A stretch of 64,000 bases of DNA. Source: a virus. Within the stretch, counting starts at the first letter, position 1. Each line of letters opens with the position of its first letter. The position numbers were made by a program, and so were the translations under genes. The DNA is taken from positions 32,001 through 96,000 of the IMG/VR virus record IMGVR_UViG_3300025030_001854, one strand, 5' to 3'. This document shows, in pieces, positions 1 to 64,000 of this stretch. The notes below the pieces were generated by a model. The model worked only from the letters and a program-made list of their open reading frames with translations, ran no database searches and had not been told where the DNA came from.

Positions 1-204
1 CGCATAAATATTGAGTATCATCTTGCCCAGTTTCTATTGCTGGCCCAGTTCTATAACTATCTAATTCATACCACCATAACCATCCGGCCCCCTGGCATTT
101 AGAACAAGCAGGATTAGGAACCTTTTTGTGACCCCAATTAATTTCTTGATAGTTTTTATTAAAAGATTTAAAGTCTTTAACTCTATCTCGGTCGCCTTTT
201 CCAT

Positions 205-636
205 TCATACAAAAGTCATTTTTTTACTCCCAACTTTTTCAATATCCTTGGCATAAATCATGGCCGTAAAACACCCTGACTGGTAAAAATTAATTTCTAA
301 TCCATTTTCATCATAGTCACGATTATCATCTAATTGTTTGGCTATGACATGATGCCCATCGGGATAAATATCATGTGGACCATGACCTGTTCCCCCTCCT
401 GAGAATGACGTTTTAGTTACGACATAAGCACCAATAAACACAGAAGTATCAAAAGATAAAGCATTTGAAGCTTTGGGCGAGGCTGGTCTTAACACTTCCC
501 CAACTTTTATGTCAGTAAGAGCTAATTCTTTACTGAAGGGACGATTAGAATAAACAAATCGTGATTGAATTTTAGCGTATACTGTCATTCCCCTTTTAAT
601 TAAAAAAACATCTCCAGTTTGTAAGTTTGTTTTCAT
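205..636 (-). CDS. hypothetical phage protein
   Basis: 143-aa ORF co-oriented with neighbours; no motif recognised. Confidence 0.6.
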   Translation of the reverse strand: MKTNLQTGDVFLIKRGMTVYAKIQSRFVYSNRPFSKELALTDIKVGEVLRPASPKASNALSFDTSVFIGAYVVTKTSFSGGGTGHGPHDIYPDGHHVIAKQLDDNRDYDENGLEINFYQSGCFTAMIYAKDIEKVGSKKMTFV

Positions 637-1062
637 ATATTAAAGTAAGCTTTTATATTTTCGAACAAAAAGACTAATCACCGGCCAAAAAGGAATAAGT
701 AACAATTTTACTTGTCTTTTGGTAACATAGATGTCCGTAAGAAGACCCATCATAACAGCCGCATACTGAAATACAAGTATCACTATTAATATCACAATAA
801 TAATTTCCATAAGTTTTAATATTTATCCTTTTACCCAAACTTTTTTAAGTTCTTGTTTTTTAGTTGATTTATTATATTGTTCATCTAAAGATATATTCAA
901 ATAAAAAATTTCAACTTCTTCGCCACTACTATAACAATGACTATCTCCACAACATACATGAGGAGCATCAATCATAATCCCCGCCTCCATTTCTGGGTCG
1001 AATTCTTTTAAAGAATTAAGAACATTCTGCAACTGGTCTATTACGTCTTTAACTTTCATAAA

Positions 1063-1539
1063 TTATCCAAATAGTTTTTTATATTCTTCATCACACGATG
1101 AGCGCAAATTAAGAGGATGGTTCTCTTCCCATTCTCCGATATCTCTTTCTACAATATTTTTAACTTTAGAGTCTAAACAATCGTCCATTTCAATCATGTC
1201 AACAATATTCGTTGGTCCAATACCCTCATGGTCAATAACAAGAATTTCAACTTTATAAGCTTTCATAACCCCAAATACTCTTCGTTCTTCCAACGACAAC
1301 TTATCTAAAGCTTTCTGTTTGACCCGTTGCCTAATTCCAGCGGCGTTTTCTTGTTTAATTCTTCGGGCATCTTCTTCATCGTGTTGAGCTATCCACTCTC
1401 GGGTTTCGACAGTTAATTCGTGAAGTTTTTTCAATCTTCGCAAAATTGTTCTCATATCACAAGCGGCCCTAGTTGCTTTATCAGCTTCTTGGCGTAAACC
1501 CCCATCATAATCATTAGGATAATCACATCGGCATGGCAT
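1063..1539 (-). CDS. hypothetical protein
   Basis: 158-aa ORF; no motif recognised. Confidence 0.55.
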   Translation of the reverse strand: MPCRCDYPNDYDGGLRQEADKATRAACDMRTILRRLKKLHELTVETREWIAQHDEEDARRIKQENAAGIRQRVKQKALDKLSLEERRVFGVMKAYKVEILVIDHEGIGPTNIVDMIEMDDCLDSKVKNIVERDIGEWEENHPLNLRSSCDEEYKKLFG

Positions 1540-1560
1540 AATTTTTTCTTTTTGTTTAAT

Positions 1561-2166
1561 TTAATCAATCCGAATAAGTCTTGAACCTCCACCTGGACTA
1601 ACCTCAACAGCCTTTTTAATGTCTTCTTCTGAAAGACCCCTTAAAGATTGGGCAATTTTCATAACTGTTCCATTACAAGGAAAATATCCCTTTTTGGTAT
1701 ATTTAAAAGCCCTCCTTAAAGAATCAACAACATTTCCCTCAAGTTTATTAACTCCAAGATGATTCCTTAAAGTAGAAATAATAGCTTCAGTAGTGGAATA
1801 AATTTGAGTTCCATTCCAAGCAAACTGACAAACAGTAAAATCAAAAGAATTAAATAAATCTTCTATCGAAGAATAATACTTAACCCTAATGCATTGAACC
1901 AACAAATCATCAAGAATAAAAGAGACAGCATTCTTATGTTCACTGATTTTTTTAAATCCCCTCTGTAAAAGTAATTGACAATAATTGTTAAACGCCTTCT
2001 CTGTTTCAAAAAAAACATCTACATCACTTAATTTCTCATTACCTTTAAACCAACCACGAATCGCCCCGCCAGCTATCCAACCAAATAACGATGAAGAGGG
2101 AATAGGAACAATATCGGGAATTTTTGGTCCTAACATCTGAAGTTCGTCAAGAGTAATAATAGTCAT
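1561..2166 (-). CDS. tRNA nucleotidyltransferase / poly(A) polymerase head-domain-like protein
   Basis: Class II NTase motifs IAGGAIR..DVDVFF and FDFTVCQFA; short (201 aa); FNSFD replaces the usual RRD. Confidence 0.7.
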   Translation of the reverse strand: MTIITLDELQMLGPKIPDIVPIPSSSLFGWIAGGAIRGWFKGNEKLSDVDVFFETEKAFNNYCQLLLQRGFKKISEHKNAVSFILDDLLVQCIRVKYYSSIEDLFNSFDFTVCQFAWNGTQIYSTTEAIISTLRNHLGVNKLEGNVVDSLRRAFKYTKKGYFPCNGTVMKIAQSLRGLSEEDIKKAVEVSPGGGSRLIRID

Positions 2167-2180
2167 AAATAATAAAAAAA

Positions 2181-2444
2181 TTTAAGAAAAAATAGCCGAG
2201 ATTCTGTGTTCCTTGCGGTCATCTTACATTTATCTCACTTTACAGTGGGGATTTACTAATAATCCCTGCTCCAACCTCGCCAGACTTTGGCGTATAACTC
2301 ACATACGGCTCTGGCTATTTAGGATTGCTTTGGATTTGTGGTATTAACGAGAATAAATTCTCTCCCAATCATCGAGTTAAAAAGTCTCGAACTTGTCCTC
2401 TATAATAGGGTTAGCCTATTACAGCGTAAGATTTTTTTCTTAAA
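2181..2444 (-). ncRNA. rnpB: RNase P RNA, minimal: catalytic domain intact, specificity domain almost absent
   Basis: P1 UUUAAGAAAAAA/UUUUUUCUUAAA; P2 UCUUAC/GUAAGA; P3 hairpin; GAGGACAAGUUCGAGAC pairs with ACAGAAUCUCGGCUA (P4 with bulged U); P5 CUUU/AAAG-CAA; P6 AACUC/GAGUU; P15-P17; P18 CACU-GUAA-AGUG; AGAUAAAUG; P19 CC-GCAA-GG. Confidence 0.88.
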
Positions 2445-2633
2445 TTAAAATAGTTCTCCATATTTTATCAATTTTCCATTTACTTCTTTAAGCATATAAC
2501 AATCAGCATATCCTAATTCATTTAACATTAAACGACTAGCAATATCTTCAGCTATATCTTTTTTAGAAGGACGGGACAACTGTTCTAAATATTCATCAGA
2601 TACTTCTACATCTATAAGCATTTTAATATTCAT
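2445..2633 (-). CDS. hypothetical protein
   Basis: 62-aa ORF ending immediately before the RNase P RNA. Confidence 0.5.
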   Translation of the reverse strand: MNIKMLIDVEVSDEYLEQLSRPSKKDIAEDIASRLMLNELGYADCYMLKEVNGKLIKYGELF

Positions 2634-2641
2634 AAAAATTA

Positions 2642-2830
2642 GAGTAGCTTTTGTTTTTTGCGGCGTTAGCCATGGTAGTGCTACTTATCCATCTACCGTA
2701 GTTTGGTCAATGTAGAGAAACCTTCGATGGCGTAGAATTTCCTCTGGTTTCTTTAGTTTGTTCTATTAGACACTTCTCAGCATCCGTCAATGACTCAAAG
2801 TGTTAATATATTCCGTTTTAACAACTACTC
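2642..2830 (-). ncRNA. candidate structured RNA of unknown family
   Basis: Intergenic; ends pair (GAGUAGUU/AGCUACUC); internal helices CACUU/AAGUG, AGAAACC/GGUUUCU, GGUAG/CUACC. Confidence 0.45.
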
Positions 2831-2855
2831 CGTGGCCTACGGATGACCAAATTGT

Positions 2856-3209
2856 TTAATACTTCCTCATAAAACTAACAACGTCATTATTAATATTTTT
2901 TATAAAGAAATATTTATGTTCTATCAAATATTTTTCAATTTCTGTCTTTGTAAGAAATCCCTGTGGCATACAACTATAGCTATGAAGCCCACAACGTCCA
3001 AGAAGCAAATAACAACCTTCATTCTTATCAGACCATTTTCCATGAACAATTAACATGGGTCCAGAGTCTACGGAGCGAAAAACATCCCCAGCTTCAAGGG
3101 CACCGACTTTTAATTGATAAACGGGTTTAATTAAACCTTGTTTTAGAGCTTTATCTAAATCGACCTCATAATCTTTGCCGTTAATCGTTAATTTAATATT
3201 AGGTTCCAT
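2856..3209 (-). CDS. hypothetical protein
   Basis: 117-aa ORF just downstream of a sigma70-type promoter. Confidence 0.6.
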   Translation of the reverse strand: MEPNIKLTINGKDYEVDLDKALKQGLIKPVYQLKVGALEAGDVFRSVDSGPMLIVHGKWSDKNEGCYLLLGRCGLHSYSCMPQGFLTKTEIEKYLIEHKYFFIKNINNDVVSFMRKY

Positions 3210-3229
3210 ATATTTGGTGTGATGTTCAA

Positions 3230-3258
3230 ATCTTAACGCAAGTTTGCCCCGCTGTCAA
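3230..3258 (-). promoter_or_regulatory. sigma70-type promoter upstream of the ORF-ncRNA-rnpB-NTase unit
   Basis: TTGACA-N17-TAAGAT. Confidence 0.65.
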
Positions 3259-3757
3259 GCACCCCTTTTGTTCCGAAATCTGGATGTTGACAAATTAAAA
3301 CTTTAATATTTAACGATTGTCCAAAAACAGATTCGAGAATAGCCATAACAATATGCCAATCTCCACCACCCCTATTACATCCAATACCATAAGGGATAGC
3401 TAAAATTTTAACTTCTCCGCTATCTTTCTTTAAAATATTATTCCTAAGAGAAGTTAGTCCTTCAACCAAAGCGTTGTAATCAGTTTGTCTTTTCCCGCCC
3501 CCTAATTCAAATTGCCCATATAAATTAATAATATTAGACACCCCAGGAAATGAAAAATTATAAACTGCTGCATGGGAAAAGGTTCCAAGTTTAGATGGGT
3601 CGCCGTAAGAAGTTTTTTTATCAGCTTCGTAAGCTTCTGGAAACAGCTCTCGTATATCTTTAGCTATTCCCGCGCCCATAACATGAAAACAATTAGCTTG
3701 ATGAATATGGGCATCTGCTTCTTGCTGAAAGAAGTCTATTACTTTTAATTCAATCAT
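3233..3757 (-). CDS. macro domain protein (ADP-ribose / Appr-1-p processing)
   Basis: HQANCFHVMGAGIAK, NLYGQ and PYGIGCNRGGGDW motifs. Confidence 0.85.
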   Translation of the reverse strand: MIELKVIDFFQQEADAHIHQANCFHVMGAGIAKDIRELFPEAYEADKKTSYGDPSKLGTFSHAAVYNFSFPGVSNIINLYGQFELGGGKRQTDYNALVEGLTSLRNNILKKDSGEVKILAIPYGIGCNRGGGDWHIVMAILESVFGQSLNIKVLICQHPDFGTKGVLDSGANLR

Positions 3758-4464
3758 ATAATAATTTTAAATTTGTCTAAAATAAGTTGCCTTAAACCAT
3801 TAGAAAAAAACCTAATAAGAGTTTTAGTATCTACGCTAGGTGCAGAATTTAACTCTAGAAAATAGTAGTCTTTTCCTACTTTCAAAATATCTGCGGCTCC
3901 AGCATCTAACCCGATAGTTTTAGCCGCGTCAAGTGTTTGTTGGGAAATTTTTGAGTCAAATTTAAATCTATAACTGTATCCCCAATTACTTCTACAAGGA
4001 AAAGATTTATGGTCTTCTGGTGTTAATGGAACTCGTTGAGCCACAAATGTTTGCTCTCCGCAAAACCAAACTCGATATTCTTCATCTGTTTCCAAGAACT
4101 GAGTCGCATAGTATCCACCTAAAACTTCAAATGGACCATTAATAATACTAAATTCATTTCCCGCTGTATGTGTATATGGGCGAATTACAGCTTTTATTCC
4201 CTTTGGGACCATTTTATAATAAATGGTAGGAGTTTTTACTATATGAGATAATCTTTTAAGAGCCTCTAATTTATCGCAATTTAAAGAAATATTTGATGCT
4301 GGATTAATTACCATGTCGAATTCTCCCCCGCGAGTTAAATAAGAATTTCCCCATCGAACCACAACAACATCCCTTTGGACATTTTTTGCAGACCTAGTAA
4401 CAGGAAAGCCAATTTGTTTAGCGGACTCGAATTCGCTTTTAATTGTAAGGATATTAATCTTCAT
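3754..4464 (-). CDS. ATP-grasp ligase (phiEco32-like)
   Basis: VVRWG, EYRV, GLDAGAADI, FLELNSAP; start adjusted to MKINIL. Confidence 0.75.
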   Translation of the reverse strand: MKINILTIKSEFESAKQIGFPVTRSAKNVQRDVVVVRWGNSYLTRGGEFDMVINPASNISLNCDKLEALKRLSHIVKTPTIYYKMVPKGIKAVIRPYTHTAGNEFSIINGPFEVLGGYYATQFLETDEEYRVWFCGEQTFVAQRVPLTPEDHKSFPCRSNWGYSYRFKFDSKISQQTLDAAKTIGLDAGAADILKVGKDYYFLELNSAPSVDTKTLIRFFSNGLRQLILDKFKIII

Positions 4465-5305
4465 ACCAGTGAGGTCGATTGATAATAGGAGTACTCGTTC
4501 CAATAGGACTTGAAGAATATTGAGACATCACAGAATTCTGTCCAGCCGTATTAGGGATATAAGGTTTATATGGAGTATATGGCAATGCAGAATAAACTTT
4601 ATTTTGTTTACCACCCAATCTATACCATTTCCCACCTTCTGCAAACGGACTTGGCTTGATTTTTTGCTTAACAAACTTGCCATGTCTATTATAGCGATAC
4701 CAACCCTCTTCTACCTCGGAACTCTTTTTATATTCTCCAAAAGGGAATACTGATGCGAAAGCAAAACTTTTATCGCTACGAGGCCAAATTTCCAAATCGC
4801 CACTTGTTTTAACAATATCTAGGGTGCCATTTTTATGTAGAGCCATAAAAACTCCAGCATGGTCTAATACTTGAGAAAACTTCTTTGGCCCGATAGTCTT
4901 TAAAAGATGACCGGCAACTTCACTATCTGTTTCCCCCTCCATTTTTCCGACAAACTTTTGTAAAAGAACCTTAGACACACCATAATCAGACCATATACCA
5001 TTATGGACAACAGCCATATCTCCGATAATAAACGGATGAGTATTTCTATCAGCATTACAGCCATGGGAAGCCGCCCGAAGATGAGCAAGCGTCCATCCAT
5101 TGTAAGGCATGTGAGACAGAAAAGGATATTGTTCCTTTTCAAGTAGCTGGGTTAGCGAAAATGGGAATTTTTCAACTTTAAATTCTCCATCTGGTTGAAT
5201 AAAAACAGAGCCAACTCCGTCTTTATTCATATTTTCGAAATCTAACAGTATTTTAATTGCCCGTTCACGGGAGAACAGCGGCGGAAAAGCGGCGAGGCGA
5301 CACAT
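4454..5305 (-). CDS. class II (Ntn) glutamine amidotransferase
   Basis: N-terminal MCRL, HLRAAS, NTHPF, HNG, GETDSE. Confidence 0.85.
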   Translation of the reverse strand: MCRLAAFPPLFSRERAIKILLDFENMNKDGVGSVFIQPDGEFKVEKFPFSLTQLLEKEQYPFLSHMPYNGWTLAHLRAASHGCNADRNTHPFIIGDMAVVHNGIWSDYGVSKVLLQKFVGKMEGETDSEVAGHLLKTIGPKKFSQVLDHAGVFMALHKNGTLDIVKTSGDLEIWPRSDKSFAFASVFPFGEYKKSSEVEEGWYRYNRHGKFVKQKIKPSPFAEGGKWYRLGGKQNKVYSALPYTPYKPYIPNTAGQNSVMSQYSSSPIGTSTPIINRPHWYED

Positions 5306-5308
5306 AAT

Positions 5309-5761
5309 TTATTTTTTAGTAGGTAATGGTAACGTAAAATTTTGAAAATCGACTTCTGTAGTTTTTTTGTCCAAAAATAGAATAATAGTTTCTAAAATAG
5401 CTGTCGCTAATGGAATATTTTGTCTTAGTTCGTATCCAAGACCAATATAATATTTTCCATAATAGCGGTCGTTTTTGTATATGTCAATAGAAATTCCGTA
5501 TTTTTTAAAAAAATCAACGATAATTTTAAGATATTCTGGATGGTCAAAATTATGATATGCAGCGAAACAAATCTTAACATCCCAATTAATTTCTTCCTTT
5601 TCTGGTTTTTTAATTCCAAATACTCGGTAATCAAATTGAATTGAATTATTTGATAAACGGCAGTTGTCTCGTATTTGTTGTAGATTAATATCTTTTTTAA
5701 AAGTTATCATAAAATTATGTCGGTGTTGAAATAAGAGAATCTGAATACCTTTTCCAAACAT
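5309..5761 (-). CDS. hypothetical protein
   Basis: ORF inside the amidoligase cluster; true start probably the downstream MITFKK. Confidence 0.5.
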   Translation of the reverse strand: MFGKGIQILLFQHRHNFMITFKKDINLQQIRDNCRLSNNSIQFDYRVFGIKKPEKEEINWDVKICFAAYHNFDHPEYLKIIVDFFKKYGISIDIYKNDRYYGKYYIGLGYELRQNIPLATAILETIILFLDKKTTEVDFQNFTLPLPTKK

Positions 5762-6641
5762 CTTCCAAAGAAGGAATTTTTACTTCGTCTTTATATAGAC
5801 CCCAAGACTTTTTCATGTCATCGGTATTCCAAGATAATTTTTTGGAAATCAGCAAAGGAAATAATTCAAGATACTTTTGATATAATGGATATAATTCCAT
5901 CTTTTGGATTTTAGGCCAAAGTTCAAAGAATAGTTTTGTCAATTGTGTTCTATTTACGGTATTTAAATAAACCAAAAACATACTATCTGGAGAATACTTC
6001 TGAAAAAAAGGCGATTGGCTAGCTTTAACAATTTTAAATAATTCATAACCAACAACCTTAGATAAACATAATGCTGCTGCCGCTGCATACGGAGAAGATA
6101 ACCAACTACTTGGACTTCTAAATTCTAATCCATGTAATTGAATCCTATAATCTAAACCCTGCCCATAATGGCGGCGACGAAAACGAGCATCTTTTGATTT
6201 TTCAACCAAGGTGCAAGGAATTCCCACAAAAAACGCCAAATTAAACATAAAAAAGTCTATATTTAGAGGAAAATTACCCTGCCACGCTTGATAATCATCT
6301 CCTTCTTTTTCAAAACCAAAATGAATATGTCCACCTAAAGTCTCTCGATTAATTCTTGACCCGGCTTTCCAAATATAATCTTGTAAAATCGGTCGAGTAT
6401 TAGCGAAAGAAAGAAGAATTTCTCTAATTCTATTTACTACTACTAGAGGATTTTCATCTGGTTCTGGACGTAATTCAAGAATCCTCCCACATCCATCTGT
6501 TCCCATCAACCCAACATTATGAGAATCATCTTCGCTAAAAAATCTGGCCAATGCTGTAGAATGAGTCGTTGTGTGGGGCAAACAAAGAGCAAACTCTGGG
6601 TCAGCACCTAACTTAAAATTTTTAAAATCTCTCTCACTCAT
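5715..6641 (-). CDS. phiEco32-like COOH-NH2 ligase (type 2 amidoligase)
   Basis: LGADPEF, GTDG, ELRP, GGHIHFG, EFRSPSSW; start adjusted to MSERD. Confidence 0.85.
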   Translation of the reverse strand: MSERDFKNFKLGADPEFALCLPHTTTHSTALARFFSEDDSHNVGLMGTDGCGRILELRPEPDENPLVVVNRIREILLSFANTRPILQDYIWKAGSRINRETLGGHIHFGFEKEGDDYQAWQGNFPLNIDFFMFNLAFFVGIPCTLVEKSKDARFRRRHYGQGLDYRIQLHGLEFRSPSSWLSSPYAAAAALCLSKVVGYELFKIVKASQSPFFQKYSPDSMFLVYLNTVNRTQLTKLFFELWPKIQKMELYPLYQKYLELFPLLISKKLSWNTDDMKKSWGLYKDEVKIPSLEDVWKRYSDSLISTPT

Positions 6642-6924
6642 AAAATTATGTATTAGATGGGATAATAAAATCATCAAGGGTGAGAACTGGAATAGAACTA
6701 ATTGGTTCTCCAGAGCTTATCTGTAATACTCTATTAGTTAGAGTACAATATACATCTTTTTGTGAGGCTTGAACATTTAAAGCTCGAATAATCCCGGCTG
6801 GGACTTGAATAAAAAAGGTTTTATTTTTGCGAATTAATTTTGTTTTTCGCGGAACGTCTAATGCTGTAGTTTTTGGCATACAACAAGCATAGAGGACTTT
6901 TGTTTTTGAGTCAAGAGTCAAAAA

Positions 6925-7350
6925 TCAAAAAGGAACGTCCTGTTCGTCATATTGAATACCCTCTAATTCTAGTCTGTCTATTTTATCTAATAAATTTTGT
7001 TGACGTTCTTCAAGCCAATTATCAATCAATGCTCCCCTTTTAGTTTGAATATCAAGAAACTTACCAATAAATAAATGATTATACGATTCAGCAATATAGT
7101 TTCTAAGTTCTCCAAAACTCAAATCTTCATCAAGACTTTGAGCTTCTAATGGTGTAGAGTTTACTATTTCTATTTTAAGATTTTGACAATCATCACAAAT
7201 TTTAAAACTACAACCCTTATGGTCCCAAACACCATGATGGTAATGGTAAAGTTCTCCTACTTTAATAACCCCATGACACTCATAACATTTATGTGTTTTC
7301 CTAGCTTTACGCAATTTACAAAGATAAACCTGTGGATATTCTGCGTCCAT
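6925..7350 (-). CDS. Zn-ribbon phage protein
   Basis: RKARKTHKCYEC...CDDC. Confidence 0.6.
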   Translation of the reverse strand: MDAEYPQVYLCKLRKARKTHKCYECHGVIKVGELYHYHHGVWDHKGCSFKICDDCQNLKIEIVNSTPLEAQSLDEDLSFGELRNYIAESYNHLFIGKFLDIQTKRGALIDNWLEERQQNLLDKIDRLELEGIQYDEQDVPF

Positions 7351-7353
7351 ATT

Positions 7354-7899
7354 TTATTTTTCTCCGTGATGGTCTATTGGCTTAAATGTTTTTTTGGACA
7401 TTATTTTCTTTACTTGTTCAAAAGAAATGGGGGTAAAATTATGGCAATCAACTCCTACGTCGATAGCTAAAGCATTTGGGTCGTCTGGAAGAGAATTGTG
7501 ACTATGACCATAAAGATTATAAGCCCCGTGATGACTCTTATTCCAAACCCTCATAGAATAATGACACAAAGTAATATCTTGCCCCTCTACTTTTATCTCA
7601 TGATATGTATCATAAGCGGCATAAAATTTTCGTCTATTTGCCCAAGCAAGACGGTCATGGTTACCTTTTATAAAAACAATTAAACCTCTTAAGCGACGAA
7701 AGACGATATCAAAATGATAATCCTCTCGCCCAAAACAGAAATCGCCCAAATGATAAACTAAATCTCCATCTTTCACGACGTTATTCCAATTATTAATAAT
7801 GGTTTCGTTCATTTCTACTGTATTAGAAAATGGACGATTGCAATAACGGCAAATATTAAAATGGTGAAAATGGGTATCGGCAGTAAAAAAAGTACTCAT
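7354..7899 (-). CDS. calcineurin-like metallophosphoesterase
   Basis: DTHFHH, HLGD, GNHD, CHY, GHSH motifs. Confidence 0.88.
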   Translation of the reverse strand: MSTFFTADTHFHHFNICRYCNRPFSNTVEMNETIINNWNNVVKDGDLVYHLGDFCFGREDYHFDIVFRRLRGLIVFIKGNHDRLAWANRRKFYAAYDTYHEIKVEGQDITLCHYSMRVWNKSHHGAYNLYGHSHNSLPDDPNALAIDVGVDCHNFTPISFEQVKKIMSKKTFKPIDHHGEK

Positions 7900-8105
7900 A
7901 CAATCCCAGACCAATAATGAACTCCAGTATAAGAAACCTTGGGTAAATAAATTCCAGATGGAGAACTAGAAGTAGGGCTAGAAGTAGGAATACTATTTTC
8001 TTTAAATTTCCGCACATAAGATGGCTCTGCCTTTGGCACAACCTTGGCGGCGAAAGCTCCAACTAAACCGGCACCTAAACGGGTTAAAAAAGCACGTCTT
8101 TGCAT
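7896..8105 (-). CDS. small protein with twin-arginine-like N-terminus
   Basis: MQRRAFLTRLGAGLVGAFAA. Confidence 0.5.
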   Translation of the reverse strand: MQRRAFLTRLGAGLVGAFAAKVVPKAEPSYVRKFKENSIPTSSPTSSSPSGIYLPKVSYTGVHYWSGIV

Positions 8106-8322
8106 AATTTTATATTTTTTCGTATCGAGGAACAATTACAATGGGGACACCAGGGAAGTTAGTCTTAACAAACGCCTCTCCTGAATTTTTTGCGACATCT
8201 AATTTTAGCATCGCATTTTGAGAGGTAACGTTTGGCATAGCAGAAGGTAAATCTGTGCTTAAACACACGACATCCCAACCCTCAGATAAGACAATTGTTG
8301 CTTTGGTGATATTCATACGAAG

Positions 8323-8351
8323 ACTATATTGAACTTTTGGAAGACAGTCAA
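8323..8351 (-). promoter_or_regulatory. sigma70-type promoter
   Basis: TTGACT-N17-TATAGT. Confidence 0.65.
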
Positions 8352-8370
8352 GAAGAAAAAAATATTAAAA

Positions 8371-8462
8371 TGGCGGAAAACATCAGTCCTGCCCTGAACC
8401 CCTCTTGTTAGACGGGCCATCCCGTTTCCAGCGGGAGAAGCCACTTTGGCTTTTTATTTTCC
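8371..8462 (-). tRNA. tRNA-Ser(GGA)
   Basis: AC arm UCCCG-CUGGAAA-CGGGA, long variable arm, G73-CCA, T-loop GGCAGGA. Confidence 0.8.
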
Positions 8463-8606
8463 ACATCTTCTCTTAAACGATTCTCTATATCATTATATGA
8501 AAAAACATCGCAATATCTAAGACCATGATAATCTCGATTTGCATTTTTTCCCAATTTAAAAACCACTGTTGGTCATACCAATTCATGTATTACTATTACA
8601 CTTTTT

Positions 8607-8691
8607 CGGCTGTTGAAGGGATTGCACCCTCGCGCCCAAAGGGACGGCTTCAGTTTTCGAGACTGACCTATTACTACTCTAGCAAACAGCC
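8607..8691 (-). tRNA. tRNA-Ser(CGA)
   Basis: Acceptor GGCUGUU/AACAGCC, loop CU-CGA-AA, long variable arm, T-loop UGCAAUC; CCA not encoded. Confidence 0.88.
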
Positions 8692-9530
8692 CTAACTGCT
8701 TTTCTTGGATTCGTGACAAGAACAGTCGCAACTCTTCTTAGAACACCAATTAAATTTCTTTTTTAGCCAAACTAAAAGTCCAGCACAAAAAATTGGAATT
8801 CCTATACAAAAAATTCCACCATCAATACAAGATATCATTATTTTTCCCCTTTAGAACATTTACCACATAAAAATTGTGAGCCATTCCACCATAATAACAA
8901 CAAAGGATAAATATCGTGACAACATTCGCATTCTTGCAAAAGGTCATAATTCCCTATATTGTCGTATCCATCCCACATATTATAGTTTATTAAATTAATT
9001 CCCTAAGATAACGTTTAATTTCAATACGAGCGGGTTTATTAGCTTTGGCATATTGCTTTTTAGAAGCTCTAATAGCAGTATGAAGCTTGTCTTCTGGAAG
9101 TTCTGAAGATTCTCGTAATGCTTTTCTAATGAGTTTTGCTGTTTTTGCGTTCATAAAAGTTTAACTATTTTTTATATATTTTTCTAATTCTTTATCGGGT
9201 AAATTTTTTCTCATTTCGACACATTGAGGATTTGAAGAAGAACATCTACCGCCAAATTTTAAGCATTCATAAAAATAAGAGCCTTTTAAATTCATTAATT
9301 CTTGTCTAGTAGATTTTGGGGCCAATTCTGGATATTTTTTAAACGATACAAATTTACCAAGCTCTAAATTTCCAACTTTTTTACATTCTACAAATTGAAT
9401 ACTATAACGTCTCATATTAAATTCCAGTAAAAGTGTCTTTTTTCTTTTTTTTAAACCACTCTTCTACTTCTAACCACAAAGCCACTACAATTAGTAGAAC
9501 TAATATAAAAAAATCTTTTATGGTTCTCAT

Positions 9531-9604
9531 TGGAGCCCTAAGATGGTATCGCGCCATCGTCTCTTGAATACCAATCAAGAATAATGCTTTTATACTATTA
9601 GGGC
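9531..9604 (-). tRNA. tRNA-Thr(GGU)
   Basis: GCCCUAA/UUAGGGC, loop UU-GGU-AU, T-loop CGCGAUA, CCA. Confidence 0.88.
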
Positions 9605-9620
9605 ATAAACAAAATATTTG

Positions 9621-9692
9621 AGCCCCGTCCCAGAATTGCACTGAGATTTCTTCCTTACGAGGGAAGCACATCTCTATTTATGTTTACGGGGC
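9621..9692 (-). tRNA. tRNA-Thr(CGU)
   Basis: GCCCCGU/ACGGGGC, loop CU-CGU-AA, T-loop UGCAAUU; CCA not encoded. Confidence 0.88.
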
Positions 9693-9729
9693 TTAGACCC
9701 ATTATAAAATGGGCGGGTTCTGGCCAAAT

Positions 9730-9948
9730 TTAAGCGGTTACTAATTGAGAATTCTTATATTCTTCTCCGCACTTATCACAAACAACAACTGGTTGAAATC
9801 CAATTTCTTCTCGGCCCGTGCCACTCAATAGGGCCGAAACCTTACGAATTGTCAATACTTGTTTAAAGTATCCATGTCCACACTTACACATAACTTGTGT
9901 CGTTTGAGACATAGGAATACTGCGAGGACTTAGGTCTGATGCGTTCAT
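9730..9948 (-). CDS. Zn-ribbon small protein
   Basis: CKCG...CDKCG. Confidence 0.6.
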   Translation of the reverse strand: MNASDLSPRSIPMSQTTQVMCKCGHGYFKQVLTIRKVSALLSGTGREEIGFQPVVVCDKCGEEYKNSQLVTA

Positions 9949-10139
9949 ATTTTTAATTTAAAAAGAAAATTCCGACTAAACAAAATAAAACACCAATACC
10001 TAAATAAGCAAATAGCTTACATAGCATTTTAAAGTTTTTGGCATTTGCTTGTTCTTCAACGTATAAATTATCCCAAGAGGTTTCTTCCTGTTTAAGGACA
10101 GGAGATTTAAGGTCAATTTCTTGATTTTCCATATAGGTT

Positions 10140-10168
10140 ATATTAAATTAGAGTTGCTGGTTTGTCAA
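10140..10168 (-). promoter_or_regulatory. sigma70-type promoter
   Basis: TTGACA-N17-TAATAT. Confidence 0.6.
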
Positions 10169-10176
10169 ACAAAAAT

Positions 10177-10253
10177 TGGTGTTCGCGGTTGGATTTGCAC
10201 CAACCTAATCTATCTACGATTACTTTTTTAGGAAAAAAGGTCGATACGCGAAC
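10177..10253 (-). tRNA. D-arm-less (rewired) tRNA-Arg(CCU)
   Basis: GUUCGCG-UAUCGAC-CUUUU-UUCCUAA-AAAAG-18 nt-GUUGG-UGCAAAU-CCAAC-CGCGAAC-A-CCA. Confidence 0.78.
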
Positions 10254-10865
10254 AAAAAATTATAAATTAACATCCATAATTGCTATCTTCTGGAGGAATA
10301 ATTAATGGTTCCAGTTTAAGGGTTTTCTTAAGAAGGTTCTTCTTAATAAGGACGCTTAAAGCTTTTGCTCTTAGATTAAATTCTCTTTGAGATTCTTTTC
10401 TTTTCTGACCTGCAAATTTTTTTGTTTTTCTTTCTTTTTTATTAAATTGACCTTGATGACCAATTCTCCATTTATCTCCAAGAGATTCTAATGGTTCACG
10501 ACAAATAGGACATAACCCATAACCCTTACGGCTATATTTATGCTTTTCGCAAACGTAATTTAAGTTTCTATTTCCAAACATACAATTTCATTTAATTAAT
10601 TTATATTTACTCTTAAGAAAATCAATACGAGTGGAATATTTAGAACTCTCAATAATTGGATTTCCTTCTATCTTCAGAAAGATATAACGGACTTCTGTTC
10701 TATCTTTATTTATAGCAACAATTTTAATGAAGGTATCTCCCCAATCTTTGTCTACTAATTCGTCACCAACAGAAATATTGGGACAACAGGATTTAGAAAT
10801 AATACTCTTTCCGTTAACAACAAAATTCCAAAATCTAGTAAAAATATTATTCATAATATATAAAT

Positions 10866-10943
10866 TGGTAGGATAGGAGGGATTCGAACCCTCATTAGTC
10901 CATTATGCACACATTGTTTAGAAGACAAGGCCATTACTATCCC
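10866..10943 (-). tRNA. D-arm-less (rewired) tRNA-Arg(UCU)
   Basis: GGGAUAG-UAAUGGC-CUUGU-CUUCUAA-ACAAU-19 nt-GAGGG-UUCGAAU-CCCUC-CUAUCCU-A-CCA. Confidence 0.8.
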
Positions 10944-11543
10944 ATTAAATTATTTAATTACTTTAAACTTTTATCGTCCTTTTCTGGGAGGATAAAAAAA
11001 TATAGAGCTTTTACAAACCTCACAGGTTTCTCTTGCGAAATCTCCATCTCTCTGGCATGACTCTATTTTCAGTTCCCGTTGAAAAGCTTCAAAACGAGAG
11101 AAACAATTAGGACAAGTACTAATCCAAATTTCTTCTGAAGGAGGATTGCCTCTAAAAACACATTTCATATTAAATTTTTTTCTCTATTTTCACCACCAAA
11201 AATTCTATATCTTTAGCAAAATGAAGAGTCTCCTGTTTATTTCTTCTCGCATCACGAATAGCTAATTTTTTATTTTTCCAGTTACTTGATTGAATATGCC
11301 AAGTAATAGGAAAATCTTCTCTGTTTCTCCAAAAAATTGTATAATTGATGGTAGATTTCATTTTAAATAATTCAGTTTTTTTTAATTTGATTTCGAGTTT
11401 TTAACACCCAGGCTGTCTCGACGATAGTATAACCATCTTGGTCACATACGCTATCCCATTCTCCAATAGATATAAGATAATCTTTCGCCTGTTGATAAGT
11501 TAGACCTTTTTCTTTTTCGAAGTCACTAATTTTCATTCAGAAA

Positions 11544-11619
11544 TGGAGTCCGCTATAGGAATCGCACCTATCAACCCTCGTTTTGCAGACGCGGTGTTTC
11601 ACTAGCCACACCAGCGGAC
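11544..11619 (-). tRNA. tRNA-Cys(GCA)
   Basis: GUCCGCU/AGCGGAC, U73, loop CU-GCA-AA, T-loop UGCGAUU, CCA. Confidence 0.88.
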
Positions 11620-12080
11620 ATTTTTATTCTTCATTAAAAGTCTTATCTTGGCATTCCTGGCAAAGGCCCGAAATCCTCGCCTCCTTACGGCTTAGAGTAT
11701 CTCGAAAAGGCCCATAAGGCTTTCGGCAGATTGGACAGACTTCTTTCCCGATGCTTTCCTGCCTATTTACACCAAAAATTTGGGTCAAAAGTTTATCAAT
11801 TGCTGGATTTTTCTCTGTCGGTTTCATAATATTCTTTAAATTAATTAGTTATTTTATCCGCCAAAGTTCTAAGAGCACCAGAAAGAGCAATTAAATCTTG
11901 CTTACGAACAGTATTAAGACAGAACGTAGATGCTACTGTTGAATCAGTTCGTTGCGTGACATCAAAAACCAAACTATGATAACAAAAATTTTTCATCTTG
12001 TTCTTCTTAAGAGTAAGAAAGACTACTGAATTATAGCTATTAATTACTACAGATACAGATTGTCGTTTCATAATCTTACT

Positions 12081-12374
12081 TTACTCCTGTTTTGGCTGCT
12101 CGTCAAGCCATTTTGCAATCACATCACAATGACACGACACTTCTTTATCGGCACGTTTACAATAACAGCCTAATTTTTCATCTTTTAAAGTTAAAACTAA
12201 ATCATAAAACCTTTTATCTTTAAGACAAAAATTAAACCATTTAGCAAATTTATTAATAACTTCTTCTCTTGTCCCATCTCTACCGATTTCAAAAGGATTA
12301 CCAAATATAGAACCCCTTCCACAGTACTCATAAGGAGTTTCTGAATAAGCTCTTATATTAATTACTTTTGTCAT
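12081..12374 (-). CDS. DUF4326-like protein
   Basis: YCGRGSIFGNPF...LGCYC...CHCDVI. Confidence 0.8.
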   Translation of the reverse strand: MTKVINIRAYSETPYEYCGRGSIFGNPFEIGRDGTREEVINKFAKWFNFCLKDKRFYDLVLTLKDEKLGCYCKRADKEVSCHCDVIAKWLDEQPKQE

Positions 12375-12381
12375 ATATATT

Positions 12382-12464
12382 TGCAAACGGGGAGATTTGC
12401 ACTCCCACGCTTTTTAAAGCCTAAGATTCTCGGTCTTAGATGTCTGCTCTTTCATCACGTTTGC
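12382..12464 (-). tRNA. tRNA-Leu(GAG)
   Basis: GCAAACG/CGUUUGC, loop CC-GAG-AA (C33), variable arm, T-loop UGCAAAU; CCA not encoded. Confidence 0.85.
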
Positions 12465-12923
12465 TCTATTTCTTACTCCATAATTAGAGGTTTGAGCATG
12501 ACAATTACAGCATAAAAGTTGAATATTGAATAATCTATTATCCTTATTATCTCCATTGATATGATGTAATTCCAAAGGAATATATAATGTATTCCATTTA
12601 ACCCGACCACATTTTTCGCATTGATGTTTTTTTAAACCCTCTTGAATCAATCTTTTTTTTAAACAATGACTACTAATTTTTATGCAATCTTTTACAAGAA
12701 AATATTCAATGGGTTTTCTGGTTGGAGCCCTTTTACCTCTCCAGATAGCTTGACCCAAAAAATGAGGTGCTTTTATTAAAAACTCTTCGGCCCTTTCTTT
12801 TATTCTTAAATAATTATGACTGTCTGGATACAATCCCAATTTAATACATACACTTCTCCAAGATTCTGAATTTTGAATCACAATATTTAATGTTTGAAAA
12901 TCAATTTGTTTTATCTTACCCAT
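12414..12923 (-). CDS. HNH homing endonuclease
   Basis: CEKC...LELHHINGDNKDNRLFNIQLLCCNCH; 3' end overlaps tRNA-Leu(GAG). Confidence 0.88.
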   Translation of the reverse strand: MGKIKQIDFQTLNIVIQNSESWRSVCIKLGLYPDSHNYLRIKERAEEFLIKAPHFLGQAIWRGKRAPTRKPIEYFLVKDCIKISSHCLKKRLIQEGLKKHQCEKCGRVKWNTLYIPLELHHINGDNKDNRLFNIQLLCCNCHAQTSNYGVRNRANVMKEQTSKTENLRL

Positions 12924-12980
12924 ACTGTCTAATAGTTACACGAAACAGTATGAATTGGGAATTTTCCCTATCTAAAAATT

Positions 12981-13071
12981 TGCGGGGTCTGAGATTTGAA
13001 CCTCAGTCCAGAGTGACAAGCTCTCTTGTATACCCTACTCGCCTTTCGGTTCTTCAGGGCCGCTCCCCCGC
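12981..13071 (-). ncRNA. tRNA-like RNA without an anticodon arm
   Basis: Acceptor GCGGGG/CCCCGC-A, T-arm CUGAG-GUUCAAAU-CUCAG, two internal hairpins (GCCCU..CC-GAAA-GG..AGGGU; ACAAG-AGAG-CUUGU). Confidence 0.6.
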
Positions 13072-13072
13072 G

Positions 13073-13474
13073 TCAGTAACCTCGGTAACAAACCGTTAAG
13101 TGTAACGGCCATTTTAAATCAGGTTTTAATCCTAATTCAGTTCTTATATGTTGAATAAAAGGACATTCCACTAATAACCAAAAATACTCTCCTAAAAAGA
13201 AATATTCATGGTCAGTCTTAATATCAGAGAAATATTTAAATTCAATTACTTTTCCTTCATATTTACCCCATAAAGGATGTTGATTAATTCCCCTTTCGTG
13301 TTTTCCAGGAAGAATCGTAACGTGGCTTCCGTGGTAAGAGGTAGAAGTTTTCTTGCCGATAAATCTTTCTACCCAAAATCTATAGTAATTAGCAATAGAA
13401 TGAGGACATTCTAAAATTATCCAATCATTCTTATATCTAATAACGCCTTTGGCGAAATAAAATTTTTCTTTCAT
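13073..13474 (-). CDS. 2H phosphoesterase family protein
   Basis: Two HxT motifs: SHVTI and LHLTV. Confidence 0.7.
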   Translation of the reverse strand: MKEKFYFAKGVIRYKNDWIILECPHSIANYYRFWVERFIGKKTSTSYHGSHVTILPGKHERGINQHPLWGKYEGKVIEFKYFSDIKTDHEYFFLGEYFWLLVECPFIQHIRTELGLKPDLKWPLHLTVCYRGY

Positions 13475-13723
13475 AATTCAATCCTTTCTGTTTTTTTCAC
13501 CAGATAAGTGAACGGTTCTACACTAAAACGTATTTGTTTTGTCGTCAAGGACTTTCCAAAACTAACGGCCCTATCACTTCACGACAATCATTAGATAATC
13601 TTAATTCTTTTATTCTTTTTAAACACTCTTTTTTAAAAGAAAATCTTTCAAACCGAACATCCCAATGTCCTTCCATTTGATTATACTCAAAATATTCTTC
13701 GTAAATAATAAAATACATAAATT

Positions 13724-13798
13724 TGGTAGTCCCGAACGGTCTTGCGCCGATACTTGCGAATTTTTGAAATTCGTGCCTCTGCTTTGGGCTACGGGACC
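13724..13798 (-). tRNA. tRNA-Leu(CAA), short variable loop
   Basis: Loop UU-CAA-AA, T-loop CGCAAGA, A73-CCA. Confidence 0.85.
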
Positions 13799-14451
13799 AT
13801 TTAATCTAAATTTTCTGGTTTAACTGGCCAACCAATACTTAAAAAGGATTCTAATTGCTCTCCCGCATTATATTTCCACTTAGGAGGTTCATCACAAATA
13901 GCGGAACAAAAATCCATTAATTGATACGCTGGAAGAGAAACTATTTGATGGATATCACTACCTAAAACTTTAGCCCCAATCTTATAAGCTATTTTTTCGG
14001 CGTCTTCTAAAGATTGAGCGGGCAAATGGAAAGCATATTTCCGATTTTCAATATCATATTCAAGTAAATACAATTTCACCATATTAATTTTTTAATTCAA
14101 ATTCAAGTTTAGTTAAAGTTTTCAAATTTAAATCTTTTTTCTTACATTCTTCACATCCATTTTTAACAAAGATTTCTGTTTTGTCTTTTGATGGACAACG
14201 GCATTGTTCTAACACTTTACCGCAACTACATTTTTTTATATAATGCATAGAGATTATTTTCCAATTGGCATAAACTCAATCACAAAATCTGTATAATCAT
14301 CAGGCAATAGCAAAATATTTCCATTGGATGTTACAATTGATTTACCAGAACGAGGATTTGCCCATGTTCCACCACCCTCACGAACAAAACAGTAAGTGTT
14401 ATCTACTTTAACTACAGAACCAATAGGTAAAGCTAAAATATTTTTCATAAA

Positions 14452-14528
14452 TGGTGAGATTAGAGGGCATTGCACCCTCGTTTACTGCTTGAGAAACAGT
14501 AGTCCTATTCTTCTTAGACGATAATCTC
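14452..14528 (-). tRNA. tRNA-Glu(CUC)
   Basis: GAGAUUA/UAAUCUC, loop UU-CUC-AA, T-loop UGCAAUG, CCA. Confidence 0.88.
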
Positions 14529-14873
14529 ATTTTAAGAACTACATACTAAACTACTAATTTTAGCTATAACAGCGGCATCAATATAGTCTGTATACTTTGA
14601 TGTTATAGTTGTATAAAAACAATCGCTATTATCTATTTTTAGTATTCCGGTGCTGTCAATTGGCGGTAATGGGCTTCCGACAATAGTATTTTGGGTTAAA
14701 GTATTTAAACGATTTAACTCTACTTTTTCAGCTTCTCCACTACTTACCCATAGACTAAAAAGCGAAAAACACTCAGGACAAACATTCAAAACTTCTTCTT
14801 TGGGTTTTTTAAGTTGAATAGCTTCGTTTTCGTTTTCTATTCTTGATTGGCAAAAAAAGCATTCCATAGTTAA

Positions 14874-14902
14874 AGATTAACCTGGAGTTGTTTGATTGTC
14901 AA
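14874..14902 (-). promoter_or_regulatory. sigma70-type promoter
   Basis: TTGACA-N17-TAATCT. Confidence 0.55.
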
Positions 14903-14908
14903 GAAAAT

Positions 14909-14979
14909 TGGTGGCAGGCTGGGGATTCGCACCCCACCGAATTCCTTATGAGAGAACTCTGGCCGCTAGACCGCTTGCC
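14909..14979 (-). tRNA. tRNA with CAU anticodon (Met or Ile2)
   Basis: Loop CU-CAU-AA, short D-arm, T-loop UGCGAAU, A73-CCA. Confidence 0.8.
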
Positions 14980-15098
14980 AAAAATAAGTGTAATATATTG
15001 TGAATTGAGATTTGAAATAGCTATAATTTTTAGCCTCCTTATGTGCCCCTTGGAAGGGAGCTTCTGGTTTCCAGTCTCAATTCACCATAAGGACGGCT

Positions 15099-15626
15099 AT
15101 GATTAATAATATGAAAAAATGTTCTAAATGTCAGCAATTAAAAAATAAATCTTTTTTTTGTAAAAATAAACGAGCAAAAGATGGACTTTTTTCCCACTGT
15201 AGAGACTGCCGAATAATTTATTATAAATCAATAACTACTATTAAAAAAGAAAAAATTAAAATTCGTCATAATATTCGAATGAACGAACGATTTGATAATC
15301 CAATAGAAGTAAGAAAAATTCGTTTAAAAACCTTATTAATTATATCAAGATATAGAGCTAAAAAAAGAAATTTACCATTCGATTTAGATAAAGACTGGCT
15401 AGATAAAAATACCCCCGATACTTGTCCAGCTTTAGGTATTCCTCTTATTTTTAATCCTAGATATGGAAACCATTCTTTTAATTGCCCATCAATAGATAGA
15501 ATAGATAACTCAAAAGGATATACTAAAGATAATTGTGTTGTTGTATCAAAAAAAGCTAATACTATTAAAAATATGTCTACTATATCCGAATTAAAAATGG
15601 TCGCTGATTTTTATTCCAAATTTTGA
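15099..15626 (+). CDS. HNH-like homing endonuclease, antisense to the array
   Basis: N-terminal CSKC..CRDC; CPALGIPL..PSIDRIDNSKGYTKDN. Confidence 0.85.
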   Translation: MINNMKKCSKCQQLKNKSFFCKNKRAKDGLFSHCRDCRIIYYKSITTIKKEKIKIRHNIRMNERFDNPIEVRKIRLKTLLIISRYRAKKRNLPFDLDKDWLDKNTPDTCPALGIPLIFNPRYGNHSFNCPSIDRIDNSKGYTKDNCVVVSKKANTIKNMSTISELKMVADFYSKF

Positions 15627-15948
15627 AGATTATTTATATCTTTTTCTTAAAAAGTTTAATAGACAACGTTCATCGCAAAAATTATATTGCTTGGTTTCCC
15701 CAGTGTCAATACCTGTTTCTAATGTAGCATCAATAGCTGGATTGGGTTTTTCTCCCTGTTCTTTTGTTTTCTTGGGTTTTGACGAATCAATAGACATTTT
15801 ACATTCGTCGCATTGAATTACCTTTTTCGCTATAACAGAAGGAATATCTAATAACCAAATTCCCTGCTTTTTAAATGTTTCGTCTATTAATGGCATATAT
15901 TGTCTATTACACAAAAAAACGTGTAATTTATATTAACCTTAAAATTTT

Positions 15949-16197
15949 ATGCCAGAAATTACTTTTACAATCACCCAAAATCGTTTTGATAAGATTCAAA
16001 ATGCAATGACATCTTACGCCGAATATAATCCTTTAGACCCAGCGGTAGACGAAAATGACTTTGCCAAAAAGGCTTTTTTGGCTATGCTGCAAGTTTATTT
16101 AAATAGGCATCGCCAAACCCGTATTGAAACGGTTAAAACTCAACTTTCTGAATGCTCAGATGCTACCTGGACTCAAATCACTGGTATTTTAGGATAA
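15949..16197 (+). CDS. hypothetical protein
   Basis: 82-aa ORF preceded by the GTGTAA motif. Confidence 0.55.
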   Translation: MPEITFTITQNRFDKIQNAMTSYAEYNPLDPAVDENDFAKKAFLAMLQVYLNRHRQTRIETVKTQLSECSDATWTQITGILG

Positions 16198-16308
16198 TAC
16201 CATACTATAACTAACGGGGGGAACATTTAATTTAATGTCCTTTTGCTGGGAAGACGCACATCCAGATAATAAAACAATTACAACTAATAGTATTAATAAT
16301 TTCATATT

Positions 16309-16845
16309 TTAAAATTTAATAAAATAACAAGACTCTATCTCTTCTTTGGTGAGAATTACTATCTTACAAGTTTGGGGCTCGTAAAAGCCTATTTTTACTT
16401 TTTCTTGTTCTCTATATAAAAAAATATTTATAGCATGTCCCTGCAATTCTTTAGTCTCATAAAGAAACTCCCCAAAAGATAAAGCCGTATTTTTTAATTT
16501 ATTAGGAGTATTATGGTGAAGATATTGGGCAAAAAAAGCAGAAAATCTTGCGAAATCATCACAATCATTTTCTTCAGCAGTCCAATTAGAACTTGCTAAT
16601 TGTTGTTTAAAACTAAAAAATGAGTCAGAAAAAGCTCCAGCCACCCAATTTTTACTTGGAACAGCGTAATTTCTGTCAGAATACATTGATAGAGAAGGAA
16701 TAATACCATTAGTGGCAAGATGAATTCTAATTTCTTGTCCAGTCATCTTAAACGTCGAAACTGGATGATTATCTTGTTTTGAACAACCAAATAGTAATAA
16801 AACACTTAAAATTATAACCGCTAATATACTCTTACCGATATTCAT
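16309..16845 (-). CDS. lipoprotein with papain/transglutaminase-like Cys-His motifs
   Basis: Lipobox LLFGC; DCDDFA and GHAIN. Confidence 0.6.
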   Translation of the reverse strand: MNIGKSILAVIILSVLLLFGCSKQDNHPVSTFKMTGQEIRIHLATNGIIPSLSMYSDRNYAVPSKNWVAGAFSDSFFSFKQQLASSNWTAEENDCDDFARFSAFFAQYLHHNTPNKLKNTALSFGEFLYETKELQGHAINIFLYREQEKVKIGFYEPQTCKIVILTKEEIESCYFIKF

Positions 16846-16859
16846 GACTATATTTACAC

Positions 16860-16883
16860 AAAAAAGCCAGCTAAAAAGCTGGC
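16860..16883 (-). terminator. intrinsic terminator
   Basis: AGCCAGC-TTTTTA-GCTGGCT followed by a T run. Confidence 0.7.
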
Positions 16884-17105
16884 TCGTGTTTAATATTCAA
16901 ACTTAATTTTCAGGTTTTATCCCCCAGTTCGTTTTGAGAAGTTCATTTTCAATTACTTGGAAATCCAATGTCTCTCCACCAACTAGCATTGGATGAATGT
17001 AAATGTTTGGATGACCATTTTCATCTATATGAGAAACCCTAATGGAATGGTCTATTACATTATTTTTGTAATTTATTTTTAAATAATCTTCGAGGTTCAT
17101 AAAAA

Positions 17106-18110
17106 TTATTTTAATACAATAAGTAAAGTTCCTGGCACAAGATTTCTGTTCACAGAAGTACTTTGTATAAAGATATTATACTTATCATGACTTGCTGGCG
17201 AGACTTTAACCTCGTAGTCTGGTAAACCAAGAAGTTGCCGAGCGTTAGCTCCAGAATAGACTTTACCAGTTGTCTTTTCCTGAACTAGAATTTGTTTATA
17301 ATTTTGAACGCTTTCAGGTTTAGTAAGCTGAAAATAAGCAGAACCCTTTCGATAGGGTCGAGAAGTCCAACTTTCTACAAACGGCTGAATAACCGCTTTC
17401 CTCTGAACAGGGAAAACCTCAAAATCATTTATAGGTAATTCATCGAGAGTCACTTTTACAGCTTTCGTATTTAAAGTATTAGTATTTAATTGGAAAAGAC
17501 TCTTTGTGGAACGAATACCTTGGGAACGACCCAACATATAATTATCAGTTGCAGTCCTAATAACTTCTCCTACTTTAGTAACTCCATCAGAAGTAGTAGA
17601 CCAAATTTGAGTGTTCTCCAATGGGAATCCATAAGAAGTAGCATATCTTCGTCCCGAAGGGTCAGGAACTAAACACGCGAAAGTCCAATTATCCTTAGAC
17701 GTTTCAATCATTAATTTAAGCTTTTCGGGAGAATTTTTGCTACTATTTTCTTGACCATCAGTTAAAACATAAACTAAAAATGCATGGTCGGCATAGATTT
17801 CAGGAGTAAGACTTAAATCATCTGAAGCTTTAATTGTGGCATCAATAAGCGCCGTATTACCTGTTGCCAAATAATGCTTGGCGATACTTGGTAATCTCAT
17901 AACATCCATGTCATAAAGAAGGCAAGTGATGTCCTGATTAAACAAATAAACAGAAACTCTCGTTTCCTGATTCATCTCTTTGGAACGAGTCGCAAGGTGA
18001 GAAATTTGTTCATCGAATACCTTAACTACTTCACGAGAAAGTCCTCTCATAGAACCACTCTTATCAATGACAAATACAATATGATTAATATAATTTTGAA
18101 TTAAACTCAT
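17106..18110 (-). CDS. von Willebrand factor A domain protein
   Basis: MIDAS DKSGS, TALIDA, LTDGQENSS. Confidence 0.85.
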   Translation of the reverse strand: MSLIQNYINHIVFVIDKSGSMRGLSREVVKVFDEQISHLATRSKEMNQETRVSVYLFNQDITCLLYDMDVMRLPSIAKHYLATGNTALIDATIKASDDLSLTPEIYADHAFLVYVLTDGQENSSKNSPEKLKLMIETSKDNWTFACLVPDPSGRRYATSYGFPLENTQIWSTTSDGVTKVGEVIRTATDNYMLGRSQGIRSTKSLFQLNTNTLNTKAVKVTLDELPINDFEVFPVQRKAVIQPFVESWTSRPYRKGSAYFQLTKPESVQNYKQILVQEKTTGKVYSGANARQLLGLPDYEVKVSPASHDKYNIFIQSTSVNRNLVPGTLLIVLK

Positions 18111-18122
18111 GACTTATGATAT

Positions 18123-18162
18123 GTAAAATTTTCCAAAAAATCAAGTAAAATTTTCCAAAAAA
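18123..18162. repeat. tandem direct repeat GTAAAATTTTCCAAAAAA x2
   Basis: Two 18-nt copies between tRNA-Lys(CUU) and the vWA start. Confidence 0.6.
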
Positions 18163-18163
18163 T

Positions 18164-18238
18164 TGGTGGGTTGACGGGGAATCGCACCCCGTTCCGAGAC
18201 TTTAAGAGAGTCCGCTTCACTATCAAAGTTTTCAACCC
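18164..18238 (-). tRNA. tRNA-Lys(CUU)
   Basis: GGGUUGA/UCAACCC, loop CU-CUU-AA, T-loop UGCGAUU, CCA. Confidence 0.88.
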
Positions 18239-18310
18239 ATAATTACTAAAAAGGTGGCCGGGCTAGCTCGTCATTATTACAGACGCCGACCATAAATTAA
18301 TTTTAATAAA

Positions 18311-18496
18311 TTGCGGGTGAGATTTTACTCACAACAGTTTTCAGGGCTGGTTAGGCTATATACTGCACCCAAACAGTTACGTCACACAATTCATAAAACC
18401 ATTCCTCATAACCAATTAAGGAACACGTTTGTATGCACCATGGCTCTCTTTCAGACCATGCCATAACTATCTGTCCATCTAATTCTGGCACCGCAA
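18311..18496 (-). ncRNA. ~185-nt RNA closed by a tRNA-like acceptor and T-arm
   Basis: UUGCGG/CCGCAA closure; GUGAG-UAAAAU-CUCAC arm at the 3' end; internal hairpins CAUGGUCU-GAAA.., UUCCUUA..UGAGGAA. Confidence 0.55.
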
Positions 18497-18514
18497 AATT
18501 ATTTAATCCAATAA

Positions 18515-18799
18515 TTAAAAATCTTTATCTACGACAGCAATCTTTAGTTTATTGCCAGTAGCCATTTTCACTAAATCATTAACGGTCTTTAATAAATTAT
18601 TTAAATCTTTATCGTCTTTAATTAGCTGGGTCACCCAACCCTCTCCGGTTGGTAACTCGCACCATACAAAACAAGCCCCTTTTTGTTCTCCAGCAAACTT
18701 TAAGATTCCACTTTTCTCTATTAATTCAATCATTTCTGATTGGACATCTGGAAGTTTATCTGTGTTAACTAATTTTTTGTCGATGGTTGTGATTTTCAT
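18515..18799 (-). CDS. hypothetical protein (possible paralog of 33067..33369)
   Basis: VNTDKLPDVQSE resembles VDVNQLTDRDAE. Confidence 0.5.
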   Translation of the reverse strand: MKITTIDKKLVNTDKLPDVQSEMIELIEKSGILKFAGEQKGACFVWCELPTGEGWVTQLIKDDKDLNNLLKTVNDLVKMATGNKLKIAVVDKDF

Positions 18800-18801
18800 A
18801 A

Positions 18802-18987
18802 TTAAATATGAATACTATTTAAATAAGACCAAAGCCCACTTACCTTAATTAGCCACAGAACTAGCAAAACAACAGTCGCTATATTAAGGATTTTCTTAAT
18901 CTTTCCGTCCATTGGAACATACAAATTAATTGCATACAGGGCCATTCCAATCAAAACTATAACCAACATAACTATAAATAATGACAT
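18802..18987 (-). CDS. small two-TM membrane protein (Thivi_2564-like)
   Basis: LYAINLYVPMDGKIKKILNI; start moved to MSLFIV because the upstream part lies in a tRNA. Confidence 0.6.
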   Translation of the reverse strand: MSLFIVMLVIVLIGMALYAINLYVPMDGKIKKILNIATVVLLVLWLIKVSGLWSYLNSIHI

Positions 18988-18991
18988 AAAT

Positions 18992-19065
18992 TGGTGGGAC
19001 TCCACGGTATCTCGCCGTGTTCTCAAGGTTAAAAGCCTTTTGCATCAATTTAATGCTTGAATCCC
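18992..19065 (-). tRNA. tRNA-Lys(UUU) copy 1
   Basis: Loop CU-UUU-AA, D-loop UAAAUUG, T-loop CGAGAUA, CCA. Confidence 0.85.
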
Positions 19066-19112
19066 ATTTTGTTTTAATCTCTCTTGTGTAGATTAAAAGT
19101 GTAAACACATAT

Positions 19113-19580
19113 ATGAAAGAACAAATTCTTAAACTCAGAGCTGAAGGTAAATCTTACGACCAAATTGTTTCGTTACTTGGATGTTCTTCTGCTACTGTTT
19201 GGTATCATTGTAACCCAACCGCAAAAAAAGAACGAGCCCGCCTCAATAGATTAAAAGATAAACTTTGGCATAAAAAAATTAAAATTATTTTTGGTGGTAA
19301 ATGTCAATCTTGCGGTTATCATCGCTGTCTTTCCGCTTTAGATTTCCATCACTATAATAACGATAAAACATATTCGGTCATGAATATTATTCGTATTTCA
19401 AAAGGTAAAGCAATACAAGAAGCAATGAAATGTATTCTTCTTTGTTCTAATTGTCATCGAGAAGTTCATAATAAAATGTTAGATATTAGTCATTTAGTCC
19501 CAAACATTCCTACTCAAGGACTTGGGAAAAGCGGACGACCATCAAAACTTATAGTAATGGCTAAAACCTTCAACCCATAA
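19113..19580 (+). CDS. HTH-HNH endonuclease, antisense to the array
   Basis: N-terminal HTH; CQSCGY..ALDFHH..KCILLCSNCHREVH. Confidence 0.88.
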   Translation: MKEQILKLRAEGKSYDQIVSLLGCSSATVWYHCNPTAKKERARLNRLKDKLWHKKIKIIFGGKCQSCGYHRCLSALDFHHYNNDKTYSVMNIIRISKGKAIQEAMKCILLCSNCHREVHNKMLDISHLVPNIPTQGLGKSGRPSKLIVMAKTFNP

Positions 19581-19815
19581 CTAATTTTTTTTCTTAGGAC
19601 CGCCATGCCTATAACAAGCTAATCCTGAGCAATATCCTGGCCACCATTTTCCATTAATAAATTCAACATAACGCATTTGGTCCTTTTCTTGAGGTCCATA
19701 AGCTTCTTCGTCGCAAAATCCATCGGGAAGACCGCCACTCCACATTGGGACAGAACAACGTCCTTTTCCTTCTGAATCTAATTCTTGATGATGTTTTGAA
19801 AGAGATGCCATAATT

Positions 19816-19889
19816 TGGTGGGCCTCCACGGTATCTCGCCGTGTTCAATTGGTTAAAAGCCAATTGCATCAATTTAATGCTTGAAGCCC
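19816..19889 (-). tRNA. tRNA-Lys(UUU) copy 2
   Basis: Same D and T arms as copy 1; AC stem AUUGG/CCAAU. Confidence 0.88.
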
Positions 19890-19937
19890 ATATATAACAG
19901 TATTTTCTTAAATTTTAAATTAAGAATTGTTCTAAAT

Positions 19938-20008
19938 TGGAGCCGCAGTAGGATAACGCTTCCTATCATTAAATTTACAAAATTCAATACCCTCTTAGGG
20001 ACAGCGGC
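19938..20008 (-). tRNA. tRNA-Thr(UGU) with miniature D-arm
   Basis: GCCGCUG/CUGCGGC, D-arm CCCU-AAG-AGGG, loop UU-UGU-AA, T-loop AGCGUUA, CCA. Confidence 0.72.
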
Positions 20009-20011
20009 ATT

Positions 20012-20114
20012 AAAAGGGTCATGAAACATGACCCAGTATTCTCTACGTCCAAGTCTTATCACGCATTTGTCCACGTTTCGAACCGTATCGTAACAGAGGA
20101 GAACATCGACTTGG
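20012..20114 (-). ncRNA. pseudoknotted small RNA with its own promoter and terminator
   Basis: CCAAGUC/GACUUGG, UUCUC/GAGAA, UGUUACG/CGUGAUA, ACG-GUUCGAAA-CGU; terminator GGGUCAUG-UUU-CAUGACCC-UUUU; TTGACA at 20142-20147. Confidence 0.55.
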
Positions 20115-20155
20115 TTATACTATCTCAAAAATTTGTGGACTTGTCAAACAAAAAA

Positions 20156-20232
20156 TGGTGCGCCGTGAGAATTCTGCCATCTCGTTATTTTTGCTTGGAA
20201 GGCAAATGCCATAGCTTCTAGGCGAACGACGC
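20156..20232 (-). tRNA. tRNA-Gly(UCC)
   Basis: GCGUCGU/ACGGCGC, loop CU-UCC-AA, T-loop GGCAGAA, CCA. Confidence 0.85.
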
Positions 20233-20251
20233 ATTAATTAATTTAAATTAG

Positions 20252-20323
20252 CTCCCTCTGATGGTAACGCTCCACCCTTTTCTGATTCAGAGTCAGTTGT
20301 AATAACTAATATACTAAGAGGGA
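20252..20323 (-). tRNA. tRNA-Gln(CUG)
   Basis: U1-A72, G73, loop CU-CUG-AA, T-loop AGCGUUA; CCA not encoded. Confidence 0.85.
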
Positions 20324-20337
20324 ATGAATCTGTTTTT

Positions 20338-20970
20338 TTATAATTGGGCTATGCCATCAAAAGTAATCCAAGGAACATAAGAATTTCCGGTTTCTGTATT
20401 ATTAACAGGCAAGTTCGCATATGTAGATTTACTTCCAAATTTTTGGAATCCTCCGCGATAAGCTGCCCCGCTATTTCCACTATTTGTTAATCTATATAAT
20501 CCGACTTCTACCACGAGAAGGTCGTAATTATCAAATTCAAAATAAGCACAATTACCAGAAAATGTTCTATTTTGTAATATTCCATAAGAAGTATTTTCAT
20601 ATTCTGAACCTACTGCTCCAGAAAACACAGTTTGTTTTAAACTTCCAGAAGGAGAATGAATAGAAATAGTAAGCGAAGTTTTATAATCACCAGCCGTCGA
20701 ATCTTCTCGGCCTTGAATTTGACCTCGAAATAATCCATTAATTGCTGCTGTTCCCATATTTAGCTGGGCAACATACTGTCTATTTAAAAAATTGAAAACT
20801 CCGGTATTAGGGAAATTTTTGTAAATTTCTTTAACAGAAGGAACTCCAGTTTCCGTCTTTGAACTACTTAAAACTTTTCTATCTCCAGATGTGGTAGCTG
20901 TCCAATAAGTAGAAAATGATGGCGAGGCAACAATGCCTGTTGATTGAGAAAAATAAAATGTATTACTCAT
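20338..20970 (-). CDS. hypothetical Ser/Thr/Gly-rich protein (possibly virion)
   Basis: 210-aa ORF with beta-rich composition; GTGTAA motif upstream. Confidence 0.55.
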   Translation of the reverse strand: MSNTFYFSQSTGIVASPSFSTYWTATTSGDRKVLSSSKTETGVPSVKEIYKNFPNTGVFNFLNRQYVAQLNMGTAAINGLFRGQIQGREDSTAGDYKTSLTISIHSPSGSLKQTVFSGAVGSEYENTSYGILQNRTFSGNCAYFEFDNYDLLVVEVGLYRLTNSGNSGAAYRGGFQKFGSKSTYANLPVNNTETGNSYVPWITFDGIAQL

Positions 20971-20971
20971 A

Positions 20972-21172
20972 TTAAGTATTACACTTATTCTTTCTCCATT
21001 TTCTCCATTCTACCAATAATAAAACAATAATTAAAGGAATTAAAATAAATACCCCACCAACTTCGGGAATAATTGGATAATGGGGATTATGAATATTGGA
21101 ATGACCATGAGGGTTTCCGTAATGATTTCCATTATTATAAATTGTTCCATAGGTGAGGCTGTTTGTTTCCAT
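20972..21172 (-). CDS. small His/Asn-rich membrane protein with PEP-CTERM-like tail
   Basis: IPEVGG + hydrophobic helix + WRKWRK. Confidence 0.45.
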   Translation of the reverse strand: METNSLTYGTIYNNGNHYGNPHGHSNIHNPHYPIIPEVGGVFILIPLIIVLLLVEWRKWRKNKCNT

Positions 21173-21198
21173 AACATCAGGTGTTTTGAGATATAAAA

Positions 21199-21272
21199 TG
21201 GTAGGCCGTACTTGTTACGCTCAAGTGAAAAAATCTCATCAGGATTCTATTTTACTATTAAATTAACGGCCC
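21199..21272 (-). tRNA. tRNA-Ile(GAU)
   Basis: GGGCCGU/ACGGCCU, loop CU-GAU-GA, T-loop AGCGUAA, CCA. Confidence 0.82.
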
Positions 21273-21331
21273 ATTAAAAGTCAGCTATGAGAACGCGATT
21301 CTCTTATAGTGGTAGTTGACGAGTCCACAAA

Positions 21332-21423
21332 TGGTAGCTCCATGCCGAATCTCACGGCCCAGCACCCCAGTCCGGGGATTATATTCGTTATAAGCGAACC
21401 CATGCAATTTACATCTTGGAGCC
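21332..21423 (-). tRNA. tRNA-Ile(UAU) with long variable arm
   Basis: GGCUCCA/UGGAGCU, loop CU-UAU-AA, variable hairpin CCCCGG..CUGGGG, T-loop UGAGAUU, CCA. Confidence 0.78.
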
Positions 21424-21436
21424 ATTACTAATTAAA

Positions 21437-21512
21437 TGGTCCCATTCCATCGTACTGCCCGATGACTTTCTGTGCTTCAAACAGACGTGCAGACTATCTA
21501 CACCAGAATGGG
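21437..21512 (-). tRNA. tRNA-Phe(GAA)
   Basis: CCCAUUC/GAAUGGG, loop UU-GAA-GC, T-loop GGCAGUA, CCA. Confidence 0.85.
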
Positions 21513-21514
21513 AT

Positions 21515-22099
21515 TTAAAAATGTTTTTGACTATGACAATTGGGACACAAATACATTAAATTGTTAATTAAATTATTTTTTTTATTTTCGTCTATGTGAT
21601 GAATTTGTAATTGAATTGGATTATTTTTCCAAGAATCAATACTACATTCAAAACATTTATAAGGAACATTATGAATATTCATATGCTTTTTAAGAGATTT
21701 TCTTGTTAATCTTTCCTGTCTAAGTATTGTTTTTTGATTTGTTAGTTGTGCGGTTTTTAAACCTCCGCGTTTTCTCCCATTATCACGACCAATAGAAACA
21801 TCAACATTTAACTTTAATAATCTTTTTTTATAATGATACCATGCTCCACCACTCATTCCGACGCCTAAATATAATAAAAATTGATTAATTGAATCACTCT
21901 CCCTCCAAACCTCTAACAACTTTTCATCCGAAAATTTAAAACGATTCTTTAAATATATATTTGGTTTCGTTTTTAAATTTAATTTTTTTAACCGATAACG
22001 TATTCCAGTTTCACTTAATCCCACATTGGAACTTAATTCTTTAATTGTTAAACCCTGGTCAATTAAATCTTCCAAAAACTTTCTTTCTAATATTTTCAT
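21515..22099 (-). CDS. HTH-HNH homing endonuclease
   Basis: CFEC..LQIHHIDENKKNNLINNLMYLCPNCHSQ; stop 2 nt before tRNA-Phe. Confidence 0.88.
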   Translation of the reverse strand: MKILERKFLEDLIDQGLTIKELSSNVGLSETGIRYRLKKLNLKTKPNIYLKNRFKFSDEKLLEVWRESDSINQFLLYLGVGMSGGAWYHYKKRLLKLNVDVSIGRDNGRKRGGLKTAQLTNQKTILRQERLTRKSLKKHMNIHNVPYKCFECSIDSWKNNPIQLQIHHIDENKKNNLINNLMYLCPNCHSQKHF

Positions 22100-22166
22100 A
22101 TCTCATATTACACCGAAACAGTGAATGTGAGAACAATAAATATCTCGCTATACTCAAAAAACTAAA

Positions 22167-22240
22167 TGGTCGGTCATGTCGTAATCCCAACGACCCCTTA
22201 TGCTCCCAAAGCACATGTGCTTGTTCAACACTTATGACCG
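22167..22240 (-). tRNA. tRNA-Pro(UGG)
   Basis: C1-G72, loop UU-UGG-GA, D-loop UGAACAA, T-loop UGGGAUU, CCA. Confidence 0.87.
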
Positions 22241-22243
22241 ATA

Positions 22244-22317
22244 TGGTGAGGCGTAACGGTAACTCTCCGCTTTAGCTAGTTTGTAATACTAGTGCATTAA
22301 TTTTATGCTAACACCCC
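22244..22317 (-). tRNA. tRNA-Val(UAC)
   Basis: Loop AU-UAC-AA, D-loop AAAAUUA, T-loop AGAGUUA, CCA. Confidence 0.85.
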
Positions 22318-22320
22318 AAT

Positions 22321-22449
22321 TTTTCAGAGAACAGACAACAACAGCTTTTTTAACGTGCTACTATTACACCAACGACTTTCGTCGCCTTGGATTTGCACCA
22401 AAACCTTTCGTTTGATAGACGATGAAACTGTTATTTACACTACTGAAAA
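22321..22449 (-). ncRNA. yrlA: Y RNA (YrlA-like) with permuted tRNA-like domain
   Basis: 5' CAGUAGUG..AACAGUUUCAUC / 3' GCUGUU..UGUUCUCUG stem enclosing T-arm (UGCAAAU), closed acceptor hairpin GCGAC-GAAA-GUCGU and D-arm GUGU-AAUAGUA-GCAC; Ro60 gene in window. Confidence 0.82.
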
Positions 22450-22523
22450 TGGTGAACGTTGAGAGAATCGCACTCCCGTCTCGGATATGTCGCACCCGCG
22501 CTTTTCTTTTAAACTAAACGTCC
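22450..22523 (-). tRNA. tRNA-Val(GAC)
   Basis: Loop GC-GAC-AU (C33), T-loop UGCGAUU, CCA. Confidence 0.85.
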
Positions 22524-22826
22524 AATTCTAAATTTTGTAAATAAGAATATTCGCAATGAGCTAATAAGGCTTCAAATAATTCTTCGTCTGTTACGTCTGA
22601 CAAATTTGTTTCTTCTTTATTCATAATTAAGCAAACCTTCCATTCTTACAAATATACTCATACATACTACAATCCGCCCCGCAACCTAACTCGAAACAAA
22701 ACCTAAACCCGACATGTAATACTTTATGCTTTGTTTTCATCCATGTCAAGCCGTTATTTTTCCATGGCTTTCCTATAAATTCAAGATTTTTATATTTATT
22801 TTTAATATCTTGAGAAACGTAAATAT

Positions 22827-23069
22827 TCATTGGTCAACTTTTCTGTAATTCTTTTGCCATAAACCTCTTGTAATAAGATTCGCGGCCTTAATAACTTCTT
22901 TTTCAGACATTTCATGAAATGCCTCATGAATAAGCTCATGGACTAAAGTATTTAAATAAGCTTTGGGTTTTTGTCTTGGGTCAATTTCTATTAAATTATC
23001 GCCCTGATAACACATTCCCCAGGCTTTGTTTCGGCCTAATTTTTTATCTATGATTTTAAGTTTGGCCAT
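22827..23069 (-). CDS. small HExxH zincin-like protein
   Basis: TLVHELIHE. Confidence 0.6.
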   Translation of the reverse strand: MAKLKIIDKKLGRNKAWGMCYQGDNLIEIDPRQKPKAYLNTLVHELIHEAFHEMSEKEVIKAANLITRGLWQKNYRKVDQ

Positions 23070-23203
23070 GACTTAAATTACACTAATAACTAGAGACGAT
23101 TCCCGATTCTCCACGTCTCACTTTCCTTCGGAAATATTTTATTTTCCCGCCTACTCGGAACATACTAATTTATTTATCGTATCTTTTATATGATAGTTAA
23201 AAA

Positions 23204-23278
23204 TGGTGACGGTGACAGGAATTGCACCCGCACTTGTTGGTGTCTAAAACCAATGCCTCTGCGTTGGGCTACACCGCC
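23204..23278 (-). tRNA. tRNA-Leu(UAG), short variable loop
   Basis: Loop UU-UAG-AC, T-loop UGCAAUU, A73-CCA. Confidence 0.85.
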
Positions 23279-23285
23279 AATAAAA

Positions 23286-23368
23286 TTACAGAGAACATAC
23301 AAATAAAGGTTTGCTTGTTGGCAGGCTTGGAGCCTAGTAGAAGTATCTTTATTTTATCGCTACTGTAA
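23286..23368 (-). ncRNA. Y-RNA-like (short, two-hairpin module)
   Basis: 5' UACAGUAGCGAU..AAUAAAG-AUACUUC / 3' CUUUAUU..UGUUCUCUGUA. Confidence 0.72.
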
Positions 23369-23369
23369 A

Positions 23370-23452
23370 TGGTAGCCAAGACGGGACTTGCACCCGTAAA
23401 ATTACGAAATTTTAAGTTTCGTTGCTGTGCTGTTCGCATTAATCACTTGGCC
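23370..23452 (-). tRNA. tRNA-Leu(UAA), short variable loop, enlarged D region
   Basis: GGCCAAG/CUUGGCU, loop CU-UAA-AA, T-loop UGCAAGU, CCA. Confidence 0.8.
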
Positions 23453-23933
23453 GTTTTTTATTTTTACTTTTATATGTAGATGTCTGCGCGTGACAATTTG
23501 GACATAAAATTTGTAGATTCTCTAAACGATTATCTGTTTTTATTCCATTAATATGATGCAATTCTAAGGGAATTTTCTGATTTTGCCACTCTCTTATTTG
23601 ACATATTTCACATTCATACTTTTTTAATTTTCTATCAAAAAGTCTATTTTTTAAATTATGAGAGGTTGTTTTAGATGGACAATTATCGGTTAACCAATAT
23701 TCAATTGGTTTCCAATTAGATGTTTGTTTCCCTCTTAATAATTTATTGTAAGACCGACCAACCCAATGAGAAACATCAAAATTATATTTTTGAACAATTT
23801 TAACAATTATTTTAAATTGACTAGAAGATTTCCCTGTCTGACCTAGTGATAACAATACCATTTTTATTGTAATATTATTTTTATCATTTATAGCTTTTAC
23901 AGCTTCTTCGTCAGTAAATTTTCTAGCACTCAT
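23439..23933 (-). CDS. HNH homing endonuclease
   Basis: CEIC..LELHHINGIKTDNRLENLQILCPNCHAQT; start adjusted to MSARK; stop lies inside tRNA-Leu(UAA). Confidence 0.88.
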   Translation of the reverse strand: MSARKFTDEEAVKAINDKNNITIKMVLLSLGQTGKSSSQFKIIVKIVQKYNFDVSHWVGRSYNKLLRGKQTSNWKPIEYWLTDNCPSKTTSHNLKNRLFDRKLKKYECEICQIREWQNQKIPLELHHINGIKTDNRLENLQILCPNCHAQTSTYKSKNKKRPSD

Positions 23934-23975
23934 ATATGTATAGATATACACACGTCTATGCTTATAGAGAAATAT

Positions 23976-24080
23976 TAATAGAACAAGCAATAAGAACGGC
24001 ACAATGCCAGTTTTCCCAATTACTAATTTGGCGGGAAAATTCGATTATGAGTCGAAGTATTTCTTATTTATCACTAATTA
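23976..24080 (-). ncRNA. Y-RNA-like with three-hairpin tRNA-mimic module
   Basis: 5' UAAUUAGUGAU-AAAUAAGAA-AUACUUC / 3' UUCUUAUU..UUGUUCUAUUA; inner UUCGA-CUCAUAA-UCGAA, UUUUCCC..GGGAAAA, GGCA-UUG-UGCC. Confidence 0.68.
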
Positions 24081-24085
24081 AATCG

Positions 24086-24158
24086 GGCGAACAACGAGGT
24101 TTGCACTCGCATAATCTTGATTCACAATCAAGGACATTAACGTTATGCTATATTCGCC
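24086..24158 (-). tRNA. tRNA-His(GUG)
   Basis: Encoded G-1:C73, loop UU-GUG-AA, T-loop UGCAAAC; CCA not encoded. Confidence 0.88.
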
Positions 24159-24164
24159 ATAAAA

Positions 24165-24293
24165 TGGTAGCCTGCCAGGAATCGAACCTAGTTTTAAATT
24201 ACTTTATCAACGTAGGCTTACTATAGATATCTTACATCTCAATTTCATTATTGTTGGTTATCTGACTTCCACAGAATACCCTCGTATCAGGCC
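24165..24293 (-). ncRNA. 129-nt tRNA-like RNA (acceptor + canonical T-arm + CCA, no cloverleaf body)
   Basis: GGCCUG/CAGGCU-A-CCA; CUAGG-UUCGAUU-CCUGG; ~100-nt insert. Confidence 0.62.
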
Positions 24294-24301
24294 ATAAAAT
24301 T

Positions 24302-24463
24302 AAAAAGCGGGCTTGCTCTCCAGCTTGCCCGCTGGGGGTGTAGGCTAATGGTTTAGCTTATTCCCTCCACCACTTATACAATTTCACAACATTTCGACCA
24401 CCGTCCGAAAATTCTCCCCTTCAATGAAGTCGGCTAGTAGTTGTGCTGGGTTTGCAGGTATAA
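24302..24463 (-). ncRNA. candidate structured RNA ending in an intrinsic terminator
   Basis: UUAUAC/GUAUAA and CACAAC/GUUGUG closing helices; UAAGCUAA-ACCA-UUAGCCUA; GCGGGC..GCCCGC-UUUUU. Confidence 0.45.
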
Positions 24464-24539
24464 TGGCCCTCTATGCGAGACTCGCACTCGCTACATATCT
24501 TAGACAGAGATATATGATAAACTCATTCAACAATAGAGG
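24464..24539 (-). tRNA. tRNA-Asp(GUC)
   Basis: CCUCUAU/AUAGAGG, G73, loop CU-GUC-UA, T-loop UGCGAGU, CCA. Confidence 0.85.
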
Positions 24540-24615
24540 ATGTGCCTTGTTTTATTTTTATGAGAGCAATGGACATTCTTTATTACCCATCCTGACAAGG
24601 CGGAACTCTCGGGTA

Positions 24616-24692
24616 TGGCGAACATAGAGGGACTCGCACCCACAATCTTTGCCTTCGCAGGGCAATGCTTTATCTAATTTAGCTATATGTTC
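24616..24692 (-). tRNA. tRNA-Arg(GCG)
   Basis: Normal cloverleaf, D-loop AAUUAGAUA (A20), loop CU-GCG-AA, T-loop UGCGAGU, CCA. Confidence 0.88.
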
Positions 24693-24696
24693 AAAT

Positions 24697-24887
24697 TTTT
24701 ACGGAACAATTAGACTCAGTTTTGTCTGTGCTTTTCATCCAGACTTGCCATTATTTTGTTTCTTAAACAATTTTTAAGAACGTCCATTTTTGCGTTTTTG
24801 GCGCTATGTTTATACGTCCAATATGACTTGAAAGCCATATTATTTTTTTCATTGATAAAGATGAAACTGATTCTATCACCAGTAAAA
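24697..24887 (-). ncRNA. Y-RNA-like (long, multi-hairpin module)
   Basis: 5' UUUUACUGGUGAUAGAAUCAGUUUCAUC / 3' ACUGAGUCUAAUUGUUCCGUAAAA; several small internal hairpins. Confidence 0.7.
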
Positions 24888-24971
24888 TGGTAGACACGGA
24901 AAGATTTGCACTTTCATTTTCAATTTCTAATTACCATTACTAATTTCGAAGATTAGCTGGATTACGTGTCC
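24888..24971 (-). tRNA. D-arm-less (rewired) tRNA-Arg(UCG)
   Basis: GGACACG-UAAUCCA-GCUAAU-CUUCGAA-AUUAGU-23 nt-GAAAG-UGCAAAU-CUUUC-CGUGUCU-A-CCA. Confidence 0.8.
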
Positions 24972-25696
24972 AATTTCTTTTTTTGTTTATTAACATGGGA
25001 AAATGGAGAAATATTTTTCCAATCTAAATTGTAATATTTGGCCCATTTTCTTATTGTATTGTCGGAACCCACTCCAATTAATTTTTTAATTTGTAAAATA
25101 TTTTTTGTTTTTAAAAGACTCTCCAATTCTTCTTTAGATGGACGGATAAATTTTCTATTACTAATCTTAGGAGAATGTCGCCAATTAGGATTTAATTGAG
25201 ATGGTTTTATTTTATATTTTTTATGTCTCTTTCCAGCAAATGAAGGTGTTTGGCTGTGACAGTTTGGGCAAAGAAAAGCTAAATTTTCCAAACGATTATC
25301 ATTAGATACTCCGTTCTTATGTTCTAATTGAAGACTTAATTTATTTCCTTGCCACTCTCCAAAATTTCCGCATTTTTCACATTTATAATCTAGTAATTGA
25401 AATTTAATAAGATTAGTTTTAATGTGTCGTCTATTTTGTATAGAATTTTCTTCTAATTTCCGTAAAAAATCATCTTTAGTATTTTTTCTTGTCAAGTTAG
25501 AAGAATTTACTCTCGATAAAAAATGTTTTGTATCTAATCCTAAAAATTCAATTCTCTTCCAACAGGTTTGATAATTAGACCCTTTATTTTCCATTCCAAA
25601 AAATCTTAAAACTTGAGACATACTAATGCTATTTTTAATAAGCTCAATAAAAGCATTATCTTCCATTTGCCAAACCACGCTTGTTCTTTTTCTCAT
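24962..25696 (-). CDS. HNH homing endonuclease with C-terminal HTH
   Basis: CEKC..LQLEHKNGVSNDNRLENLAFLCPNCHSQT; start adjusted to MRKRTS; stop lies inside tRNA-Arg(UCG). Confidence 0.88.
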   Translation of the reverse strand: MRKRTSVVWQMEDNAFIELIKNSISMSQVLRFFGMENKGSNYQTCWKRIEFLGLDTKHFLSRVNSSNLTRKNTKDDFLRKLEENSIQNRRHIKTNLIKFQLLDYKCEKCGNFGEWQGNKLSLQLEHKNGVSNDNRLENLAFLCPNCHSQTPSFAGKRHKKYKIKPSQLNPNWRHSPKISNRKFIRPSKEELESLLKTKNILQIKKLIGVGSDNTIRKWAKYYNLDWKNISPFSHVNKQKKKLDT

Positions 25697-25747
25697 ATCA
25701 TATATTACACAAAATAACGTAAGAAGTCTAATAATAGTGCAAAATAC

Positions 25748-25821
25748 TGGCTCCCCTCCCACCACTTGCAGATGGACTTACGCTTTCAAAGAGCGGTTTG
25801 CTACTCTTACAACAGAGGGGA
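25748..25821 (-). tRNA. tRNA-Gln(UUG)
   Basis: U1-A72, G73, loop CU-UUG-AA, T-loop UGCAAGU, CCA. Confidence 0.86.
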
Positions 25822-25903
25822 ATTTCGCCAGAGCTTCGGATTAAACCGCATTTTTAATTGAGCCTCACTGTTCTGGCTAAGTGAGAATATACTTAATGAT
25901 AGT

Positions 25904-25979
25904 TGGTGGACACAGATGGGAATCGCACCCACTAAATCTTCATTGCGAATGAAGTGCATCGCTATTTTGCTTCTGGCCC
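25904..25979 (-). tRNA. tRNA-Ala(CGC)
   Basis: G3.U70, loop UU-CGC-AA, T-loop UGCGAUU, bulged acceptor, CCA. Confidence 0.82.
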
Positions 25980-25991
25980 ATTCTGTCTTTT

Positions 25992-26262
25992 GTTTAATAG
26001 GTATTAGGATTTCCAGCGTCACCTAAGTTTTTAACAACCTTTTCGCGGGGTATGCAACCAAGCCCGATTTGAGCCTCGTCTCAGCTAAGGATTTGCACCT
26101 TTTTATTATACCCATTTACCTTTATGGATGATACGCTCACGTAACTATGTTAGTAATGATGTCTAACTTCATCCGATACCACGATTTAGACCTATGGCAA
26201 ACCTCTTTAATAATTAATTAAATCAATGCCGACATCTAAACAGCAGTTCACACCTATTAAAC
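25992..26262 (-). ncRNA. candidate ~270-nt structured RNA with an internal T-loop arm
   Basis: 11-bp terminal helix GUUUAAUAGGU/ACCUAUUAAAC; GAUGUC/GACAUC; GGAUG/CAUCC; GGGUAU/AUACCC; AAGG-UGCAAAU-CCUU. Confidence 0.55.
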
Positions 26263-26314
26263 GGATTCACCCCCAAAGGGTTTGGTTTTGCTTAATCACT
26301 AATAATACTAAGAC

Positions 26315-26394
26315 TGGTGGACCACGGCGGTAACACTCCGCTTTTTTTAACTTGCTTGCAAAGCAAGTTCAACATTTTTGTTGCCACGTAGCCC
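26315..26394 (-). tRNA. tRNA-Ala(UGC), apparent 8/4 fold
   Basis: GGGCUACG/CGUGGUCC with G3.U70, 4-bp T-stem, T-loop AGUGUUA, loop UU-UGC-AA, CCA. Confidence 0.78.
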
Positions 26395-26454
26395 AAGGAG
26401 GCGCGTATCGTTAACGCCGACGCCTGATTGAATACAGGAGGTCTTGTGAACCCA

Positions 26455-26544
26455 TGGCGGAAGCAGGGGGAGTCGCACCCACACCGGCTTTCACCGGCTT
26501 AGTTTAGCAAACTAATTCGACAAACTGATATTCGACTTACTTCC
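26455..26544 (-). tRNA. tRNA-Ser(GCU)
   Basis: Long variable arm, G73, loop UU-GCU-AA, T-loop UGCGACU, CCA. Confidence 0.88.
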
Positions 26545-35390: not shown

Positions 35391-35750
35391 TTAATTAATT
35401 AACTCATCGGGAGAATTATCTATAATCCCAGTATCTTTAATAACTCTTAAAGCTTTATCGTCTACGAAATGGGTAAATGATGGTTTTTTATCGGGAGTAA
35501 TATCTAATTCTGGAAGATTGTTTTCTTTTAACCATTGCCTAATTAAATAGTATTGATGTTCTACCCCTTCTTTTGTATGCCAATCGCCGAGACTTACTCT
35601 TGCAGTCCAAATAGTTACTTTATAACCACTTGCAAGCCAAAATCGTAACTTATTCATCATCTTCTCTATTGGACGACCAACTAAAGAAATATCACCAGAA
35701 TATTCGGCTAAAGTGTTATCTAAATCTAACGCAATATGTATTTTTTTCAT
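35391..35750 (-). CDS. HAD-superfamily phosphatase (PNKP phosphatase-like)
   Basis: DLDNTLA, IWTAR, K..FVDDKA. Confidence 0.78.
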   Translation of the reverse strand: MKKIHIALDLDNTLAEYSGDISLVGRPIEKMMNKLRFWLASGYKVTIWTARVSLGDWHTKEGVEHQYYLIRQWLKENNLPELDITPDKKPSFTHFVDDKALRVIKDTGIIDNSPDELIN

Positions 35751-35899
35751 ATTTTATTGTAATTTTAATTCTTTTCCGCATCTAGAGCATCTATCGTTCC
35801 ATTTTTTACCCATCCATATCTGGTTATCTTTTCCAATAAAATGATATTCAGATAATAAAATGTGTCCAACCAAAAAACAAATTAATTTATTTAACATAA

Positions 35900-36460
35900 T
35901 TATCCTAATGGGGTTAATTTTTTAGCTACGAACATAACTATTTTATAAATGAATTCCATAACAAAGACTATTCCCAACGCGGTTCCTCTTATACAAAAGG
36001 AATAAGGTCTATATAGATATTTATACCAAAAAGTTTTCGTCTGTTTAATATTTTTTATGACAGCCGAGTGCATATATTTAATAGAAGTTTGATATTCTTT
36101 ATTTGAATGTCTTTCTTCCTTTTCTACGGAGGCTTCACTAAATACACCCTTAATAATTAAAACATTAAATACAATAAAAAAATTATCTCCATTCTCGTCT
36201 TTATTAACTAAATATCCGCCAACATAAACATTTCCAGATAGCAAATCTTGGACCTCTGTCTTAATTAAACCAGTTCCAGTTTCATCTAAATAAAGCTTAT
36301 TATCTAGAAAAGAATATTTCGCTCCGGTTTCTGGAAGTCCGATAACTTGCCACTGAAAAAGTTTCCAATCAACATCATTAGCGAGCTTTCTTACTTCATC
36401 TGAAAACGGTAAGTATTTTAGTGCTTCTGGCCAATTTAAAAAGCTAAACGAGTTGTCCAT
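35900..36460 (-). CDS. hypothetical protein
   Basis: 186-aa ORF overlapping the sigma factor stop. Confidence 0.55.
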   Translation of the reverse strand: MDNSFSFLNWPEALKYLPFSDEVRKLANDVDWKLFQWQVIGLPETGAKYSFLDNKLYLDETGTGLIKTEVQDLLSGNVYVGGYLVNKDENGDNFFIVFNVLIIKGVFSEASVEKEERHSNKEYQTSIKYMHSAVIKNIKQTKTFWYKYLYRPYSFCIRGTALGIVFVMEFIYKIVMFVAKKLTPLG

Positions 36461-37055
36461 AATTTTCTAATATTAATTTCTTTGCATTATTTCTAGCAAA
36501 ATGTAATCGACTCATAACTGTTCCAATGGGAATTTTAAGTTTTTCGCTTATTTCTCGATAAGATAATTCTTCTTCTAGGGCTAGTCTAATAATAGTAGAG
36601 TGTTCCGGTTTCAGTTTATTCAAAACAATATCTATAATTCCTCGGAGTTCTCTAAGGTCTTCTTTCTTAGAAAGAATCTTTTCTGCCGTTTCTTCTAAAA
36701 TAGCATCTGCCCCCAAAGAAATATATTCATAATCATTATTATGGTCTTCCTGTGAAAAATGAAGCGTTGAAACTTCATGATGTTGGATTTTATTTCGAGA
36801 TTTTATAAAGTTTAGGGCTTCATTTCTTATAATTACAAATAACCAAGTATTAAAAGAAGAGTCCTGACGAAAATTTTTAATTTTTCTCCAAACTTTCTCG
36901 GAGGCTATTTGGATAATATCATCAGCATCGGTAGATGGAATATTGTATTGGGAAAATAAACGTTGTTTAAAAAATGGAAGATGTATTGATAATAGTTTGG
37001 TAAACGATTCTTCACATCCATTTTGAGCTTTATTAATAAGTTCTTTTTCGTCCAT
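36444..37055 (-). CDS. ECF-type RNA polymerase sigma factor
   Basis: DADDIIQ, SSFNTWLFVIIRN, LSYREISEKLKIPIGTVMSRLHFAR. Confidence 0.9.
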   Translation of the reverse strand: MDEKELINKAQNGCEESFTKLLSIHLPFFKQRLFSQYNIPSTDADDIIQIASEKVWRKIKNFRQDSSFNTWLFVIIRNEALNFIKSRNKIQHHEVSTLHFSQEDHNNDYEYISLGADAILEETAEKILSKKEDLRELRGIIDIVLNKLKPEHSTIIRLALEEELSYREISEKLKIPIGTVMSRLHFARNNAKKLILENYGQLV

Positions 37056-37612
37056 TATCTATAGTCCTTTCTCAAGAGCCTCCATCTAGTGCTATCACAC
37101 ACGATTTCTCCATTATCAATTTTTTGTAACATAATAAGAATATCCTCTGGAGAATCATAAATATACTTGTGAGGAAAAGTTCCAAATAACCAAATGGGGC
37201 AGCACTTTTTTCCTCCTTCCACAGATAAGAAAATTGGTTTCTTCATGTAATTCGCCGTAAAAATTTCTTCGGCAGAGCCCCATGAAGCGACATCGGGGGT
37301 AATATGAGCAAAAATAAAATCAGACCTATCAACCAAATTAAGGTCAAATATTCGTGTTTCTTTCATTGCTATAGAAAGCGTATCGAAATCTCCAGTTTCT
37401 CTTAGGTGGGAATTTTTTTTAATGGTTTCCTCTCCCTCTTTAATATCTTTTAAGAAAGGTTTATCGTATGGATTAAAAACAATAATCCCCATTGCTTGTA
37501 ATGCTGGGGTAACTCGCTTTCTCCATTGGGCTCCCATTGCTGGATTAGCCTCCATATTTCCAACTAGATATGTTCTAGTTCTCCATAGGAGATTCGGATT
37601 TTGTTTTATCAT
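37055..37612 (-). CDS. nucleoside 2-deoxyribosyltransferase-like protein
   Basis: YLVGNME, FNPY, DLNLVDRSD, SWGSAEE. Confidence 0.72.
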   Translation of the reverse strand: MIKQNPNLLWRTRTYLVGNMEANPAMGAQWRKRVTPALQAMGIIVFNPYDKPFLKDIKEGEETIKKNSHLRETGDFDTLSIAMKETRIFDLNLVDRSDFIFAHITPDVASWGSAEEIFTANYMKKPIFLSVEGGKKCCPIWLFGTFPHKYIYDSPEDILIMLQKIDNGEIVCDSTRWRLLRKDYR

Positions 37613-38559
37613 TCATTAATGATACTAATGATTTGTAGAAACGTCAAGAGGTTTATCGTCCTGAATAAAAACATAATCTTTCCAAGCAGAATTATTTTGA
37701 TTTAAACAGGTAATAATTCGAGAAATAGTATCACAAGATTCTATTCCAAAAAAACTATCCTCAGTCAAATTTTCTCTCCAAATGAGCTTATTATAATAAT
37801 AAATAGATAATAAATCATTCTCTATTACAAGAAGAATCTTATCTATTTTAATTTCTGAACTGGAAATTTCTGCTTTTACAGCAATATTAAGAACTTTTGA
37901 AATATAATGAAGTTCTCTGACCAAACCTGTTGTTATCATACTAATAATTCTTTAAGAGCATTAAGAGATGTTAATATTTGACTTTCTCCAACAGTTTTTG
38001 TATCCTTGTGCAATTTGTGATATAATTGACACATTTCCCTATCTCTAGCCCTTTCCATAATAATAATCTGGTCTATTAGCTCTAAAGCTATTTTTAATTT
38101 AAGTTCAGGGGATAAATTTTCCATATTATTTAACAACAAATTTTGTGAGGGATTCTTTTTCGAGGCGTTTTTTATATTCTAAAGCATCTTTACGCCCTTG
38201 AGACGTTCGGGGGAATGCTCCGTATATGAAACGTTTTTTTTGAGATAATACTAGGTAACAAGTCTTTTTTTTCATGATGAATAAGTTCTCTATATTTTTT
38301 TAAATAAACGTCCATCTCTAAATCTTCCCTATGGAGTTTTTTTAATAAAACAGACAATTGACTACGCAAAAAATCCGCGTCATCGTCTCTATATTCTTCA
38401 TCGGCTTGTGTTATTTCTAATATTTTTTTATTAATTTCCTTTTCTAAGAAATTAACGCTTTTTATTATTATTAGTGCTTCTATTAGAAGTTTTTCTTTAA
38501 GAGAAACTATATCTTCCATAGATTATTAGACTAATAAACATAAAAAATATTTCAATTGA

Positions 38560-38942
38560 TGGACTCGGATGGAGTTGAACCATCGTCTTTAAAAAAATTC
38601 TCATTTGATGCTACAAGTTTATTTAATTATTAGTTCTTACTAAATACATAATTAACAAGAATCTTTAGTAATATTTAAATGATTTTTCCGTTCACATTTA
38701 AAACTGAACGTTTTTCCTCGCTGTTTCGACATATAAGATAGCGAGAATCTCTTAGATATCGGTATGACCATTAGTTAGGCCATAACAGTTTCGCGTTCAA
38801 GCGTGATAACACGCATAGAGGCGAGCTTTTTCACTAATTTGCTTTTGGCAGTTAATGTTTTGTCCGTTTATTTAAGTGGCCAACGAACGTCCACTACTTG
38901 CATCTAGTAACAATTTTATTAAATCGAAACCAGTACGAGCCC
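38560..38942 (-). ncRNA. ssrA: tmRNA; tag (A)AKSKLVKKLASMRVITLERETVMA* at 38775..38849
   Basis: GGGCUCG-UA-CUGGUUUCGA 5' end, G3.U70, T-arm GAUGG-UUCAACU-CCAUC, UUAACU-GCC resume context; CCA not encoded. Confidence 0.92.
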
Positions 38943-39147
38943 AAATCAAAGAACTATCCTATAATACACCCGCTTTAACTATCTGTCAATGATTTTAGAT
39001 GCGATGTATTTATCCCCCAATAATTCCCTGCTCTTTTTTGCGGCCTCATCAAAGCATTTATTAACAAGATAATGGGTAAAGGTCAGTTGACCATCCCAGG
39101 GGATTATCTTCATCATAAATGGGAATTCTAACTGTTTATACATATTA

Positions 39148-41751
39148 TTAATTACATTTACTATACCCACAATGAGAGCATGTTAGACATCCCTCTTTTC
39201 TTTCTAATTCATGTTCACAAGTAGGACAATTTTCCCCACTAACTTTAGTTCCATCTTTGATATATTTTTTAAGTGTTCTTGCTAAGACTTTACTAAAACA
39301 AACTATTGGACCTTTAGTTTTTTCTAATTGATGAACAACAAAAGAAATATCAGAACCATGTCTTAATCCAATACTAATCATTCTTGTAAGTCCATCGGCG
39401 ACATCATCACTATGGCCGTTAGTAAGTTCATACTCTTCTTCTTCGCTTATAAAAAGATATTTACCCCTTGTCTTTTTAACTATTTCTCCTGTTTTACATT
39501 CTTTAGGAATAAAGATGGATTTATCTTTTTCTTGATTAATTCCTGTAAATACTTCGTAAGGTTGTCGGTCTTCTCCAAAAAGACCAACTGCTACATAATA
39601 TTTTTTTCCATTTAAAACAAAATGATGTAATTCTCCAGGAAGTTTATTTGGACGTTTTGGAGCTGTTGTTATAGGGAGATTCACCTTTTTCTTTTCCGCC
39701 AATACATTCATCATTGTCCCAGCCCTATAAGTAGTAATACCCTTTAAGGTTTCACTAAGATAAGCGTTTAAATAAATATCCTTAAACTTTTCAAATGGAT
39801 AATCATTAGCTATATTAACTGTCTTTGAAATAGAACTATCTACCCATTTAGCAAAACCTTTCAAATCAGTTATATGTTCTTCTACAGTCAAAGAAGAAGC
39901 AGTTACGGCCCAATTAGCCTTCGGATTCCATAATTTTTTAGATATTAACCATCTGACTCCATAATCAATACATTCTACTTCTTTGGTTAATCCTCTATTT
40001 CTATCTATTTTATAAATAGTTCCCTTATGCTCCCCCTTTAAAATATTGTCTTCTCCCTCTTTAACCCATTTAAACATAGGGGTTTCTTTAAATTCTCCCT
40101 CCCAATATTTAGGACACAAAGGAAGAACATCGGTGGGACATTCGTCAACAATAACAGTTCGAATATATTCCGATAAAAACAAAGGCTCAATACCACCAGA
40201 TACAACATTAGCTAATACTCCTGTATTTCCTGTTGGTTGGCATGAAAATAGGGCTGAATTTCTAATTCCATGAACACCCATATCTTCTAAAACAGATAAA
40301 GGAATTCCAATATCTTTAAAAAACTTATGTCTAGAATGTTTAGATGGAGAACAACCATCAAACATACCTTTTTCATTAGCTAATTGAACAGAAGCCTTTA
40401 CAGCCATATTAGTAAAGGTTTTCATAATCTTATCTTTAAGAACTTCTGCTTCATTAGTCCCAAATCTAATATTCATCATATAAAGCATTGAACCCCAACC
40501 CATTACCCCTAAACCGATTCTCCTTCTTTTTTCAATAGACTCTTTATATTCTGGGAGGGGGGCTCCGGTTAATGAATTAACATTATCAAGAAAACGAACA
40601 GCCCACGGAACATACTTAGATAAAGCTTCAAAATCAAAAGATTGGTCGTCCTTTACAAACTGAGTTAAATTAATAGAAGCCAAATTACACACAGCACCAA
40701 AAGGAAGACATTGCTCCCCACACGGATTTGTGCTTGCTATATGAGCCTCTGGACCACCATAGTTCCAACAATGGGATTCATTAGCTCTATCTAAAAATAA
40801 AACTCCAGGGTCATTTCTTTCATAAGTGCTAGCCATTATTAAATTCCACAAATCCAAAATATTAATTGTTTTATAGACTTTAACGGGATATCCTTTGGAT
40901 TTCCATAGAGATATATTACCATCCCATTCTTCTTTATATTTAGGATGTTGAGTATCAGGGAAAACTAAGTCCCATTTATTTAATTCTTCTATTTTTGACT
41001 GTAACCCAACGGCAAGTGATGCTTCTTGAGATGTAAAATTTTGTTTGTCTATTTTTTTAAGTTCATTTTCAATAAATTTAATCTCAACAATTCTATCCAT
41101 AAACTCATTAGAACAATTAACAGATAAATTAAACTTATTTAAACGACCATCCTGCAATTTGGCAGTAATCCATTCCTCAATGTCAGGATGCCAACAATCC
41201 AAAATTCCCATCATGGCACCCTTTCTAATTTTAATTTTTCCTTCTTTATTTGCCTTTTTCTTGCCAGAACCAGCAGTTATTATATCAGAAGATGTATTAA
41301 ATAATTCTGCATATTTAACAGCGCCAGGAGTTTCAACTCCAATACCATAAATAAAAGAACCACGAGGACGAATAAAAGAAAAATTCATACCCCAACCACC
41401 TTCTGATTTAAGAGTCATCGCCTGAGATAATAATACTGAAAATATCCCTTCTAATGAATCTTGGTCATATTTCGGTTTTGGACCGACGAAACAATTCATC
41501 CAAGTAGTTCCCTTCCAATCAGTTCCAGCATTAGCTAAAATTCTTCCGCCAGGAACTATTTTAAAATTAGACAATAGTTCTAAAAACTTTTCTTCCCATT
41601 CCTCTTTTAAGTCATTTTTTTCAGCAGAAGCGACGGCTTTAGCAACTCTAGCTAAGGTATCGTTTATTGAATTATCAGAATGATGTTTGTAAGTGGTAAA
41701 CCAAACTTCGCGAGAAAAATCGTCAATGAATTGTGTCATAATTTTAGGCAT
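39148..41751 (-). CDS. nrdJ: adenosylcobalamin-dependent (class II) ribonucleotide reductase with C-terminal TSCPD/Zn ribbon
   Basis: PGGRILANAG, NCFV, TNPCGEQ, CNLASINL, RRIGLG, QPTG, SSISKTVN, KGITTYR, EGCLTCSHCGYSKC. Confidence 0.9.
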   Translation of the reverse strand: MPKIMTQFIDDFSREVWFTTYKHHSDNSINDTLARVAKAVASAEKNDLKEEWEEKFLELLSNFKIVPGGRILANAGTDWKGTTWMNCFVGPKPKYDQDSLEGIFSVLLSQAMTLKSEGGWGMNFSFIRPRGSFIYGIGVETPGAVKYAELFNTSSDIITAGSGKKKANKEGKIKIRKGAMMGILDCWHPDIEEWITAKLQDGRLNKFNLSVNCSNEFMDRIVEIKFIENELKKIDKQNFTSQEASLAVGLQSKIEELNKWDLVFPDTQHPKYKEEWDGNISLWKSKGYPVKVYKTINILDLWNLIMASTYERNDPGVLFLDRANESHCWNYGGPEAHIASTNPCGEQCLPFGAVCNLASINLTQFVKDDQSFDFEALSKYVPWAVRFLDNVNSLTGAPLPEYKESIEKRRRIGLGVMGWGSMLYMMNIRFGTNEAEVLKDKIMKTFTNMAVKASVQLANEKGMFDGCSPSKHSRHKFFKDIGIPLSVLEDMGVHGIRNSALFSCQPTGNTGVLANVVSGGIEPLFLSEYIRTVIVDECPTDVLPLCPKYWEGEFKETPMFKWVKEGEDNILKGEHKGTIYKIDRNRGLTKEVECIDYGVRWLISKKLWNPKANWAVTASSLTVEEHITDLKGFAKWVDSSISKTVNIANDYPFEKFKDIYLNAYLSETLKGITTYRAGTMMNVLAEKKKVNLPITTAPKRPNKLPGELHHFVLNGKKYYVAVGLFGEDRQPYEVFTGINQEKDKSIFIPKECKTGEIVKKTRGKYLFISEEEEYELTNGHSDDVADGLTRMISIGLRHGSDISFVVHQLEKTKGPIVCFSKVLARTLKKYIKDGTKVSGENCPTCEHELERKEGCLTCSHCGYSKCN

Positions 41752-41789
41752 GATATATTACAGTAAAAAATTGCTATTTGAAAAAATAA

Positions 41790-42242
41790 TTAAGGAAAAA
41801 GATATAAGTCGGCAAAAGATATTTGGGCGACATTAGCTATTTTTAATATTGTCGGGAGGATATCGCTATCTTTATTGTTTTGCCAAAATCCTCTCCAATA
41901 TTGTAGGGCAACAGTTTCTCTATGAGCCCTTTTACATGGACATCCAACCCCAACCATATCTCTTGTTTGTACAAGAGTATCTAATGCTGTCTTTTGGGCC
42001 TCTGTAAAGAGTTCTCTTTGTGGTAAATACCAATCTGAGAAATCCCATAGATTATAAAATATAAGCATTCCTTCTGTCACCTTTTTGGGTTCTGGGAAAA
42101 TTGGTTGTAAAAGAGAATTAAGTTCGTTTATAGATAATGGAACTGGTTCGTCATTAACTTTAATCTCTTCAATTATTTGAGCTGGTTGAGTTTTAATTGG
42201 AGAAAGTTGATTTTTTATCCGTTGTCCGACAAACTCATTCAT
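41790..42242 (-). CDS. hypothetical protein
   Basis: 150-aa ORF with GCPC. Confidence 0.55.
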   Translation of the reverse strand: MNEFVGQRIKNQLSPIKTQPAQIIEEIKVNDEPVPLSINELNSLLQPIFPEPKKVTEGMLIFYNLWDFSDWYLPQRELFTEAQKTALDTLVQTRDMVGVGCPCKRAHRETVALQYWRGFWQNNKDSDILPTILKIANVAQISFADLYLFP

Positions 42243-42582
42243 ATAGTTTTTTGATTATCCATCTAAAAAGGAAATACCCTAGTATTGATAATAATATATT
42301 TAAACCTAAAGTATAAAATGGTAAAAAAACTAATGATAAAATATTAATCCATACCCCAAAACAAATTGGACAATTTAACATTCGTGTTGGGAAACTGGGA
42401 AACTTATATTCTAAGAAGTCTGGATAACTTAATGGAGTCATACCCTTTTTACAATCTTCCTCATAAGGAGCATATTTTAAAAACTTTAGTCTAAATAACT
42501 TCGCCCACTCTATAAAAGCATTAGTATCAAACCAAATATATAAAACAACTATAATAAAAGATATCCCATAAATTAATTCCAT
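42235..42582 (-). CDS. membrane protein with CxxC (DUF1360-like)
   Basis: LNCPICFGVW plus TM helices. Confidence 0.55.
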   Translation of the reverse strand: MELIYGISFIIVVLYIWFDTNAFIEWAKLFRLKFLKYAPYEEDCKKGMTPLSYPDFLEYKFPSFPTRMLNCPICFGVWINILSLVFLPFYTLGLNILLSILGYFLFRWIIKKLYE

Positions 42583-42855
42583 ATTTTAATTTTCCCTTTC
42601 GCCATTATATTTCGATTCTTTAAAAAAAGAATAGGTGTTCGCCACCAAAATATAACACAGTAACAATATACACAAAGAAGCCATCCATAGTTAGACAACC
42701 AAAAGTTTTTCTTATTCTACCGAAATTTTCTTGAATATTTACAAATATTTGTGTATCTATTGTTGAAGAACAAAAACTAGCATAGTAAATACCTCACTAT
42801 ATATTTTAAAAAATATATTCTTTTAGCAGCTATGAACTATGTATGAACAAAAGGC

Positions 42856-43276
42856 GAAAATCCTTTTCAGCCCGCCGAGAAGACAACGGAAGGGTTTTCC
42901 CAAGTTGCCCTACCAAACTGGAGGGGAAAAGTAATAACTAGGCCGCAGTTGGCACCCGGCGGCGACAAAGCTGAAGCCAATCAGACGCAATAAGGGACAG
43001 GCACCATTCATTGATGGTAAAAAAAGAGGCTATCTTAATAAGATAGAAGTTGACAGGAATCCGCTAGACCTGAAAAGGTGAAATCGGAAGTATAAATGAG
43101 TTCTAGGCTCTCTCTCATCACCAATATTTATATTGGTAGCTTCTGGAAGCCGAAAGGCTATAAATCTCAATGCACTCTTCGCAAACTCCCGGCGAATTCA
43201 AAAAATATAACGGGACTTCAAGAATAGAGTCATTATTTTCCCTCTAGAGTTTTTTAATAAACTCTCTAGGGGGAAA
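42856..43276 (+). ncRNA. candidate ~420-nt structured RNA at the divergent strand switch
   Basis: GC-rich; UUCAGC-CCGCCG/CGGCGG-GCUGAA multibranch; ACCU-GAAA-AGGU; AGCC-GAAA-GGCU; UUUCCCUCUAGAG/CUCUAGGGGGAAA. Confidence 0.5.
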
Positions 43277-43392
43277 TTTCACCCGGTATATTTGCTTAAG
43301 AATTCATCATTAAGAGTCTACAAAAGAATTACGTTTAAAACTTTAATAAGACCATTCGTGAATATTTTACCCACTTCTACCGTCAAACTTTT

Positions 43393-43815
43393 ATGGAAAT
43401 TATGGAAAACGAAGTCATGGCTGATATTGTAAAACGTCCTATAATTAAAGATTCAGGACAACGGGAAGATTTCTCAACTGGTTCAAAAAGAGACACCCGA
43501 AACGGTAAAGGGAGATTCGATTTACTTCCTTTGTTCGCTGAGGAAGAATTGGCTAAACATTTTGAGGCTGGGGCCGTAAAGTATGGAGACAATAATTGGC
43601 TAAAGGGCCAACCTTTATCCAGGTATTTAGATTCAGCTCGTAGACATTTAAATAAAGCCGCTAGAGGCCAACGAGACGAACCTCATTTTACTGCTGCCGC
43701 TTGGAATATTATGTGTCTTATTGACACTATGAAAAGAATAGAACTTGGTCTTTTACCTGAAAGTTTAAATGACCTTTTACCAGTTTTACCAGAAGAAGTA
43801 GAAAAACTATTATGA
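43393..43815 (+). CDS. dATP/dGTP diphosphohydrolase domain protein (DUF5664-like)
   Basis: GKGRFDLLP, GAVKYGDNNWLKG, YLDSARRHL, HFTAAAWN. Confidence 0.85.
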   Translation: MEIMENEVMADIVKRPIIKDSGQREDFSTGSKRDTRNGKGRFDLLPLFAEEELAKHFEAGAVKYGDNNWLKGQPLSRYLDSARRHLNKAARGQRDEPHFTAAAWNIMCLIDTMKRIELGLLPESLNDLLPVLPEEVEKLL

Positions 43816-44435
43816 TTTCTCCTAATTTACTAATGATGGGTAAGTCTGATACTGAACTTATCCGATTAGTTAAAAATGACGCTGATAATGAAGCTATTTT
43901 AGAAGTATGCAGAAGATACGAGAATATTTTTTACAAAATCTGCCAAAGATATTCTTCGTCTCTTACCAAGGTCGGAATTGACGTTAACGATATTTTCGAT
44001 GAGAAGTATTATATTATTTTTTATTGTATCTGTTCATTCAAACCATCTAAAAAAACTAAACTCTCTACTTGGATAGGAAACTATGCCAGGTATCTTTGTC
44101 TTAATGCTATAAATTCTAAGAAATTTATTTTACCATCTTCCGATGAAGAAATTAAACAGAAAATCGAAGAGACTCAATGTAAGAACGTCTTTCTTAAAAA
44201 TGAAGACAAACAAGGAGAGTATTCTTTTATTTTAAATATTCTATCTCAACTCAAAGACCCTAGAATTTATAATGTATTTAATTTAAGATATTCTCATTTG
44301 CCAAACAAAATGATTTGGTCTAGAATAGCTTCATCGTTAGGTCTTTCTACTCAAACCGCTATCAACTTACATAATAAAGGATTGAGAATATTAAAAACTA
44401 AAATTAAAAGTAAAGATTTCTGTGATTTTATTTAA
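43812..44435 (+). CDS. phage sigma70-like factor
   Basis: Region 2 FKPSKKTKLSTWIGNYARY; region 4 WSRIASSLGLSTQTAINLH. Confidence 0.78.
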   Translation: MISPNLLMMGKSDTELIRLVKNDADNEAILEVCRRYENIFYKICQRYSSSLTKVGIDVNDIFDEKYYIIFYCICSFKPSKKTKLSTWIGNYARYLCLNAINSKKFILPSSDEEIKQKIEETQCKNVFLKNEDKQGEYSFILNILSQLKDPRIYNVFNLRYSHLPNKMIWSRIASSLGLSTQTAINLHNKGLRILKTKIKSKDFCDFI

Positions 44436-44508
44436 AAACATTTGAATAATCTATCAATACTTTACATCATATAATTAGCCCAACAACGGGCAAACTACAA
44501 ATAAAACT

Positions 44509-44841
44509 ATGAAACAAACTACAAATGATACAAATGGTAATAGCGGCGGAAATAGCGGCGGTAACGCTTGGAATAGGAAAGAGCTTGGTGTATTCTGGAG
44601 TAAAGAAACCAAGAACACTGGGGAAAAATATCTAACAGGAATAATTAATTTAAAAGCTCTCGGGTTTGATAAAGATGTTCCTGTTGTCGTCTTTACCAAT
44701 AAGAACAAGCAAAAGGATAGTCATCCAGATTTAAGAGTCTATTTATCAGAAAAGCCTACTCCCACAGCCGCAGCGCAGCCAGTAGCTACCCCCTCAGTAA
44801 TTCCACAGACGCCTAAACCCTCAAACAAAGAGTTAATTTAA
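44509..44841 (+). CDS. DUF736-like putative ssDNA-binding protein
   Basis: ELGVFW..KYLTG..VFTNKNK..HPDLRVY. Confidence 0.55.
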   Translation: MKQTTNDTNGNSGGNSGGNAWNRKELGVFWSKETKNTGEKYLTGIINLKALGFDKDVPVVVFTNKNKQKDSHPDLRVYLSEKPTPTAAAQPVATPSVIPQTPKPSNKELI

Positions 44842-44894
44842 TCCTTTGTTTTGCCAATATAATAGTTTAAATATTATTATGTTGGTTATATTTT

Positions 44895-46007
44895 ATGCGA
44901 AAATTAGCTTTACACCTACCTATTAATTCGGTTTCTTTTGGACAAGTATCTACATTGCTTTTAAGAACTATTTGGGAGAAGGAACAAAAAGGAGAATCTG
45001 ATATTAATTGGAATTTATTTCCGATTGATGTTATAGACCTTGGCTCTCAAACAGCATTACCACAAGAATTCGTTCAATGGTTACAACAGAAAATCGCTAA
45101 TTCAATGGAAACGTTTTCTAGAGATACTCCTATGTTTAAATTATGGCACTTAAACGGGAGCTTAGAATCTTTTTCTAGAAATCAAACGTTATTATCTTTT
45201 TACGAGTTGGATAATCCAACGAAAATAGAACTTAATATTGCAAGAAATAATAATAAATTATGTTTGTCTAGTCAGTATGCAGTTAACGTATTTAAGATAT
45301 ACGGCGTGGAGGCTAACTTTCTACCATTGGCATTTGATTCTTTTAATTTTAGGACTATCAATAAACAATTCCATACTGATGGAAGGATAGTATTTAATTT
45401 GTGTGGTAAACTCGAAAAACGAAAACATCATGCAAAAGTAATTCAAGCTTGGATTAAAAAATATGGTAACAATTCTAAATATGTTCTCCAATGCGCCGTA
45501 TATAATCCTTTCTTGGGGGAAAAGGGTAATAATGAGCTTCTTGGGCAAATATTAGGTGGAAATAAACCATTTAATGTAACATTTTATCCTCACATGAAAG
45601 AAAATCAAATCTATAATGAATTTCTTAATAGTGCTAATATCATTATTGGTATGTCTGGTGGTGAGGGTTGGGGGTTGCCTGAATTTCATTCTGTAGCTAT
45701 TGGTAAACATGCTATTTTATTAAATGCTCATGCTTATAAAACGTGGGCGACAAAAGATATGGTAACTATGGTTCAACCATCAGGAAAAATTTCCGCTGTA
45801 GATGGAATGTTTTTTAGACCAGGAGATGTTTGGAACCAGGGAAATATTTTTGATTGGAACGAAGAAGAATTTTTACAAGCTTGTGAAGAAGCGGTTATCA
45901 AATATCAAAAAAATCCAATAAACAAAGAAGGACTAACTTTACAAGAAAAATTCTCGAAAGATAAGTTTTTAGATTCTGTTATTTCTCTAACAGAGGCTCA
46001 ATCATGA
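44895..46007 (+). CDS. GT-B (family 4-like) glycosyltransferase
   Basis: GKLEKRK, SGGEGWGLPEF. Confidence 0.82.
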   Translation: MRKLALHLPINSVSFGQVSTLLLRTIWEKEQKGESDINWNLFPIDVIDLGSQTALPQEFVQWLQQKIANSMETFSRDTPMFKLWHLNGSLESFSRNQTLLSFYELDNPTKIELNIARNNNKLCLSSQYAVNVFKIYGVEANFLPLAFDSFNFRTINKQFHTDGRIVFNLCGKLEKRKHHAKVIQAWIKKYGNNSKYVLQCAVYNPFLGEKGNNELLGQILGGNKPFNVTFYPHMKENQIYNEFLNSANIIIGMSGGEGWGLPEFHSVAIGKHAILLNAHAYKTWATKDMVTMVQPSGKISAVDGMFFRPGDVWNQGNIFDWNEEEFLQACEEAVIKYQKNPINKEGLTLQEKFSKDKFLDSVISLTEAQS

Positions 46008-46711
46008 ACCCCCCATTAATATCTTTAAGAAACTTTTCTAGTGACCAATATATTCTTGATAAAGTATTTTATCATAATTGTTATAGACTTCCACATTTTA
46101 ATAAAGAGTCTTCTACTCAAGATAAAGTTGTTGTAGATATCGGCGCTCATGCAGGATATTTTTCTGTTACGGCTTTATTTCTGGGATATAAAGTTTATGC
46201 TTTTGAGCCGGTCGTAGATAATTTATCAGTTTTATTAGAAAATACATCTAAGCATATAAACTCTTCTGTTTTTGTATTTCCAGTTGGGGTTTCTACTAAT
46301 AATTCTAATATTCAGTTATTAAATAAACCAGTTCTTAATAATTCGATGTTTGATTTTGCTTATTTGTCAGAAAATCTAACACAAACACATGTTCCTGAAG
46401 ATTCATATCCAATTTCAGTATTCTCATTAGCTTCATTGTTGAGAGTTTTTGTATCTAATCATATGATTGATTATTTAAAAATCAATCTAGGATATGGAGA
46501 AGCATTTGCATTAACTAATCATAAAGATTTTTCTATTGTTAGTAATATTTGTGGAGAATTTAGTTTAAGTGAGATTTCTTCTGAAGGACTTTCATCTTTT
46601 CTGAAAAGCGTCGGCTTCACAAATGTTTTAGTGGAGCCAATTAATGATGATTCTAGAGCTTTATTTTTTGCTTCTAAGGGAAAATTAGAAGACGCTTTTA
46701 TTACTTCATAA
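46004..46711 (+). CDS. FkbM-family methyltransferase
   Basis: VVDIGAHAGYFS, VYAFEP. Confidence 0.8.
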   Translation: MNPPLISLRNFSSDQYILDKVFYHNCYRLPHFNKESSTQDKVVVDIGAHAGYFSVTALFLGYKVYAFEPVVDNLSVLLENTSKHINSSVFVFPVGVSTNNSNIQLLNKPVLNNSMFDFAYLSENLTQTHVPEDSYPISVFSLASLLRVFVSNHMIDYLKINLGYGEAFALTNHKDFSIVSNICGEFSLSEISSEGLSSFLKSVGFTNVLVEPINDDSRALFFASKGKLEDAFITS

Positions 46712-46716
46712 TTTAT

Positions 46717-47046
46717 ATGGGACTATATTTATATCAAAATCCAAACACAAAAGAGATTATTGAAGTCGTTCAAAAAATGAATGACGAGCATACGTTTTTT
46801 AAAGATGGAATAAATTGGATAAGATTATTTACTTCTCCATGTCCAAAAATCGGAATTAATCCATTTTCTCAAGAAGACTGGAATAATCAAACTCGTAATA
46901 CCAGGGGAACTATCGGAGATTTATGGGATAAATCGGCTGAATTATCAGAAAAAAGAGCTAAAAAAAGCGGTGGTATAGACCCAATTAAACAAAAAACTGC
47001 CGAAGCTTACAGAAAGAAAACTGGTAAACCTCATCCACACGAATAA
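46717..47046 (+). CDS. FmdB-like small protein
   Basis: MGLYLYQNP..EVVQKMN; GTIGDLWDKS. Confidence 0.5.
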   Translation: MGLYLYQNPNTKEIIEVVQKMNDEHTFFKDGINWIRLFTSPCPKIGINPFSQEDWNNQTRNTRGTIGDLWDKSAELSEKRAKKSGGIDPIKQKTAEAYRKKTGKPHPHE

Positions 47047-47885
47047 TGAAAACTCTACAGAATTGCGGAAAATTGATAGTTAAAGAATCCCCAATAGAAG
47101 GATTTGGGGTCTTTGCCACAGAAGACATTCAAAAAGGGACTATTCTTGAAGAAGTTCCTTTTGTTACCATTCCAAATTGGGCATCCTTTGGTAAAGCGTT
47201 ATATGATTTTTTATCAACATCTGAATGGATGGGTGATAAAGTAAAATATACAGAAAATTTAAGAAAAAACTTGGGTTTTAAAGACCCAGAAAAATACTAT
47301 TTTAAATGGTTTCCCCAGCATCAATTAGATAAGAGTCAAATTTCTTATACAGTTCTTCCTTTAGGATTTGGATGTATTTATAATAGTTCTAATACCCAGA
47401 ACAACGCGGGTTGGGTTATTAAAGATAGTCTTTTTATATTTAAAGCAGAAAAGGATATTCAAAAAGATGAAGAGGTAAAAACGTTTTATGGATATTTTTT
47501 AAGTGAAAATGGAACAATATTTAATTGCGATAATGTATTTAATATTGGATTAGATATCATTAACGGAACTCTTAAATTAAAAATGTTTAGATTTAGTTCT
47601 ATTGAAGTTTTTGAGGCAAGTCGGGTCCATCCAACATATATTCGTGGTCAAAAAATGTTAGCAGATTCTAAAGACGGACTTTCAATTAAAAAAATATCTT
47701 CGTCTAACTCTCCTACTGAAGACCAACAAGCAGTAGATGTTCCAGAAGTTGCTACACTACAGGATGTATATACAAGATTATCTGAATGTAAGAACCTTCC
47801 TAGAACTTTCTCTAGAATTCATATTGAATATACTAATAGAGAAGGAGAAATAGTTAAAGACGTTTTAGTATTTAAAAATTCTTGA
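47046..47885 (+). CDS. SET-domain protein
   Basis: SPIEGFGVFATEDI, GCIYNSS, AEKDIQKDEEVKTFYG. Confidence 0.8.
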   Translation: MKTLQNCGKLIVKESPIEGFGVFATEDIQKGTILEEVPFVTIPNWASFGKALYDFLSTSEWMGDKVKYTENLRKNLGFKDPEKYYFKWFPQHQLDKSQISYTVLPLGFGCIYNSSNTQNNAGWVIKDSLFIFKAEKDIQKDEEVKTFYGYFLSENGTIFNCDNVFNIGLDIINGTLKLKMFRFSSIEVFEASRVHPTYIRGQKMLADSKDGLSIKKISSSNSPTEDQQAVDVPEVATLQDVYTRLSECKNLPRTFSRIHIEYTNREGEIVKDVLVFKNS

Positions 47886-48558
47886 TATCTTCGTGGTTTT
47901 TGTATTTGTATATTATTTCTATCCATTTAAAAAATTCTTTTTCATTCATATTCATTTTCATGGATTGTAAATCTTTGTGAATCCATTGTATATTATCTAA
48001 TTCATAACCCTTAGAGGAATCTATTCTATCTAAAGATGCAGTTTGGTTTTTGTAATTTTTATAATTAATTTCTAAATTTATCGGTTCTCCAGATAAAGCA
48101 CATTTTCCAAATTGTTTCTCAAACTGCTTCCAAGCATCTTTTATTGTTATATTGAAAGATAAATTTCGATGTTTCGCCCCACTTTTTACTCTCCAAAAAT
48201 AGCTTCCATTTATTTTCCCATATCTCGTTAATTTTAAACATCCACAACTTTTACATTCTCCATTTTTTAAATTTCTTAGTCTAACGATTTTAATGTTTCC
48301 ACAATCACAAAGACATTCCCATTTAGACATATTATCTACTGAATTTTTAACTCTTGATTTAATAATAAGTTTTCCGTATCGTAAACCTATATATTTTTTT
48401 AATGCTTCTTGAATATGCTCGTCACTGTTTCTAATTGGTATATTAAACTTTTTTAAATAATTTAATACCGTTGAATAACTTACTTTTAATTGAAAGGCAA
48501 TATTCTTGCTACTGAGTTTTTGATTAATATATAATTCGTATAATAAATTTTTATCCAT
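47872..48558 (-). CDS. HTH + HNH-like homing endonuclease, antisense insertion
   Basis: WECLCDCGN..KSCGC; CALSG..ASLDRIDSSKGYELDNIQW. Confidence 0.85.
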   Translation of the reverse strand: MDKNLLYELYINQKLSSKNIAFQLKVSYSTVLNYLKKFNIPIRNSDEHIQEALKKYIGLRYGKLIIKSRVKNSVDNMSKWECLCDCGNIKIVRLRNLKNGECKSCGCLKLTRYGKINGSYFWRVKSGAKHRNLSFNITIKDAWKQFEKQFGKCALSGEPINLEINYKNYKNQTASLDRIDSSKGYELDNIQWIHKDLQSMKMNMNEKEFFKWIEIIYKYKNHEDIKNF

Positions 48559-48635
48559 ATATGTAAATAATTACACTAATTAATTCCATCAAGTGAATAA
48601 ATATCATCAGATTTCCCTCAAACTACTATAATAGT

Positions 48636-49382
48636 TTGAGGTTTTTTGTTATGAATTTTACTTTATTTTTAAATTCCAGAGGAAGAGTTGAGCAGCTTAA
48701 AAGATTTATTGAAGTGGTCGAAAATGTTACAATTAATTTAGCAGAAACAGAATTAATAATTACAGGCGATAATGATGACCAAGAAACCGTAGAATTTTTA
48801 AATTCTCTAAATTCTAGAAAAACTCTTATTTTTAATCCCATAATCGGAGATAGACCAAAAAGTTTATGCGGCTCATATAATAATATGGCAAATAGAGCTA
48901 GCGGGAAATATCTATTTGTAATGAACGATGATGCTGAAATATTGACTATGGGTTGGGATGAAATTGCATTAAAGAAAATTTCCGACTTTAAAAAAGAAAA
49001 AAATATTAAAGATGATATAATTTTTGGCGTTACTTCTGATACAAGTGTCGATAAGGCCCACACAAAAGAATACCCATCTTTTCCAATTATTAGTAAACAA
49101 GCAGTAAACGTTCTTGGATTTTTTATGCACGATAATTTTGTTGGTTTAGGTGGAGATAGTTCTATTTATCGCGTATATCAAGAGTCTCAACGATTAGTAG
49201 ATATGACCGCAATAGTAGTAGACCATATTTACCATAATACTATTTATAAAGTAATGGCTCCAGATAAAACTGCTGCTGAGATGAGAATGAATTCTGCCGT
49301 TAATCCAGTTGACCCATTTTCTTTTGATGTATCAGATGATGTTAAAAAACTACAAGATTTTATTAAAGCTACCAACAAATAA
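48636..49382 (+). CDS. GT-A (family 2-like) glycosyltransferase
   Basis: ASGKYLFVMNDDA (DxD-like). Confidence 0.75.
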   Translation: MRFFVMNFTLFLNSRGRVEQLKRFIEVVENVTINLAETELIITGDNDDQETVEFLNSLNSRKTLIFNPIIGDRPKSLCGSYNNMANRASGKYLFVMNDDAEILTMGWDEIALKKISDFKKEKNIKDDIIFGVTSDTSVDKAHTKEYPSFPIISKQAVNVLGFFMHDNFVGLGGDSSIYRVYQESQRLVDMTAIVVDHIYHNTIYKVMAPDKTAAEMRMNSAVNPVDPFSFDVSDDVKKLQDFIKATNK

Positions 49383-49384
49383 AT

Positions 49385-49843
49385 ATGACTGAACAATCAT
49401 TAAATTGCGACAGAAGATATACCCATACATTTGCTGATTTGGTCGATAGACTAAGTATATGTATTCTAAAAAGTATTTTTATTCCATCAAATAAGAAAGC
49501 TTATGATGCGGAAATTCAAGACATAATGCACGATATCGACTTGATTATCTCACAAAAAAATGTTACTCTTAATGCAGAATCGGTAAGAGCCATACAAATC
49601 CTAATGCTTTCCAACCGATTTATTTGGGAAAATGAGAGTAAATGTAGAGCTGGGGAAAATCAAGACTTTTCTTTATTAAAAATTACACACTCAATCAATG
49701 GAGTTCGAAATACTGCGAGAAATGTATTGTCTAAAGAGATGGGTGAAAGATTAGACTTAAAAGTTGATTGTCTCGCCGCAGAATTACAAACTGATTTCCA
49801 AAATTGGAACTTATTTAATAATGAATCAACCACGAATAGTTAA
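49385..49843 (+). CDS. DUF4254-like helical protein
   Basis: ADLVDRLSI..K; NRFIWENE..R; N..RN. Confidence 0.5.
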   Translation: MTEQSLNCDRRYTHTFADLVDRLSICILKSIFIPSNKKAYDAEIQDIMHDIDLIISQKNVTLNAESVRAIQILMLSNRFIWENESKCRAGENQDFSLLKITHSINGVRNTARNVLSKEMGERLDLKVDCLAAELQTDFQNWNLFNNESTTNS

Positions 49844-50348
49844 TTATGACTTTTATATTAAAGGGGTTTTTGGATTAGAATTTGATTCTTTCAAAGATGA
49901 GCGTGGTTATAATTTTGAAGGATTTAATCATAATTACTTAAAAAGGATACCTGCTTTAGATTTAGTATTTAAAGTTGATTCTTTTTCAAAATCCCGAAAA
50001 TGGACATTAAGAGGTTTCCATGGAGACAAACAAAATCATAAATTAGTTCAATGCCTTTCTGGAAGAATTCAATTAATACTATTAGATGCAAGACCTAATA
50101 GTTCGTCTTATGGAAAGACATTAGATATTGGGGTGATTTCTGGAGCTTTACCGAAAGCTTTTATTCTACCTCCTGGAGTATTAAATGCTCACTTATGTTT
50201 AAGCGAAGAATGTATATTTTTTTATAAACTAACTTATGGTTATGTTCCAATAGCAGAACAAATTCATGTTAAATGGAACTCTCCAAACTATAATATTTCA
50301 TGGATTGGTAACTCAAAAGATTTTATATTATCAGAAAGAGACAAATAA
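49821..50348 (+). CDS. rmlC: dTDP-4-dehydrorhamnose 3,5-epimerase family
   Basis: FKDERGY, TLRGFH, KLVQC..G, DAR..S, PPGVLNAH. Confidence 0.85.
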   Translation: MNQPRIVNYDFYIKGVFGLEFDSFKDERGYNFEGFNHNYLKRIPALDLVFKVDSFSKSRKWTLRGFHGDKQNHKLVQCLSGRIQLILLDARPNSSSYGKTLDIGVISGALPKAFILPPGVLNAHLCLSEECIFFYKLTYGYVPIAEQIHVKWNSPNYNISWIGNSKDFILSERDK

Positions 50349-51311
50349 ATGATTATTTTAATAACTGGCGGAGCTGGATATTTAGGAACTATCTTAATAG
50401 AAACACTATTAAATTATAGAAATATAGGATTAATAAGTTTTAAAAAAATAGTAGTTTACGACAATTTACTGTATAAACAAGATGGTATATTTCCATTATT
50501 GTCTGATTCTTCCGTAGAATTCGTATTGGGTGATGTTAGAGATTATACTAAACTTCAAGGATATATACAGGAAGCAGATTATATTATTCCTTTGGCGGCT
50601 ATAGTTGGAGCCCCTGCTTGTGATAATGACCCAAAACTTGCAGAAGAAATTAATTACAGACAACTCTATTATATTTCTCAAAATTGTCCTTATCACTCAA
50701 GAATCATTGTTCCAAATACTAATTCTGGATATGGGGCGACTAAAGATGGACAGCCCTGTTCCGAAAAAAGTCCTTTACGTCCATTATCGGTATATGGTGT
50801 TACTAAATGTAATGGAGAAAAAGCGGTTATGGAATCTGGACATGGATGTGCTTTTAGATTAGCTACTGTTTTTGGAACATCATATAGGTTTCGTAAAGAT
50901 TTATTAGTTAACGATTTTGTCTTAAAAGCGATGACTGATAAATATATTGTTTTATTTGAAAGTCATTTTAAAAGAAATTTTATTCACATAAGAGATGTGG
51001 CTCATGCTTTTATTCGGGCAATGATGAATTGGGATTTATTTAAAAATGAAGTTTTTAATCTTGGATTATCTTCTGCTAATTTGTCAAAATTAGAATTATG
51101 TGAAGCTATAAAAAAACACATTCCAGATTTTGTTATTAAACAAGATGATTTCGCTAAAGATAAAGATAAAAGAAACTATATCGTCTCCAATAAGAAGCTT
51201 GAAAATGCCGGATGGACTGCTCTTAATAGCTTAGATGATGGTATTCAAGAACTTATAAAAGCTTATCCAGTATTAATAAATTCTGGTCTTACAACATATA
51301 CGAATTTATAA
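50349..51311 (+). CDS. NAD-dependent epimerase/dehydratase
   Basis: GGAGYLG, YGVTK, RLATVFG. Confidence 0.9.
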   Translation: MIILITGGAGYLGTILIETLLNYRNIGLISFKKIVVYDNLLYKQDGIFPLLSDSSVEFVLGDVRDYTKLQGYIQEADYIIPLAAIVGAPACDNDPKLAEEINYRQLYYISQNCPYHSRIIVPNTNSGYGATKDGQPCSEKSPLRPLSVYGVTKCNGEKAVMESGHGCAFRLATVFGTSYRFRKDLLVNDFVLKAMTDKYIVLFESHFKRNFIHIRDVAHAFIRAMMNWDLFKNEVFNLGLSSANLSKLELCEAIKKHIPDFVIKQDDFAKDKDKRNYIVSNKKLENAGWTALNSLDDGIQELIKAYPVLINSGLTTYTNL

Positions 51312-51314
51312 AAT

Positions 51315-51938
51315 ATGATAACAAATTTAACAAAACAAAACCTCATAGATTTTGAGGAAGACATTGCTCAATGTTTTAATCAGAAGATGATTAAAGCTCC
51401 CATTCATCTTTATTCAAATAACGAAGAAGAAATGATTAACGTTTTTCAAGAAATTCGTCCTCAAGATTGGGTTTTTTCTGCTTGGCGAAGTCATTATCAA
51501 TGTTTATTAAAAGGAGTTCCCCCAGAACAATTAAAACAAGCTATTCTTGATGGAAAATCTATTTCTTTATCCTTTCCATCTTATAAGATATTCTGTTCTG
51601 CTATAGTTGGGGGCTCGGTTCCCATTGCTGTCGGAACAGCCCTAGCTATTAAAAGACAAGGATTAGATGAAAAAGTTTATTGTTTTGTGGGAGATATGAC
51701 TTCTGAGACAGGTATTATGTGGGAGAGCTTAAAATATAGTATTTCTTACGATTTACCTATTGTGTTTATTGTGGAAGATAATGGACTTTCTGTATGCACT
51801 GATACAAGAAAAACTTGGAATATGGAAATCCTTACTTTTGAATATCAGCTTCCAAAGTCTTCTAAAAAATACATAAGATATTATAAATACAAAAACAAAT
51901 GGCCACATGCCGGTTCTGGGTCACGAATTCAATTTTAA
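51315..51938 (+). CDS. TPP-dependent dehydrogenase E1 alpha-like subunit
   Basis: WRSHY, SAIVGG, GDMT..EDN, WPHAG. Confidence 0.85.
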   Translation: MITNLTKQNLIDFEEDIAQCFNQKMIKAPIHLYSNNEEEMINVFQEIRPQDWVFSAWRSHYQCLLKGVPPEQLKQAILDGKSISLSFPSYKIFCSAIVGGSVPIAVGTALAIKRQGLDEKVYCFVGDMTSETGIMWESLKYSISYDLPIVFIVEDNGLSVCTDTRKTWNMEILTFEYQLPKSSKKYIRYYKYKNKWPHAGSGSRIQF

Positions 51939-52708
51939 TGAAAACTTCATATATTTTAGCAACTAACAAAGACTTGGGATTTAGTCAAGATACAATTATT
52001 TCTATTTTATCGTTACCAAAACACGATATGGAACTAATAGTCTGTTGTCCACAATCGTCTATACATCCACAACACGAAGATTTTTTAAAACGATATAATA
52101 TAAAAATAATTATAGACAAAGAATGTTCTGGAAGCATTTTCGCATTTAATTACGCATATTCGTTTACTGATGGAGATTATATAGCTATGATGATAGAAGA
52201 TATAATCCTTCCTCCTAATTATTTAGATATGCAAGCTTGGATGGAATCGGATTTTATGAAACAAAAACGTTTCAAAATATCTAATACATTATGGGATGCT
52301 GGCCCTGGATTATTAATGTATGGACATCATGACCCAAACGCCATTGATGGAGACGAAAGATTTAGATGGCCAATTACTGCTCCACATTTATGTATTAATC
52401 CTGCTTATACTCCATATGCTGTAATTCCTCTTCCATTTTTTTTAAGAGAAACTGTTGAGAAAGAACTCCAAGGATATCTTTTTCATCCCAAAATTAAACA
52501 TCATTTTCCAGACCATTGGTTAGGATTTTTTATATCTAAACAAGAACCATTCGAACCATTTAAATGGAGATGCCCAACGGTTCAATATCAAGTAAATACT
52601 AAATACTCTTTTCCTTATGATTGGTCAACTAATAACTATGACATGAAAATTGTCGCCCAGCTAGCAGAAGACTTTATGGCAGGACAACAACTTTACGTCA
52701 ATCCTTAA
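51938..52708 (+). CDS. glycosyltransferase-like protein
   Basis: AFNYAYSFTDGDYIAMMIED. Confidence 0.6.
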   Translation: MKTSYILATNKDLGFSQDTIISILSLPKHDMELIVCCPQSSIHPQHEDFLKRYNIKIIIDKECSGSIFAFNYAYSFTDGDYIAMMIEDIILPPNYLDMQAWMESDFMKQKRFKISNTLWDAGPGLLMYGHHDPNAIDGDERFRWPITAPHLCINPAYTPYAVIPLPFFLRETVEKELQGYLFHPKIKHHFPDHWLGFFISKQEPFEPFKWRCPTVQYQVNTKYSFPYDWSTNNYDMKIVAQLAEDFMAGQQLYVNP

Positions 52709-52709
52709 T

Positions 52710-53240
52710 ATGAGATATTTCAACGAATTAAAAAAATCAATGGAGTTTTTAGCCGATAACCCAAAAACCATATTTTTGGGGCAGGCTGTTATTTATGCTG
52801 GAACTGCGATAAGTAACACATTAAAAGATATTCCTGAATATAAACGAATAGAATTTCCGGTAAATGAAGAATTGCAAGCTGGTGTTTCTAATGGTTTAGC
52901 TTTAGCCGGACTTATTCCTGTTAGTATATTTCCAAGATGGAATTTCCTACTTCTTGCCACAAATCAAATAGTCAATCATCTTGATAAATTTCCTATTTTT
53001 TCTGGATATAAAACCAAGGTTATTATAAGAACAAGTATTGGCTCTGAAAGACCATTACATCCTCAGTATCAACATGTTGGAGATTTTTCAGATGCCTTTA
53101 GATTAATGTGTCCTAACATTGAGGTTATTCGATTAGATGAACCAGAACAGATATTTCTATCATATAAAAAGGCTCTAGAAAGAGAAGACGGAAAATCTAC
53201 TATTTTAGTAGAATATGGAGATTTTTATAATGAAAAATAA
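52710..53240 (+). CDS. TPP-dependent E1 beta / transketolase pyrimidine-binding subunit
   Basis: EFPVNEE..G..GLAL, NQIVNHLDK, PQYQH. Confidence 0.85.
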   Translation: MRYFNELKKSMEFLADNPKTIFLGQAVIYAGTAISNTLKDIPEYKRIEFPVNEELQAGVSNGLALAGLIPVSIFPRWNFLLLATNQIVNHLDKFPIFSGYKTKVIIRTSIGSERPLHPQYQHVGDFSDAFRLMCPNIEVIRLDEPEQIFLSYKKALEREDGKSTILVEYGDFYNEK

Positions 53241-54180
53241 TGTCTTATTTGTAACCGAAAAATGGGCCGATGGTAATCCTAATTTTGGATTTACTCATAC
53301 AATGACTGATATTTTTAATACATTCAGTCAAACCCAAAGAAACTATAATTTTAACACCCTTCATATTGACGAAGCTGGAGTTGTTTTTGGAAAGCATGTA
53401 GATGATATCCTTCCTCGCTATTGCCTTAGTTGGGATATAAAAATAGTTATTGTTTCTCTTTTGGGGAACTCCCCAATGAATCCTTCTCTGGAATGCTTTC
53501 AAAAACTTAAACAATTAGGAATTTTTATTTGCTTCTTATGGTGCGATAGTAACCCAAATGATTTGGCTCTCATTAATTATTTAAGACCAATTACAGACAT
53601 TAATGTTTTCATGGATGCTTCTTATATTCCCGAAAGAAAATATGAAGAAAACGATTTAGTATTATGGACCCCGCTTGATTCAAATCTTTTTTATCCAGAT
53701 GATAAAACTAGAGAAGTCTCATTCGTAGGACGCCTTTATCCATACAGAGAGGCATCAATGTCTATGCTTTCAGAAGTTTATCCTAAAGCTATAGTGAAAA
53801 GTGGGCAAAGAGAACATCGTTTGTCTTTCGAGGAATACGCCCAAATCACTAGAGAATCGCAAATAATAGTAAATTTTTCATATCACCCACTTGGTTATCA
53901 CCAAGTAAAAGGAAGAGTATTTGAGGCCACAGCTAGTAATTGTTTACTATTAGAGTCAGATAATCCAGCAACCGAAAAATTATTCATTCCCAATAAAGAA
54001 TATGTTCCATTTATTTCCCCTAAAGATTTATTAGATAAAGTCAATTACTATTTAGAGAACGAGGAGGAAAGATTAAAGATAGCTCAATCGGGACATGAAG
54101 CTTATCAACAGCGTTTTAACATTACAATTTTTTGGAATAAAATAATGTCTCGCGCAGAATCATATTTAAACAATGACTAA
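53215..54180 (+). CDS. CgeB/YkvP-like glycosyltransferase
   Basis: VSFVG, KGRVFEA, C-terminal IA..GH. Confidence 0.8.
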   Translation: MEIFIMKNNVLFVTEKWADGNPNFGFTHTMTDIFNTFSQTQRNYNFNTLHIDEAGVVFGKHVDDILPRYCLSWDIKIVIVSLLGNSPMNPSLECFQKLKQLGIFICFLWCDSNPNDLALINYLRPITDINVFMDASYIPERKYEENDLVLWTPLDSNLFYPDDKTREVSFVGRLYPYREASMSMLSEVYPKAIVKSGQREHRLSFEEYAQITRESQIIVNFSYHPLGYHQVKGRVFEATASNCLLLESDNPATEKLFIPNKEYVPFISPKDLLDKVNYYLENEEERLKIAQSGHEAYQQRFNITIFWNKIMSRAESYLNND

Positions 54181-55135
54181 AGTTTTAATGTTAAGTGCTA
54201 AATGGTGCGACGGAAATCCTAGCTTAGGACTTTCAAATGATTTTCATAATGTATTTAATAGTTTTAGACAGAGTTTTTCAGAAATTCAATATGATATTTT
54301 ATTTTATGATGAATGCTTAATTACATATTCTTCTCATATAAATGATATACTATTGAACTATTGTGAAAAAAATAACGTCACCACCATAATTGTTTCGTTG
54401 ATGGGTAACAGTCATTTAAATCCGTCTATTGAGTTATTAGCTCAACTTAAAAATCTTGGATATAAAGTATGCATTATTTGGCCCGACACGGGTCCAACTT
54501 GGGGTATGCAAACGATGGCAGCTATTGGGGAAAAAGTTAGTCTTCATGTTTCTTGGGATAATCCTCGCTCTCAGTTTCATGATAATACACCTAGAGTTAG
54601 TAATTATTTAAATTTGTGGACTCCAGAAGACAATACTCTATTTAGATTTTTAGATTTTGACAAGAAAGATATTGATGTAAGTTTTCTTGGAAGCACAGAT
54701 AAATATCACGATAGATTATTTTTCTTGAATCATCTGAAAAAGTTTGCTAACATTTATATTAGCGGTGGACAGAGAGATAAACGTCTTTCTCCAGAACAAT
54801 ACGCTGATATTACACGAAGAAGCAAAATAGGAATTAATTTTGCTCTTAGCCAAACAGGGGTATTTTGGCAAGCAAAAGGCCGAATATTCGAATATACTAT
54901 GAGCGGAGCTTTATTATTAGATTTAGCCAATCCATCAACAAAAGATTTTTTTACTCCAGGTGAAGATTTTATAGAATTTGTGAATATTGAAGATTTAATT
55001 AACAAAATCTCCTATTATCTTAATAATAAAGATGATAGAGAAAAGATAGCTCTGCAAGGACATAAAACTTGTTTATCTAAATACTCTTCTTATAAATATT
55101 GGGAGGCGATATTAAAGACAATGAATTCTATATGA
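54173..55135 (+). CDS. CgeB/YkvP-like glycosyltransferase (paralog of the preceding gene)
   Basis: KWCDGNP, DVSFLGS, KGRIFE. Confidence 0.8.
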   Translation: MTKVLMLSAKWCDGNPSLGLSNDFHNVFNSFRQSFSEIQYDILFYDECLITYSSHINDILLNYCEKNNVTTIIVSLMGNSHLNPSIELLAQLKNLGYKVCIIWPDTGPTWGMQTMAAIGEKVSLHVSWDNPRSQFHDNTPRVSNYLNLWTPEDNTLFRFLDFDKKDIDVSFLGSTDKYHDRLFFLNHLKKFANIYISGGQRDKRLSPEQYADITRRSKIGINFALSQTGVFWQAKGRIFEYTMSGALLLDLANPSTKDFFTPGEDFIEFVNIEDLINKISYYLNNKDDREKIALQGHKTCLSKYSSYKYWEAILKTMNSI

Positions 55136-56094
55136 AAATTTTAATTACGGGTATTAATGGAAGTGCAGGTAGTTATCTTGGAGAATTTTTGGTAAATACT
55201 ACTAATCATCAAATATTTGGAACTGTTAGGAATCATAATGGACTATCTAATATTCAAAATATCAAAGATAAAGTTTCAATTATTTATGTTGATTTAATGG
55301 ATTTTCCCTCTTTGTTAAAAACTCTAGACAAGTATCGTCCAGATGTTATTTTTCATATTGCTTCTATGGCCAACGTAAGGAATTCTTTTGATTCTCCTTG
55401 TGTTGTTGTTAATAATAATGTTAATATCACTCTTCATATATTAGAAGCCGTTAGACTTTTAAAAGATAAGGATAATTATAATCCAATTATTCAACTATGT
55501 AGCACTTCTGAAGTATACGGAAATCCTAGTAAAGAATTTATTCCTATTGACGAAAATTGTCCACTTCTTCCAATTAATCCATATGCATCATCTAAATTGA
55601 TGCAAGATAGTCTTGGTTACGTTTATTTTCTTAATTTTAAATTAAATGTAATCAGAACAAGAATGTTCTCTTATTTCAATCCTCGACGACCAGATTTATT
55701 TGCTACTCATTTTGCCAGACAAATTATAGATGTTTCCAATGGTAAAAAAGAAACGGTTGAGCACGGAAATCTTTCTTCGATACGAACAATTATCGACCCA
55801 ATGGAAGCTGCTGAATGTTATTGGTTAATAACCTGTAACGGGAAAATTGGAGAGGTTTATAACATTGGTGGAATAGAACCAATTTCTGTTGGTGGAGTTT
55901 TAGAAGCATTAATTAAAAAATCTGGTAAAAATATACCAACAAAGCAAATCTCTGGTTTAATGCGTCCATCTGATATAGATAGACAAATTCCAAATATCCA
56001 CAAATTTCAAGCAGCGACCGGATGGACCCCCAAAAAAACATTAAGTCAAAGTATTAATGATTTTTGGATAGATGTAAATAATCTATATCGTTAA
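55132..56094 (+). CDS. GDP-mannose 4,6-dehydratase / reductase family SDR
   Basis: ITGINGSAGSYL, STSEVYG, PYASSK, GNLSSIR. Confidence 0.85.
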   Translation: MKILITGINGSAGSYLGEFLVNTTNHQIFGTVRNHNGLSNIQNIKDKVSIIYVDLMDFPSLLKTLDKYRPDVIFHIASMANVRNSFDSPCVVVNNNVNITLHILEAVRLLKDKDNYNPIIQLCSTSEVYGNPSKEFIPIDENCPLLPINPYASSKLMQDSLGYVYFLNFKLNVIRTRMFSYFNPRRPDLFATHFARQIIDVSNGKKETVEHGNLSSIRTIIDPMEAAECYWLITCNGKIGEVYNIGGIEPISVGGVLEALIKKSGKNIPTKQISGLMRPSDIDRQIPNIHKFQAATGWTPKKTLSQSINDFWIDVNNLYR

Positions 56095-56099
56095 TTCCA

Positions 56100-57884
56100 A
56101 TGAAAAAAATTAAAGTTTATTTTAATGAGTTTAACATTCCAACAGATAACACTGTTTATTTTCCCTATTCGTCAGGATTGTTATTAGCATATTGTCTTCA
56201 GGACGAAGATGTTAGACTTAATTTTGATTTTCAAGAATTTTTGTTTCGAAGGGAACCATTATTAAATATTTTATCTAGATATGAAAATCCAGATATAGCT
56301 TGTTTTTCATCATCAATTTGGAATCATCAGTTAAACTTGGCGGTTGCGAAAGAAATTAAAAATAGATTTCCTAATTGTCTAATTATCTTTGGTGGACCAC
56401 AAGTTCCATTAAACAGTAATTTTTATATTGAAAATCCCTTTATAGATATAGGAATATTTGGGGAGGGAGAAATTATATTCCGAGATTTATTAATTAAATA
56501 TTTAAAAAGGGAGAATAATTTTCCCCATCATATTACATTAAAGAATGATGTTACAACTAAAGAAATAGATGTTTTTCCGTCACCATATTCATTAGGACTA
56601 TTTGACCAATTAATTAAAGATAATCAAGATATTAAATTTAAAGCAATAGTAGAAACAAATCGTTCGTGTCCATTCTCTTGTGATTTTTGTTTTTGGGGAC
56701 AATCAGACTTAAATAAGAAGATTGTCTTCCATTCTCTTGAATATACAAAGCAAGAAGCCTTATGGCTTGCAAAAAATCAAGTAGAATATATCTTCTGTGC
56801 AGACGCAAATTTTGGAATGTATAAAAGAGATATTGATGTAGCCCAACTATTTTCAGATATTAAATTAGAATATGGATATCCAGATAAGTTTCGCGTTTGT
56901 TATGGGAAAAATACAACAGAAAATATATTTAATACAGCTTTAATATTATCTAAAGCTAATTTAGCTAAAACAGTAACGCTAGCGAAACAATCTAACGATA
57001 AATCTGTATTAGCCAATATTCATCGTTCGAATATTAATACTAAAACATTTAAACAATTACAAATAAAATATACAGAAGCGGGAATCCCTACTTATACCGA
57101 ATTAATATTAGGTCTTCCAGGAGAAACATATTCTTCATTTTTGTCTGGACTAGAAGAAACCCTAGAATCTGTTATTAATAATCAGGTATTTATTTATCAT
57201 TGTCAAGTTCTTCCAAATACAGCGATGGCAGAAAAAGATTATATTTCAAAATATGGTTTAAAAACTGTTAAAATCCCACTAGCGGAAGTTCATGGTAGTG
57301 TTCGAGATAATTCTATCGTTCAAGAATTTGAGGAAATAGTTATTGGAACTAATTCAATGTCCCAAGAAGAATGGAAAAAGTGTGCCGTTATTTCTTGGTT
57401 AGCTCAATCTTTATATGGGCTTAAAGCTGCCGAAGAAATTATTAATTTTCTTATTAAAGAATATAAAATCAAATTTACAGATTATTTTGAATTTATCTCT
57501 AAATGCGATATGGATGAAGTAAAATTATTATGGAGAGTAGCAAACGACATTACAGATGGGGAAAGGAGATGTCAACATGATGCTAGATTTGGGTCAATAT
57601 ATTATGACCCAGAAGAATTTGTTTTTTTATTGTTATGCTTAAATCCTAATAAATTCTTTCAAAAATTATTTCAAATAACTGTGGGATTTTTGATGTCTAA
57701 AGGTATAGACATAAAAAGTAAGTTTGCGGAGTTATTGACAGTTTTTTCTGTTCAACAAGATAATCTCCCTTCTCCTTACGATTATAGTTCTACTAAAGAG
57801 TTTGCTACCAAAGTAGTCTTACATGGAAGAAAAAGTAACTCAACTAAAAAACAAAGAAATCCAATAGGATTTCAATTAATATGA
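56100..57884 (+). CDS. B12-binding radical SAM enzyme
   Basis: GGPQ, GEGE, RSCPFSCDFC, DANFG, LGLPGET. Confidence 0.88.
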   Translation: MKKIKVYFNEFNIPTDNTVYFPYSSGLLLAYCLQDEDVRLNFDFQEFLFRREPLLNILSRYENPDIACFSSSIWNHQLNLAVAKEIKNRFPNCLIIFGGPQVPLNSNFYIENPFIDIGIFGEGEIIFRDLLIKYLKRENNFPHHITLKNDVTTKEIDVFPSPYSLGLFDQLIKDNQDIKFKAIVETNRSCPFSCDFCFWGQSDLNKKIVFHSLEYTKQEALWLAKNQVEYIFCADANFGMYKRDIDVAQLFSDIKLEYGYPDKFRVCYGKNTTENIFNTALILSKANLAKTVTLAKQSNDKSVLANIHRSNINTKTFKQLQIKYTEAGIPTYTELILGLPGETYSSFLSGLEETLESVINNQVFIYHCQVLPNTAMAEKDYISKYGLKTVKIPLAEVHGSVRDNSIVQEFEEIVIGTNSMSQEEWKKCAVISWLAQSLYGLKAAEEIINFLIKEYKIKFTDYFEFISKCDMDEVKLLWRVANDITDGERRCQHDARFGSIYYDPEEFVFLLLCLNPNKFFQKLFQITVGFLMSKGIDIKSKFAELLTVFSVQQDNLPSPYDYSSTKEFATKVVLHGRKSNSTKKQRNPIGFQLI

Positions 57885-58717
57885 AAAGTCCAGACGTATC
57901 TATTATTTTACCGTCTATTCGCCCAGAAAATCTGATTAAATTTTATGAATCAGCTCAAAATGCTTGTCAGAGATATTCTTTTGAAATTATAATTCCTGGT
58001 CCATATCTAATTCCAGAAGAATTAATGAAAAAAGGAAATGTTGTATTTATTCATACTTACGCTAATCCAACTATTTGTTTTCAAATGGCGGCTCTTTTAG
58101 CTAGGGGGGAATTTATTTATAATACAACAGATGATGGATTATTACAACCCAATGTTATTGATATTGCTGTTGACCTTCATAGAGAAGCATTGACATTCAA
58201 AGATATGATAAATATGAGGTATGATGAAGGAGTATTAGACCCGATAACTCTTTTACCTTTAAAAGAAAATCATGAACATTTCTCTCCATATTATTGGATT
58301 GCCCATTCTCATGCTGATTTAAGATTACCGGGAATTCCCGTTAATTATAAATTATGTATGCATTTCTTTATTAAGAAGAACTATTTTCTTTGGCTTGGTG
58401 GATTTGATTGTAATTATGAATATAGCAATCATGCTTTACACGATTTAGCTTTTAGAGTTCAATCAGATGGAGGACAAATTGTAAGTCTTCCTGTGGTTGC
58501 TTTTTATTGTTCTCATCTTCCTGGCCAGCAGGGCGACCATGGACCAGTAAATGATGCTCAATTAGGACCAGACATTACAAGATTTAATTCTATCTACGGA
58601 AACTCAACCCTAGATATAAAACAAAGAATTAATTTAAATTATGACGATTGGAAGAATTTTCCTAATATATGGGAAAGAAGATTTGATAAAAATAATTTGT
58701 TAGTTAATAAAATATGA
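57881..58717 (+). CDS. GT-A glycosyltransferase
   Basis: VSIILPSIR, TTDD, GGFD. Confidence 0.78.
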   Translation: MKSPDVSIILPSIRPENLIKFYESAQNACQRYSFEIIIPGPYLIPEELMKKGNVVFIHTYANPTICFQMAALLARGEFIYNTTDDGLLQPNVIDIAVDLHREALTFKDMINMRYDEGVLDPITLLPLKENHEHFSPYYWIAHSHADLRLPGIPVNYKLCMHFFIKKNYFLWLGGFDCNYEYSNHALHDLAFRVQSDGGQIVSLPVVAFYCSHLPGQQGDHGPVNDAQLGPDITRFNSIYGNSTLDIKQRINLNYDDWKNFPNIWERRFDKNNLLVNKI

Positions 58718-60222
58718 AAAACGATTTAGATATCCTACTTATTCATCCGAATTCTGCTAAAAGAGTCTATCAAGACCTTAGTAATAATTTTTCAGCTATA
58801 GAACCCCCAATTTGGGCGTTAATGATTGCTTCTTATCTTATAAATAAAGGGTGGAATGTAGAAATACTCGACTGCGAAGCTTTAAGGTTAAATCCAAAAG
58901 AAGTATATACAATCGTTAAAAATAAATCTCCAAAAGTAATTGGTATGGTTGTTTATGGGCAACAGCCATCAGCCTCGACACAAAATATGACAGGGGCAAT
59001 CGACATTATGCATAAATTGGCTGATTTAGATATTACTCGTATCTATATTGGTCCGCACCCCTCTTCGTTACCGATAAGAACTATAGAAGACGACCCAGGA
59101 GCATTGGTTTGTCAGGGGGAAGGTCCAATTACATTGGATATATTATTAAAACAAAAAAATCACAAAGATATTAGCGATAGGAAAAAAGTTCCTGGATTGT
59201 GGTATTTTAATTATATTTCTGGAAAGATAGAGGGAAATTGCTCTGCTCCTTTATTACGAGACTTAGATAATGATATTCCGAATTTGCCTCTTGACCTTCT
59301 TCCTTTAGAACAGTATAGAACTTCTAATTGGCATAGTTGGACTAATGAAAATAAAACTCAACCATTTTTATCTTTATATACCAGTTTGGGATGTCCTTTT
59401 CAGTGTTCTTTTTGTATGATTAATTCTCCATTTAATAATGGGGATAATAAAAATAATACTTTCCGCACTTGGTCGCCCGCTCATACATTAAGGATTTTAA
59501 GGGGTTTTACTGATAAGGGGGTTACTAATGTTAAAATAGCTGATGAAATGTTTGTCTTAAAACCACCCCATTTTCTTGAAATTTGTAAGGGTGTTATTGA
59601 TAGCGGGATGAAATTTAATTTTTGGGCTTACGCAAGAATAGACACCGTAAGAGAACAATATTTAGATATTCTTAAAAAAGCTGGAGTAAATTGGCTAGCA
59701 CTAGGTATTGAATCTGGTAATATTAAAGTAAGGCAAGAAGTCATTAAGGGTAAATTTCAAGAATTAAATATTCATGATATTGTTTCTAAAATTCAAAATC
59801 ATGGAATTTGTTCTATGAATAATTTTATATTTGGGTTACCAACAGACACCATTGAAACAATGCAATCAACGTTAGATTTAGCTATGAACTTAAATGGCGA
59901 ATATGCTAATATGTATTGTGCTATGGGTTATCCTGGAAGTCAATTACACAGAGATTTTTCTCAACATAATCCATCTGTTTTACCAGAAAACAATGGCGTC
60001 GGATGGATAGGATATTCTCAACACGCTTACGAAACGTTTAATCTTCCGACAGAAGTATTAAAAAATCATGAAATTCTTAAATTTCGTGACGAAGCGGTAA
60101 TTAAATATTTTAGTAACCCATCTTATTTGGAAAAAATGACATTAAAATTTGGACCTAATTTTAAAACAGAAATACAAAACATGTTAAATATTAGATTAAA
60201 AAGAAAAATATTAGGAGACTAA
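58714..60222 (+). CDS. B12-binding radical SAM enzyme
   Basis: EPP, GPHPS, GEG, SLGCPFQCSFC, GIESG, FGLP. Confidence 0.9.
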   Translation: MKNDLDILLIHPNSAKRVYQDLSNNFSAIEPPIWALMIASYLINKGWNVEILDCEALRLNPKEVYTIVKNKSPKVIGMVVYGQQPSASTQNMTGAIDIMHKLADLDITRIYIGPHPSSLPIRTIEDDPGALVCQGEGPITLDILLKQKNHKDISDRKKVPGLWYFNYISGKIEGNCSAPLLRDLDNDIPNLPLDLLPLEQYRTSNWHSWTNENKTQPFLSLYTSLGCPFQCSFCMINSPFNNGDNKNNTFRTWSPAHTLRILRGFTDKGVTNVKIADEMFVLKPPHFLEICKGVIDSGMKFNFWAYARIDTVREQYLDILKKAGVNWLALGIESGNIKVRQEVIKGKFQELNIHDIVSKIQNHGICSMNNFIFGLPTDTIETMQSTLDLAMNLNGEYANMYCAMGYPGSQLHRDFSQHNPSVLPENNGVGWIGYSQHAYETFNLPTEVLKNHEILKFRDEAVIKYFSNPSYLEKMTLKFGPNFKTEIQNMLNIRLKRKILGD

Positions 60223-60224
60223 TT

Positions 60225-60803
60225 ATGTCAGAACTTATCAAATTACATTTGGGGTGTTACCATCGGAAAATACATGGATATATTAACATAGATATCCGTC
60301 CAGAATGCTCTCCAGACCTAGTAGAAGACTGCTTCCTATTATCTTCGTTTAAAAATAATAGTGTTGATGTTATTTATACTTGTCATATGCTTGAACATTG
60401 CAAAAGAGACGAAGTTCTTCCAATATTAATCCGCTGGAATGAGATATTAAAACCAGGTGGTATTTTAAGGATTTCTGTCCCAGATTTTGAGGCTTTGTGT
60501 GAATATTATATTCAAACAAGAGATTTAGAAGCCATTACAAATTTAATGTTTGGTTCCCAAAAACATGCTTATGATTTTCATTATATTGGTTTTAATGAAA
60601 AGTATTTAACTAGTTTATTAAAAGGATTAGATTTCGTAAATATCCATCGTTATGATTGGAGGGAAACAGAACATTTTTATATTGATGATTACTCTCAATG
60701 TTATTTGCCAAGTATTGAATATAAATCTAGAAGACTAACTGATGAAATAAAAGGAAAACTAGTTAGTCTAAATATTGAAGCGGTAAAAGCTCTATCTATA
60801 TGA
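60225..60803 (+). CDS. class I SAM-dependent methyltransferase
   Basis: KLHLGC, HMLEH, LKPGGILRISVPD. Confidence 0.88.
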   Translation: MSELIKLHLGCYHRKIHGYINIDIRPECSPDLVEDCFLLSSFKNNSVDVIYTCHMLEHCKRDEVLPILIRWNEILKPGGILRISVPDFEALCEYYIQTRDLEAITNLMFGSQKHAYDFHYIGFNEKYLTSLLKGLDFVNIHRYDWRETEHFYIDDYSQCYLPSIEYKSRRLTDEIKGKLVSLNIEAVKALSI

Positions 60804-61579
60804 CAAAACCAGAAATTTCAATCTTAATGCCAGCTATTCGTCCGCAGAACTGGACAAAAGTATATGAATCTATTTTGTCTTCAACAAGGCGTTCTTTTGA
60901 ATTAGTTATTGTGGGACCACACCAATTACCAGAAAATCTTTTACAATATAAAAATATTAAATATGTTAGAGATTTCGGTTCTCCAGTAAGAGCATCTGCT
61001 ATAGGAAGTCTTTTGTGTGAAGGAACATTTATATATCCCACTCATGCAGATGATTGTTTTTTAATTCAAGATTCTTTGGATAATAATATTGATATCCTTT
61101 CTAAATATAACGATGAACATGTAGTTGTTTGTAAGTATTCAGAAAGCGAAAATTTATCCAGAGAAAATGATTATCAAAACGATGATTATTATAAAATTGT
61201 TAATGCTTATCCAGTAAATCCAATGGTAATTCCTAGTCATTGGTTAATTTTTAATTCTGTTATTTGGTATAGAACAACTTTTGATAGAATTGGGGGATTT
61301 GATTGTCATTTTGAAACCTGCCCAATGGCTCATGCAGATTTAGCTATAAGAAGTCAACACGTTGGTATTAAAGCTATTTTATCGTCTTTTCCATTATTAA
61401 AATGTGGCCATATGCCTGGAACCAGTGGCGACCATGCACCCATACATTTTACCCAAATATTGAAAGATGACCCAAAATTTAGATTAAAATATAGCGAACC
61501 ACTTGACGATTTAGTTAGTTGTATTGATAGATTAAATTGGAAAAAATATCCCAATGTTTGGAAAGAAAGATTTAATTAA
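60800..61579 (+). CDS. GT-A glycosyltransferase (paralog of 57881..58717)
   Basis: ISILMPAIR, HADD, GGFD, HMPG..GDH. Confidence 0.78.
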   Translation: MTKPEISILMPAIRPQNWTKVYESILSSTRRSFELVIVGPHQLPENLLQYKNIKYVRDFGSPVRASAIGSLLCEGTFIYPTHADDCFLIQDSLDNNIDILSKYNDEHVVVCKYSESENLSRENDYQNDDYYKIVNAYPVNPMVIPSHWLIFNSVIWYRTTFDRIGGFDCHFETCPMAHADLAIRSQHVGIKAILSSFPLLKCGHMPGTSGDHAPIHFTQILKDDPKFRLKYSEPLDDLVSCIDRLNWKKYPNVWKERFN

Positions 61580-61583
61580 AATT

Positions 61584-63941
61584 ATGGAAATCCTTATTTT
61601 AGCAGACTCTAGAGCTATGTGGCCGAGAGAATATAGTTGGCCTAATGTATTACAACAGATGCTTGGTAAAGGATATAATATCACGTCTTATATTAGCGGA
61701 ATAGATAAATGGCTTGCATCTATTAATATGATGGAAGAATTTCTTTTGGACAAATTCCCAGATAAAGTATTCGATATTATCATTATTCAAGCGGGATGGC
61801 ATGAGGGAGGACCATGCTTCTGGCCCGAAGAAACGTGGAAAGAGATTATAAATACCAAAACCAGAGAATTTAACCAATCTTCTCTTATTGATAAAATAGA
61901 AAATAATGGTAAATCTAAATTTTTATATAAAGACGAAAAAGAAGAAAAATCTGTTTTTAAAACATTTAGGTCAAGAGGAAGAAATGTTATTTTTATTAAT
62001 ATGCATTCTGTTCGGCCACCAAACGATTTAAATAAAGAGTATGGTCTTGGAATGACTCATCAATATAAACAACTAGAAGCTAATTTTAGATTTTCTCCTG
62101 TTGATTGCGATTCTTTTTCTTTACCACAAGACAATGAATGGATATCTAATTGTTGTTTACCTGATAGGTTGCATTATATGTTTCATGGAATTAATTATAT
62201 TGCTACTTATTTAGCCAGATATATTCAACGAGCACACAAAATATTACCCAACCTATTAGCAGATTCATCTAAACACAAATCTCTTTTTGAAGAATCCAAA
62301 AGAATAGGTTCATTTATTGCAAATAATACACAGGAACGAGATAAAGTAATTTTGTGCGATGATTTGACTTCCAATTTAATTGCTGCTTTTTGGGGATGTA
62401 TTCTTTATAATCGTATTCCATTGATTATACAACATCCTTCAGTTAAAGTTCATTCTTCAGAATTTCATAAAAAGTTACAAAGAATAAAAGAAATAGTAAA
62501 TCCATCATTTTGTTTTTGTTCGGAAAAATATTTTTCGTCGCTTAAGACATTTTTTAACGCGGCATTTACTATAAATAATCCTCACAATGATAGATATGAA
62601 TTAGATTTGATTGATTATTCTTCTGATGATGTCGCCTTTTTGCAATTATCATCAGGAACCACTGGTGACGTTAAAATATTAGAAGTAACACATAAGCAAG
62701 CAATAGAGAATGTCGAAGAATATGCTCTTATTTCTAACATCAATCAGTATAGTTCTATTGTTTCTTGGCTACCATTATATCACGATATGGGATTAATTAC
62801 TTCGGTTATTATTCCTGTTGTTATGGATTGTTCAGTTGCATATATAGATACATTTTTATGGCTTTCTCGCCCAGTGTTAATATTAGAAATGATTGAGAAA
62901 TATAAAGCTACTCATGTTTGGTGGCCGAATTTTGTTTTTTCGTTTTTGGCTAATCAAAAAGACGATATATCTAAAATAGATTTATCTTCTTTACAATTTT
63001 TAATTAGTTGTTCTGAGCTTTCATTCAATAAAGATATTAATAAATTTATTGAAAAATATAAAAATAATAAACTTAATTGTCAGATAGCTAATTGTTATGC
63101 CCTAGCGGAAAATGTATTTGCCGTCAGTCAATCTAATTCTCTATCTTCAATAACACTAGCTAATGGTTTTTCATTAACAAGTTGCGGTAGAGCTATGCAG
63201 GGGATTTCTGTTTTAATTTTAAATGATAACGAAGAAGATATTACTGGGGAACCAGTTGTTGGTAAAATTTATATTAAAAGTAATACTATTACAACTAAGA
63301 CTCTAAATAAATATGGATATTATGATACTGGAGATTTAGGATTAATATATAATGGAGAAATTTTTGTAGCTGGAAGAAATAAAGACAATTTTGTTTCTTT
63401 TGGAATTAATATTTATCCAGAATTAGTTGAAAAAAGTCTTGATGGTATCAAAGGAATTACCCCAGGAAGAATAGCTTGTATTGGAATCCAAGATAATGAA
63501 CTAGGAACATGTAGAACATTTATTATTGCTGAAACAAACGACTTATCTCTTGCTGACGTTATCTCTAAAGAAATATCTTTAACTGTTAAAAATTTATACG
63601 AAGTCTCCCCTACTGTATTTATAGAAAATCCATCGTTTTTAATCAAAACTTCCAGTGGTAAAATAAGCCGTTTTCGTTCTGGGGAAAAACTAATTAAAAA
63701 AATAGGAATATTAAATATCATTAATAAATTCTTGGCTGAAAAAAATAAACCGAGTATTAGAATAAGCGACAGATTATATACCTCTGGTTTATTGGATAGT
63801 TTGGAACTGTTTGAATTAATTCTATTCTTAGAAAAATCAGGGGTATCTTTAAATAAAGAATTATTAACCAAAGATAGTTTTCGTATTGATTTAGACAAAA
63901 TTGATAATATTGATGGAATTATAGCAGTATTACCAATATAA
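61584..63941 (+). CDS. SGNH-like domain + fatty acyl-AMP ligase + acyl carrier protein fusion
   Basis: N-terminal ILADSR and DRLH; FLQLSSGTTG, SWLPLYHDMGLI, CYALAEN, DTGDLG, KTSSGKISR; C-terminal GLLDSLEL. Confidence 0.82.
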   Translation: MEILILADSRAMWPREYSWPNVLQQMLGKGYNITSYISGIDKWLASINMMEEFLLDKFPDKVFDIIIIQAGWHEGGPCFWPEETWKEIINTKTREFNQSSLIDKIENNGKSKFLYKDEKEEKSVFKTFRSRGRNVIFINMHSVRPPNDLNKEYGLGMTHQYKQLEANFRFSPVDCDSFSLPQDNEWISNCCLPDRLHYMFHGINYIATYLARYIQRAHKILPNLLADSSKHKSLFEESKRIGSFIANNTQERDKVILCDDLTSNLIAAFWGCILYNRIPLIIQHPSVKVHSSEFHKKLQRIKEIVNPSFCFCSEKYFSSLKTFFNAAFTINNPHNDRYELDLIDYSSDDVAFLQLSSGTTGDVKILEVTHKQAIENVEEYALISNINQYSSIVSWLPLYHDMGLITSVIIPVVMDCSVAYIDTFLWLSRPVLILEMIEKYKATHVWWPNFVFSFLANQKDDISKIDLSSLQFLISCSELSFNKDINKFIEKYKNNKLNCQIANCYALAENVFAVSQSNSLSSITLANGFSLTSCGRAMQGISVLILNDNEEDITGEPVVGKIYIKSNTITTKTLNKYGYYDTGDLGLIYNGEIFVAGRNKDNFVSFGINIYPELVEKSLDGIKGITPGRIACIGIQDNELGTCRTFIIAETNDLSLADVISKEISLTVKNLYEVSPTVFIENPSFLIKTSSGKISRFRSGEKLIKKIGILNIINKFLAEKNKPSIRISDRLYTSGLLDSLELFELILFLEKSGVSLNKELLTKDSFRIDLDKIDNIDGIIAVLPI

Positions 63942-63956
63942 AAGATATGAAGTATG

Positions 63957-64000
63957 AATGTTTTGATTTTATCTGATTCTCGTGGAACTGTCCCACAAGG
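63957..64000 (+). CDS. start of another SGNH-like protein (truncated by the window edge)
   Basis: MNVLILSDSRG resembles MEILILADSRA. Confidence 0.4.

What the first reader, a model, noticed from the sequence alone, without database searches (positions are those of the whole stretch)
1561..38942. Candidate self-contained tRNA system: elbow-recoded tRNAs matched to an RNase P lacking the elbow reader, plus NTase, Ro60/Y RNAs, tmRNA and an attenuator
Seen: 41 tRNAs for all 20 amino acids, 39 with non-canonical T-loops; an RNase P RNA missing its specificity domain; an adjacent CCA-enzyme-like gene; Ro60 with six Y-like RNAs; a tmRNA; a leader peptide plus terminator at the head of the array. Established: the bacterial RNase P specificity domain (interdigitated L11/12 T-loops) stacks on the tRNA elbow, which is also read by T-box stem I, TruB and TrmA. 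Inference: the phage changed its tRNA elbows, perhaps to escape host tRNA-targeting defences, and carries an elbow-independent 5' processor and its own 3'-end enzyme. That would form a replacement tRNA pool switched on when translation stalls.
Basis: partly seen in the sequence, partly recalled or inferred. Interest (0 to 1): 0.92.

Follow-up and report, generated by a model that had tools for sequence, protein, structure and literature searches.

The report
Phage tRNA island with altered elbows
A large groundwater phage carries about forty tRNA genes whose universally conserved "elbow" contact has been swapped for a different base pair, plus a miniature RNase P RNA, but the two oddities turn up separately in other phages and so do not look made for each other.

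Summary
On the minus strand of 1561-38942 I find 40 cloverleaf tRNA genes for all 20 amino acids. 38 of the 40 have G, not U, at T-loop position 55, and their D-loops read A-G where G18-G19 normally sits. The region also holds a 264-nt RNase P-like RNA, a 201-aa protein folding like the head and neck of class II CCA-adding enzymes, Ro60, a tmRNA, and six RNAs sharing one architecture.

The RNase P-like RNA belongs to a family of short RNase P RNAs in phage and metagenome contigs, with strong covariation in P2, P4, P5 and P15 (weaker in P16 and one hairpin). In six other contigs these RNAs sit among 0 G55 tRNAs out of 46. One complete 365-kb phage with 18 of 18 canonical tRNAs carries the same specificity-domain remnant motif as this window.

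Conversely, a complete 275-kb, 65% GC phage has about 32 of 35 G55 tRNAs and no detectable RNase P-like RNA or NTase homologue.

The "attenuator" terminator lies upstream of a strong promoter-like site. Its 19-of-20-residue peptide is not statistically unusual.

Two things look new in the searched literature: the recurrent A18/G55 phage tRNA elbow and the short phage RNase P RNA family.

The parts
1561..2166 (-). 201-aa nucleotidyltransferase, head and neck of the class II tRNA nucleotidyltransferase fold; no body or tail domains
   Evidence: No Pfam hit. PHROG 1614 'nucleotidyltransferase' E 3.9e-10. Family invariants GG..R, DxD and FDFTVCQF. AF2 pLDDT 76.5. Foldseek top hits are CCA-, A- and CC-adding enzymes of 340-460 aa, E 5e-7.
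2181..2444 (-). Short RNase P-like RNA: P1, P2, P3, P4 with bulged U, P5, about 55-nt remnant of the specificity domain, P15 / AAAUAG / P16 / GGU loop, two hairpins, ACAGAA..GGCU
   Evidence: Sequence and fold. Family profile hit E 9e-22. Covariation. No Rfam hit.
8371..8462 (-). tRNA-Ser(GGA), long variable arm, T-loop GGCAGGA, CCA encoded
   Evidence: read by eye; misregistered
8608..8691 (-). tRNA-Ser(CGA), T-loop UGCAAUC
9535..9604 (-). tRNA-Thr(GGU), T-loop CGCGAUA
9622..9692 (-). tRNA-Thr(CGU), T-loop UGCAAUU
10181..10253 (-). tRNA-Arg(CCU) without a D-arm (7-nt linker) and with an extra hairpin in the variable region; T-loop UGCAAAU
10870..10943 (-). tRNA-Arg(UCU) without a D-arm; canonical T-loop UUCGAAU; linker UAAUGGC contains GG
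11548..11619 (-). tRNA-Cys(GCA), T-loop UGCGAUU
12383..12464 (-). tRNA-Leu(GAG), long variable arm, T-loop UGCAAAU, no CCA encoded
13728..13798 (-). tRNA with anticodon CAA (Leu) and a short variable loop, T-loop CGCAAGA
14456..14528 (-). tRNA-Glu(CUC), T-loop UGCAAUG
14913..14979 (-). Compact tRNA with anticodon CAU, T-loop UGCGAAU
18168..18238 (-). tRNA-Lys(CUU), T-loop UGCGAUU
18996..19065 (-). tRNA-Lys(UUU) copy 1, T-loop CGAGAUA (A56) with D-loop UAAAUUG (U19)
19820..19889 (-). tRNA-Lys(UUU) copy 2, T-loop CGAGAUA
19942..20008 (-). tRNA-Thr(UGU), T-loop AGCGUUA
20160..20232 (-). tRNA-Gly(UCC), T-loop GGCAGAA
20253..20323 (-). tRNA-Gln(CUG), T-loop AGCGUUA
21203..21272 (-). tRNA-Ile(GAU), T-loop AGCGUAA
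21336..21423 (-). tRNA with anticodon UAU and a long variable arm, T-loop UGAGAUU (A56), D-loop UAAAUUG
21441..21512 (-). tRNA-Phe(GAA), T-loop GGCAGUA
22171..22240 (-). tRNA-Pro(UGG), T-loop UGGGAUU (G56) with D-loop UGAACAA (C19)
22248..22317 (-). tRNA-Val(UAC), T-loop AGAGUUA (A56) with D-loop AAAAUUA (U19)
22454..22523 (-). tRNA-Val(GAC), T-loop UGCGAUU
23208..23278 (-). tRNA with anticodon UAG (Leu), short variable loop, T-loop UGCAAUU
23374..23452 (-). tRNA with anticodon UAA (Leu), enlarged D region, T-loop UGCAAGU
24087..24157 (-). tRNA-His(GUG), T-loop UGCAAAC
24468..24539 (-). tRNA-Asp(GUC), T-loop UGCGAGU
24620..24692 (-). tRNA-Arg(GCG), T-loop UGCGAGU
24892..24971 (-). tRNA-Arg(UCG) without a D-arm, T-loop UGCAAAU
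25752..25821 (-). tRNA-Gln(UUG), T-loop UGCAAGU
25904..25979 (-). tRNA-Ala(CGC), weak acceptor stem (5 of 7 pairs), G3:U70 possible, T-loop UGCGAUU
   Evidence: misregistered
26459..26544 (-). tRNA-Ser(GCU), T-loop UGCGACU
26669..26754 (-). tRNA-Ser(UGA), T-loop UGCGAUU
   Evidence: misregistered
26847..26932 (-). tRNA-Tyr(GUA), T-loop UGCAAUU
27073..27139 (-). tRNA-Trp(CCA), T-loop UGCGAGU
27219..27290 (-). tRNA with anticodon CAU, canonical T-loop UUCGACU and a GG in the D-loop
27297..27367 (-). tRNA-Asn(GUU), T-loop UGCGAAU
27779..27851 (-). tRNA-Glu(UUC), T-loop UGCAACU
28507..28577 (-). tRNA-Ala(GGC), G3:U70, T-loop AGCAUAA
28889..28958 (-). tRNA-Gly(GCC), first gene of the array, T-loop AGCGUUA
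22321..22449 (-). Y-like element 1: closing helix, UAGUG ... UGUUCU, and a permuted tRNA mimic (T-arm UGCAAUU-type loop UGCAAAU, closed acceptor-like hairpin, D-arm with loop UAAUAGUAG)
23286..23368 (-). Y-like element 2
23975..24081 (-). Y-like element 3, with an anticodon-arm-like hairpin (loop CUCAUAA)
24697..24887 (-). Y-like element 4
26937..27067 (-). Y-like element 5: permuted tRNA mimic with canonical T-loop UUCAAGU and D-loop UAGCGGUAG
   Evidence: no YrlA match
27145..27211 (-). Y-like element 6
24165..24218 (-). Acceptor/T-arm minihelix ending in ACCA, canonical T-loop UUCGAUU, no anticodon arm
29119..29147 (-). Promoter-like site TTGACA-17-TAGTAT between the terminator and the first tRNA
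   Evidence: consensus match only
29203..29230 (-). Intrinsic-terminator-like hairpin (10 pairs, 6 G-C) followed by a U run
29251..29346 (-). 31-codon ORF with 19 different residues
31536..32942 (-). Ro60 (TROVE + vWA), with a promoter-like site at 33032-33060 and a terminator-like hairpin at 31490-31514
38557..38942 (-). tmRNA, tag AKSKLVKKLASMRVITLERETVMA, canonical T-loop UUCAACU

Best explanation
This is the translation-support island of a large groundwater phage. It combines two separately recurring phage inventions rather than one co-adapted machine.

(1) The tRNAs. The island holds a near-complete tRNA set. In it the universal G18-pseudouridine-55 elbow contact is replaced by an A18/G55 pair. 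The neighbouring tertiary pairs 19:56 and 54:58 are kept by covariation. I infer that the tRNAs still fold into an L shape and are used in translation, but cannot receive pseudouridine 55 or a modification of G18. Proteins or RNAs that read the canonical elbow would therefore see them differently. I think the most likely role is to mark or insulate the phage tRNA pool from an elbow-reading factor.

(2) The RNase P RNA. It belongs to a phage family of type A-derived RNase P RNAs with a miniaturised specificity domain. It keeps the catalytic core: P4 with a bulged U, the AAAUAG strand, and the GGU that pairs with the 3' CCA. At least 31 of the 40 tRNA genes encode CCA. No rnpA gene is on the record. 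I infer that it works with the host RnpA protein to add 5'-processing capacity for the burst of phage pre-tRNAs.

(3) The rest. The 201-aa NTase is probably a 3'-end adding or repair enzyme; at least six of the tRNA genes lack an encoded CCA. Ro60, the six Y-like RNAs and the tmRNA are RNA quality-control accessories. Such accessories also sit next to tRNA arrays in other large phages.

Shown: the sequences, folds, covariation and distribution. Inferred: catalysis, the protein partner, and the reason for the elbow change.
For: tRNA set and elbow.
- 40 tRNAs, 38 with G55.
- Position 56 is C in 35, A in 4 and G in 1. The A56 tRNAs have A-U and the G56 tRNA has A-C at the matching D-loop place.
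- 54:58 is U:A in 27, A:U in 6, C:A in 4 and G:G in 3 (corrected by eye for three register slips).
- Over the unique C56 tRNAs found by my scanner in the window and in all fetched loci, U55 goes with a GG-containing D-loop in 135 of 138. G55 goes with one in 11 of 65 (Fisher p 2.8e-34). Outside the window and G022 the figures are 133 of 136 against 2 of 10 (p 1.7e-9).
- The same rule holds inside mixed arrays of other phages and between the two permuted tRNA mimics here.

RNase P family.
- Nine short RNAs: this window, L018, L020, L022, L021/L027, L024, L025, L028 and L031.
- RF00010 scores are 50.7, 50.1, 40.6 and 44.1 bits, with E from 1e-9 to 1e-13, for L020, L022, L018 and L031. Model positions of about 75-214 are replaced by about 54 nt.
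- A profile built without the window hits only window 2185-2431, E 9e-22.
- 86.5% of cells pair, against 34-43% when the partner is slid. 26 of 32 pairs have compensatory changes. 0 of 500 shuffles reach any of the five measures.
- GGU is kept in all 8 aligned members.

CCA and protein partner.
- The automatic register finds CCA encoded in 31 of 40 genes. The three misregistered genes also end in CCA.
- No Ribonuclease_P domain is found in the record.

Independence of the two features.

Ro60 beside arrays elsewhere.
- In G022, TROVE lies at 18.1 kb, next to the 6.5-16.7 kb array.
- In G004, TROVE lies directly after the short RNase P RNA.
Against: - No RNA data exist. No listed run holding this DNA is on record as RNA, so expression, RNA ends and modification are unknown.
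- No Rfam RNase P model matches the window's RNA itself. Membership rests on a chain through relatives that were retrieved with motifs taken from this RNA.
- Catalysis by a specificity-domain-reduced bacterial RNase P RNA in vivo is inferred, not shown.
- The distribution sample is small: six contigs with short RNase P RNAs and tRNAs, and one complete G55-array phage.
- The negative result in G022 uses tests that could miss a very divergent RNA. RF00010 also misses the window's own RNA.
- The host is unknown, so I cannot show that its tRNAs are canonical. That rests on general knowledge.
- The record is estimated to be 71% complete, so an rnpA-like gene could lie off the record.
Confidence: 0.6

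Rival explanations
1. The elbows were recoded to escape host factors. The short RNase P RNA is an elbow-independent processor evolved for these tRNAs. With the NTase it forms a self-contained maturation system, gated by a leader-peptide attenuator.
For: - All parts are present in one 37-kb stretch on one strand.
- The RNase P RNA lacks most of the specificity domain.
- The NTase lacks the body and tail domains that hold the tRNA in full-length enzymes (for the fold; the role of those domains is recalled knowledge).
Against: - Same-family short RNase P RNAs sit among 0 G55 tRNAs out of 46 in six contigs.
- An identical remnant motif occurs in G021, which has 18 of 18 canonical tRNAs.
- The complete G55-array phage G022 has no RNase P-like RNA and no NTase homologue.
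- A mixed-array contig has a 351-nt, 98.7-bit RNase P RNA.
- 0 of 17 NTase-bearing virus records have the RNase P motif pair. 1 of 17 has an RF00010 match, about 130 kb from its NTase gene.
- A promoter-like site lies after the 'attenuator' terminator.
- The peptide's diversity has p of about 1%, with 66 small ORFs to choose from.
Confidence: 0.1
2. The RNase P-like RNA is not a working ribozyme. It is a decoy or regulator, for example a sponge for host RnpA or a structural mimic that redirects host RNase P.
For: - No Rfam model recognises it.
- The specificity domain is nearly gone.
- No phage rnpA gene is found.
- In L025 the P3 hairpin carries an insertion of about 120 nt with a tRNA-like T-arm, which shows that the scaffold tolerates additions.
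Against: - The residues and helices conserved across the family are those of the catalytic core: P4 with a bulged U, ACAGAA, AAAUAG and the GGU for CCA.
- Members abut tRNA genes directly. L028 ends 1 nt before a tRNA-Val and L024 starts right after one. That is as expected for a co-transcribed processing RNA.
- Catalytic domains alone are known to cleave pre-tRNA in vitro (recalled, not checked here).
Confidence: 0.12
3. The G55/A18 elbow is a nearly neutral alternative. It spread through the array by duplication, anticodon switching or gene conversion from one founder tRNA, and has no role in evasion or insulation.
For: - T-arm plus acceptor 3' halves form repeat families at 63-80% identity.
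- Two Lys(UUU) copies are 89% identical over 87 nt.
- Single G55 tRNAs occur sporadically in otherwise canonical arrays.
Against: - Two unrelated phages (33% and 65% GC) have each converted about 90% or more of their arrays.
- Both keep a canonical CAU tRNA, and the window's tmRNA has a canonical T-loop. This looks like selection acting class by class.
- Identity features such as G3:U70 in Ala are kept, which argues against recent descent of all genes from one founder.
Confidence: 0.15

Closest known systems
Bacterial type A RNase P RNA (Rfam RF00010; E. coli M1 RNA, read here from NC_000913 rnpB)
   Same: - P1-P5, with a bulged U in P4.
- GAGGA..AGU and ACAGAA..GGCU strands.
- P15 / AAAUAG / P16 / GGU internal loop.
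- AGAUnAAUG strand before the 3' half of P2.
   Different: - 264 nt against 377 nt.
- About 55 nt replace P7-P14.
- One extra C in the CR-I strand (GAGGACAAGU).
- No Rfam match for the window's copy, and only 40-51 bits (cut-off 100) for relatives.
- Phage-encoded.
Type T RNase P RNA of Pyrobaculum and relatives (Rfam RF02357). Seen only as search listings and abstracts: PMC13462272, PMC3579882.
   Same: A natural RNase P RNA that has lost most of its specificity domain yet is the cell's enzyme, according to those abstracts.
   Different: - Archaeal, with archaeal protein subunits.
- No sequence match to the window (searches covered every Rfam family).
- The phage RNAs derive from the bacterial type A core and keep a small conserved remnant.
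Phage tRNA arrays with tmRNA, as in large and jumbo phages (for example XacN1 with 56 tRNA genes; PMC5852040, abstract only)
   Same: - Dozens of tRNA genes for all 20 amino acids on one strand.
- Interspersed HNH endonuclease genes.
- A tmRNA nearby.
   Different: - 38 of 40 tRNAs carry G55, with A-G in place of G18-G19.
- Standard detectors find only 12.
YrlA-type bacterial and phage Y RNAs with Ro60 (Chen et al. 2014, PMC4201824; passages read)
   Same: - Ro60 on the same strand.
- RNAs closed by a terminal helix.
- Two of the six contain a T-arm, a closed acceptor-like hairpin and a D-arm in the YrlA order.
   Different: - No match to Rfam YrlA.
- The GNCGAAN0-1G motif is absent from the 5' parts. 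A different shared pair, URGYG / UGUUCY, takes its place.
- The nearest element is 4.3 kb from Ro60, and the elements lie inside the tRNA array.
Class II CCA-adding, A-adding and CC-adding enzymes (PDB 4wc2, 5hc9, 1vfg, 1miv and others)
   Same: Head and neck fold; GG..R and DxD motifs.
   Different: - 201 aa against about 340-460 aa.
- No body or tail.
- No Pfam PolyA_pol match.
- Activity untested.

Membership tests
Bacterial RNase P RNA, type A (RF00010) | Scores at or above the Rfam gathering score (100 bits) | tested here: not met
   No hit on the window at E<=10. Relatives score 40.6-50.7 bits with E 1e-9 to 1e-13.
Bacterial RNase P RNA, type A (RF00010) | P4 long-range helix with a bulged U, between the CR-I and CR-V strands | tested here: met
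   8 pairs, 95.3% of cells paired over 8 sequences, 4 pairs with compensatory changes.
Bacterial RNase P RNA, type A (RF00010) | P15/P16 internal loop with a GGU strand that pairs with the tRNA 3' CCA | tested here: met
   P15 is 100% paired with compensatory changes at all 3 pairs. GGU is present in all 8 aligned members. That it binds CCA is inferred from E. coli.
Bacterial RNase P RNA, type A (RF00010) | Specificity domain P7-P14 with CR-II and CR-III | tested here: not met
   Only about 55 nt lie between the two P5 strands. By eye, GAUGAUUGGGAG and CUCGUUAAUACCAC resemble the E. coli strands GGGUGAAAGGGUG and CACGGUAAACUCCAC. A local-alignment shuffle test gave no significance: 1664 of 2000 shuffles scored as high.
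Bacterial RNase P RNA, type A (RF00010) | Cleaves pre-tRNA 5' leaders; works with RnpA | not testable with these tools
   No Ribonuclease_P (PF00825) match in the record. A host partner is inferred.
tRNA (RF00005) | Cloverleaf with a 7-bp acceptor stem, a 5-bp T-stem and a 7-nt T-loop | tested here: met
   In the automatic register, 35 of 40 have 7 of 7 acceptor pairs, and 32 of 40 have 5 of 5 T-stem pairs (the rest 4 of 5). Three genes were misregistered there and were read by eye. At score >=15 there are 30 hits on the minus strand and 0 on the plus strand. Three Arg tRNAs lack a D-arm.
tRNA (RF00005) | U54-U55-C56-R57-A58 T-loop and G18-G19 in the D-loop | tested here: not met
   38 of 40 have G55. 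Of the 22 window tRNAs with C56 that score >=16, 20 have A-G and no G-G in the D-loop.
Class II tRNA nucleotidyltransferase | Head and neck fold with GGxxR and DxD | tested here: met
   Foldseek E 5e-7 to 1e-4 to more than 25 such chains. Invariant G33 G34 D48 D50.
Class II tRNA nucleotidyltransferase | Pfam PolyA_pol domain, and body and tail domains that hold the tRNA | tested here: not met
   No Pfam match. 201 aa, about half the length of the matched chains.
YrlA / bacterial Y RNA (RF02553) | Matches the Rfam model | tested here: not met
   No hit at E<=10 in the window, in the whole record, or in a 161-nt stretch around element 5.
YrlA / bacterial Y RNA (RF02553) | GNCGAAN0-1G near the 5' end (PMC4201824) | tested here: not met
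   20 motif matches on the minus strand against 16 on the plus strand. None lies in the 5' part of the six elements.
YrlA / bacterial Y RNA (RF02553) | Permuted tRNA-like domain: T stem-loop, acceptor-like stem-loop, D stem-loop | tested here: inconclusive
   Drawn by eye in 2 of 6 elements (22321-22449 and 26937-27067). No covariation test was possible.
YrlA / bacterial Y RNA (RF02553) | Bound by Ro60 | not testable with these tools
   Ro60 is encoded 4.3 kb or more away on the same strand.
Ro60 (TROVE) | TROVE domain followed by a vWA domain | tested here: met
   PF05731 E 1.3e-19. The vWA_Ro60 match is below its cut-off (21.6 against 27.7 bits). PHROG 850 E 5e-45 over residues 17-463.
tmRNA (RF00023) | Rfam and ARAGORN models, tag reading frame | tested here: met
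   109.8 bits against a cut-off of 47. Tag peptide found.
Leader-peptide transcription attenuator | The terminator lies between the promoter and the regulated genes; the leader is enriched in the sensed residues | tested here: not met
   A 10-of-12 promoter-like site (29119-29147) lies between the terminator and the first tRNA. Having 19 different residues in 31 has p of about 0.01, with 66 comparable ORFs in the window. Alternative pairings were not analysed beyond one fold.

The most novel reading that the evidence does not exclude
The A18/G55 elbow is a self/non-self mark for tRNA. Large phages of unrelated lineages have converted almost their whole tRNA sets to an alternative elbow. An elbow-reading activity, either a host defence nuclease or the phage's own weapon against host tRNAs, would then spare the phage pool while the canonical host pool is destroyed or ignored. 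This would give the phage an orthogonal tRNA supply. In this phage the supply is served by a miniature phage-borne RNase P.
Probability: 0.2. Interest if true: 0.9.

Novelty: new variant of a known kind. Interest (0 to 1): 0.72.

Why it matters
Two textbook near-invariants are broken here in a natural, selected way.

First, the G18-pseudouridine-55 elbow contact of tRNA is replaced by A18/G55 in about 90% or more of the tRNAs of at least two unrelated large phages, and in scattered tRNAs of others. That offers a natural experiment on what the elbow is read by: RNase P, TruB, TrmH, the ribosome and nucleases. It also shows why default detectors under-count tRNAs in some phages. They found 12 of 40 here, although ARAGORN at default found 35 in G022.

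Second, bacterial-type RNase P RNAs with a miniaturised specificity domain are encoded by phages next to their tRNA arrays. I found no paper describing phage-encoded RNase P RNA. These RNAs are small, natural starting points for asking how much of RNase P is needed in vivo.

The negative result matters as well. The two features are not a matched pair, so each needs its own explanation.

Tried and rejected
Relatives of the phage.
- Megablast of 12 kb of the array against 50,697 phage records: no match.
- blastn of a six-tRNA stretch: one 80-nt hit only.
- The ribonucleotide reductase has at most 44.6% identity to uncultured huge phages.
- The search for related loci with the COOH-NH2 ligase and with the sigma factor found no relative.
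- So no close relative of this phage was available for gene-order comparison.

Rfam. No RNase P, Y RNA or YrlA family on the window at any threshold.

Specificity-domain remnant. I suspected it keeps CR-II/CR-III-like strands. A Smith-Waterman shuffle test against the E. coli specificity domain was not significant. I keep this only as an eye-level resemblance.

Pattern scans.
- A shorter spacing in viral contigs gave 0 hits.
- The scan of 185,579 species genomes gave one chance hit in a Nostoc MAG, which has no profile match.
- L019, L023 and L026 were chance hits too.
- In one search I mistyped the gap as 150-180 instead of 163-194.

G55 T-arm pattern scan.
- I scanned only the 80 loci numbered L032-L111, which are the ones one search listed, out of the 120 or more.
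- Only 10 of those 80 had a G55 cloverleaf at score >=16. Two of the 10 (T-loop AGGAUCA) look dubious.

Sensitivity of the genome search. With RF00010 it missed the known short RNAs of G002, G003 and G004, so its negatives are weak.

Sequencing runs. No RNA holder is listed for this DNA.

Complex prediction was not used. No binding claim is made.

Supplementary files of PMC4201824 (the lists of phage YrlA loci) were not seen and may bear on the Y RNA question.

Full report
What the window is.
The window is bases 32001-96000 of a single 136,838-bp IMG/VR virus record. The record is linear and estimated to be 71% complete. GC content is about 33%. DNA runs holding it are mostly groundwater metagenomes; no RNA run is listed. 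Everything discussed lies on the minus strand of 1-42,600. It has no near relative among 50,697 phage records. Three single-protein searches of IMG/VR were run: two found no relative and one found only 26-37% identical relatives.

The tRNAs.
- Standard tools under-call them. ARAGORN finds 12. Rfam finds 12 at gathering score and 17 plus two tRNA-Sec-like hits at E<=10.
- A cloverleaf scanner that ignores T-loop sequence gives 30 hits at score >=15 on the minus strand and none on the plus strand. I discard one of them (8835-8903).
- A search for a 5-bp stem, 7-nt loop, 7 nt, N and CCA, followed by folding, adds: three Arg tRNAs that lack a D-arm, a compact CAU tRNA, Thr(UGU), Lys(CUU), Leu(UAA), Trp, Ala(CGC), Met and Ser(GGA).
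- The total is 40 tRNAs reading all 20 amino acids, plus an acceptor/T-arm minihelix.
- In the automatic register, position 55 is G in 37, U in 2 and C in 1. Three genes were misregistered by one to three bases. Read by eye they are G55 too. So 38 of 40 have G55.
- The two exceptions, Arg(UCU) and Met(CAU), have UUCGA. Both have a GG in the D-loop or the linker.
- The tmRNA also keeps UUCAA.

The elbow is re-paired, not decayed.
- Position 56 is C in 35, A in 4 and G in 1. The four A56 tRNAs have A-U and the G56 tRNA has A-C where the others have A-G in the D-loop.
- 54:58 is U:A (27), A:U (6), C:A (4) or G:G (3). No A54 occurs with A58.
- I pooled the unique C56 tRNAs found by the same scanner in the window and in every fetched locus. 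U55 goes with a GG D-loop in 135 of 138, and G55 in 11 of 65 (p 2.8e-34). Leaving out the window and G022, the figures are 133 of 136 against 2 of 10 (p 1.7e-9).
- The tRNAs of one phage are related, and loci L032-L111 were picked with a G55 pattern, so these p-values overstate independence. Still, the rule also holds gene by gene inside mixed arrays.
- The same loci show U19:A56 and A19:U56 variants.
- I infer an A18-G55 contact that stands in for G18-pseudouridine-55. The geometry is not known.

G55 arrays elsewhere.
- One locus belongs to G022, a complete 275,101-bp phage with terminal repeats and 65% GC.
- The G022 array of 35 ARAGORN tRNAs has UGCRA in 26 by automatic register. Six more show the same loop with a one-base slip, giving about 32 of 35. 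Leu(UAA) and two CAU tRNAs are canonical.
- So near-complete conversion has happened in two unrelated phages, and both spare a CAU tRNA.
- I found no paper on this in two full-text searches.

The RNase P-like RNA.
- By eye, the 264-nt RNA at 2181-2444 has P1, P2 and P3. It has GAGGACAAGUUCGAGA pairing with UCUCGGCU, with a bulged U (P4).
- It also has a UCC / UAAAUAG / GCCAGA ... UCUGGC / GAGGUU / GGA loop, like the E. coli P15 / AAAUAG / P16 / GGGUA / P15 loop, and an ACAGAA strand. These were compared with the real M1 RNA.
- It folds better than all 200 shuffles (z -3.7).
- No Rfam model sees it.
- Motif-pair scans found relatives: L018, L020, L021 and L022 in IMG/VR and L024, L025, L027 and L028 in metagenomes. 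An RF00010 search of virus records found L031 in the complete 365-kb phage G021.
- L020, L022, L018 and L031 match RF00010 end to end at 40.6-50.7 bits (E 1e-9 to 1e-13), below the 100-bit cut-off. Model positions of about 75-214 are replaced by about 54 nt.
- A profile built from the seven relatives then in hand (L031 was found later), without the window, finds only window 2185-2431 in the whole record, E 9e-22. The retrieval motifs account for about 20 of the 247 profile positions.
- On an 8-sequence alignment, my P2, P4, P5, P15, P16 and one hairpin give 86.5% paired cells, against 34-43% when the 3' partner is slid. 26 of 32 pairs have compensatory changes. No shuffle out of 500 reaches any of the five measures. 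P16 is poorly aligned (58% paired).
- This is a real structured RNA family with the bacterial RNase P catalytic core. Catalysis is inferred.

Is the elbow reader gone?
- Only about 55 nt lie between the P5 strands.
- They are not random. GAUGAUUGGGAG, a variable hairpin, then CGUUAAUACCAC(AAA) recur in the window, L025 and L031. Looser versions occur in L027, L024 and L028.
- In order and in several letters they resemble the E. coli CR-II and CR-III strands that flank P12-P14.
- A shuffle test of local similarity is not significant.
- So 'specificity domain drastically reduced' is shown. 'No elbow reader' is not.

Test of the matched-system idea.
- (a) tRNAs next to short RNase P RNAs. L020 has 2, L027 has 15, L022 has 9, and L024 and L028 have 1 each by my scanner. 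L031 has 18 by ARAGORN. 0 of these 46 have G55. L031 shares the window's remnant motif.
- (b) G022, with about 32 of 35 G55 tRNAs, has no RF00010 match, no motif pair and no family-profile hit at E<=1 over all 275 kb. It has no NTase homologue either.
- (c) G023, with 3 G55 and 7 or more U55 tRNAs, has a 351-nt RNase P RNA scoring 98.7 bits.
- (d) 0 of 17 virus records with the NTase have the motif pair. One of them (G021) has a short RNase P RNA about 130 kb away from its NTase gene.
- The sample is small and the negatives are imperfect, but every comparison points to independence.
- What does recur beside large-phage tRNA arrays is Ro60 and tmRNA. In G022, TROVE lies at 18.1 kb and the tmRNA at 8.9 kb, beside the array. 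In G004, TROVE lies directly after the short RNase P RNA.

The NTase.
- It has no Pfam family.
- A 12-sequence family alignment shows invariant GG, DxD and FDFTVCQF.
- The model (pLDDT 76.5, pTM 0.73) matches class II CCA-, A- and CC-adding enzymes and a poly(A) polymerase-like bacterial protein, at about half their length.
- One homologue (L011) lies in a canonical nine-tRNA array.
- At least six tRNA genes here lack an encoded CCA, so a 3'-adding activity would have substrates. The activity itself is inferred.

The Y-like RNAs.
- Six elements begin at or within six bases after the 3' end of a tRNA gene.
- They share a covarying closing helix, URGYG after its 5' strand, and UGUUCY before its 3' strand. 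The count is 6 on the minus strand, 0 on the plus strand, and a mean of 0.1 in shuffles.
- Two contain a T-arm, a closed acceptor-like hairpin and a D-arm in the YrlA order. One has G55 with an A-G D-loop. The other has U55 with a G-G D-loop.
- They fail every formal YrlA test available.
- Ro60 ligands are a reasonable guess, no more.

The 'attenuator'.
- The 31-codon ORF and the terminator are there.
- A TTGACA-17-TAGTAT site follows the terminator and precedes the first tRNA. The simpler reading is the end of one operon and the start of the next.
- Having 19 distinct residues in 31 has p of about 0.01. It is the extreme among 66 ORFs of 28-34 codons in the window.

Verdict.
The unifying interpretation is not supported. 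Two components stand on their own as new variants of known kinds: an alternative tRNA elbow that large phages adopt wholesale, and a phage family of miniature RNase P RNAs.

An earlier first-stage note of this scan (e1-6168845) had already flagged the RNase P RNA on this same window. Notes e1-6168839, e1-6168848 and e1-6168842 gave me the Y-like coordinates, the D-arm-less Arg tRNAs and the attenuator claim. I tested each of these here.

Noticed in passing
window 10181-10253, 10870-10943, 24892-24971 (-): Three tRNA-Arg genes (CCU, UCU, UCG) have a 7-nt linker instead of a D-arm. They carry a hairpin or long stretch in the variable region, as if the D-arm had moved. The one with a canonical T-loop has GG in the linker; the two G55 ones do not.
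   Followed up: partly
window 21336-21423 (-); also L152 2018-2107 and G022/L085: A tRNA with anticodon UAU and a long, type II-like variable arm (88-90 nt). It recurs in this phage and in L152. G022 (L085) also has a UAU tRNA, but its length was not checked.
   Followed up: no
window 13728-13798 and 23208-23278 (-); L154 13911-14203: tRNAs with Leu anticodons but short (5-nt) variable loops, here and in G022 (72-74 nt).
   Followed up: no
L025 477-837 (+): A family member whose P3 hairpin holds an insertion of about 120 nt. The insertion contains a canonical T-arm (GCGGG UUCGAGU CCCGU), so a tRNA-like module is built into an RNase P RNA.
   Followed up: partly
L152 (G023:C1:10336-10686, -): A 351-nt RNase P RNA scoring 98.7 bits against RF00010. 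It lies inside a 19-tRNA array of a 31.8-kb IMG/VR record, so phage-borne RNase P RNA also exists in near full-length form.
   Followed up: partly
window 25980-26454, 28578-28884, 27368-27774, 18239-18514, 24158-24463, 2634-2855 (-): Long intergenic stretches inside or near the array that fold strongly (for example -135 kcal/mol for 475 nt) and match no Rfam family. 25980-26454 contains an AAGG UGCAAAU CCUU hairpin of the G55 type.
   Followed up: no
window 12414-12923, 15099-15626(+), 19113-19580(+), 21515-22099, 23439-24002, 24962-25765, 27980-28462: Seven ORFs between the tRNA genes that look by eye like HNH homing endonucleases. They were not run against any family library.
   Followed up: no
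window 13073-13474 (-) and 12081-12386 (-): A weak 2H phosphoesterase match (PF22547, E 4e-4, below its cut-off) and a DUF4326 protein (E 1e-18) inside the array. The first could be an RNA end-healing enzyme.
   Followed up: partly
window 3233-6677 (-): A gene block of a macro domain, an ATP-grasp, a class II glutamine amidotransferase and a phiEco32-like COOH-NH2 ligase, between the RNase P RNA and the tRNA array.
   Followed up: no
window, tRNA 3' trailers: Most tRNA genes are followed directly by U-rich trailers (CCA-UUU/UUUU). This shows up as the repeat families AAATGGTG / AAAATGGTG on the plus strand.
   Followed up: no

What the first reader, a model, noticed from the sequence alone, without database searches (positions are those of the whole stretch)
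2181..2444. Phage-encoded ~260-nt RNase P RNA lacking the specificity domain
Seen: the helices of a type A catalytic domain can all be drawn (P1-P6, P15-P19, P4 bulged U, P6 pseudoknot with the P17 loop, GNRA-capped P18). Only ~42 nt lie between P6 and the 3' strand of P5: a short P7-like helix and one GAGAA/UUCUC hairpin, with no L11/12 conserved regions. An extra hairpin (GGGAUU..AAUCCC) precedes P18. Established: S-domain-less RNase P RNAs are known from some Thermoproteaceae (type T); bacterial-type ones normally keep it. No RnpA-like ORF was recognised in the window.
Basis: partly seen in the sequence, partly recalled or inferred. Interest (0 to 1): 0.88.

Follow-up and report, generated by a model that had tools for sequence, protein, structure and literature searches.

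The report
Phage-encoded miniature RNase P RNA
A large groundwater phage carries a 268-base, cut-down gene for RNase P RNA, the ribozyme that trims new tRNAs; it keeps the whole catalytic half, has only a 42-base stub of the half that reads tRNA shape, and sits in a phage whose own tRNAs have an altered 'elbow'.

Summary
On the minus strand (2446-2179) lies a non-coding, 268-nt RNA with every helix of a bacterial type A RNase P catalytic domain: P1-P6, P15-P18, the bulged U in P4, the P6 pseudoknot and the L15 GGU. A 42-nt stub stands in place of the specificity domain.

Rfam gives no RNase P hit on the window. However, two covariance models that I built from 18 related viral-contig RNAs, leaving the window out, each hit exactly this locus (57.5 bits, E 8e-12; 43.6 bits, E 1.5e-8). 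Some members of that family do hit Rfam RNase P models (L014 E 6e-13, L002 E 1e-9).

P2, P4, P5 and P6 covary across 20 sequences: 88% of cells paired against 34-45% when the partners are slid.

The RNA is most likely an active pre-tRNA 5'-processing ribozyme that uses the host's RnpA protein; no RnpA gene is present in the record. Activity and expression are untested.

This scan has noted the same kind of RNA on other phage DNA. Nine literature searches found no paper that describes it.

A feature special to this phage: 20-21 of its 22 detected tRNAs carry G instead of U at T-loop position 55.

The parts
2179..2446 (-). Whole RNase P RNA gene (268 nt, from the first to the last pair of P1)
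   Evidence: The 5' end overlaps by 2 nt the stop codon (2447-2445) of ORF 2445-2633. The ATG of the next ORF (2166) lies 13 nt beyond the 3' end.
2433..2446 (-). P1 5' strand (AAUUUAAGAAAAAA); pairs with 2179-2192
   Evidence: 14 Watson-Crick pairs. The P1 columns covary in the family: 7 of 7 outer pairs change on both sides.
2426..2432 (-). P2 5' strand (AUCUUAC); pairs with 2221-2227 (GUAAGAU)
   Evidence: helix 3 is 89.3% paired, and 5 of 7 pairs have changes on both sides.
2400..2424 (-). P3 hairpin (10 bp, loop CUAAC)
   Evidence: The base of P3 covaries in the family.
2385..2400 (-). CR-I-like GAGGACAAGUUCGAGA. The P4 5' strand is 2393-2385, with bulged U at 2391.
   Evidence: Compare the RF00010 consensus GAGGAAAGUCCGG printed. 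P4 pairs with 2194-2201; helix 5 is 98.8% paired.
2381..2384 (-). P5 5' strand (CUUU); pairs with 2328-2331 (AAAG)
   Evidence: helix 6 is 100% paired in 20 of 20 sequences, and 3 of 4 pairs have changes on both sides.
2373..2378 (-). P6 5' strand (AACUCG); pseudoknot with the P17 loop at 2296-2301 (UGAGUU)
   Evidence: for the window (5-6 nt complement). For the family: found de novo; helix 7.
2332..2373 (-). 42-nt stub that replaces the specificity domain. It has a P7-like helix (UGG/CCA plus GAU/AUC), a GAGAA-UUUA-UUCUC hairpin (2362-2349) and the conserved loop GUUAAUA (2348-2342).
   Evidence: R1 aligns it to the family consensus. In relatives, inserts of up to about 150 nt sit at the tip of this hairpin.
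2325..2327 (-). J5/15 linker CAA, followed by the P15 5' strand UCCU (2324-2321) and AAAUAG
   Evidence: G119, A121, A122 and A127 are invariant in 20 of 20 sequences. The RF00010 consensus is GCAAggccAAAUAGG.
2280..2314 (-). P16 (CCAGA/UCUGG) and P17 (CGUAU/AUACG) hairpin with the 7-nt loop GUGAGUU
2270..2279 (-). L15 3' side and P15 3' strand: CGAGGUUGGA. It includes GGU (2276-2274), the element that pairs with the 3' CCA of pre-tRNA in type A enzymes (established knowledge).
   Evidence: G171, G172 and T173 are invariant in 20 of 20 sequences, and they were not part of any selection pattern. The RF00010 consensus is CGGGUaggccGC.
2248..2266 (-). Extra hairpin ('P18a'): GGGAUU - AUUAGUA - AAUCCC
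   Evidence: The same position holds a hairpin with a different stem sequence in at least 14 other family members.
2236..2247 (-). P18: CACU - GUAA - AGUG (GNRA loop)
2228..2235 (-). J18/2: AGAUAAAU (CR-IV-like)
   Evidence: The RF00010 consensus is AGAugAAUG. Its invariance in the alignment is partly by construction, because it was in the search pattern.
2211..2218 (-). Mini-hairpin CC-GCAA-GG at the P19 position. It has only 2 bp, so the call is weak.
   Evidence: R2 treats it as an insertion. L020 and L039 carry longer hairpins at the same place.
2194..2207 (-). J2/4 plus the P4 3' strand: ACAGAAUCUCGGCU (CR-V-like)
   Evidence: 1 match in the window, 0.05 expected. The RF00010 consensus is ACAGAACCCGGCUUA.

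Best explanation
This is a genuine phage gene for an RNase P RNA of bacterial type A ancestry. It has kept the complete catalytic domain and has reduced the specificity domain to a 42-nt conserved stub.

Inferred mechanism:
1. The RNA is transcribed on the minus strand, probably as part of the ORF62 - RNA - nucleotidyltransferase-like gene transcript, and is then trimmed.
2. It folds through the P4 and P6 long-range pairings and binds the host's RnpA protein.
3. It removes 5' leaders from the phage's own pre-tRNAs (22 detected in the window) and perhaps from its tmRNA precursor.
4. Without an S-domain it cannot read the T-loop/D-loop elbow. Substrate docking would therefore rest on the acceptor stem, the leader and pairing of the encoded 3' CCA with the invariant GGU of L15.

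Shown here: homology, fold, covariation, and conservation of the catalytic-core and CCA-binding motifs.

Inferred only: expression, the protein partner, catalysis and the substrate set.
For: (1) Family membership. CM R1 (5' half: P3, CR-I, P5, stub) and CM R2 (3' half: P15-P17, J18/2, P4 3') were built from 18 viral RNAs without the window.
- R1 hits 2432-2318(-) at 57.5 bits, E 8.2e-12. This is the only hit at E<=10 in 64 kb.
- R2 hits 2332-2191(-) at 43.6 bits, E 1.5e-8. The next best hit has 19.2 bits.

(2) The family is RNase P. Of 18 family-type loci tested with Rfam, 10 hit an RNase P model:
- L037: 100.8 bits.
- L014: 50.1 bits, E 5.8e-13, aligned over model positions 1-367, with 110 S-domain positions replaced by 15 nt.
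- L002: 40.6 bits.
- L088: 36.7 bits, and L020: 26.4 bits, both to the archaeal model.
- L039, L069, L048, L059, L131.

(3) Structure (20 sequences, 45 pairs).
- 88.4% of cells are paired, against 65.7% in shuffles (0 of 500 shuffles as high) and 34-45% with slid partners.
- 34 of 45 pairs change on both sides.
- The covariation score is 0.567, against at most 0.161 when slid.
- The P6 pseudoknot was found de novo by a blind stem scan.
- J5/7 and its own P17 loop share a complement of 5 nt or more in 14 of 20 sequences, against 16% of the 380 mismatched partner pairs.

(4) Conserved core positions that were not part of any selection pattern: the GGU of L15, the G-AA of J5/15, and GAGGA.

(5) Substrates at hand.
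- 22 tRNA genes and a tmRNA lie on the same strand.
- 18 of the 22 tRNAs encode 3' CCA by script; the count is 19 if the 25908-25979 gene is read in the register.

(6) Published biochemistry. The E. coli C-domain alone cleaves substrates with and without C5 protein, less efficiently, and depends on a P6-like pairing (abstract of PMC5839562). Natural type T RNAs lack most of the S-domain (PMC3579882, sections 3 and 5).
Against: - No public Rfam model detects the window's RNA.
- R2 did not recover the true rnpB in any of 5 bacterial genomes. Its hits at E 0.05-0.97 lie elsewhere than the RF00010 hits. Only 150 of 443-2464 first-look candidates per genome were scored.
- R1 does not hit full-length type A RNAs.
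- Much of the family was collected with patterns containing the CR-IV/CR-V motifs and a filter for P4 complementarity. The invariance of those motifs, and part of the P4 covariation, is therefore by construction.
- There is no evidence of expression.
- No RnpA gene is in the record, and the host is unknown.
- P15 has a U.U mismatch, and the P19-like hairpin has only 2 bp.
- C-domain-only ribozymes are less efficient in vitro (abstract of PMC5839562).
- No promoter-like or terminator-like signal above chance lies next to the gene (6 promoter-like sites found against 7.1 expected).
Confidence: 0.72

Rival explanations
1. Decoy rather than enzyme. The RNA mimics the catalytic domain in order to soak up the host's RnpA protein or pre-tRNAs, and so disturbs host tRNA maturation during takeover without itself cleaving efficiently.
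For: - The S-domain is missing, and C-domain-only RNAs are poorer enzymes (abstract of PMC5839562).
- An animal virus (camelpox) encodes an RNase P-like RNA that lacked pre-tRNA processing activity in vitro and was discussed as a possible decoy (PMC3001073, passage in section 7).
- No phage RnpA gene is present.
Against: - The elements kept invariant include ones needed for substrate binding and chemistry, not only for protein binding. These are the L15 GGU, the J5/15 A residues, the P4 bulged U and the P6 pseudoknot.
- The gene family sits inside or beside phage tRNA arrays. This fits a need for processing.
Confidence: 0.1
2. An active ribozyme whose main substrates are not tRNAs. It would process hairpin-type or operon RNAs of the phage (tmRNA precursor, Y-like RNAs, polycistronic mRNAs), which do not need elbow recognition.
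For: - The S-domain, which reads the tRNA elbow, has been dispensed with.
- The window also holds a tmRNA gene and a PHROG 'RNA-binding protein' gene.
- In this phage the RNA gene lies about 6 kb from the nearest tRNA gene rather than inside the array.
Against: - In most relatives the gene is flanked directly by tRNA genes.
- 18-19 of 22 tRNAs encode the CCA that matches the conserved L15 GGU.
- Nothing positive points to another substrate.
Confidence: 0.1
3. A decaying, non-functional remnant of a captured host rnpB gene.
For: - A large deletion of the S-domain.
- AT-rich, divergent sequence that no Rfam model recognises.
Against: - Compensatory changes keep P1, P2, P3, P4, P5, P6 and P15 paired across diverged phages.
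- The stub itself is conserved.
- Close relatives from other metagenomes keep the same architecture: L286 at 71.8 bits and L304 at 63.5 bits with R2.
Confidence: 0.03

Closest known systems
Bacterial type A RNase P RNA (Rfam RF00010; rnpB / M1 RNA)
   Same: The catalytic domain agrees helix by helix:
- P1-P5.
- P4 with a bulged U.
- The P6 pseudoknot.
- P15 with GGU.
- P16/P17.
- P18 with a GNRA loop.
- 7-bp P2 and 3-nt P5/P15 linker.
- CR-I, CR-IV and CR-V motifs close to the RF00010 consensus printed.
   Different: - P8-P14, with the conserved region CR-II, are absent. A 42-nt stub replaces about 150 nt.
- J3/4 is GAGGA-CA-AGUUC instead of GAGGA-A-AGUCC.
- The 3' motif is GGCUAU rather than GGCUUA.
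- There is an extra hairpin before P18.
- The score is far below the Rfam threshold: no hit at all on the window.
- It is encoded by a phage.
Archaeal type T RNase P RNA of Thermoproteaceae (PMC3579882; abstract and sections 3 and 5 read)
   Same: - A natural RNase P RNA that keeps the catalytic domain and lacks most of the specificity domain.
- It is missed by the standard covariance models for that reason.
   Different: - Type T has a 3-bp P2, a P15 one pair shorter and a 2-nt P5/P15 linker, with an archaeal-type core. This RNA has a 7-bp P2, a 3-nt CAA linker and a bacterial-type core.
- No Rfam family, type T included, matched the window.
- The reduction was independent.
Engineered C-domain-only E. 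coli RNase P RNA (Eco CP RPR; PMC5839562, abstract read)
   Same: - It shows that a type A catalytic domain without the S-domain still cleaves, with and without C5 protein, and needs a P6-like pairing.
- It also shows that P18 is dispensable once the S-domain (P8) is gone. This matches the loss of P18 in several family members.
   Different: It is a laboratory construct with reduced efficiency. The phage RNA is a natural, conserved gene that keeps a real P6 and a conserved stub.
[quoted passage not shown]
   Same: A virus-encoded relative of RNase P RNA.
   Different: - It comes from a eukaryotic virus and is a eukaryote-type RNA.
- It is reported as inactive in pre-tRNA processing in vitro.
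- It is unrelated in lineage to this bacterial-type RNA.
- I did not compare sequences.
Phage miniature RNase P RNAs noted earlier by this scan on other DNA (59 notes in at least 55 genomes; unpublished AI notes)
   Same: - The same kind of object. My own searches found such RNAs in IMG/VR and metagenome contigs, mostly beside tRNA genes.
- The window's RNA matches models built from them.
   Different: - This copy is AT-rich.
- It carries the rarer GAGGACAAGUUC form of CR-I, both P18a and P18, and a P19-position mini-hairpin.
- It lies outside the tRNA array.
- It belongs to a phage whose tRNAs have G at position 55.

Membership tests
Bacterial type A RNase P RNA (RF00010) | P4 helix with a bulged U, flanked by the CR-I and CR-V motifs | tested here: met
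   - AGU(U)CGAGA pairs with UCUCGGCU.
- P4 is 98.8% paired in 20 sequences, with compensatory changes at 4 of 8 pairs.
- Caveat: 16 of the 20 sequences were pre-filtered for P4 complementarity.
Bacterial type A RNase P RNA (RF00010) | P6 pseudoknot between J5/7 and the P17 loop | tested here: met
   - Window: AACUCG pairs with UGAGUU.
- Family: found de novo.
- 5 of 5 pairs change on both sides, and 89.9% of cells are paired.
Bacterial type A RNase P RNA (RF00010) | P15 internal loop with GGU for the 3' CCA of the substrate | tested here: met
   GGU at 2276-2274 is invariant in 20 of 20 sequences. It was not part of any selection pattern.
Bacterial type A RNase P RNA (RF00010) | Specificity domain (P7-P14 with conserved regions CR-II and CR-III) | tested here: not met
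   - Only 42 nt lie between P6 and P5 3'.
- In relative L014, Rfam skips 110 model positions.
- Any likeness of the stub loop GUUAAUA to the consensus GcAAaCCCC is seen by eye only.
Bacterial type A RNase P RNA (RF00010) | Reaches the family's curated score (100 bits) | tested here: not met
   No hit at gathering score, none at E<=10, and none in the whole record.
Bacterial type A RNase P RNA (RF00010) | Site-specific 5' cleavage of pre-tRNA; works with RnpA | not testable with these tools
No PF00825 gene occurs in the 136.8-kb record.
Archaeal type T RNase P RNA | 3-bp P2, 2-nt P5/P15 linker, shortened P15 (PMC3579882, section 5) | tested here: not met
   P2 is 7 bp, the linker is CAA (3 nt), and P15 is 3 bp plus a U.U. 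No Rfam hit.
Archaeal type T RNase P RNA | Most of the specificity domain is absent | tested here: met
   42-nt stub.
Phage miniature RNase P RNA family (undescribed; defined here by models R1 and R2) | Significant match to both half-models built without the window | tested here: met
   R1: 57.5 bits, E 8.2e-12. R2: 43.6 bits, E 1.5e-8. The E-values are rough because the calibration was shortened.
Phage miniature RNase P RNA family (undescribed; defined here by models R1 and R2) | Conserved stub: helix, GA, hairpin, GUUAnUA, helix | tested here: met
   Alignments.

The most novel reading that the evidence does not exclude
The S-domain-less ribozyme and the phage's recoded tRNAs form a matched, partly orthogonal tRNA-maturation system.

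- The phage's tRNAs have G at position 55. Their D-loops lack GG and often read AG, which I read as A at position 18; that reading was not tabulated. This altered elbow would make them poor substrates for an elbow-reading host RNase P, or would let them escape host factors that read the elbow.
- The phage's own elbow-blind RNase P RNA would process them regardless.
- Owning such a ribozyme is what allowed this lineage to rewrite the elbow of nearly all its tRNAs.
Probability: 0.2. Interest if true: 0.92.

Novelty: new variant of a known kind. Interest (0 to 1): 0.8.

Why it matters
- RNase P RNA is a universal ribozyme. Natural forms without a specificity domain were known to me only from one archaeal family (type T), and viral relatives only from a poxvirus RNA reported as inactive.
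- A conserved, covarying, bacterial-type catalytic-domain-only RNase P RNA carried by phages would show that phages bring their own tRNA-processing ribozyme.
- It would give a natural minimal type A ribozyme for structural and mechanistic work.
- It would explain why standard annotation misses these genes: Rfam fails on this one and on 8 of 18 related loci that I tested.
- In this phage it also makes a sharp question testable: does the tRNA elbow need to be read at all, and can a phage rewrite the elbow (G55) once its RNase P no longer reads it?

Tried and rejected
**Searches on the window and close DNA**
- Rfam on the window gave no RNase P hit. RF00010 on the whole record gave none either.
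- blastn of 2100-2700 against 50,697 phage records gave no match.

**Pattern scans**
- Scan 1: 15 stretches. By inspection only 3 are RNase P-like (L002, L012, L014); the other 12 look like coding or chance matches.
32 rows passed my P4 filter. These include 3 duplicates and one evident false positive (L084).
- Stub-motif scan: 63 stretches. Only 4 full RNAs and 1 variant RNA were found among 62 matches.
3 of 120 matches passed (L286; L304, which is identical to L305).
- Prokaryote-genome scan for the AGAGGAAGUUC...CGUUAANACCA subtype: 23 stretches, 0 of 23 RNase P-like. Most (20) are one conserved stretch in cyanobacterial, chiefly Nostoc, contigs that looks protein-coding by eye. This is weak evidence that this subtype is absent from cellular genomes, because only exact patterns were scanned.

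**Rows left out of alignments A2-A5**
- Duplicates: L109, L070, L107.
- L084.
- Long-insert members: L045, L057, L046, L064, L099, L063, L040, L039, L069.
- Full-length or near-full-length type A RNAs: L037, L048, L059, L131.

**Tests of context and association**
- Synteny with the downstream nucleotidyltransferase-like gene: 17 loci encode a relative at 26-37% identity. None of the 17 has an R1 or R2 hit within the fetched flanks.
- Relatives of the phage found through a 334-aa protein: 3 loci. None has an R2 hit, and their few tRNAs have UUC T-loops.
- Hence the link between the recoded tRNAs and the mini-ribozyme could not be tested by comparison. In 27 other family loci with tRNAs, the T-loops are almost all UUC. 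So loss of the S-domain does not in general go with G55.
- Reciprocal search of 5 bacterial genomes with R2 found none of the 5 true rnpB genes.
- The 201-aa neighbour matches only the PHROG 'nucleotidyltransferase' family, no Pfam family and no solved structure. I therefore do not call it a CCA-adding enzyme.
- Terminase and capsid Pfam families were not found in the record.

**Expression**
- No RNA holder is listed.
- Contigs laid from 3 runs show the DNA in groundwater samples that may be its source, and short pieces of relatives elsewhere. Nothing bears on expression.

**Literature**
Nine searches found no paper on a phage-encoded RNase P RNA. What I saw of each paper:
- PMC5839562: abstract.
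- PMC3579882: abstract and sections 3 and 5.
- PMC3001073: passages.
- All others: search listing only.
The supplement of PMC3579882 might hold more type T detail.

**Other**
- The resemblance of the stub loop to CR-III rests on my eye and on recall. It is a lead, not a result.
- E. coli position numbers and the roles of conserved nucleotides are recalled knowledge.
Full report
**Setting**

The window is bases 32001-96000 of a 136,838-base IMG/VR virus record, which CheckV rates 71% complete. The record lacks matches to three Pfam hallmark families: terminase PF03237 and capsid families PF07068 and PF05065. It does encode an RIIA-like protein (PHROG 612, E 8.6e-97), a phage-type DNA polymerase (PHROG 405, E 1.8e-156), a DnaB-like helicase and a thymidylate synthase outside the window. 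Inside the window it encodes a ribonucleotide reductase and a PHROG 'RNA-binding protein'. I accept it as a large phage.

The identical DNA stands in contigs of 8 run records from three studies (seven labelled groundwater, one soil), which may be its source. The window has 33% G+C and the candidate RNA 38%.

**The observation**

All neighbouring genes run on the minus strand. The stretch 2167-2444 is intergenic, between a 62-aa ORF (2445-2633) and a 201-aa ORF (1561-2166).

Read on the minus strand, the sequence can be drawn as a complete type A catalytic domain:
- P1: 14 bp, 2446-2433 with 2192-2179.
- P2: 7 bp.
- P3: 10 bp.
- GAGGACAAGUUCGAGA, whose last nine bases form P4 with UCUCGGCU and leave one U (2391) bulged.
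- P5: 4 bp.
- AACUCG, which pairs with UGAGUU in the 7-nt loop of P17 (this is P6).
- The linker CAA.
- P15: UCC/GGA plus a U.U.
- AAAUAG.
- P16: 5 bp.
- P17: 5 bp.
- CGAGGU, with the GGU of L15.
- An extra hairpin GGGAUU/AAUCCC.
- P18: CACU-GUAA-AGUG.
- AGAUAAAUG.
- A CC-GCAA-GG mini-hairpin.
- ACAGAAUCUCGGCUAU.

These motifs track the RF00010 consensus as printed by cmscan: GAGGAAAGUCCGG, GCAAggccAAAUAGG, CGGGUaggccGC, AGAugAAUG and ACAGAACCCGGCUUA.

Minimum-free-energy folding of the minus strand recovers the nested helices (-67.7 kcal/mol, z -3.66, 0 of 200 shuffles as stable). The plus strand folds less well (z -2.75).

Exactly 42 nt separate P6 from the 3' strand of P5.

**Public models fail**

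- Rfam at gathering thresholds finds a tmRNA and 12 tRNAs in the window, but no RNase P.
- At E<=10 on 2100-2900 it lists five junk matches and no RNase P family.
- RF00010 on the whole record gives nothing, with 2 candidates scored.

**Relatives**

Four pattern scans collected relatives.
- A scan of IMG/VR with a pattern joining CR-I and CR-V at the short spacing gave 15 stretches, of which 3 are look-alikes (L002, L012, L014).
32 rows have an upstream AGU-N-strand complementary to their own P4 3' strand. The P4-to-P4 spans run from 145 to 354 nt, and the window's is about 198 nt.
- A third scan with the stub motif alone gave 63 stretches. It added L175, L177, L184 and L187 out of 62 matches.

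Most of these RNAs lie directly beside tRNA genes.

Rfam was run on 18 such loci.
- Ten hit an RNase P model: L048 (291 bits), L059 (274), L131 (188), L037 (100.8), L014 (50.1, E 5.8e-13), L002 (40.6, E 9.5e-10), L088 (36.7, archaeal model), L039 (28.4), L020 (26.4, archaeal model) and L069 (26.0).
- Eight do not: L012, L095, L175, L177, L187, L108, L064 and L040.

The L014 alignment spans model positions 1-367 and replaces 110 S-domain positions by 15 nt.

So viral contigs hold a graded series, from full-length type A RNAs to RNAs with almost no S-domain. Rfam loses the more reduced or divergent ones.

**Does the window's RNA belong?**

I therefore aligned two halves of 18 relatives, with the window excluded (A3 and A4), and built two models.
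- R1: 107 positions, 13 pairs. It covers the P2 5' strand, P3, CR-I, P5, the stub and J5/15.
- R2: 119 positions, 9 pairs. It covers P15-P17, L15, J18/2, the P2 3' strand and the P4 3' strand.

On the 64-kb window, both strands:
- R1 gives a single hit at E<=10: 2432-2318(-), 57.5 bits, E 8.2e-12, covering the whole model.
- R2 gives 2332-2191(-), 43.6 bits, E 1.5e-8, covering the whole model. The next hits have 19.2 and 11.9 bits.

R1 contains little of what the collecting patterns demanded, so its hit is largely independent of how the family was gathered. L286 and L304 were found through a 5'-half pattern and kept by a short regex filter for the P4 3' (CR-V) motif. They score 71.8 and 63.5 bits with the 3'-half model R2. 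E-values from these models are rough because the calibration was shortened.

**Structure across the family**

The alignment is a MAFFT alignment of the window plus 19 relatives (A5).
- A blind scan for covarying stems recovers P1, P2, P3, P4, P5 and the P6 pseudoknot. The same scan without the window did so too.
- Counting 45 pairs in 9 helices: 88.4% of 860 cells are standard pairs. Shuffles give 65.7% (sd 1.1; 0 of 500 as high). Sliding the partners by 1-3 columns gives 34.1-45.2%.
- 34 of 45 pairs show changes on both sides. The covariation score is 0.567, against 0.198 in shuffles and at most 0.161 when slid.
- Per helix: P5 is 100% paired, P4 98.8%, P6 89.9% (5 of 5 pairs with double changes) and P2 89.3%.

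Caveats:
- The structure was read from this same alignment.
- The sequences are related to each other.
- 16 of the 20 were pre-filtered for P4 complementarity.
- In A5 the window's own P6, P16 and P17 columns are out of register.

For that last reason I tested P6 without an alignment. Each RNA's J5/7 segment was compared with the loop of its own P16/17 hairpin. A contiguous complement of 5 nt or more occurs in 14 of 20 sequences (mean 4.9 nt), against 16% of the 380 mismatched-partner pairs (mean 3.4 nt). At least a dozen different P6 sequences are seen. Six cases were degraded by wrong MFE loops.

The extra hairpin plus P18 recurs with different stem sequences.
- The two-hairpin arrangement is cleanly folded in 10 of 25 RNAs.
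- It is visible at the end of four over-long extractions and, in expanded form, in L184.
- It is missing (0-4 nt) in five RNAs.
- In five more the extraction was mis-anchored.

Loss of P18 in S-domain-less RNAs fits the published finding that P18 docks on P8 and does not help a C-domain that lacks the S-domain (abstract of PMC5839562).

**The stub**

Within the family, however, the motif is conserved: helix, GA, hairpin, GUUA(A/n)UA, helix. In the window it reads UUGGGAG...CGUUAAUACCAC. Lineage-specific inserts of up to about 150 nt sit at the tip of the hairpin. The loop faintly resembles the RF00010 consensus at the 3' edge of the S-domain (GcAAaCCCCac). I could not test whether the two are homologous.

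**Negative and limiting results**

- R2 did not find the true rnpB in any of five bacterial genomes chosen without regard to RNase P. Only 150 first-look candidates per genome were scored.
- R2 does hit RF00010-positive RNAs on viral contigs: L131 at 42.6 bits, L037 at 28.0 bits and L048 at 24.0 bits. It does not hit L059. Those loci had been collected with a pattern that R2 contains.
- R1 hits no full-length type A RNA.
- The adjacency to the nucleotidyltransferase-like gene is not conserved: 0 of 17 loci.
- No RnpA gene is in the record.
- No promoter-like or terminator-like signal above chance lies nearby.
- The 5' end of P1 overlaps the upstream ORF's stop codon by 2 nt. This suggests co-transcription followed by processing.

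**Mechanism**

What is shown:
- A conserved fold, identical in topology to the type A catalytic domain.
- Selection on the substrate-contacting elements (L15 GGU, J5/15, P4 bulge, P6).

What is inferred:
- The RNA is made, binds the host RnpA and cleaves the 5' leaders of phage pre-tRNAs.

The window holds 22 tRNA genes by the union of three searches. 18 of them encode 3' CCA by my script, or 19 if one mis-registered gene is counted. This fits a ribozyme that must rely on CCA-L15 pairing rather than on elbow recognition. Biochemical precedent comes from C-domain-only E. coli RNA (PMC5839562, abstract) and from natural type T RNAs (PMC3579882). I put about 95% on 'true RNase P RNA homolog' and about 70% on 'active pre-tRNA processing enzyme'.

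**A feature special to this phage**

- 20 of the 22 tRNAs have G at the second T-loop position in my script's register. One more does if its register is shifted by one. Only one (10869-10943) has UUC.
- The D-loops lack GG and often read AG.
- The three tRNAs with A at position 56 carry ...AAAUU... in the D-loop, where C56 tRNAs carry ...AAAG.... This suggests that the 19-56 pair is kept.
- In 27 other family loci with tRNAs the T-loops are almost all UUC: for example 22 of 24 in L089 and 37 of 38 in L069.

So loss of the S-domain does not generally go with elbow recoding, but an elbow-blind RNase P may have made the recoding possible here. I saw the T-loop pattern before reading that note, and I could not test the functional link.

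**Comparison and novelty**

- The closest family is bacterial type A RNase P RNA. The RNA meets the catalytic-domain features and fails the S-domain and score criteria, so I do not file it as an ordinary member.
- It works like archaeal type T and like engineered C-domain RNAs, but it differs from type T in P2 length, linker length and core type.
- A poxvirus RNase P-like RNA is the only viral precedent I found in print (PMC3001073).
- Nine literature searches found no description of phage-encoded RNase P RNA.
- This scan has noted such RNAs on other phage DNA (59 notes in at least 55 genomes). Those are unpublished AI notes and are not evidence.

I rate it a new variant of a known kind, of high interest.

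Noticed in passing
window 8607-28958 (- strand): Nearly all phage tRNAs have a non-canonical elbow.
- The T-loop is UGC, AGC, CGC or CGA instead of UUC in 20-21 of 22 genes.
- The D-loops lack GG.
- tRNAs with A56 have U where C56 tRNAs have G in the D-loop.
- Only the gene at 10869-10943 keeps UUCGAAU.
- The tmRNA keeps a canonical GGUUCAACUCC T-arm.
- tRNAs of 27 other mini-RNase-P loci are almost all UUC.
   Followed up: partly
window 2634-2855: A second 220-nt intergenic stretch lies just upstream of the 62-aa ORF.
- Contigs from two unrelated runs match it: 196 nt with 8 differences in one, and 94 nt identical in a wastewater run.
- It is only weakly structured on the minus strand (z -1.98).
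- It has no Rfam match.
- What it is remains unknown.
   Followed up: partly
window 1561-2166 (- strand): The 201-aa gene starts 13 nt after the RNA.
- It matches PHROG 1614 'nucleotidyltransferase' (E 3.9e-10) and three PHROGs of unknown function.
- It matches no Pfam family and no solved structure.
- 17 distant relatives in viral contigs have no RNase P-like RNA nearby.
   Followed up: partly
window 38557-38942 (- strand): A phage tmRNA gene (RF00023, 109.8 bits). ARAGORN predicts an unusual, long tag peptide ending ...ETVMA.
   Followed up: no
L064, L099, L063, L046, L045, L057 (viral contigs): These are members of the same RNA family whose stub hairpin carries inserts of about 40-150 nt at its tip. 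The flanks UUGGGAG...CGUUAAUACCAC are unchanged. They look like lineage-specific expansions rather than a canonical S-domain, and L064 has no Rfam hit.
   Followed up: partly
L175:2751-2949 (-): This family member has ACAAGA instead of the otherwise invariant ACAGAA in J2/4. Its P4 is still fully complementary.
   Followed up: no
L048, L059, L131 (viral contigs): Full-length type A RNase P RNAs (291, 274 and 188 bits) sit on IMG/VR contigs. L131 lies next to tRNA genes. They could be phage genes, or host DNA on misclassified contigs.
   Followed up: no
window 7839-7947 (+ strand): A weak second hit of model R2 (19.2 bits, E 0.011), on the strand opposite to the genes. It is probably chance.
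   Followed up: no

What the first reader, a model, noticed from the sequence alone, without database searches (positions are those of the whole stretch)
10177..24971. Three D-arm-less tRNA-Arg genes (CCU, UCU, UCG) that look topologically rewired
Seen at 10177-10253, 10866-10943 and 24888-24971: good acceptor, T and anticodon arms and encoded CCA, but only a 7-nt linker where the D-arm belongs and an 18-23 nt segment after the anticodon arm. In each, the linker can pair with the start of that segment (CGA/UCG, AUG/CAU, CCA/UGG plus UAAU/AUUA). The rest reads like a D-loop: AAUGGA in the U55 copy, AUAGA and AUUGA in the G55 copies. The three are divergent in sequence, yet all are Arg; the fourth Arg (GCG) is a normal cloverleaf. 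Established: A20 in the D-loop is the major ArgRS identity element. Inference: the D-loop has moved 3' of the anticodon arm, keeping the L-shape and A20 with new connectivity. Alternatively they are uncharged decoys for tRNA-Arg anticodon nucleases such as colicin D.
Basis: partly seen in the sequence, partly recalled or inferred. Interest (0 to 1): 0.87.

Follow-up and report, generated by a model that had tools for sequence, protein, structure and literature searches.

The report
Rewired non-cloverleaf phage arginine tRNAs
Three genes in this groundwater phage are very probably working arginine tRNAs in which one strand of the D-stem and the whole D-loop sit after the anticodon arm instead of before it, a layout that breaks the textbook cloverleaf yet keeps every piece needed for the usual L-shape.

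Summary
On the minus strand, 10177-10253 (CCU), 10866-10943 (UCU) and 24888-24971 (UCG) have sound acceptor, anticodon and T arms, A73 and an encoded CCA. A 7-8 nt linker stands where the D-arm belongs, and 18-24 nt follow the anticodon arm.

They belong to a large phage family. A covariance model built from 64 homologs in other phages scores them 48.4, 70.8 and 47.3 bits; the next best hit in the window scores 25.3.

In homologs found without any constraint on the linker, three linker bases pair with the three bases before an invariant U-A-R...GGA stretch. This holds in 122 of 126 cells, against 77±4.5 after shuffling, across 13 helix types.

A pattern that left the anticodon free gave 81 of 81 Arg anticodons.

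New here: this phage's tRNAs almost all carry G55 with A18. The two divergent copies have made the same double change inside the displaced D-loop.

Function as tRNA is inferred, not shown; there are no RNA data. The decoy reading is not excluded.

Earlier agents of this scan flagged the same family on other genomes. I found no paper describing it.

The parts
10177..10253 (-). c1: rewired tRNA-Arg(CCU), 77 nt with encoded CCA. Acceptor 10253-10247 / 10187-10181. U8 A9 10246-10245. Anticodon arm 10239-10223, anticodon 10232-10230. T arm 10204-10188 with loop UGCAAAU (G55). A73 10180. CCA 10179-10177.
   Evidence: Sequence; scanner; model R1 48.4 bits, E 5e-11, no non-standard pair marked. Not found by Rfam tRNA or by standard ARAGORN.
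10241..10243 (-). c1 linker strand C-G-A, equivalent to D-stem positions 23-25. It pairs with U-C-G at 10217-10219.
   Evidence: R1 alignment. The same columns covary in the family. L249 from another phage has the same pair of strands.
10205..10222 (-). c1 18-nt segment after the anticodon arm. UAA (44-46 equivalents), UCG (10-12 equivalents, 10219-10217), then U-A-G-A-U-A-G-A-U-U-A-G, the D-loop equivalent with A14, G15, A18-G19 and A20.
   Evidence: It can also form its own hairpin UAAUC/GAUUA.
10866..10943 (-). c2: rewired tRNA-Arg(UCU), 78 nt with encoded CCA. Acceptor 10943-10937 / 10876-10870 (G1-U72 wobble). Linker UAAUGGC 10936-10930. Anticodon arm 10929-10913, anticodon 10922-10920. 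Segment 10912-10894 with GCAU (10908-10905) and AAUGGACUAAU (10904-10894). T arm 10893-10877 with loop UUCGAAU (U55). A73 10869. CCA 10868-10866.
   Evidence: searches (Rfam 33 bits, D-arm deleted; R1 70.8 bits, E 2e-17; unannotated homologs in Streptomyces, Rhodococcus and Pseudomonas phages and an uncultured 735-kb phage), 39/40.
24888..24971 (-). c3: rewired tRNA-Arg(UCG), 84 nt with encoded CCA. Acceptor 24971-24965 / 24898-24892 (G1-U72). Linker UAAUCCAG 24964-24957 with strand C-C-A 24960-24958. Anticodon arm 24956-24940, anticodon 24949-24947. Segment 24939-24916 with U-G-G 24936-24934, then UAAUUAGAAAUUGAAAAU 24933-24916. T arm 24915-24899 with loop UGCAAAU (G55). A73 24891. CCA 24890-24888.
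   Evidence: Rfam 32.5 bits; R1 47.3 bits, E 1e-10; the rewired fold is the MFE, -15.1 kcal/mol. The 8-nt-linker subfamily (L277, L248) shares the UAAU..G..UAA...UGAAAAU layout.
24616..24692 (-). Comparator: the phage's ordinary cloverleaf tRNA-Arg(GCG). Its D-loop AAAUUAGAUAA and T-loop UGCGAGU show the same A18-G19-A20 / G55 pattern as c1 and c3.
   Evidence: (64 bits).

Best explanation
These are three functional elongator tRNA-Arg genes reading AGG, AGA and CGA/CGG. They belong to a phage-borne family with a non-cloverleaf connectivity.

Canonical order is 8-9, [10-21: 5' D-stem strand plus D-loop], [22-47: 3' D-stem strand, anticodon arm, variable loop], 48, T arm. Here the two bracketed blocks are swapped.
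- After U8-A9 comes the 22-25 strand. It runs straight into the anticodon stem.
- After the anticodon stem come 3-4 nt (44-47 equivalents).
- Then comes the 10-12 strand, which pairs back to the linker.
- Then U13-A14-R15-..-R18-G19-A20-..-A21, then N48, then the T stem.

The secondary structure becomes a three-way junction: acceptor stem, one long hairpin made of the D-like helix stacked on the anticodon stem, a single-stranded 'D-loop', and the T arm. The stacking order of a normal tRNA is preserved. So are the partners for U8-A14, 15-48 and 18/19-55/56, and the ArgRS determinant A20. An ordinary L-shape, charging by the host ArgRS and normal decoding are therefore expected.

Shown: sequence anatomy, family membership, covariation of the new helix, conservation of the tertiary-contact bases, Arg-restricted anticodons, and codon demand.

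Inferred: 3D fold, processing, aminoacylation and decoding.

A likely origin (inference) is tandem duplication of the 10-47 block followed by loss of the first 10-21 and the last 22-47. The Arg bias would then come from descent from one tRNA-Arg(UCU) ancestor plus demand for AGR decoders in AT-rich phages.
For: (1) Membership. Model R1 was built from 64 homologs of other phages with none from this window. It ranks c2, c1 and c3 first at 70.8, 48.4 and 47.3 bits; the best cloverleaf tRNA scores 25.3. There are no further copies in the 137-kb record.

(2) New helix.
- On A3 (64 sequences) all three linker/segment pairs show changes on both sides. Two of the pairs are paired in 64 of 64 sequences.
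- In the 42 sequences outside the c2 subtype, 122 of 126 cells pair. Shuffling gives 77.2±4.5, with 0 of 5000 shuffles as high. Slid registers give 27-40% over full cell counts. There are 13 helix types.
- Of the 49 distinct tRNAs parsed from a pattern that did not include the linker, 45 have all three pairs, in 14 types.
- On the model-fitted A4 (111 sequences) the pairs score 111/111, 110/111 and 72/111.
- c1 (CGA/UCG) and c3 (CCA/UGG) differ from each other by one compensatory swap.

(3) Tertiary set. U8 64/64, A14 64/64, R15 x last base A-U 63 and G-C 1, and a 4-nt 44-47 stretch in 55/64.

(4) Identity. Anticodons are Arg in 81 of 81 matches of a pattern that left the anticodon free. By the automatic count, the base after GG/AG is A in 96 of 98 Arg members and in 1 of 13 non-Arg members. 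c1-c3 have A73, C35 and U36 or G36. These match the bacterial Arg identity set A/G73, A20, C35, U/G36 (PMC9976931, passages read).

(5) Elbow covariation specific to this phage. 28 of 29 tRNAs with a 7-nt T-loop have G55, and their D-loops carry AG rather than GG. The cloverleaf tRNA-Met with U55 keeps GG. Among the 111 family members only c1 and c3 have G55, and they have AG at the 18-19 place. c2 has U55 and GG.

(6) Demand. AGA, CGA, AGG and CGG make up 80% of Arg codons in 94 long ORFs. The phage otherwise encodes tRNAs for all 20 amino acids, and these three are its only decoders for those four codons.

(7) All three encode CCA, like most of the phage's tRNAs.
Against: - There are no RNA data. 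No RNA run holds the locus, and the DNA runs show no variants. Expression, processing, charging and decoding are therefore untested.
- Nearest-neighbour energies do not favour the new helix everywhere. For c1 its own hairpin scores -18.1 against -16.4 kcal/mol for the rewired fold. For c2 the helix adds nothing (-13.6 vs -14.1). Only for c3 is the rewired fold the MFE.
- In the c2 subtype the third pair is G x G (21 of 64 in A3). It needs a bulged G to pair C with G, and the exact register there is unresolved.
- c1 has G15 with G as the last base before the T stem, not a Watson-Crick-type 15-48 pair.
- Sequences in A3 and A4 are related, so cell counts overstate independent events.
- Acceptor, anticodon and T helices in A3 were required by my scanner. 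Only helix 2 is an unbiased test, and one side of its first pair was fixed by the search pattern.
- c1 and c3 have no close homologs, so their own structure rests on homology to the family.
- No 3D modelling of RNA was available.
Confidence: 0.75

Rival explanations
1. Uncharged or non-decoding tRNA mimics. They would act as decoys or sponges for host nucleases or other defences that target tRNA-Arg anticodon loops (colicin-D-like enzymes). Alternatively, they would be variants selected mainly because the altered core escapes such enzymes.
For: Phage tRNAs that counter tRNA-targeting defences are an established theme (from my own knowledge; not tested here). The family is phage-restricted in my scans: only 4 of 44 genome contigs matches are real tRNAs, all on MAG contigs, against 81 of 81 in IMG/VR. 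The anticodon loops are perfectly Arg-like. The phage's whole tRNA set has an unusual elbow (G55), which hints at pressure on tRNA recognition.
Against: A decoy needs only the anticodon arm. Yet the family also keeps a covarying 7-bp acceptor and 5-bp T stem, the discriminator, U8, A14, 15-48, G18G19 and A20, which together are the charging and EF-Tu/ribosome requirements. Anticodons match the phage's own codon demand, and the three fill the only gaps in an otherwise full tRNA set. Escape from a nuclease and normal decoding are not mutually exclusive, so the 'escape' half of this rival could be true together with the best explanation.
Confidence: 0.12
2. Plain D-arm-less tRNAs of the mitochondrial kind, or tRNAs whose long extra segment folds on itself as a variable-arm-like hairpin (a whole D-arm hairpin moved to the variable position). 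In this reading the linker does not pair with the segment.
For: RNAfold's MFE for c1 uses a 5-bp hairpin UAAUC/GAUUA with the UAGA motif in its loop. 11 of 111 family segments fold alone to -2 kcal/mol or better. One member (L255:702-777) can close the D-loop-like stretch with GUGU/ACAC.
Against: 59 of 111 segments have no self-structure at all, c3 among them (0.0). The hairpins that do occur are not at conserved places. The linker/segment helix covaries where self-pairing does not. Mitochondrial D-arm-less tRNAs lack a D-loop-like GG/A20 element, as far as I recall.
Confidence: 0.07
3. Decayed tRNA genes (pseudogenes) that lost the D-arm and gained junk sequence.
For: c1 fails Rfam's tRNA model, and c2 and c3 barely pass it. 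c2 has a mismatch in the anticodon stem, and c2 and c3 begin with G1-U72.
Against: Three independent copies share one precise layout. Over a hundred relatives in other phages share it too, with compensatory changes in four helices and E-values down to 1e-20. CCA ends are intact.
Confidence: 0.03

Closest known systems
Ordinary class I bacterial/phage tRNA-Arg (Rfam RF00005 cloverleaf), e.g. this phage's own tRNA-Arg(GCG) at 24616-24692
   Same: 7-bp acceptor, 5-bp T arm with a 7-nt loop, 5-bp anticodon stem with a U33/R37 loop, U8, A14, R15, 18-19 dinucleotide, A20, C35, U/G36, A/G73 and CCA. The D-loop wording is the same (AAUUAGA) as in c3.
   Different: The 5' D-stem strand and the D-loop lie after the anticodon arm, so there is no D hairpin. 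The junction is three-way, not four-way. Rfam's model must delete the D-arm and insert about 20 nt.
Mitochondrial D-arm-less tRNAs (metazoan mt tRNA-Ser(AGY), nematode and mite minimal tRNAs; reviewed in PMC4394434 and PMC2797822, of which I saw only search listings and abstracts)
   Same: A short connector stands in place of the D-arm, and they are working tRNAs despite the broken cloverleaf. As I recall, an extended anticodon-side helix compensates for the missing D-stem.
   Different: As I recall, those tRNAs simply lose the D-loop and its elbow contacts and have short variable regions. The phage family keeps a complete D-loop equivalent (A14, R15, GG, A20) in a new place, and it lives in a bacterial translation system.
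Permuted and split tRNA genes of Cyanidioschyzon and Archaea (PMC3218864, abstract seen)
   Same: Gene order of tRNA segments differs from the textbook order.
   Different: There the 3' half precedes the 5' half and processing restores a normal cloverleaf. Here the acceptor halves are in normal order and the swap is internal, so no circularisation could undo it. The mature RNA itself must be non-cloverleaf (inference).
allo-tRNAs and other 8/4 or 9/3 tRNAs (Mukai et al., PMC5389517; passages read)
   Same: Non-standard tRNA architectures found in bacteria and phages by metagenome mining. They are missed by standard finders, and some carry Arg anticodons.
   Different: allo-tRNAs keep a D stem-loop and a long V-arm and change the acceptor/T split. 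c1-c3 keep 7/5 and change the D-arm connectivity.

Membership tests
tRNA, Rfam RF00005 (cloverleaf) | Score at or above the gathering cut-off of 29 bits | tested here: inconclusive
   c2 33.0 bits and c3 32.5 bits pass; c1 gives no hit even at E<=10.
tRNA, Rfam RF00005 (cloverleaf) | D stem-loop between position 9 and position 26 | tested here: not met
   15 model positions are replaced by 4-5 nt in the Rfam alignments. The linker is 7-8 nt.
tRNA, Rfam RF00005 (cloverleaf) | 7-bp acceptor stem, 5-bp T stem with 7-nt loop, 5-bp anticodon stem with 7-nt loop (U33, R37) | tested here: met
   c2 has one C x U mismatch in the anticodon stem.
Rewired phage tRNA-Arg family (my model R1; no published name found) | Significant match to a covariance model built without the window's sequences | tested here: met
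   70.8, 48.4 and 47.3 bits, E 2e-17 to 1e-10; the next hit scores 25.3 bits.
Rewired phage tRNA-Arg family (my model R1; no published name found) | Linker positions 23-25 complementary to the three bases before U13-A14 | tested here: met
   c1 CGA/UCG and c3 CCA/UGG are fully paired. c2 has U-A and G-C plus G x G, as in its whole subtype.
Rewired phage tRNA-Arg family (my model R1; no published name found) | U8-A9 after the acceptor stem; U-A-R, then R-G-A, in the segment; Arg anticodon | tested here: met
   c1 and c3 have A-G-A where the family has G-G-A.
Bacterial arginine identity set (A/G73, A20, C35, U/G36; PMC9976931) | A/G73, C35, U/G36 | tested here: met
   All three have A73 and C35. 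Position 36 is U (c1, c2) or G (c3).
Bacterial arginine identity set (A/G73, A20, C35, U/G36; PMC9976931) | A20 displayed in the D-loop variable pocket and read by ArgRS | not testable with these tools
   An A follows the 18-19 dinucleotide in c1-c3 and, by the automatic count, in 96 of 98 Arg members against 1 of 13 non-Arg members. Whether it sits in the pocket needs a structure or a charging assay.
Mitochondrial-type D-arm-less tRNA | D-arm replaced by a short loop with no D-loop equivalent elsewhere; short variable region (features as I recall them) | tested here: not met
   An 18-24 nt segment carries the conserved D-loop-like motif.
Class II tRNA (long variable arm) | Self-paired variable arm together with a normal D-arm | tested here: not met
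   There is no D-arm. 59 of 111 family segments have no self-structure; c3 scores 0.0 and c1 -2.3 kcal/mol.
Permuted tRNA gene | 3' half encoded upstream of the 5' half, joined by processing | tested here: not met
   The acceptor 5' and 3' strands are in normal order and flank the whole gene.

The most novel reading that the evidence does not exclude
The swapped-core tRNA is a working tRNA topology distinct from the cloverleaf, maintained in phages because it does something a cloverleaf tRNA-Arg cannot. For example, it might stay chargeable by host ArgRS while escaping host enzymes or defence nucleases that read the D-arm/core of tRNA-Arg.

In this phage the same logic would extend to the elbow. 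Almost the whole tRNA set, including two rewired copies, has replaced the near-universal G18-U55 contact by A18-G55. That would mark 'phage' tRNAs as a structurally distinct pool.
Probability: 0.2. Interest if true: 0.92.

Novelty: new variant of a known kind. Interest (0 to 1): 0.8.

Why it matters
The cloverleaf order of tRNA segments is treated as universal outside organelles. A widespread, covariation-supported family that permutes the core while keeping all tertiary partners would have several consequences:
- It would show that the L-shape can be reached through a different connectivity in a normal bacterial translation system.
- It would explain 'missing' AGA/AGG/CGA decoders in phage tRNA sets, because standard finders miss or mislabel these genes. 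In the GenBank hits I opened, two lay in unannotated DNA, one in a record with no annotation, one under a 'hypothetical protein' and one was labelled 'tRNA-OTHER'.
- It would give tRNA engineers a natural alternative scaffold.

This window adds a natural experiment. The displaced D-loop has tracked a phage-wide change of its T-loop partner (G18/U55 to A18/G55). That is hard to explain unless the displaced loop really docks on the T-loop.

Tried and rejected
- **Close relatives of c1 and c3.** blastn of c1 and c3 against GenBank phages gave only T-arm fragments or coding coincidences. An IMG/VR pattern taken from what c1 and c3 share gave 105 stretches, and none parsed as a tRNA: they were coding or chance matches. 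So c1 and c3 have no close relatives that I could find.
- **Relatives of the phage through a neighbouring gene**. This gave three distant records. Their tRNAs are ordinary, and R1 finds no rewired member there; the best hit is 33.5 bits.
- **Earlier findings by place.** The search of earlier findings by place found no look-alike window.
- **Genome contigs pattern scan**. 40 of 44 stretches did not parse as tRNA; about half share one conserved coding stretch in Bacteroidota genomes. Only 4 are tRNAs, all on MAG contigs. I therefore dropped the idea that Bacteroidota chromosomes carry the family.
- **First MAFFT alignment of the three alone (A1).** It was misaligned and I did not use it. In A2 c1 and c3 were also misplaced, so I built the model from A3 without them.
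- **Sequencing runs.** No RNA holder is listed. The holders are groundwater or soil DNA metagenomes, several of them possibly the source sample. Laying four runs showed identical DNA with no variants in the three genes, so this gives no information on expression or variation.
- **ArgRS (PF00750) and CCA-adding enzyme (PF01743).** Neither was found in the 137-kb record, which is only about 71% complete.
- **An intron or an alternative cloverleaf for c3.** The scanner also offers a fold with a 19-nt 'D region' and anticodon AAU. I rejected it because it breaks the strong Arg anticodon hairpin and has no family support.
- **Literature.** Seven full-text searches and passages of PMC5389517 and PMC9976931 turned up no description of this layout or of G55 phage tRNAs. 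Subscription journals and supplementary files were not searchable, so a prior description cannot be excluded.
- **RNA 3D prediction.** None was available.

Full report
**What the window is.** The window is bases 32001-96000 of a 136.8-kb IMG/VR virus record, about 71% complete and 33% G+C. The DNA occurs in groundwater metagenomes. Between about 8 and 30 kb, the minus strand carries some 35 tRNA genes for all 20 amino acids, and a tmRNA lies at 38560-38942. Small ORFs and HNH endonuclease genes are interspersed among the tRNA genes. ARAGORN finds 12 of these tRNAs and Rfam at its gathering score also finds 12, so the set is unusually divergent.

**The observation.** Read on the minus strand, 10177-10253, 10866-10943 and 24888-24971 each have:
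- a 7-bp acceptor stem;
- then U-A;
- a linker of 7-8 nt in total;
- a 5-bp anticodon stem with a 7-nt loop (U33, A37) carrying CCU, UCU or UCG;
- 18, 19 or 24 further nucleotides;
- a 5-bp T stem with a 7-nt loop;
- the 3' acceptor strand, A73 and CCA.

Rfam's tRNA model aligns c2 and c3 only by deleting the D-arm and inserting about 20 nt in the variable loop. It does not find c1. My structure-only scanner finds just these three in the window. Over 2.67 Mb of phage loci it made 87 hits, against 0 on the reversed sequences.

**Relatives.** c2 has unannotated look-alikes in cultured phages of Streptomyces, Rhodococcus and Pseudomonas and in an uncultured 735-kb phage. Their linker is UA(A/U/C)UGGC and their segment reads ..GCAUAAYGGA...

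I ran an IMG/VR pattern holding only those two blocks plus U33 and R37, with the anticodon left free. It matched 81 places.
- 77 parse as complete tRNAs and 52 of these are distinct. Their anticodons are UCU 33, CCU 12 and UCG 7.
- The 4 that fail a stem threshold also carry UCU or UCG loops.

A second pattern held a UCU loop, GUAAYGGA and a T-loop, with nothing from the linker.
- 49 of 99 distinct rows parse as tRNAs.
- The other 50 did not parse. Most are chance or coding matches, and six look like the same tRNA just under a stem threshold.

In species-representative bacterial and archaeal genomes, the first pattern finds only 4 real tRNAs among 44 matches, all on MAG contigs. At this resolution the family looks phage-borne.

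**The new helix.** In the second set the linker was unconstrained. Even so, linker bases 4-6 (counted -4 to -2 from its 3' end) are complementary to the three bases that precede the invariant U-A of the segment. This holds in 45 of 49 distinct tRNAs, across 14 different helix sequences.

On a MAFFT alignment of 64 homologs (A3, which holds no window sequence), the count of structure pairs gives these results for that helix:

| Pair | Paired | Types |
|---|---|---|
| 12-45 | 64/64 | CG 40, UA 22, AU 1, GC 1 |
| 13-44 | 64/64 | GC 44, AU 11, CG 7, UA 2 |
| 14-43 | 38/64 | five types |

Of the 26 failures at 14-43, 21 are the fixed G x G of the c2 subtype. Leaving that subtype out leaves 42 sequences. 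There 122 of 126 cells pair, against 77.2±4.5 after shuffling (0 of 5000 shuffles as high) and 27-40% in slid registers with full cell counts. The other three helices of A3 were demanded by my scanner, so they are not a test.

**The tertiary set.** Several bases that make tertiary contacts in a normal tRNA are conserved:
- U8 and A14 are invariant, 64/64 each.
- The base after A14 and the last base before the T stem are A and U in 63 sequences and G and C in one, which is the 15-48 pattern.
- 55 of 64 have exactly 4 nt between the anticodon stem and the 10-12 strand.

The simplest description is a swap of two blocks: 8-9, [22-47], [10-21], 48, T arm. In a normal tRNA the D-stem stacks on the anticodon stem. 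There the 22-25 strand is continuous with 27-31, and the 10-13 strand lies in line after 39-44. That is my own geometric reasoning from the standard tRNA fold. It means the swapped order simply closes the stack as one long hairpin and leaves the D-loop free to reach the T-loop.

**Membership of c1-c3.** Model R1, built from A3 with that structure, was run over the whole window with filters off. It ranks c2 (70.8 bits), c1 (48.4) and c3 (47.3) first. The next hit is a cloverleaf tRNA at 25.3 bits. It finds nothing else in the record.

Over 84 sources R1 finds 111 members. By anticodon these are 98 Arg (one UCU among them was read as TTC by the first script), 11 Ile (UAU 7, GAU 4), 1 Val (UAC) and 1 UCA. 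By the automatic count, the base after the GG/AG dinucleotide is A in 96 of 98 Arg members but in only 1 of 13 others. This fits A20 as the bacterial ArgRS determinant, alongside C35, U/G36 and A/G73 (PMC9976931, passages read). c1-c3 have all of these.

**What this window adds.** In this phage, 28 of 29 tRNAs with a 7-nt T-loop have G at position 55. Their D-loops carry AG where GG is usual. The one cloverleaf tRNA with U55 (Met, 27216-27292) keeps GG.

Among the 111 family members, only c1 and c3 have G55, and exactly these two have A-G-A instead of G-G-A in the displaced loop. c2 has U55 and GGA. The phage's ordinary tRNA-Arg(GCG) reads AAAUUAGAUAA in its D-loop, and c3 reads AAUUAGAAA. So the displaced loop has followed its T-loop partner, as a true D-loop would.

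The three genes also read 80% of the Arg codons in the phage's long ORFs (AGA 49%, CGA 15%, AGG 12%, CGG 4%). They fill the only gaps in the phage's decoding set.

**Weak points.**
- No RNA evidence exists.
- Two-dimensional energies favour c1's own hairpin by 1.7 kcal/mol and give the new helix no gain in c2. Only c3 folds to the rewired form as its MFE.
- Self-hairpins are not a family feature, however: 59 of 111 segments have none.
- The register of the third pair in the c2 subtype is unresolved. It may be G x G, or C-G with a bulged G. One member has A in place of that G, which fits the bulge.
- c1 lacks a Watson-Crick-type 15-48 pair.
- The sequences are related, so counts of cells are not counts of independent events.

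**Rivals.**
- A decoy for Arg-specific anticodon nucleases would not need a covarying acceptor/T branch, the discriminator, U8, A14, 15-48, GG or A20. Escape from some host enzyme could still be why phages keep this layout.
- A plain D-arm-less tRNA, or one with a self-folded extra arm, is contradicted by the covariation.
- Pseudogenes are contradicted by the conservation.

**Novelty.** Seven literature searches and two papers read in part gave no description. Supplements and subscription journals were out of reach. Earlier agents of this scan reported the same family on other genomes. I re-derived and tested the core claims independently here. I rate it a new variant of a known kind (tRNA) of high interest, pending experimental proof.

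Noticed in passing
window 8000-30000, minus strand: Nearly the whole phage tRNA set has G instead of the near-universal U at T-loop position 55 (28 of 29 tRNAs with a 7-nt loop; loops such as UGCRANY, CGCGAUA, AGCGUUA). Their D-loops carry A-G in place of G18-G19. Only tRNA-Met 27216-27292 and c2 keep U55 with GG. I found no paper on this.
   Followed up: partly
A4 members, e.g. L013:2956-3032, L248:11181-11259, L049:743-823, L058:10637-10713, L260:440-527: The same swapped-core layout occurs with non-Arg anticodons in other phages: Ile UAU (7), Ile GAU (4), Val UAC (1) and one UCA (would read UGA). The Ile and Val ones have U, not A, after GG. The UCA one keeps A.
   Followed up: partly
L255:702-777: This is a rewired tRNA-Arg(ACG). 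Its 10-12 strand GUG has a complementary CAC both in the 5' linker and just after the D-loop-like stretch, so it could also close a real D-type hairpin. It may be an intermediate of a duplication origin.
   Followed up: no
window 31536-32942 (-) and 17106-18110 (-): A TROVE/Ro60-like protein (PF05731, 71 bits) and a vWA-domain protein are encoded beside the tRNA block. No Y-RNA family reached Rfam's gathering score in the window.
   Followed up: no
window 38560-38942 (-): A phage-encoded tmRNA (Rfam 109.8 bits) with the tag AKSKLVKKLASMRVITLERETVMA as called by ARAGORN.
   Followed up: no
window 21515-22099, 23439-24002, 24962-25765 (-): Three HNH endonuclease genes sit among the tRNA genes. 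The last ends directly upstream of c3, and its stop region overlaps the first bases of the tRNA.
   Followed up: no
window 24616-24692 (-): The only cloverleaf tRNA-Arg has anticodon GCG rather than the ACG usual in bacteria (from my own knowledge). With UCG, UCU and CCU, the four tRNAs cover all six Arg codons.
   Followed up: no
L312-L318 and similar loci (genome contigs): The family's two conserved blocks occur by coincidence in a conserved protein-coding stretch of many Bacteroidota genomes. Pattern-only searches for this tRNA in cellular genomes are therefore mostly false.
   Followed up: yes
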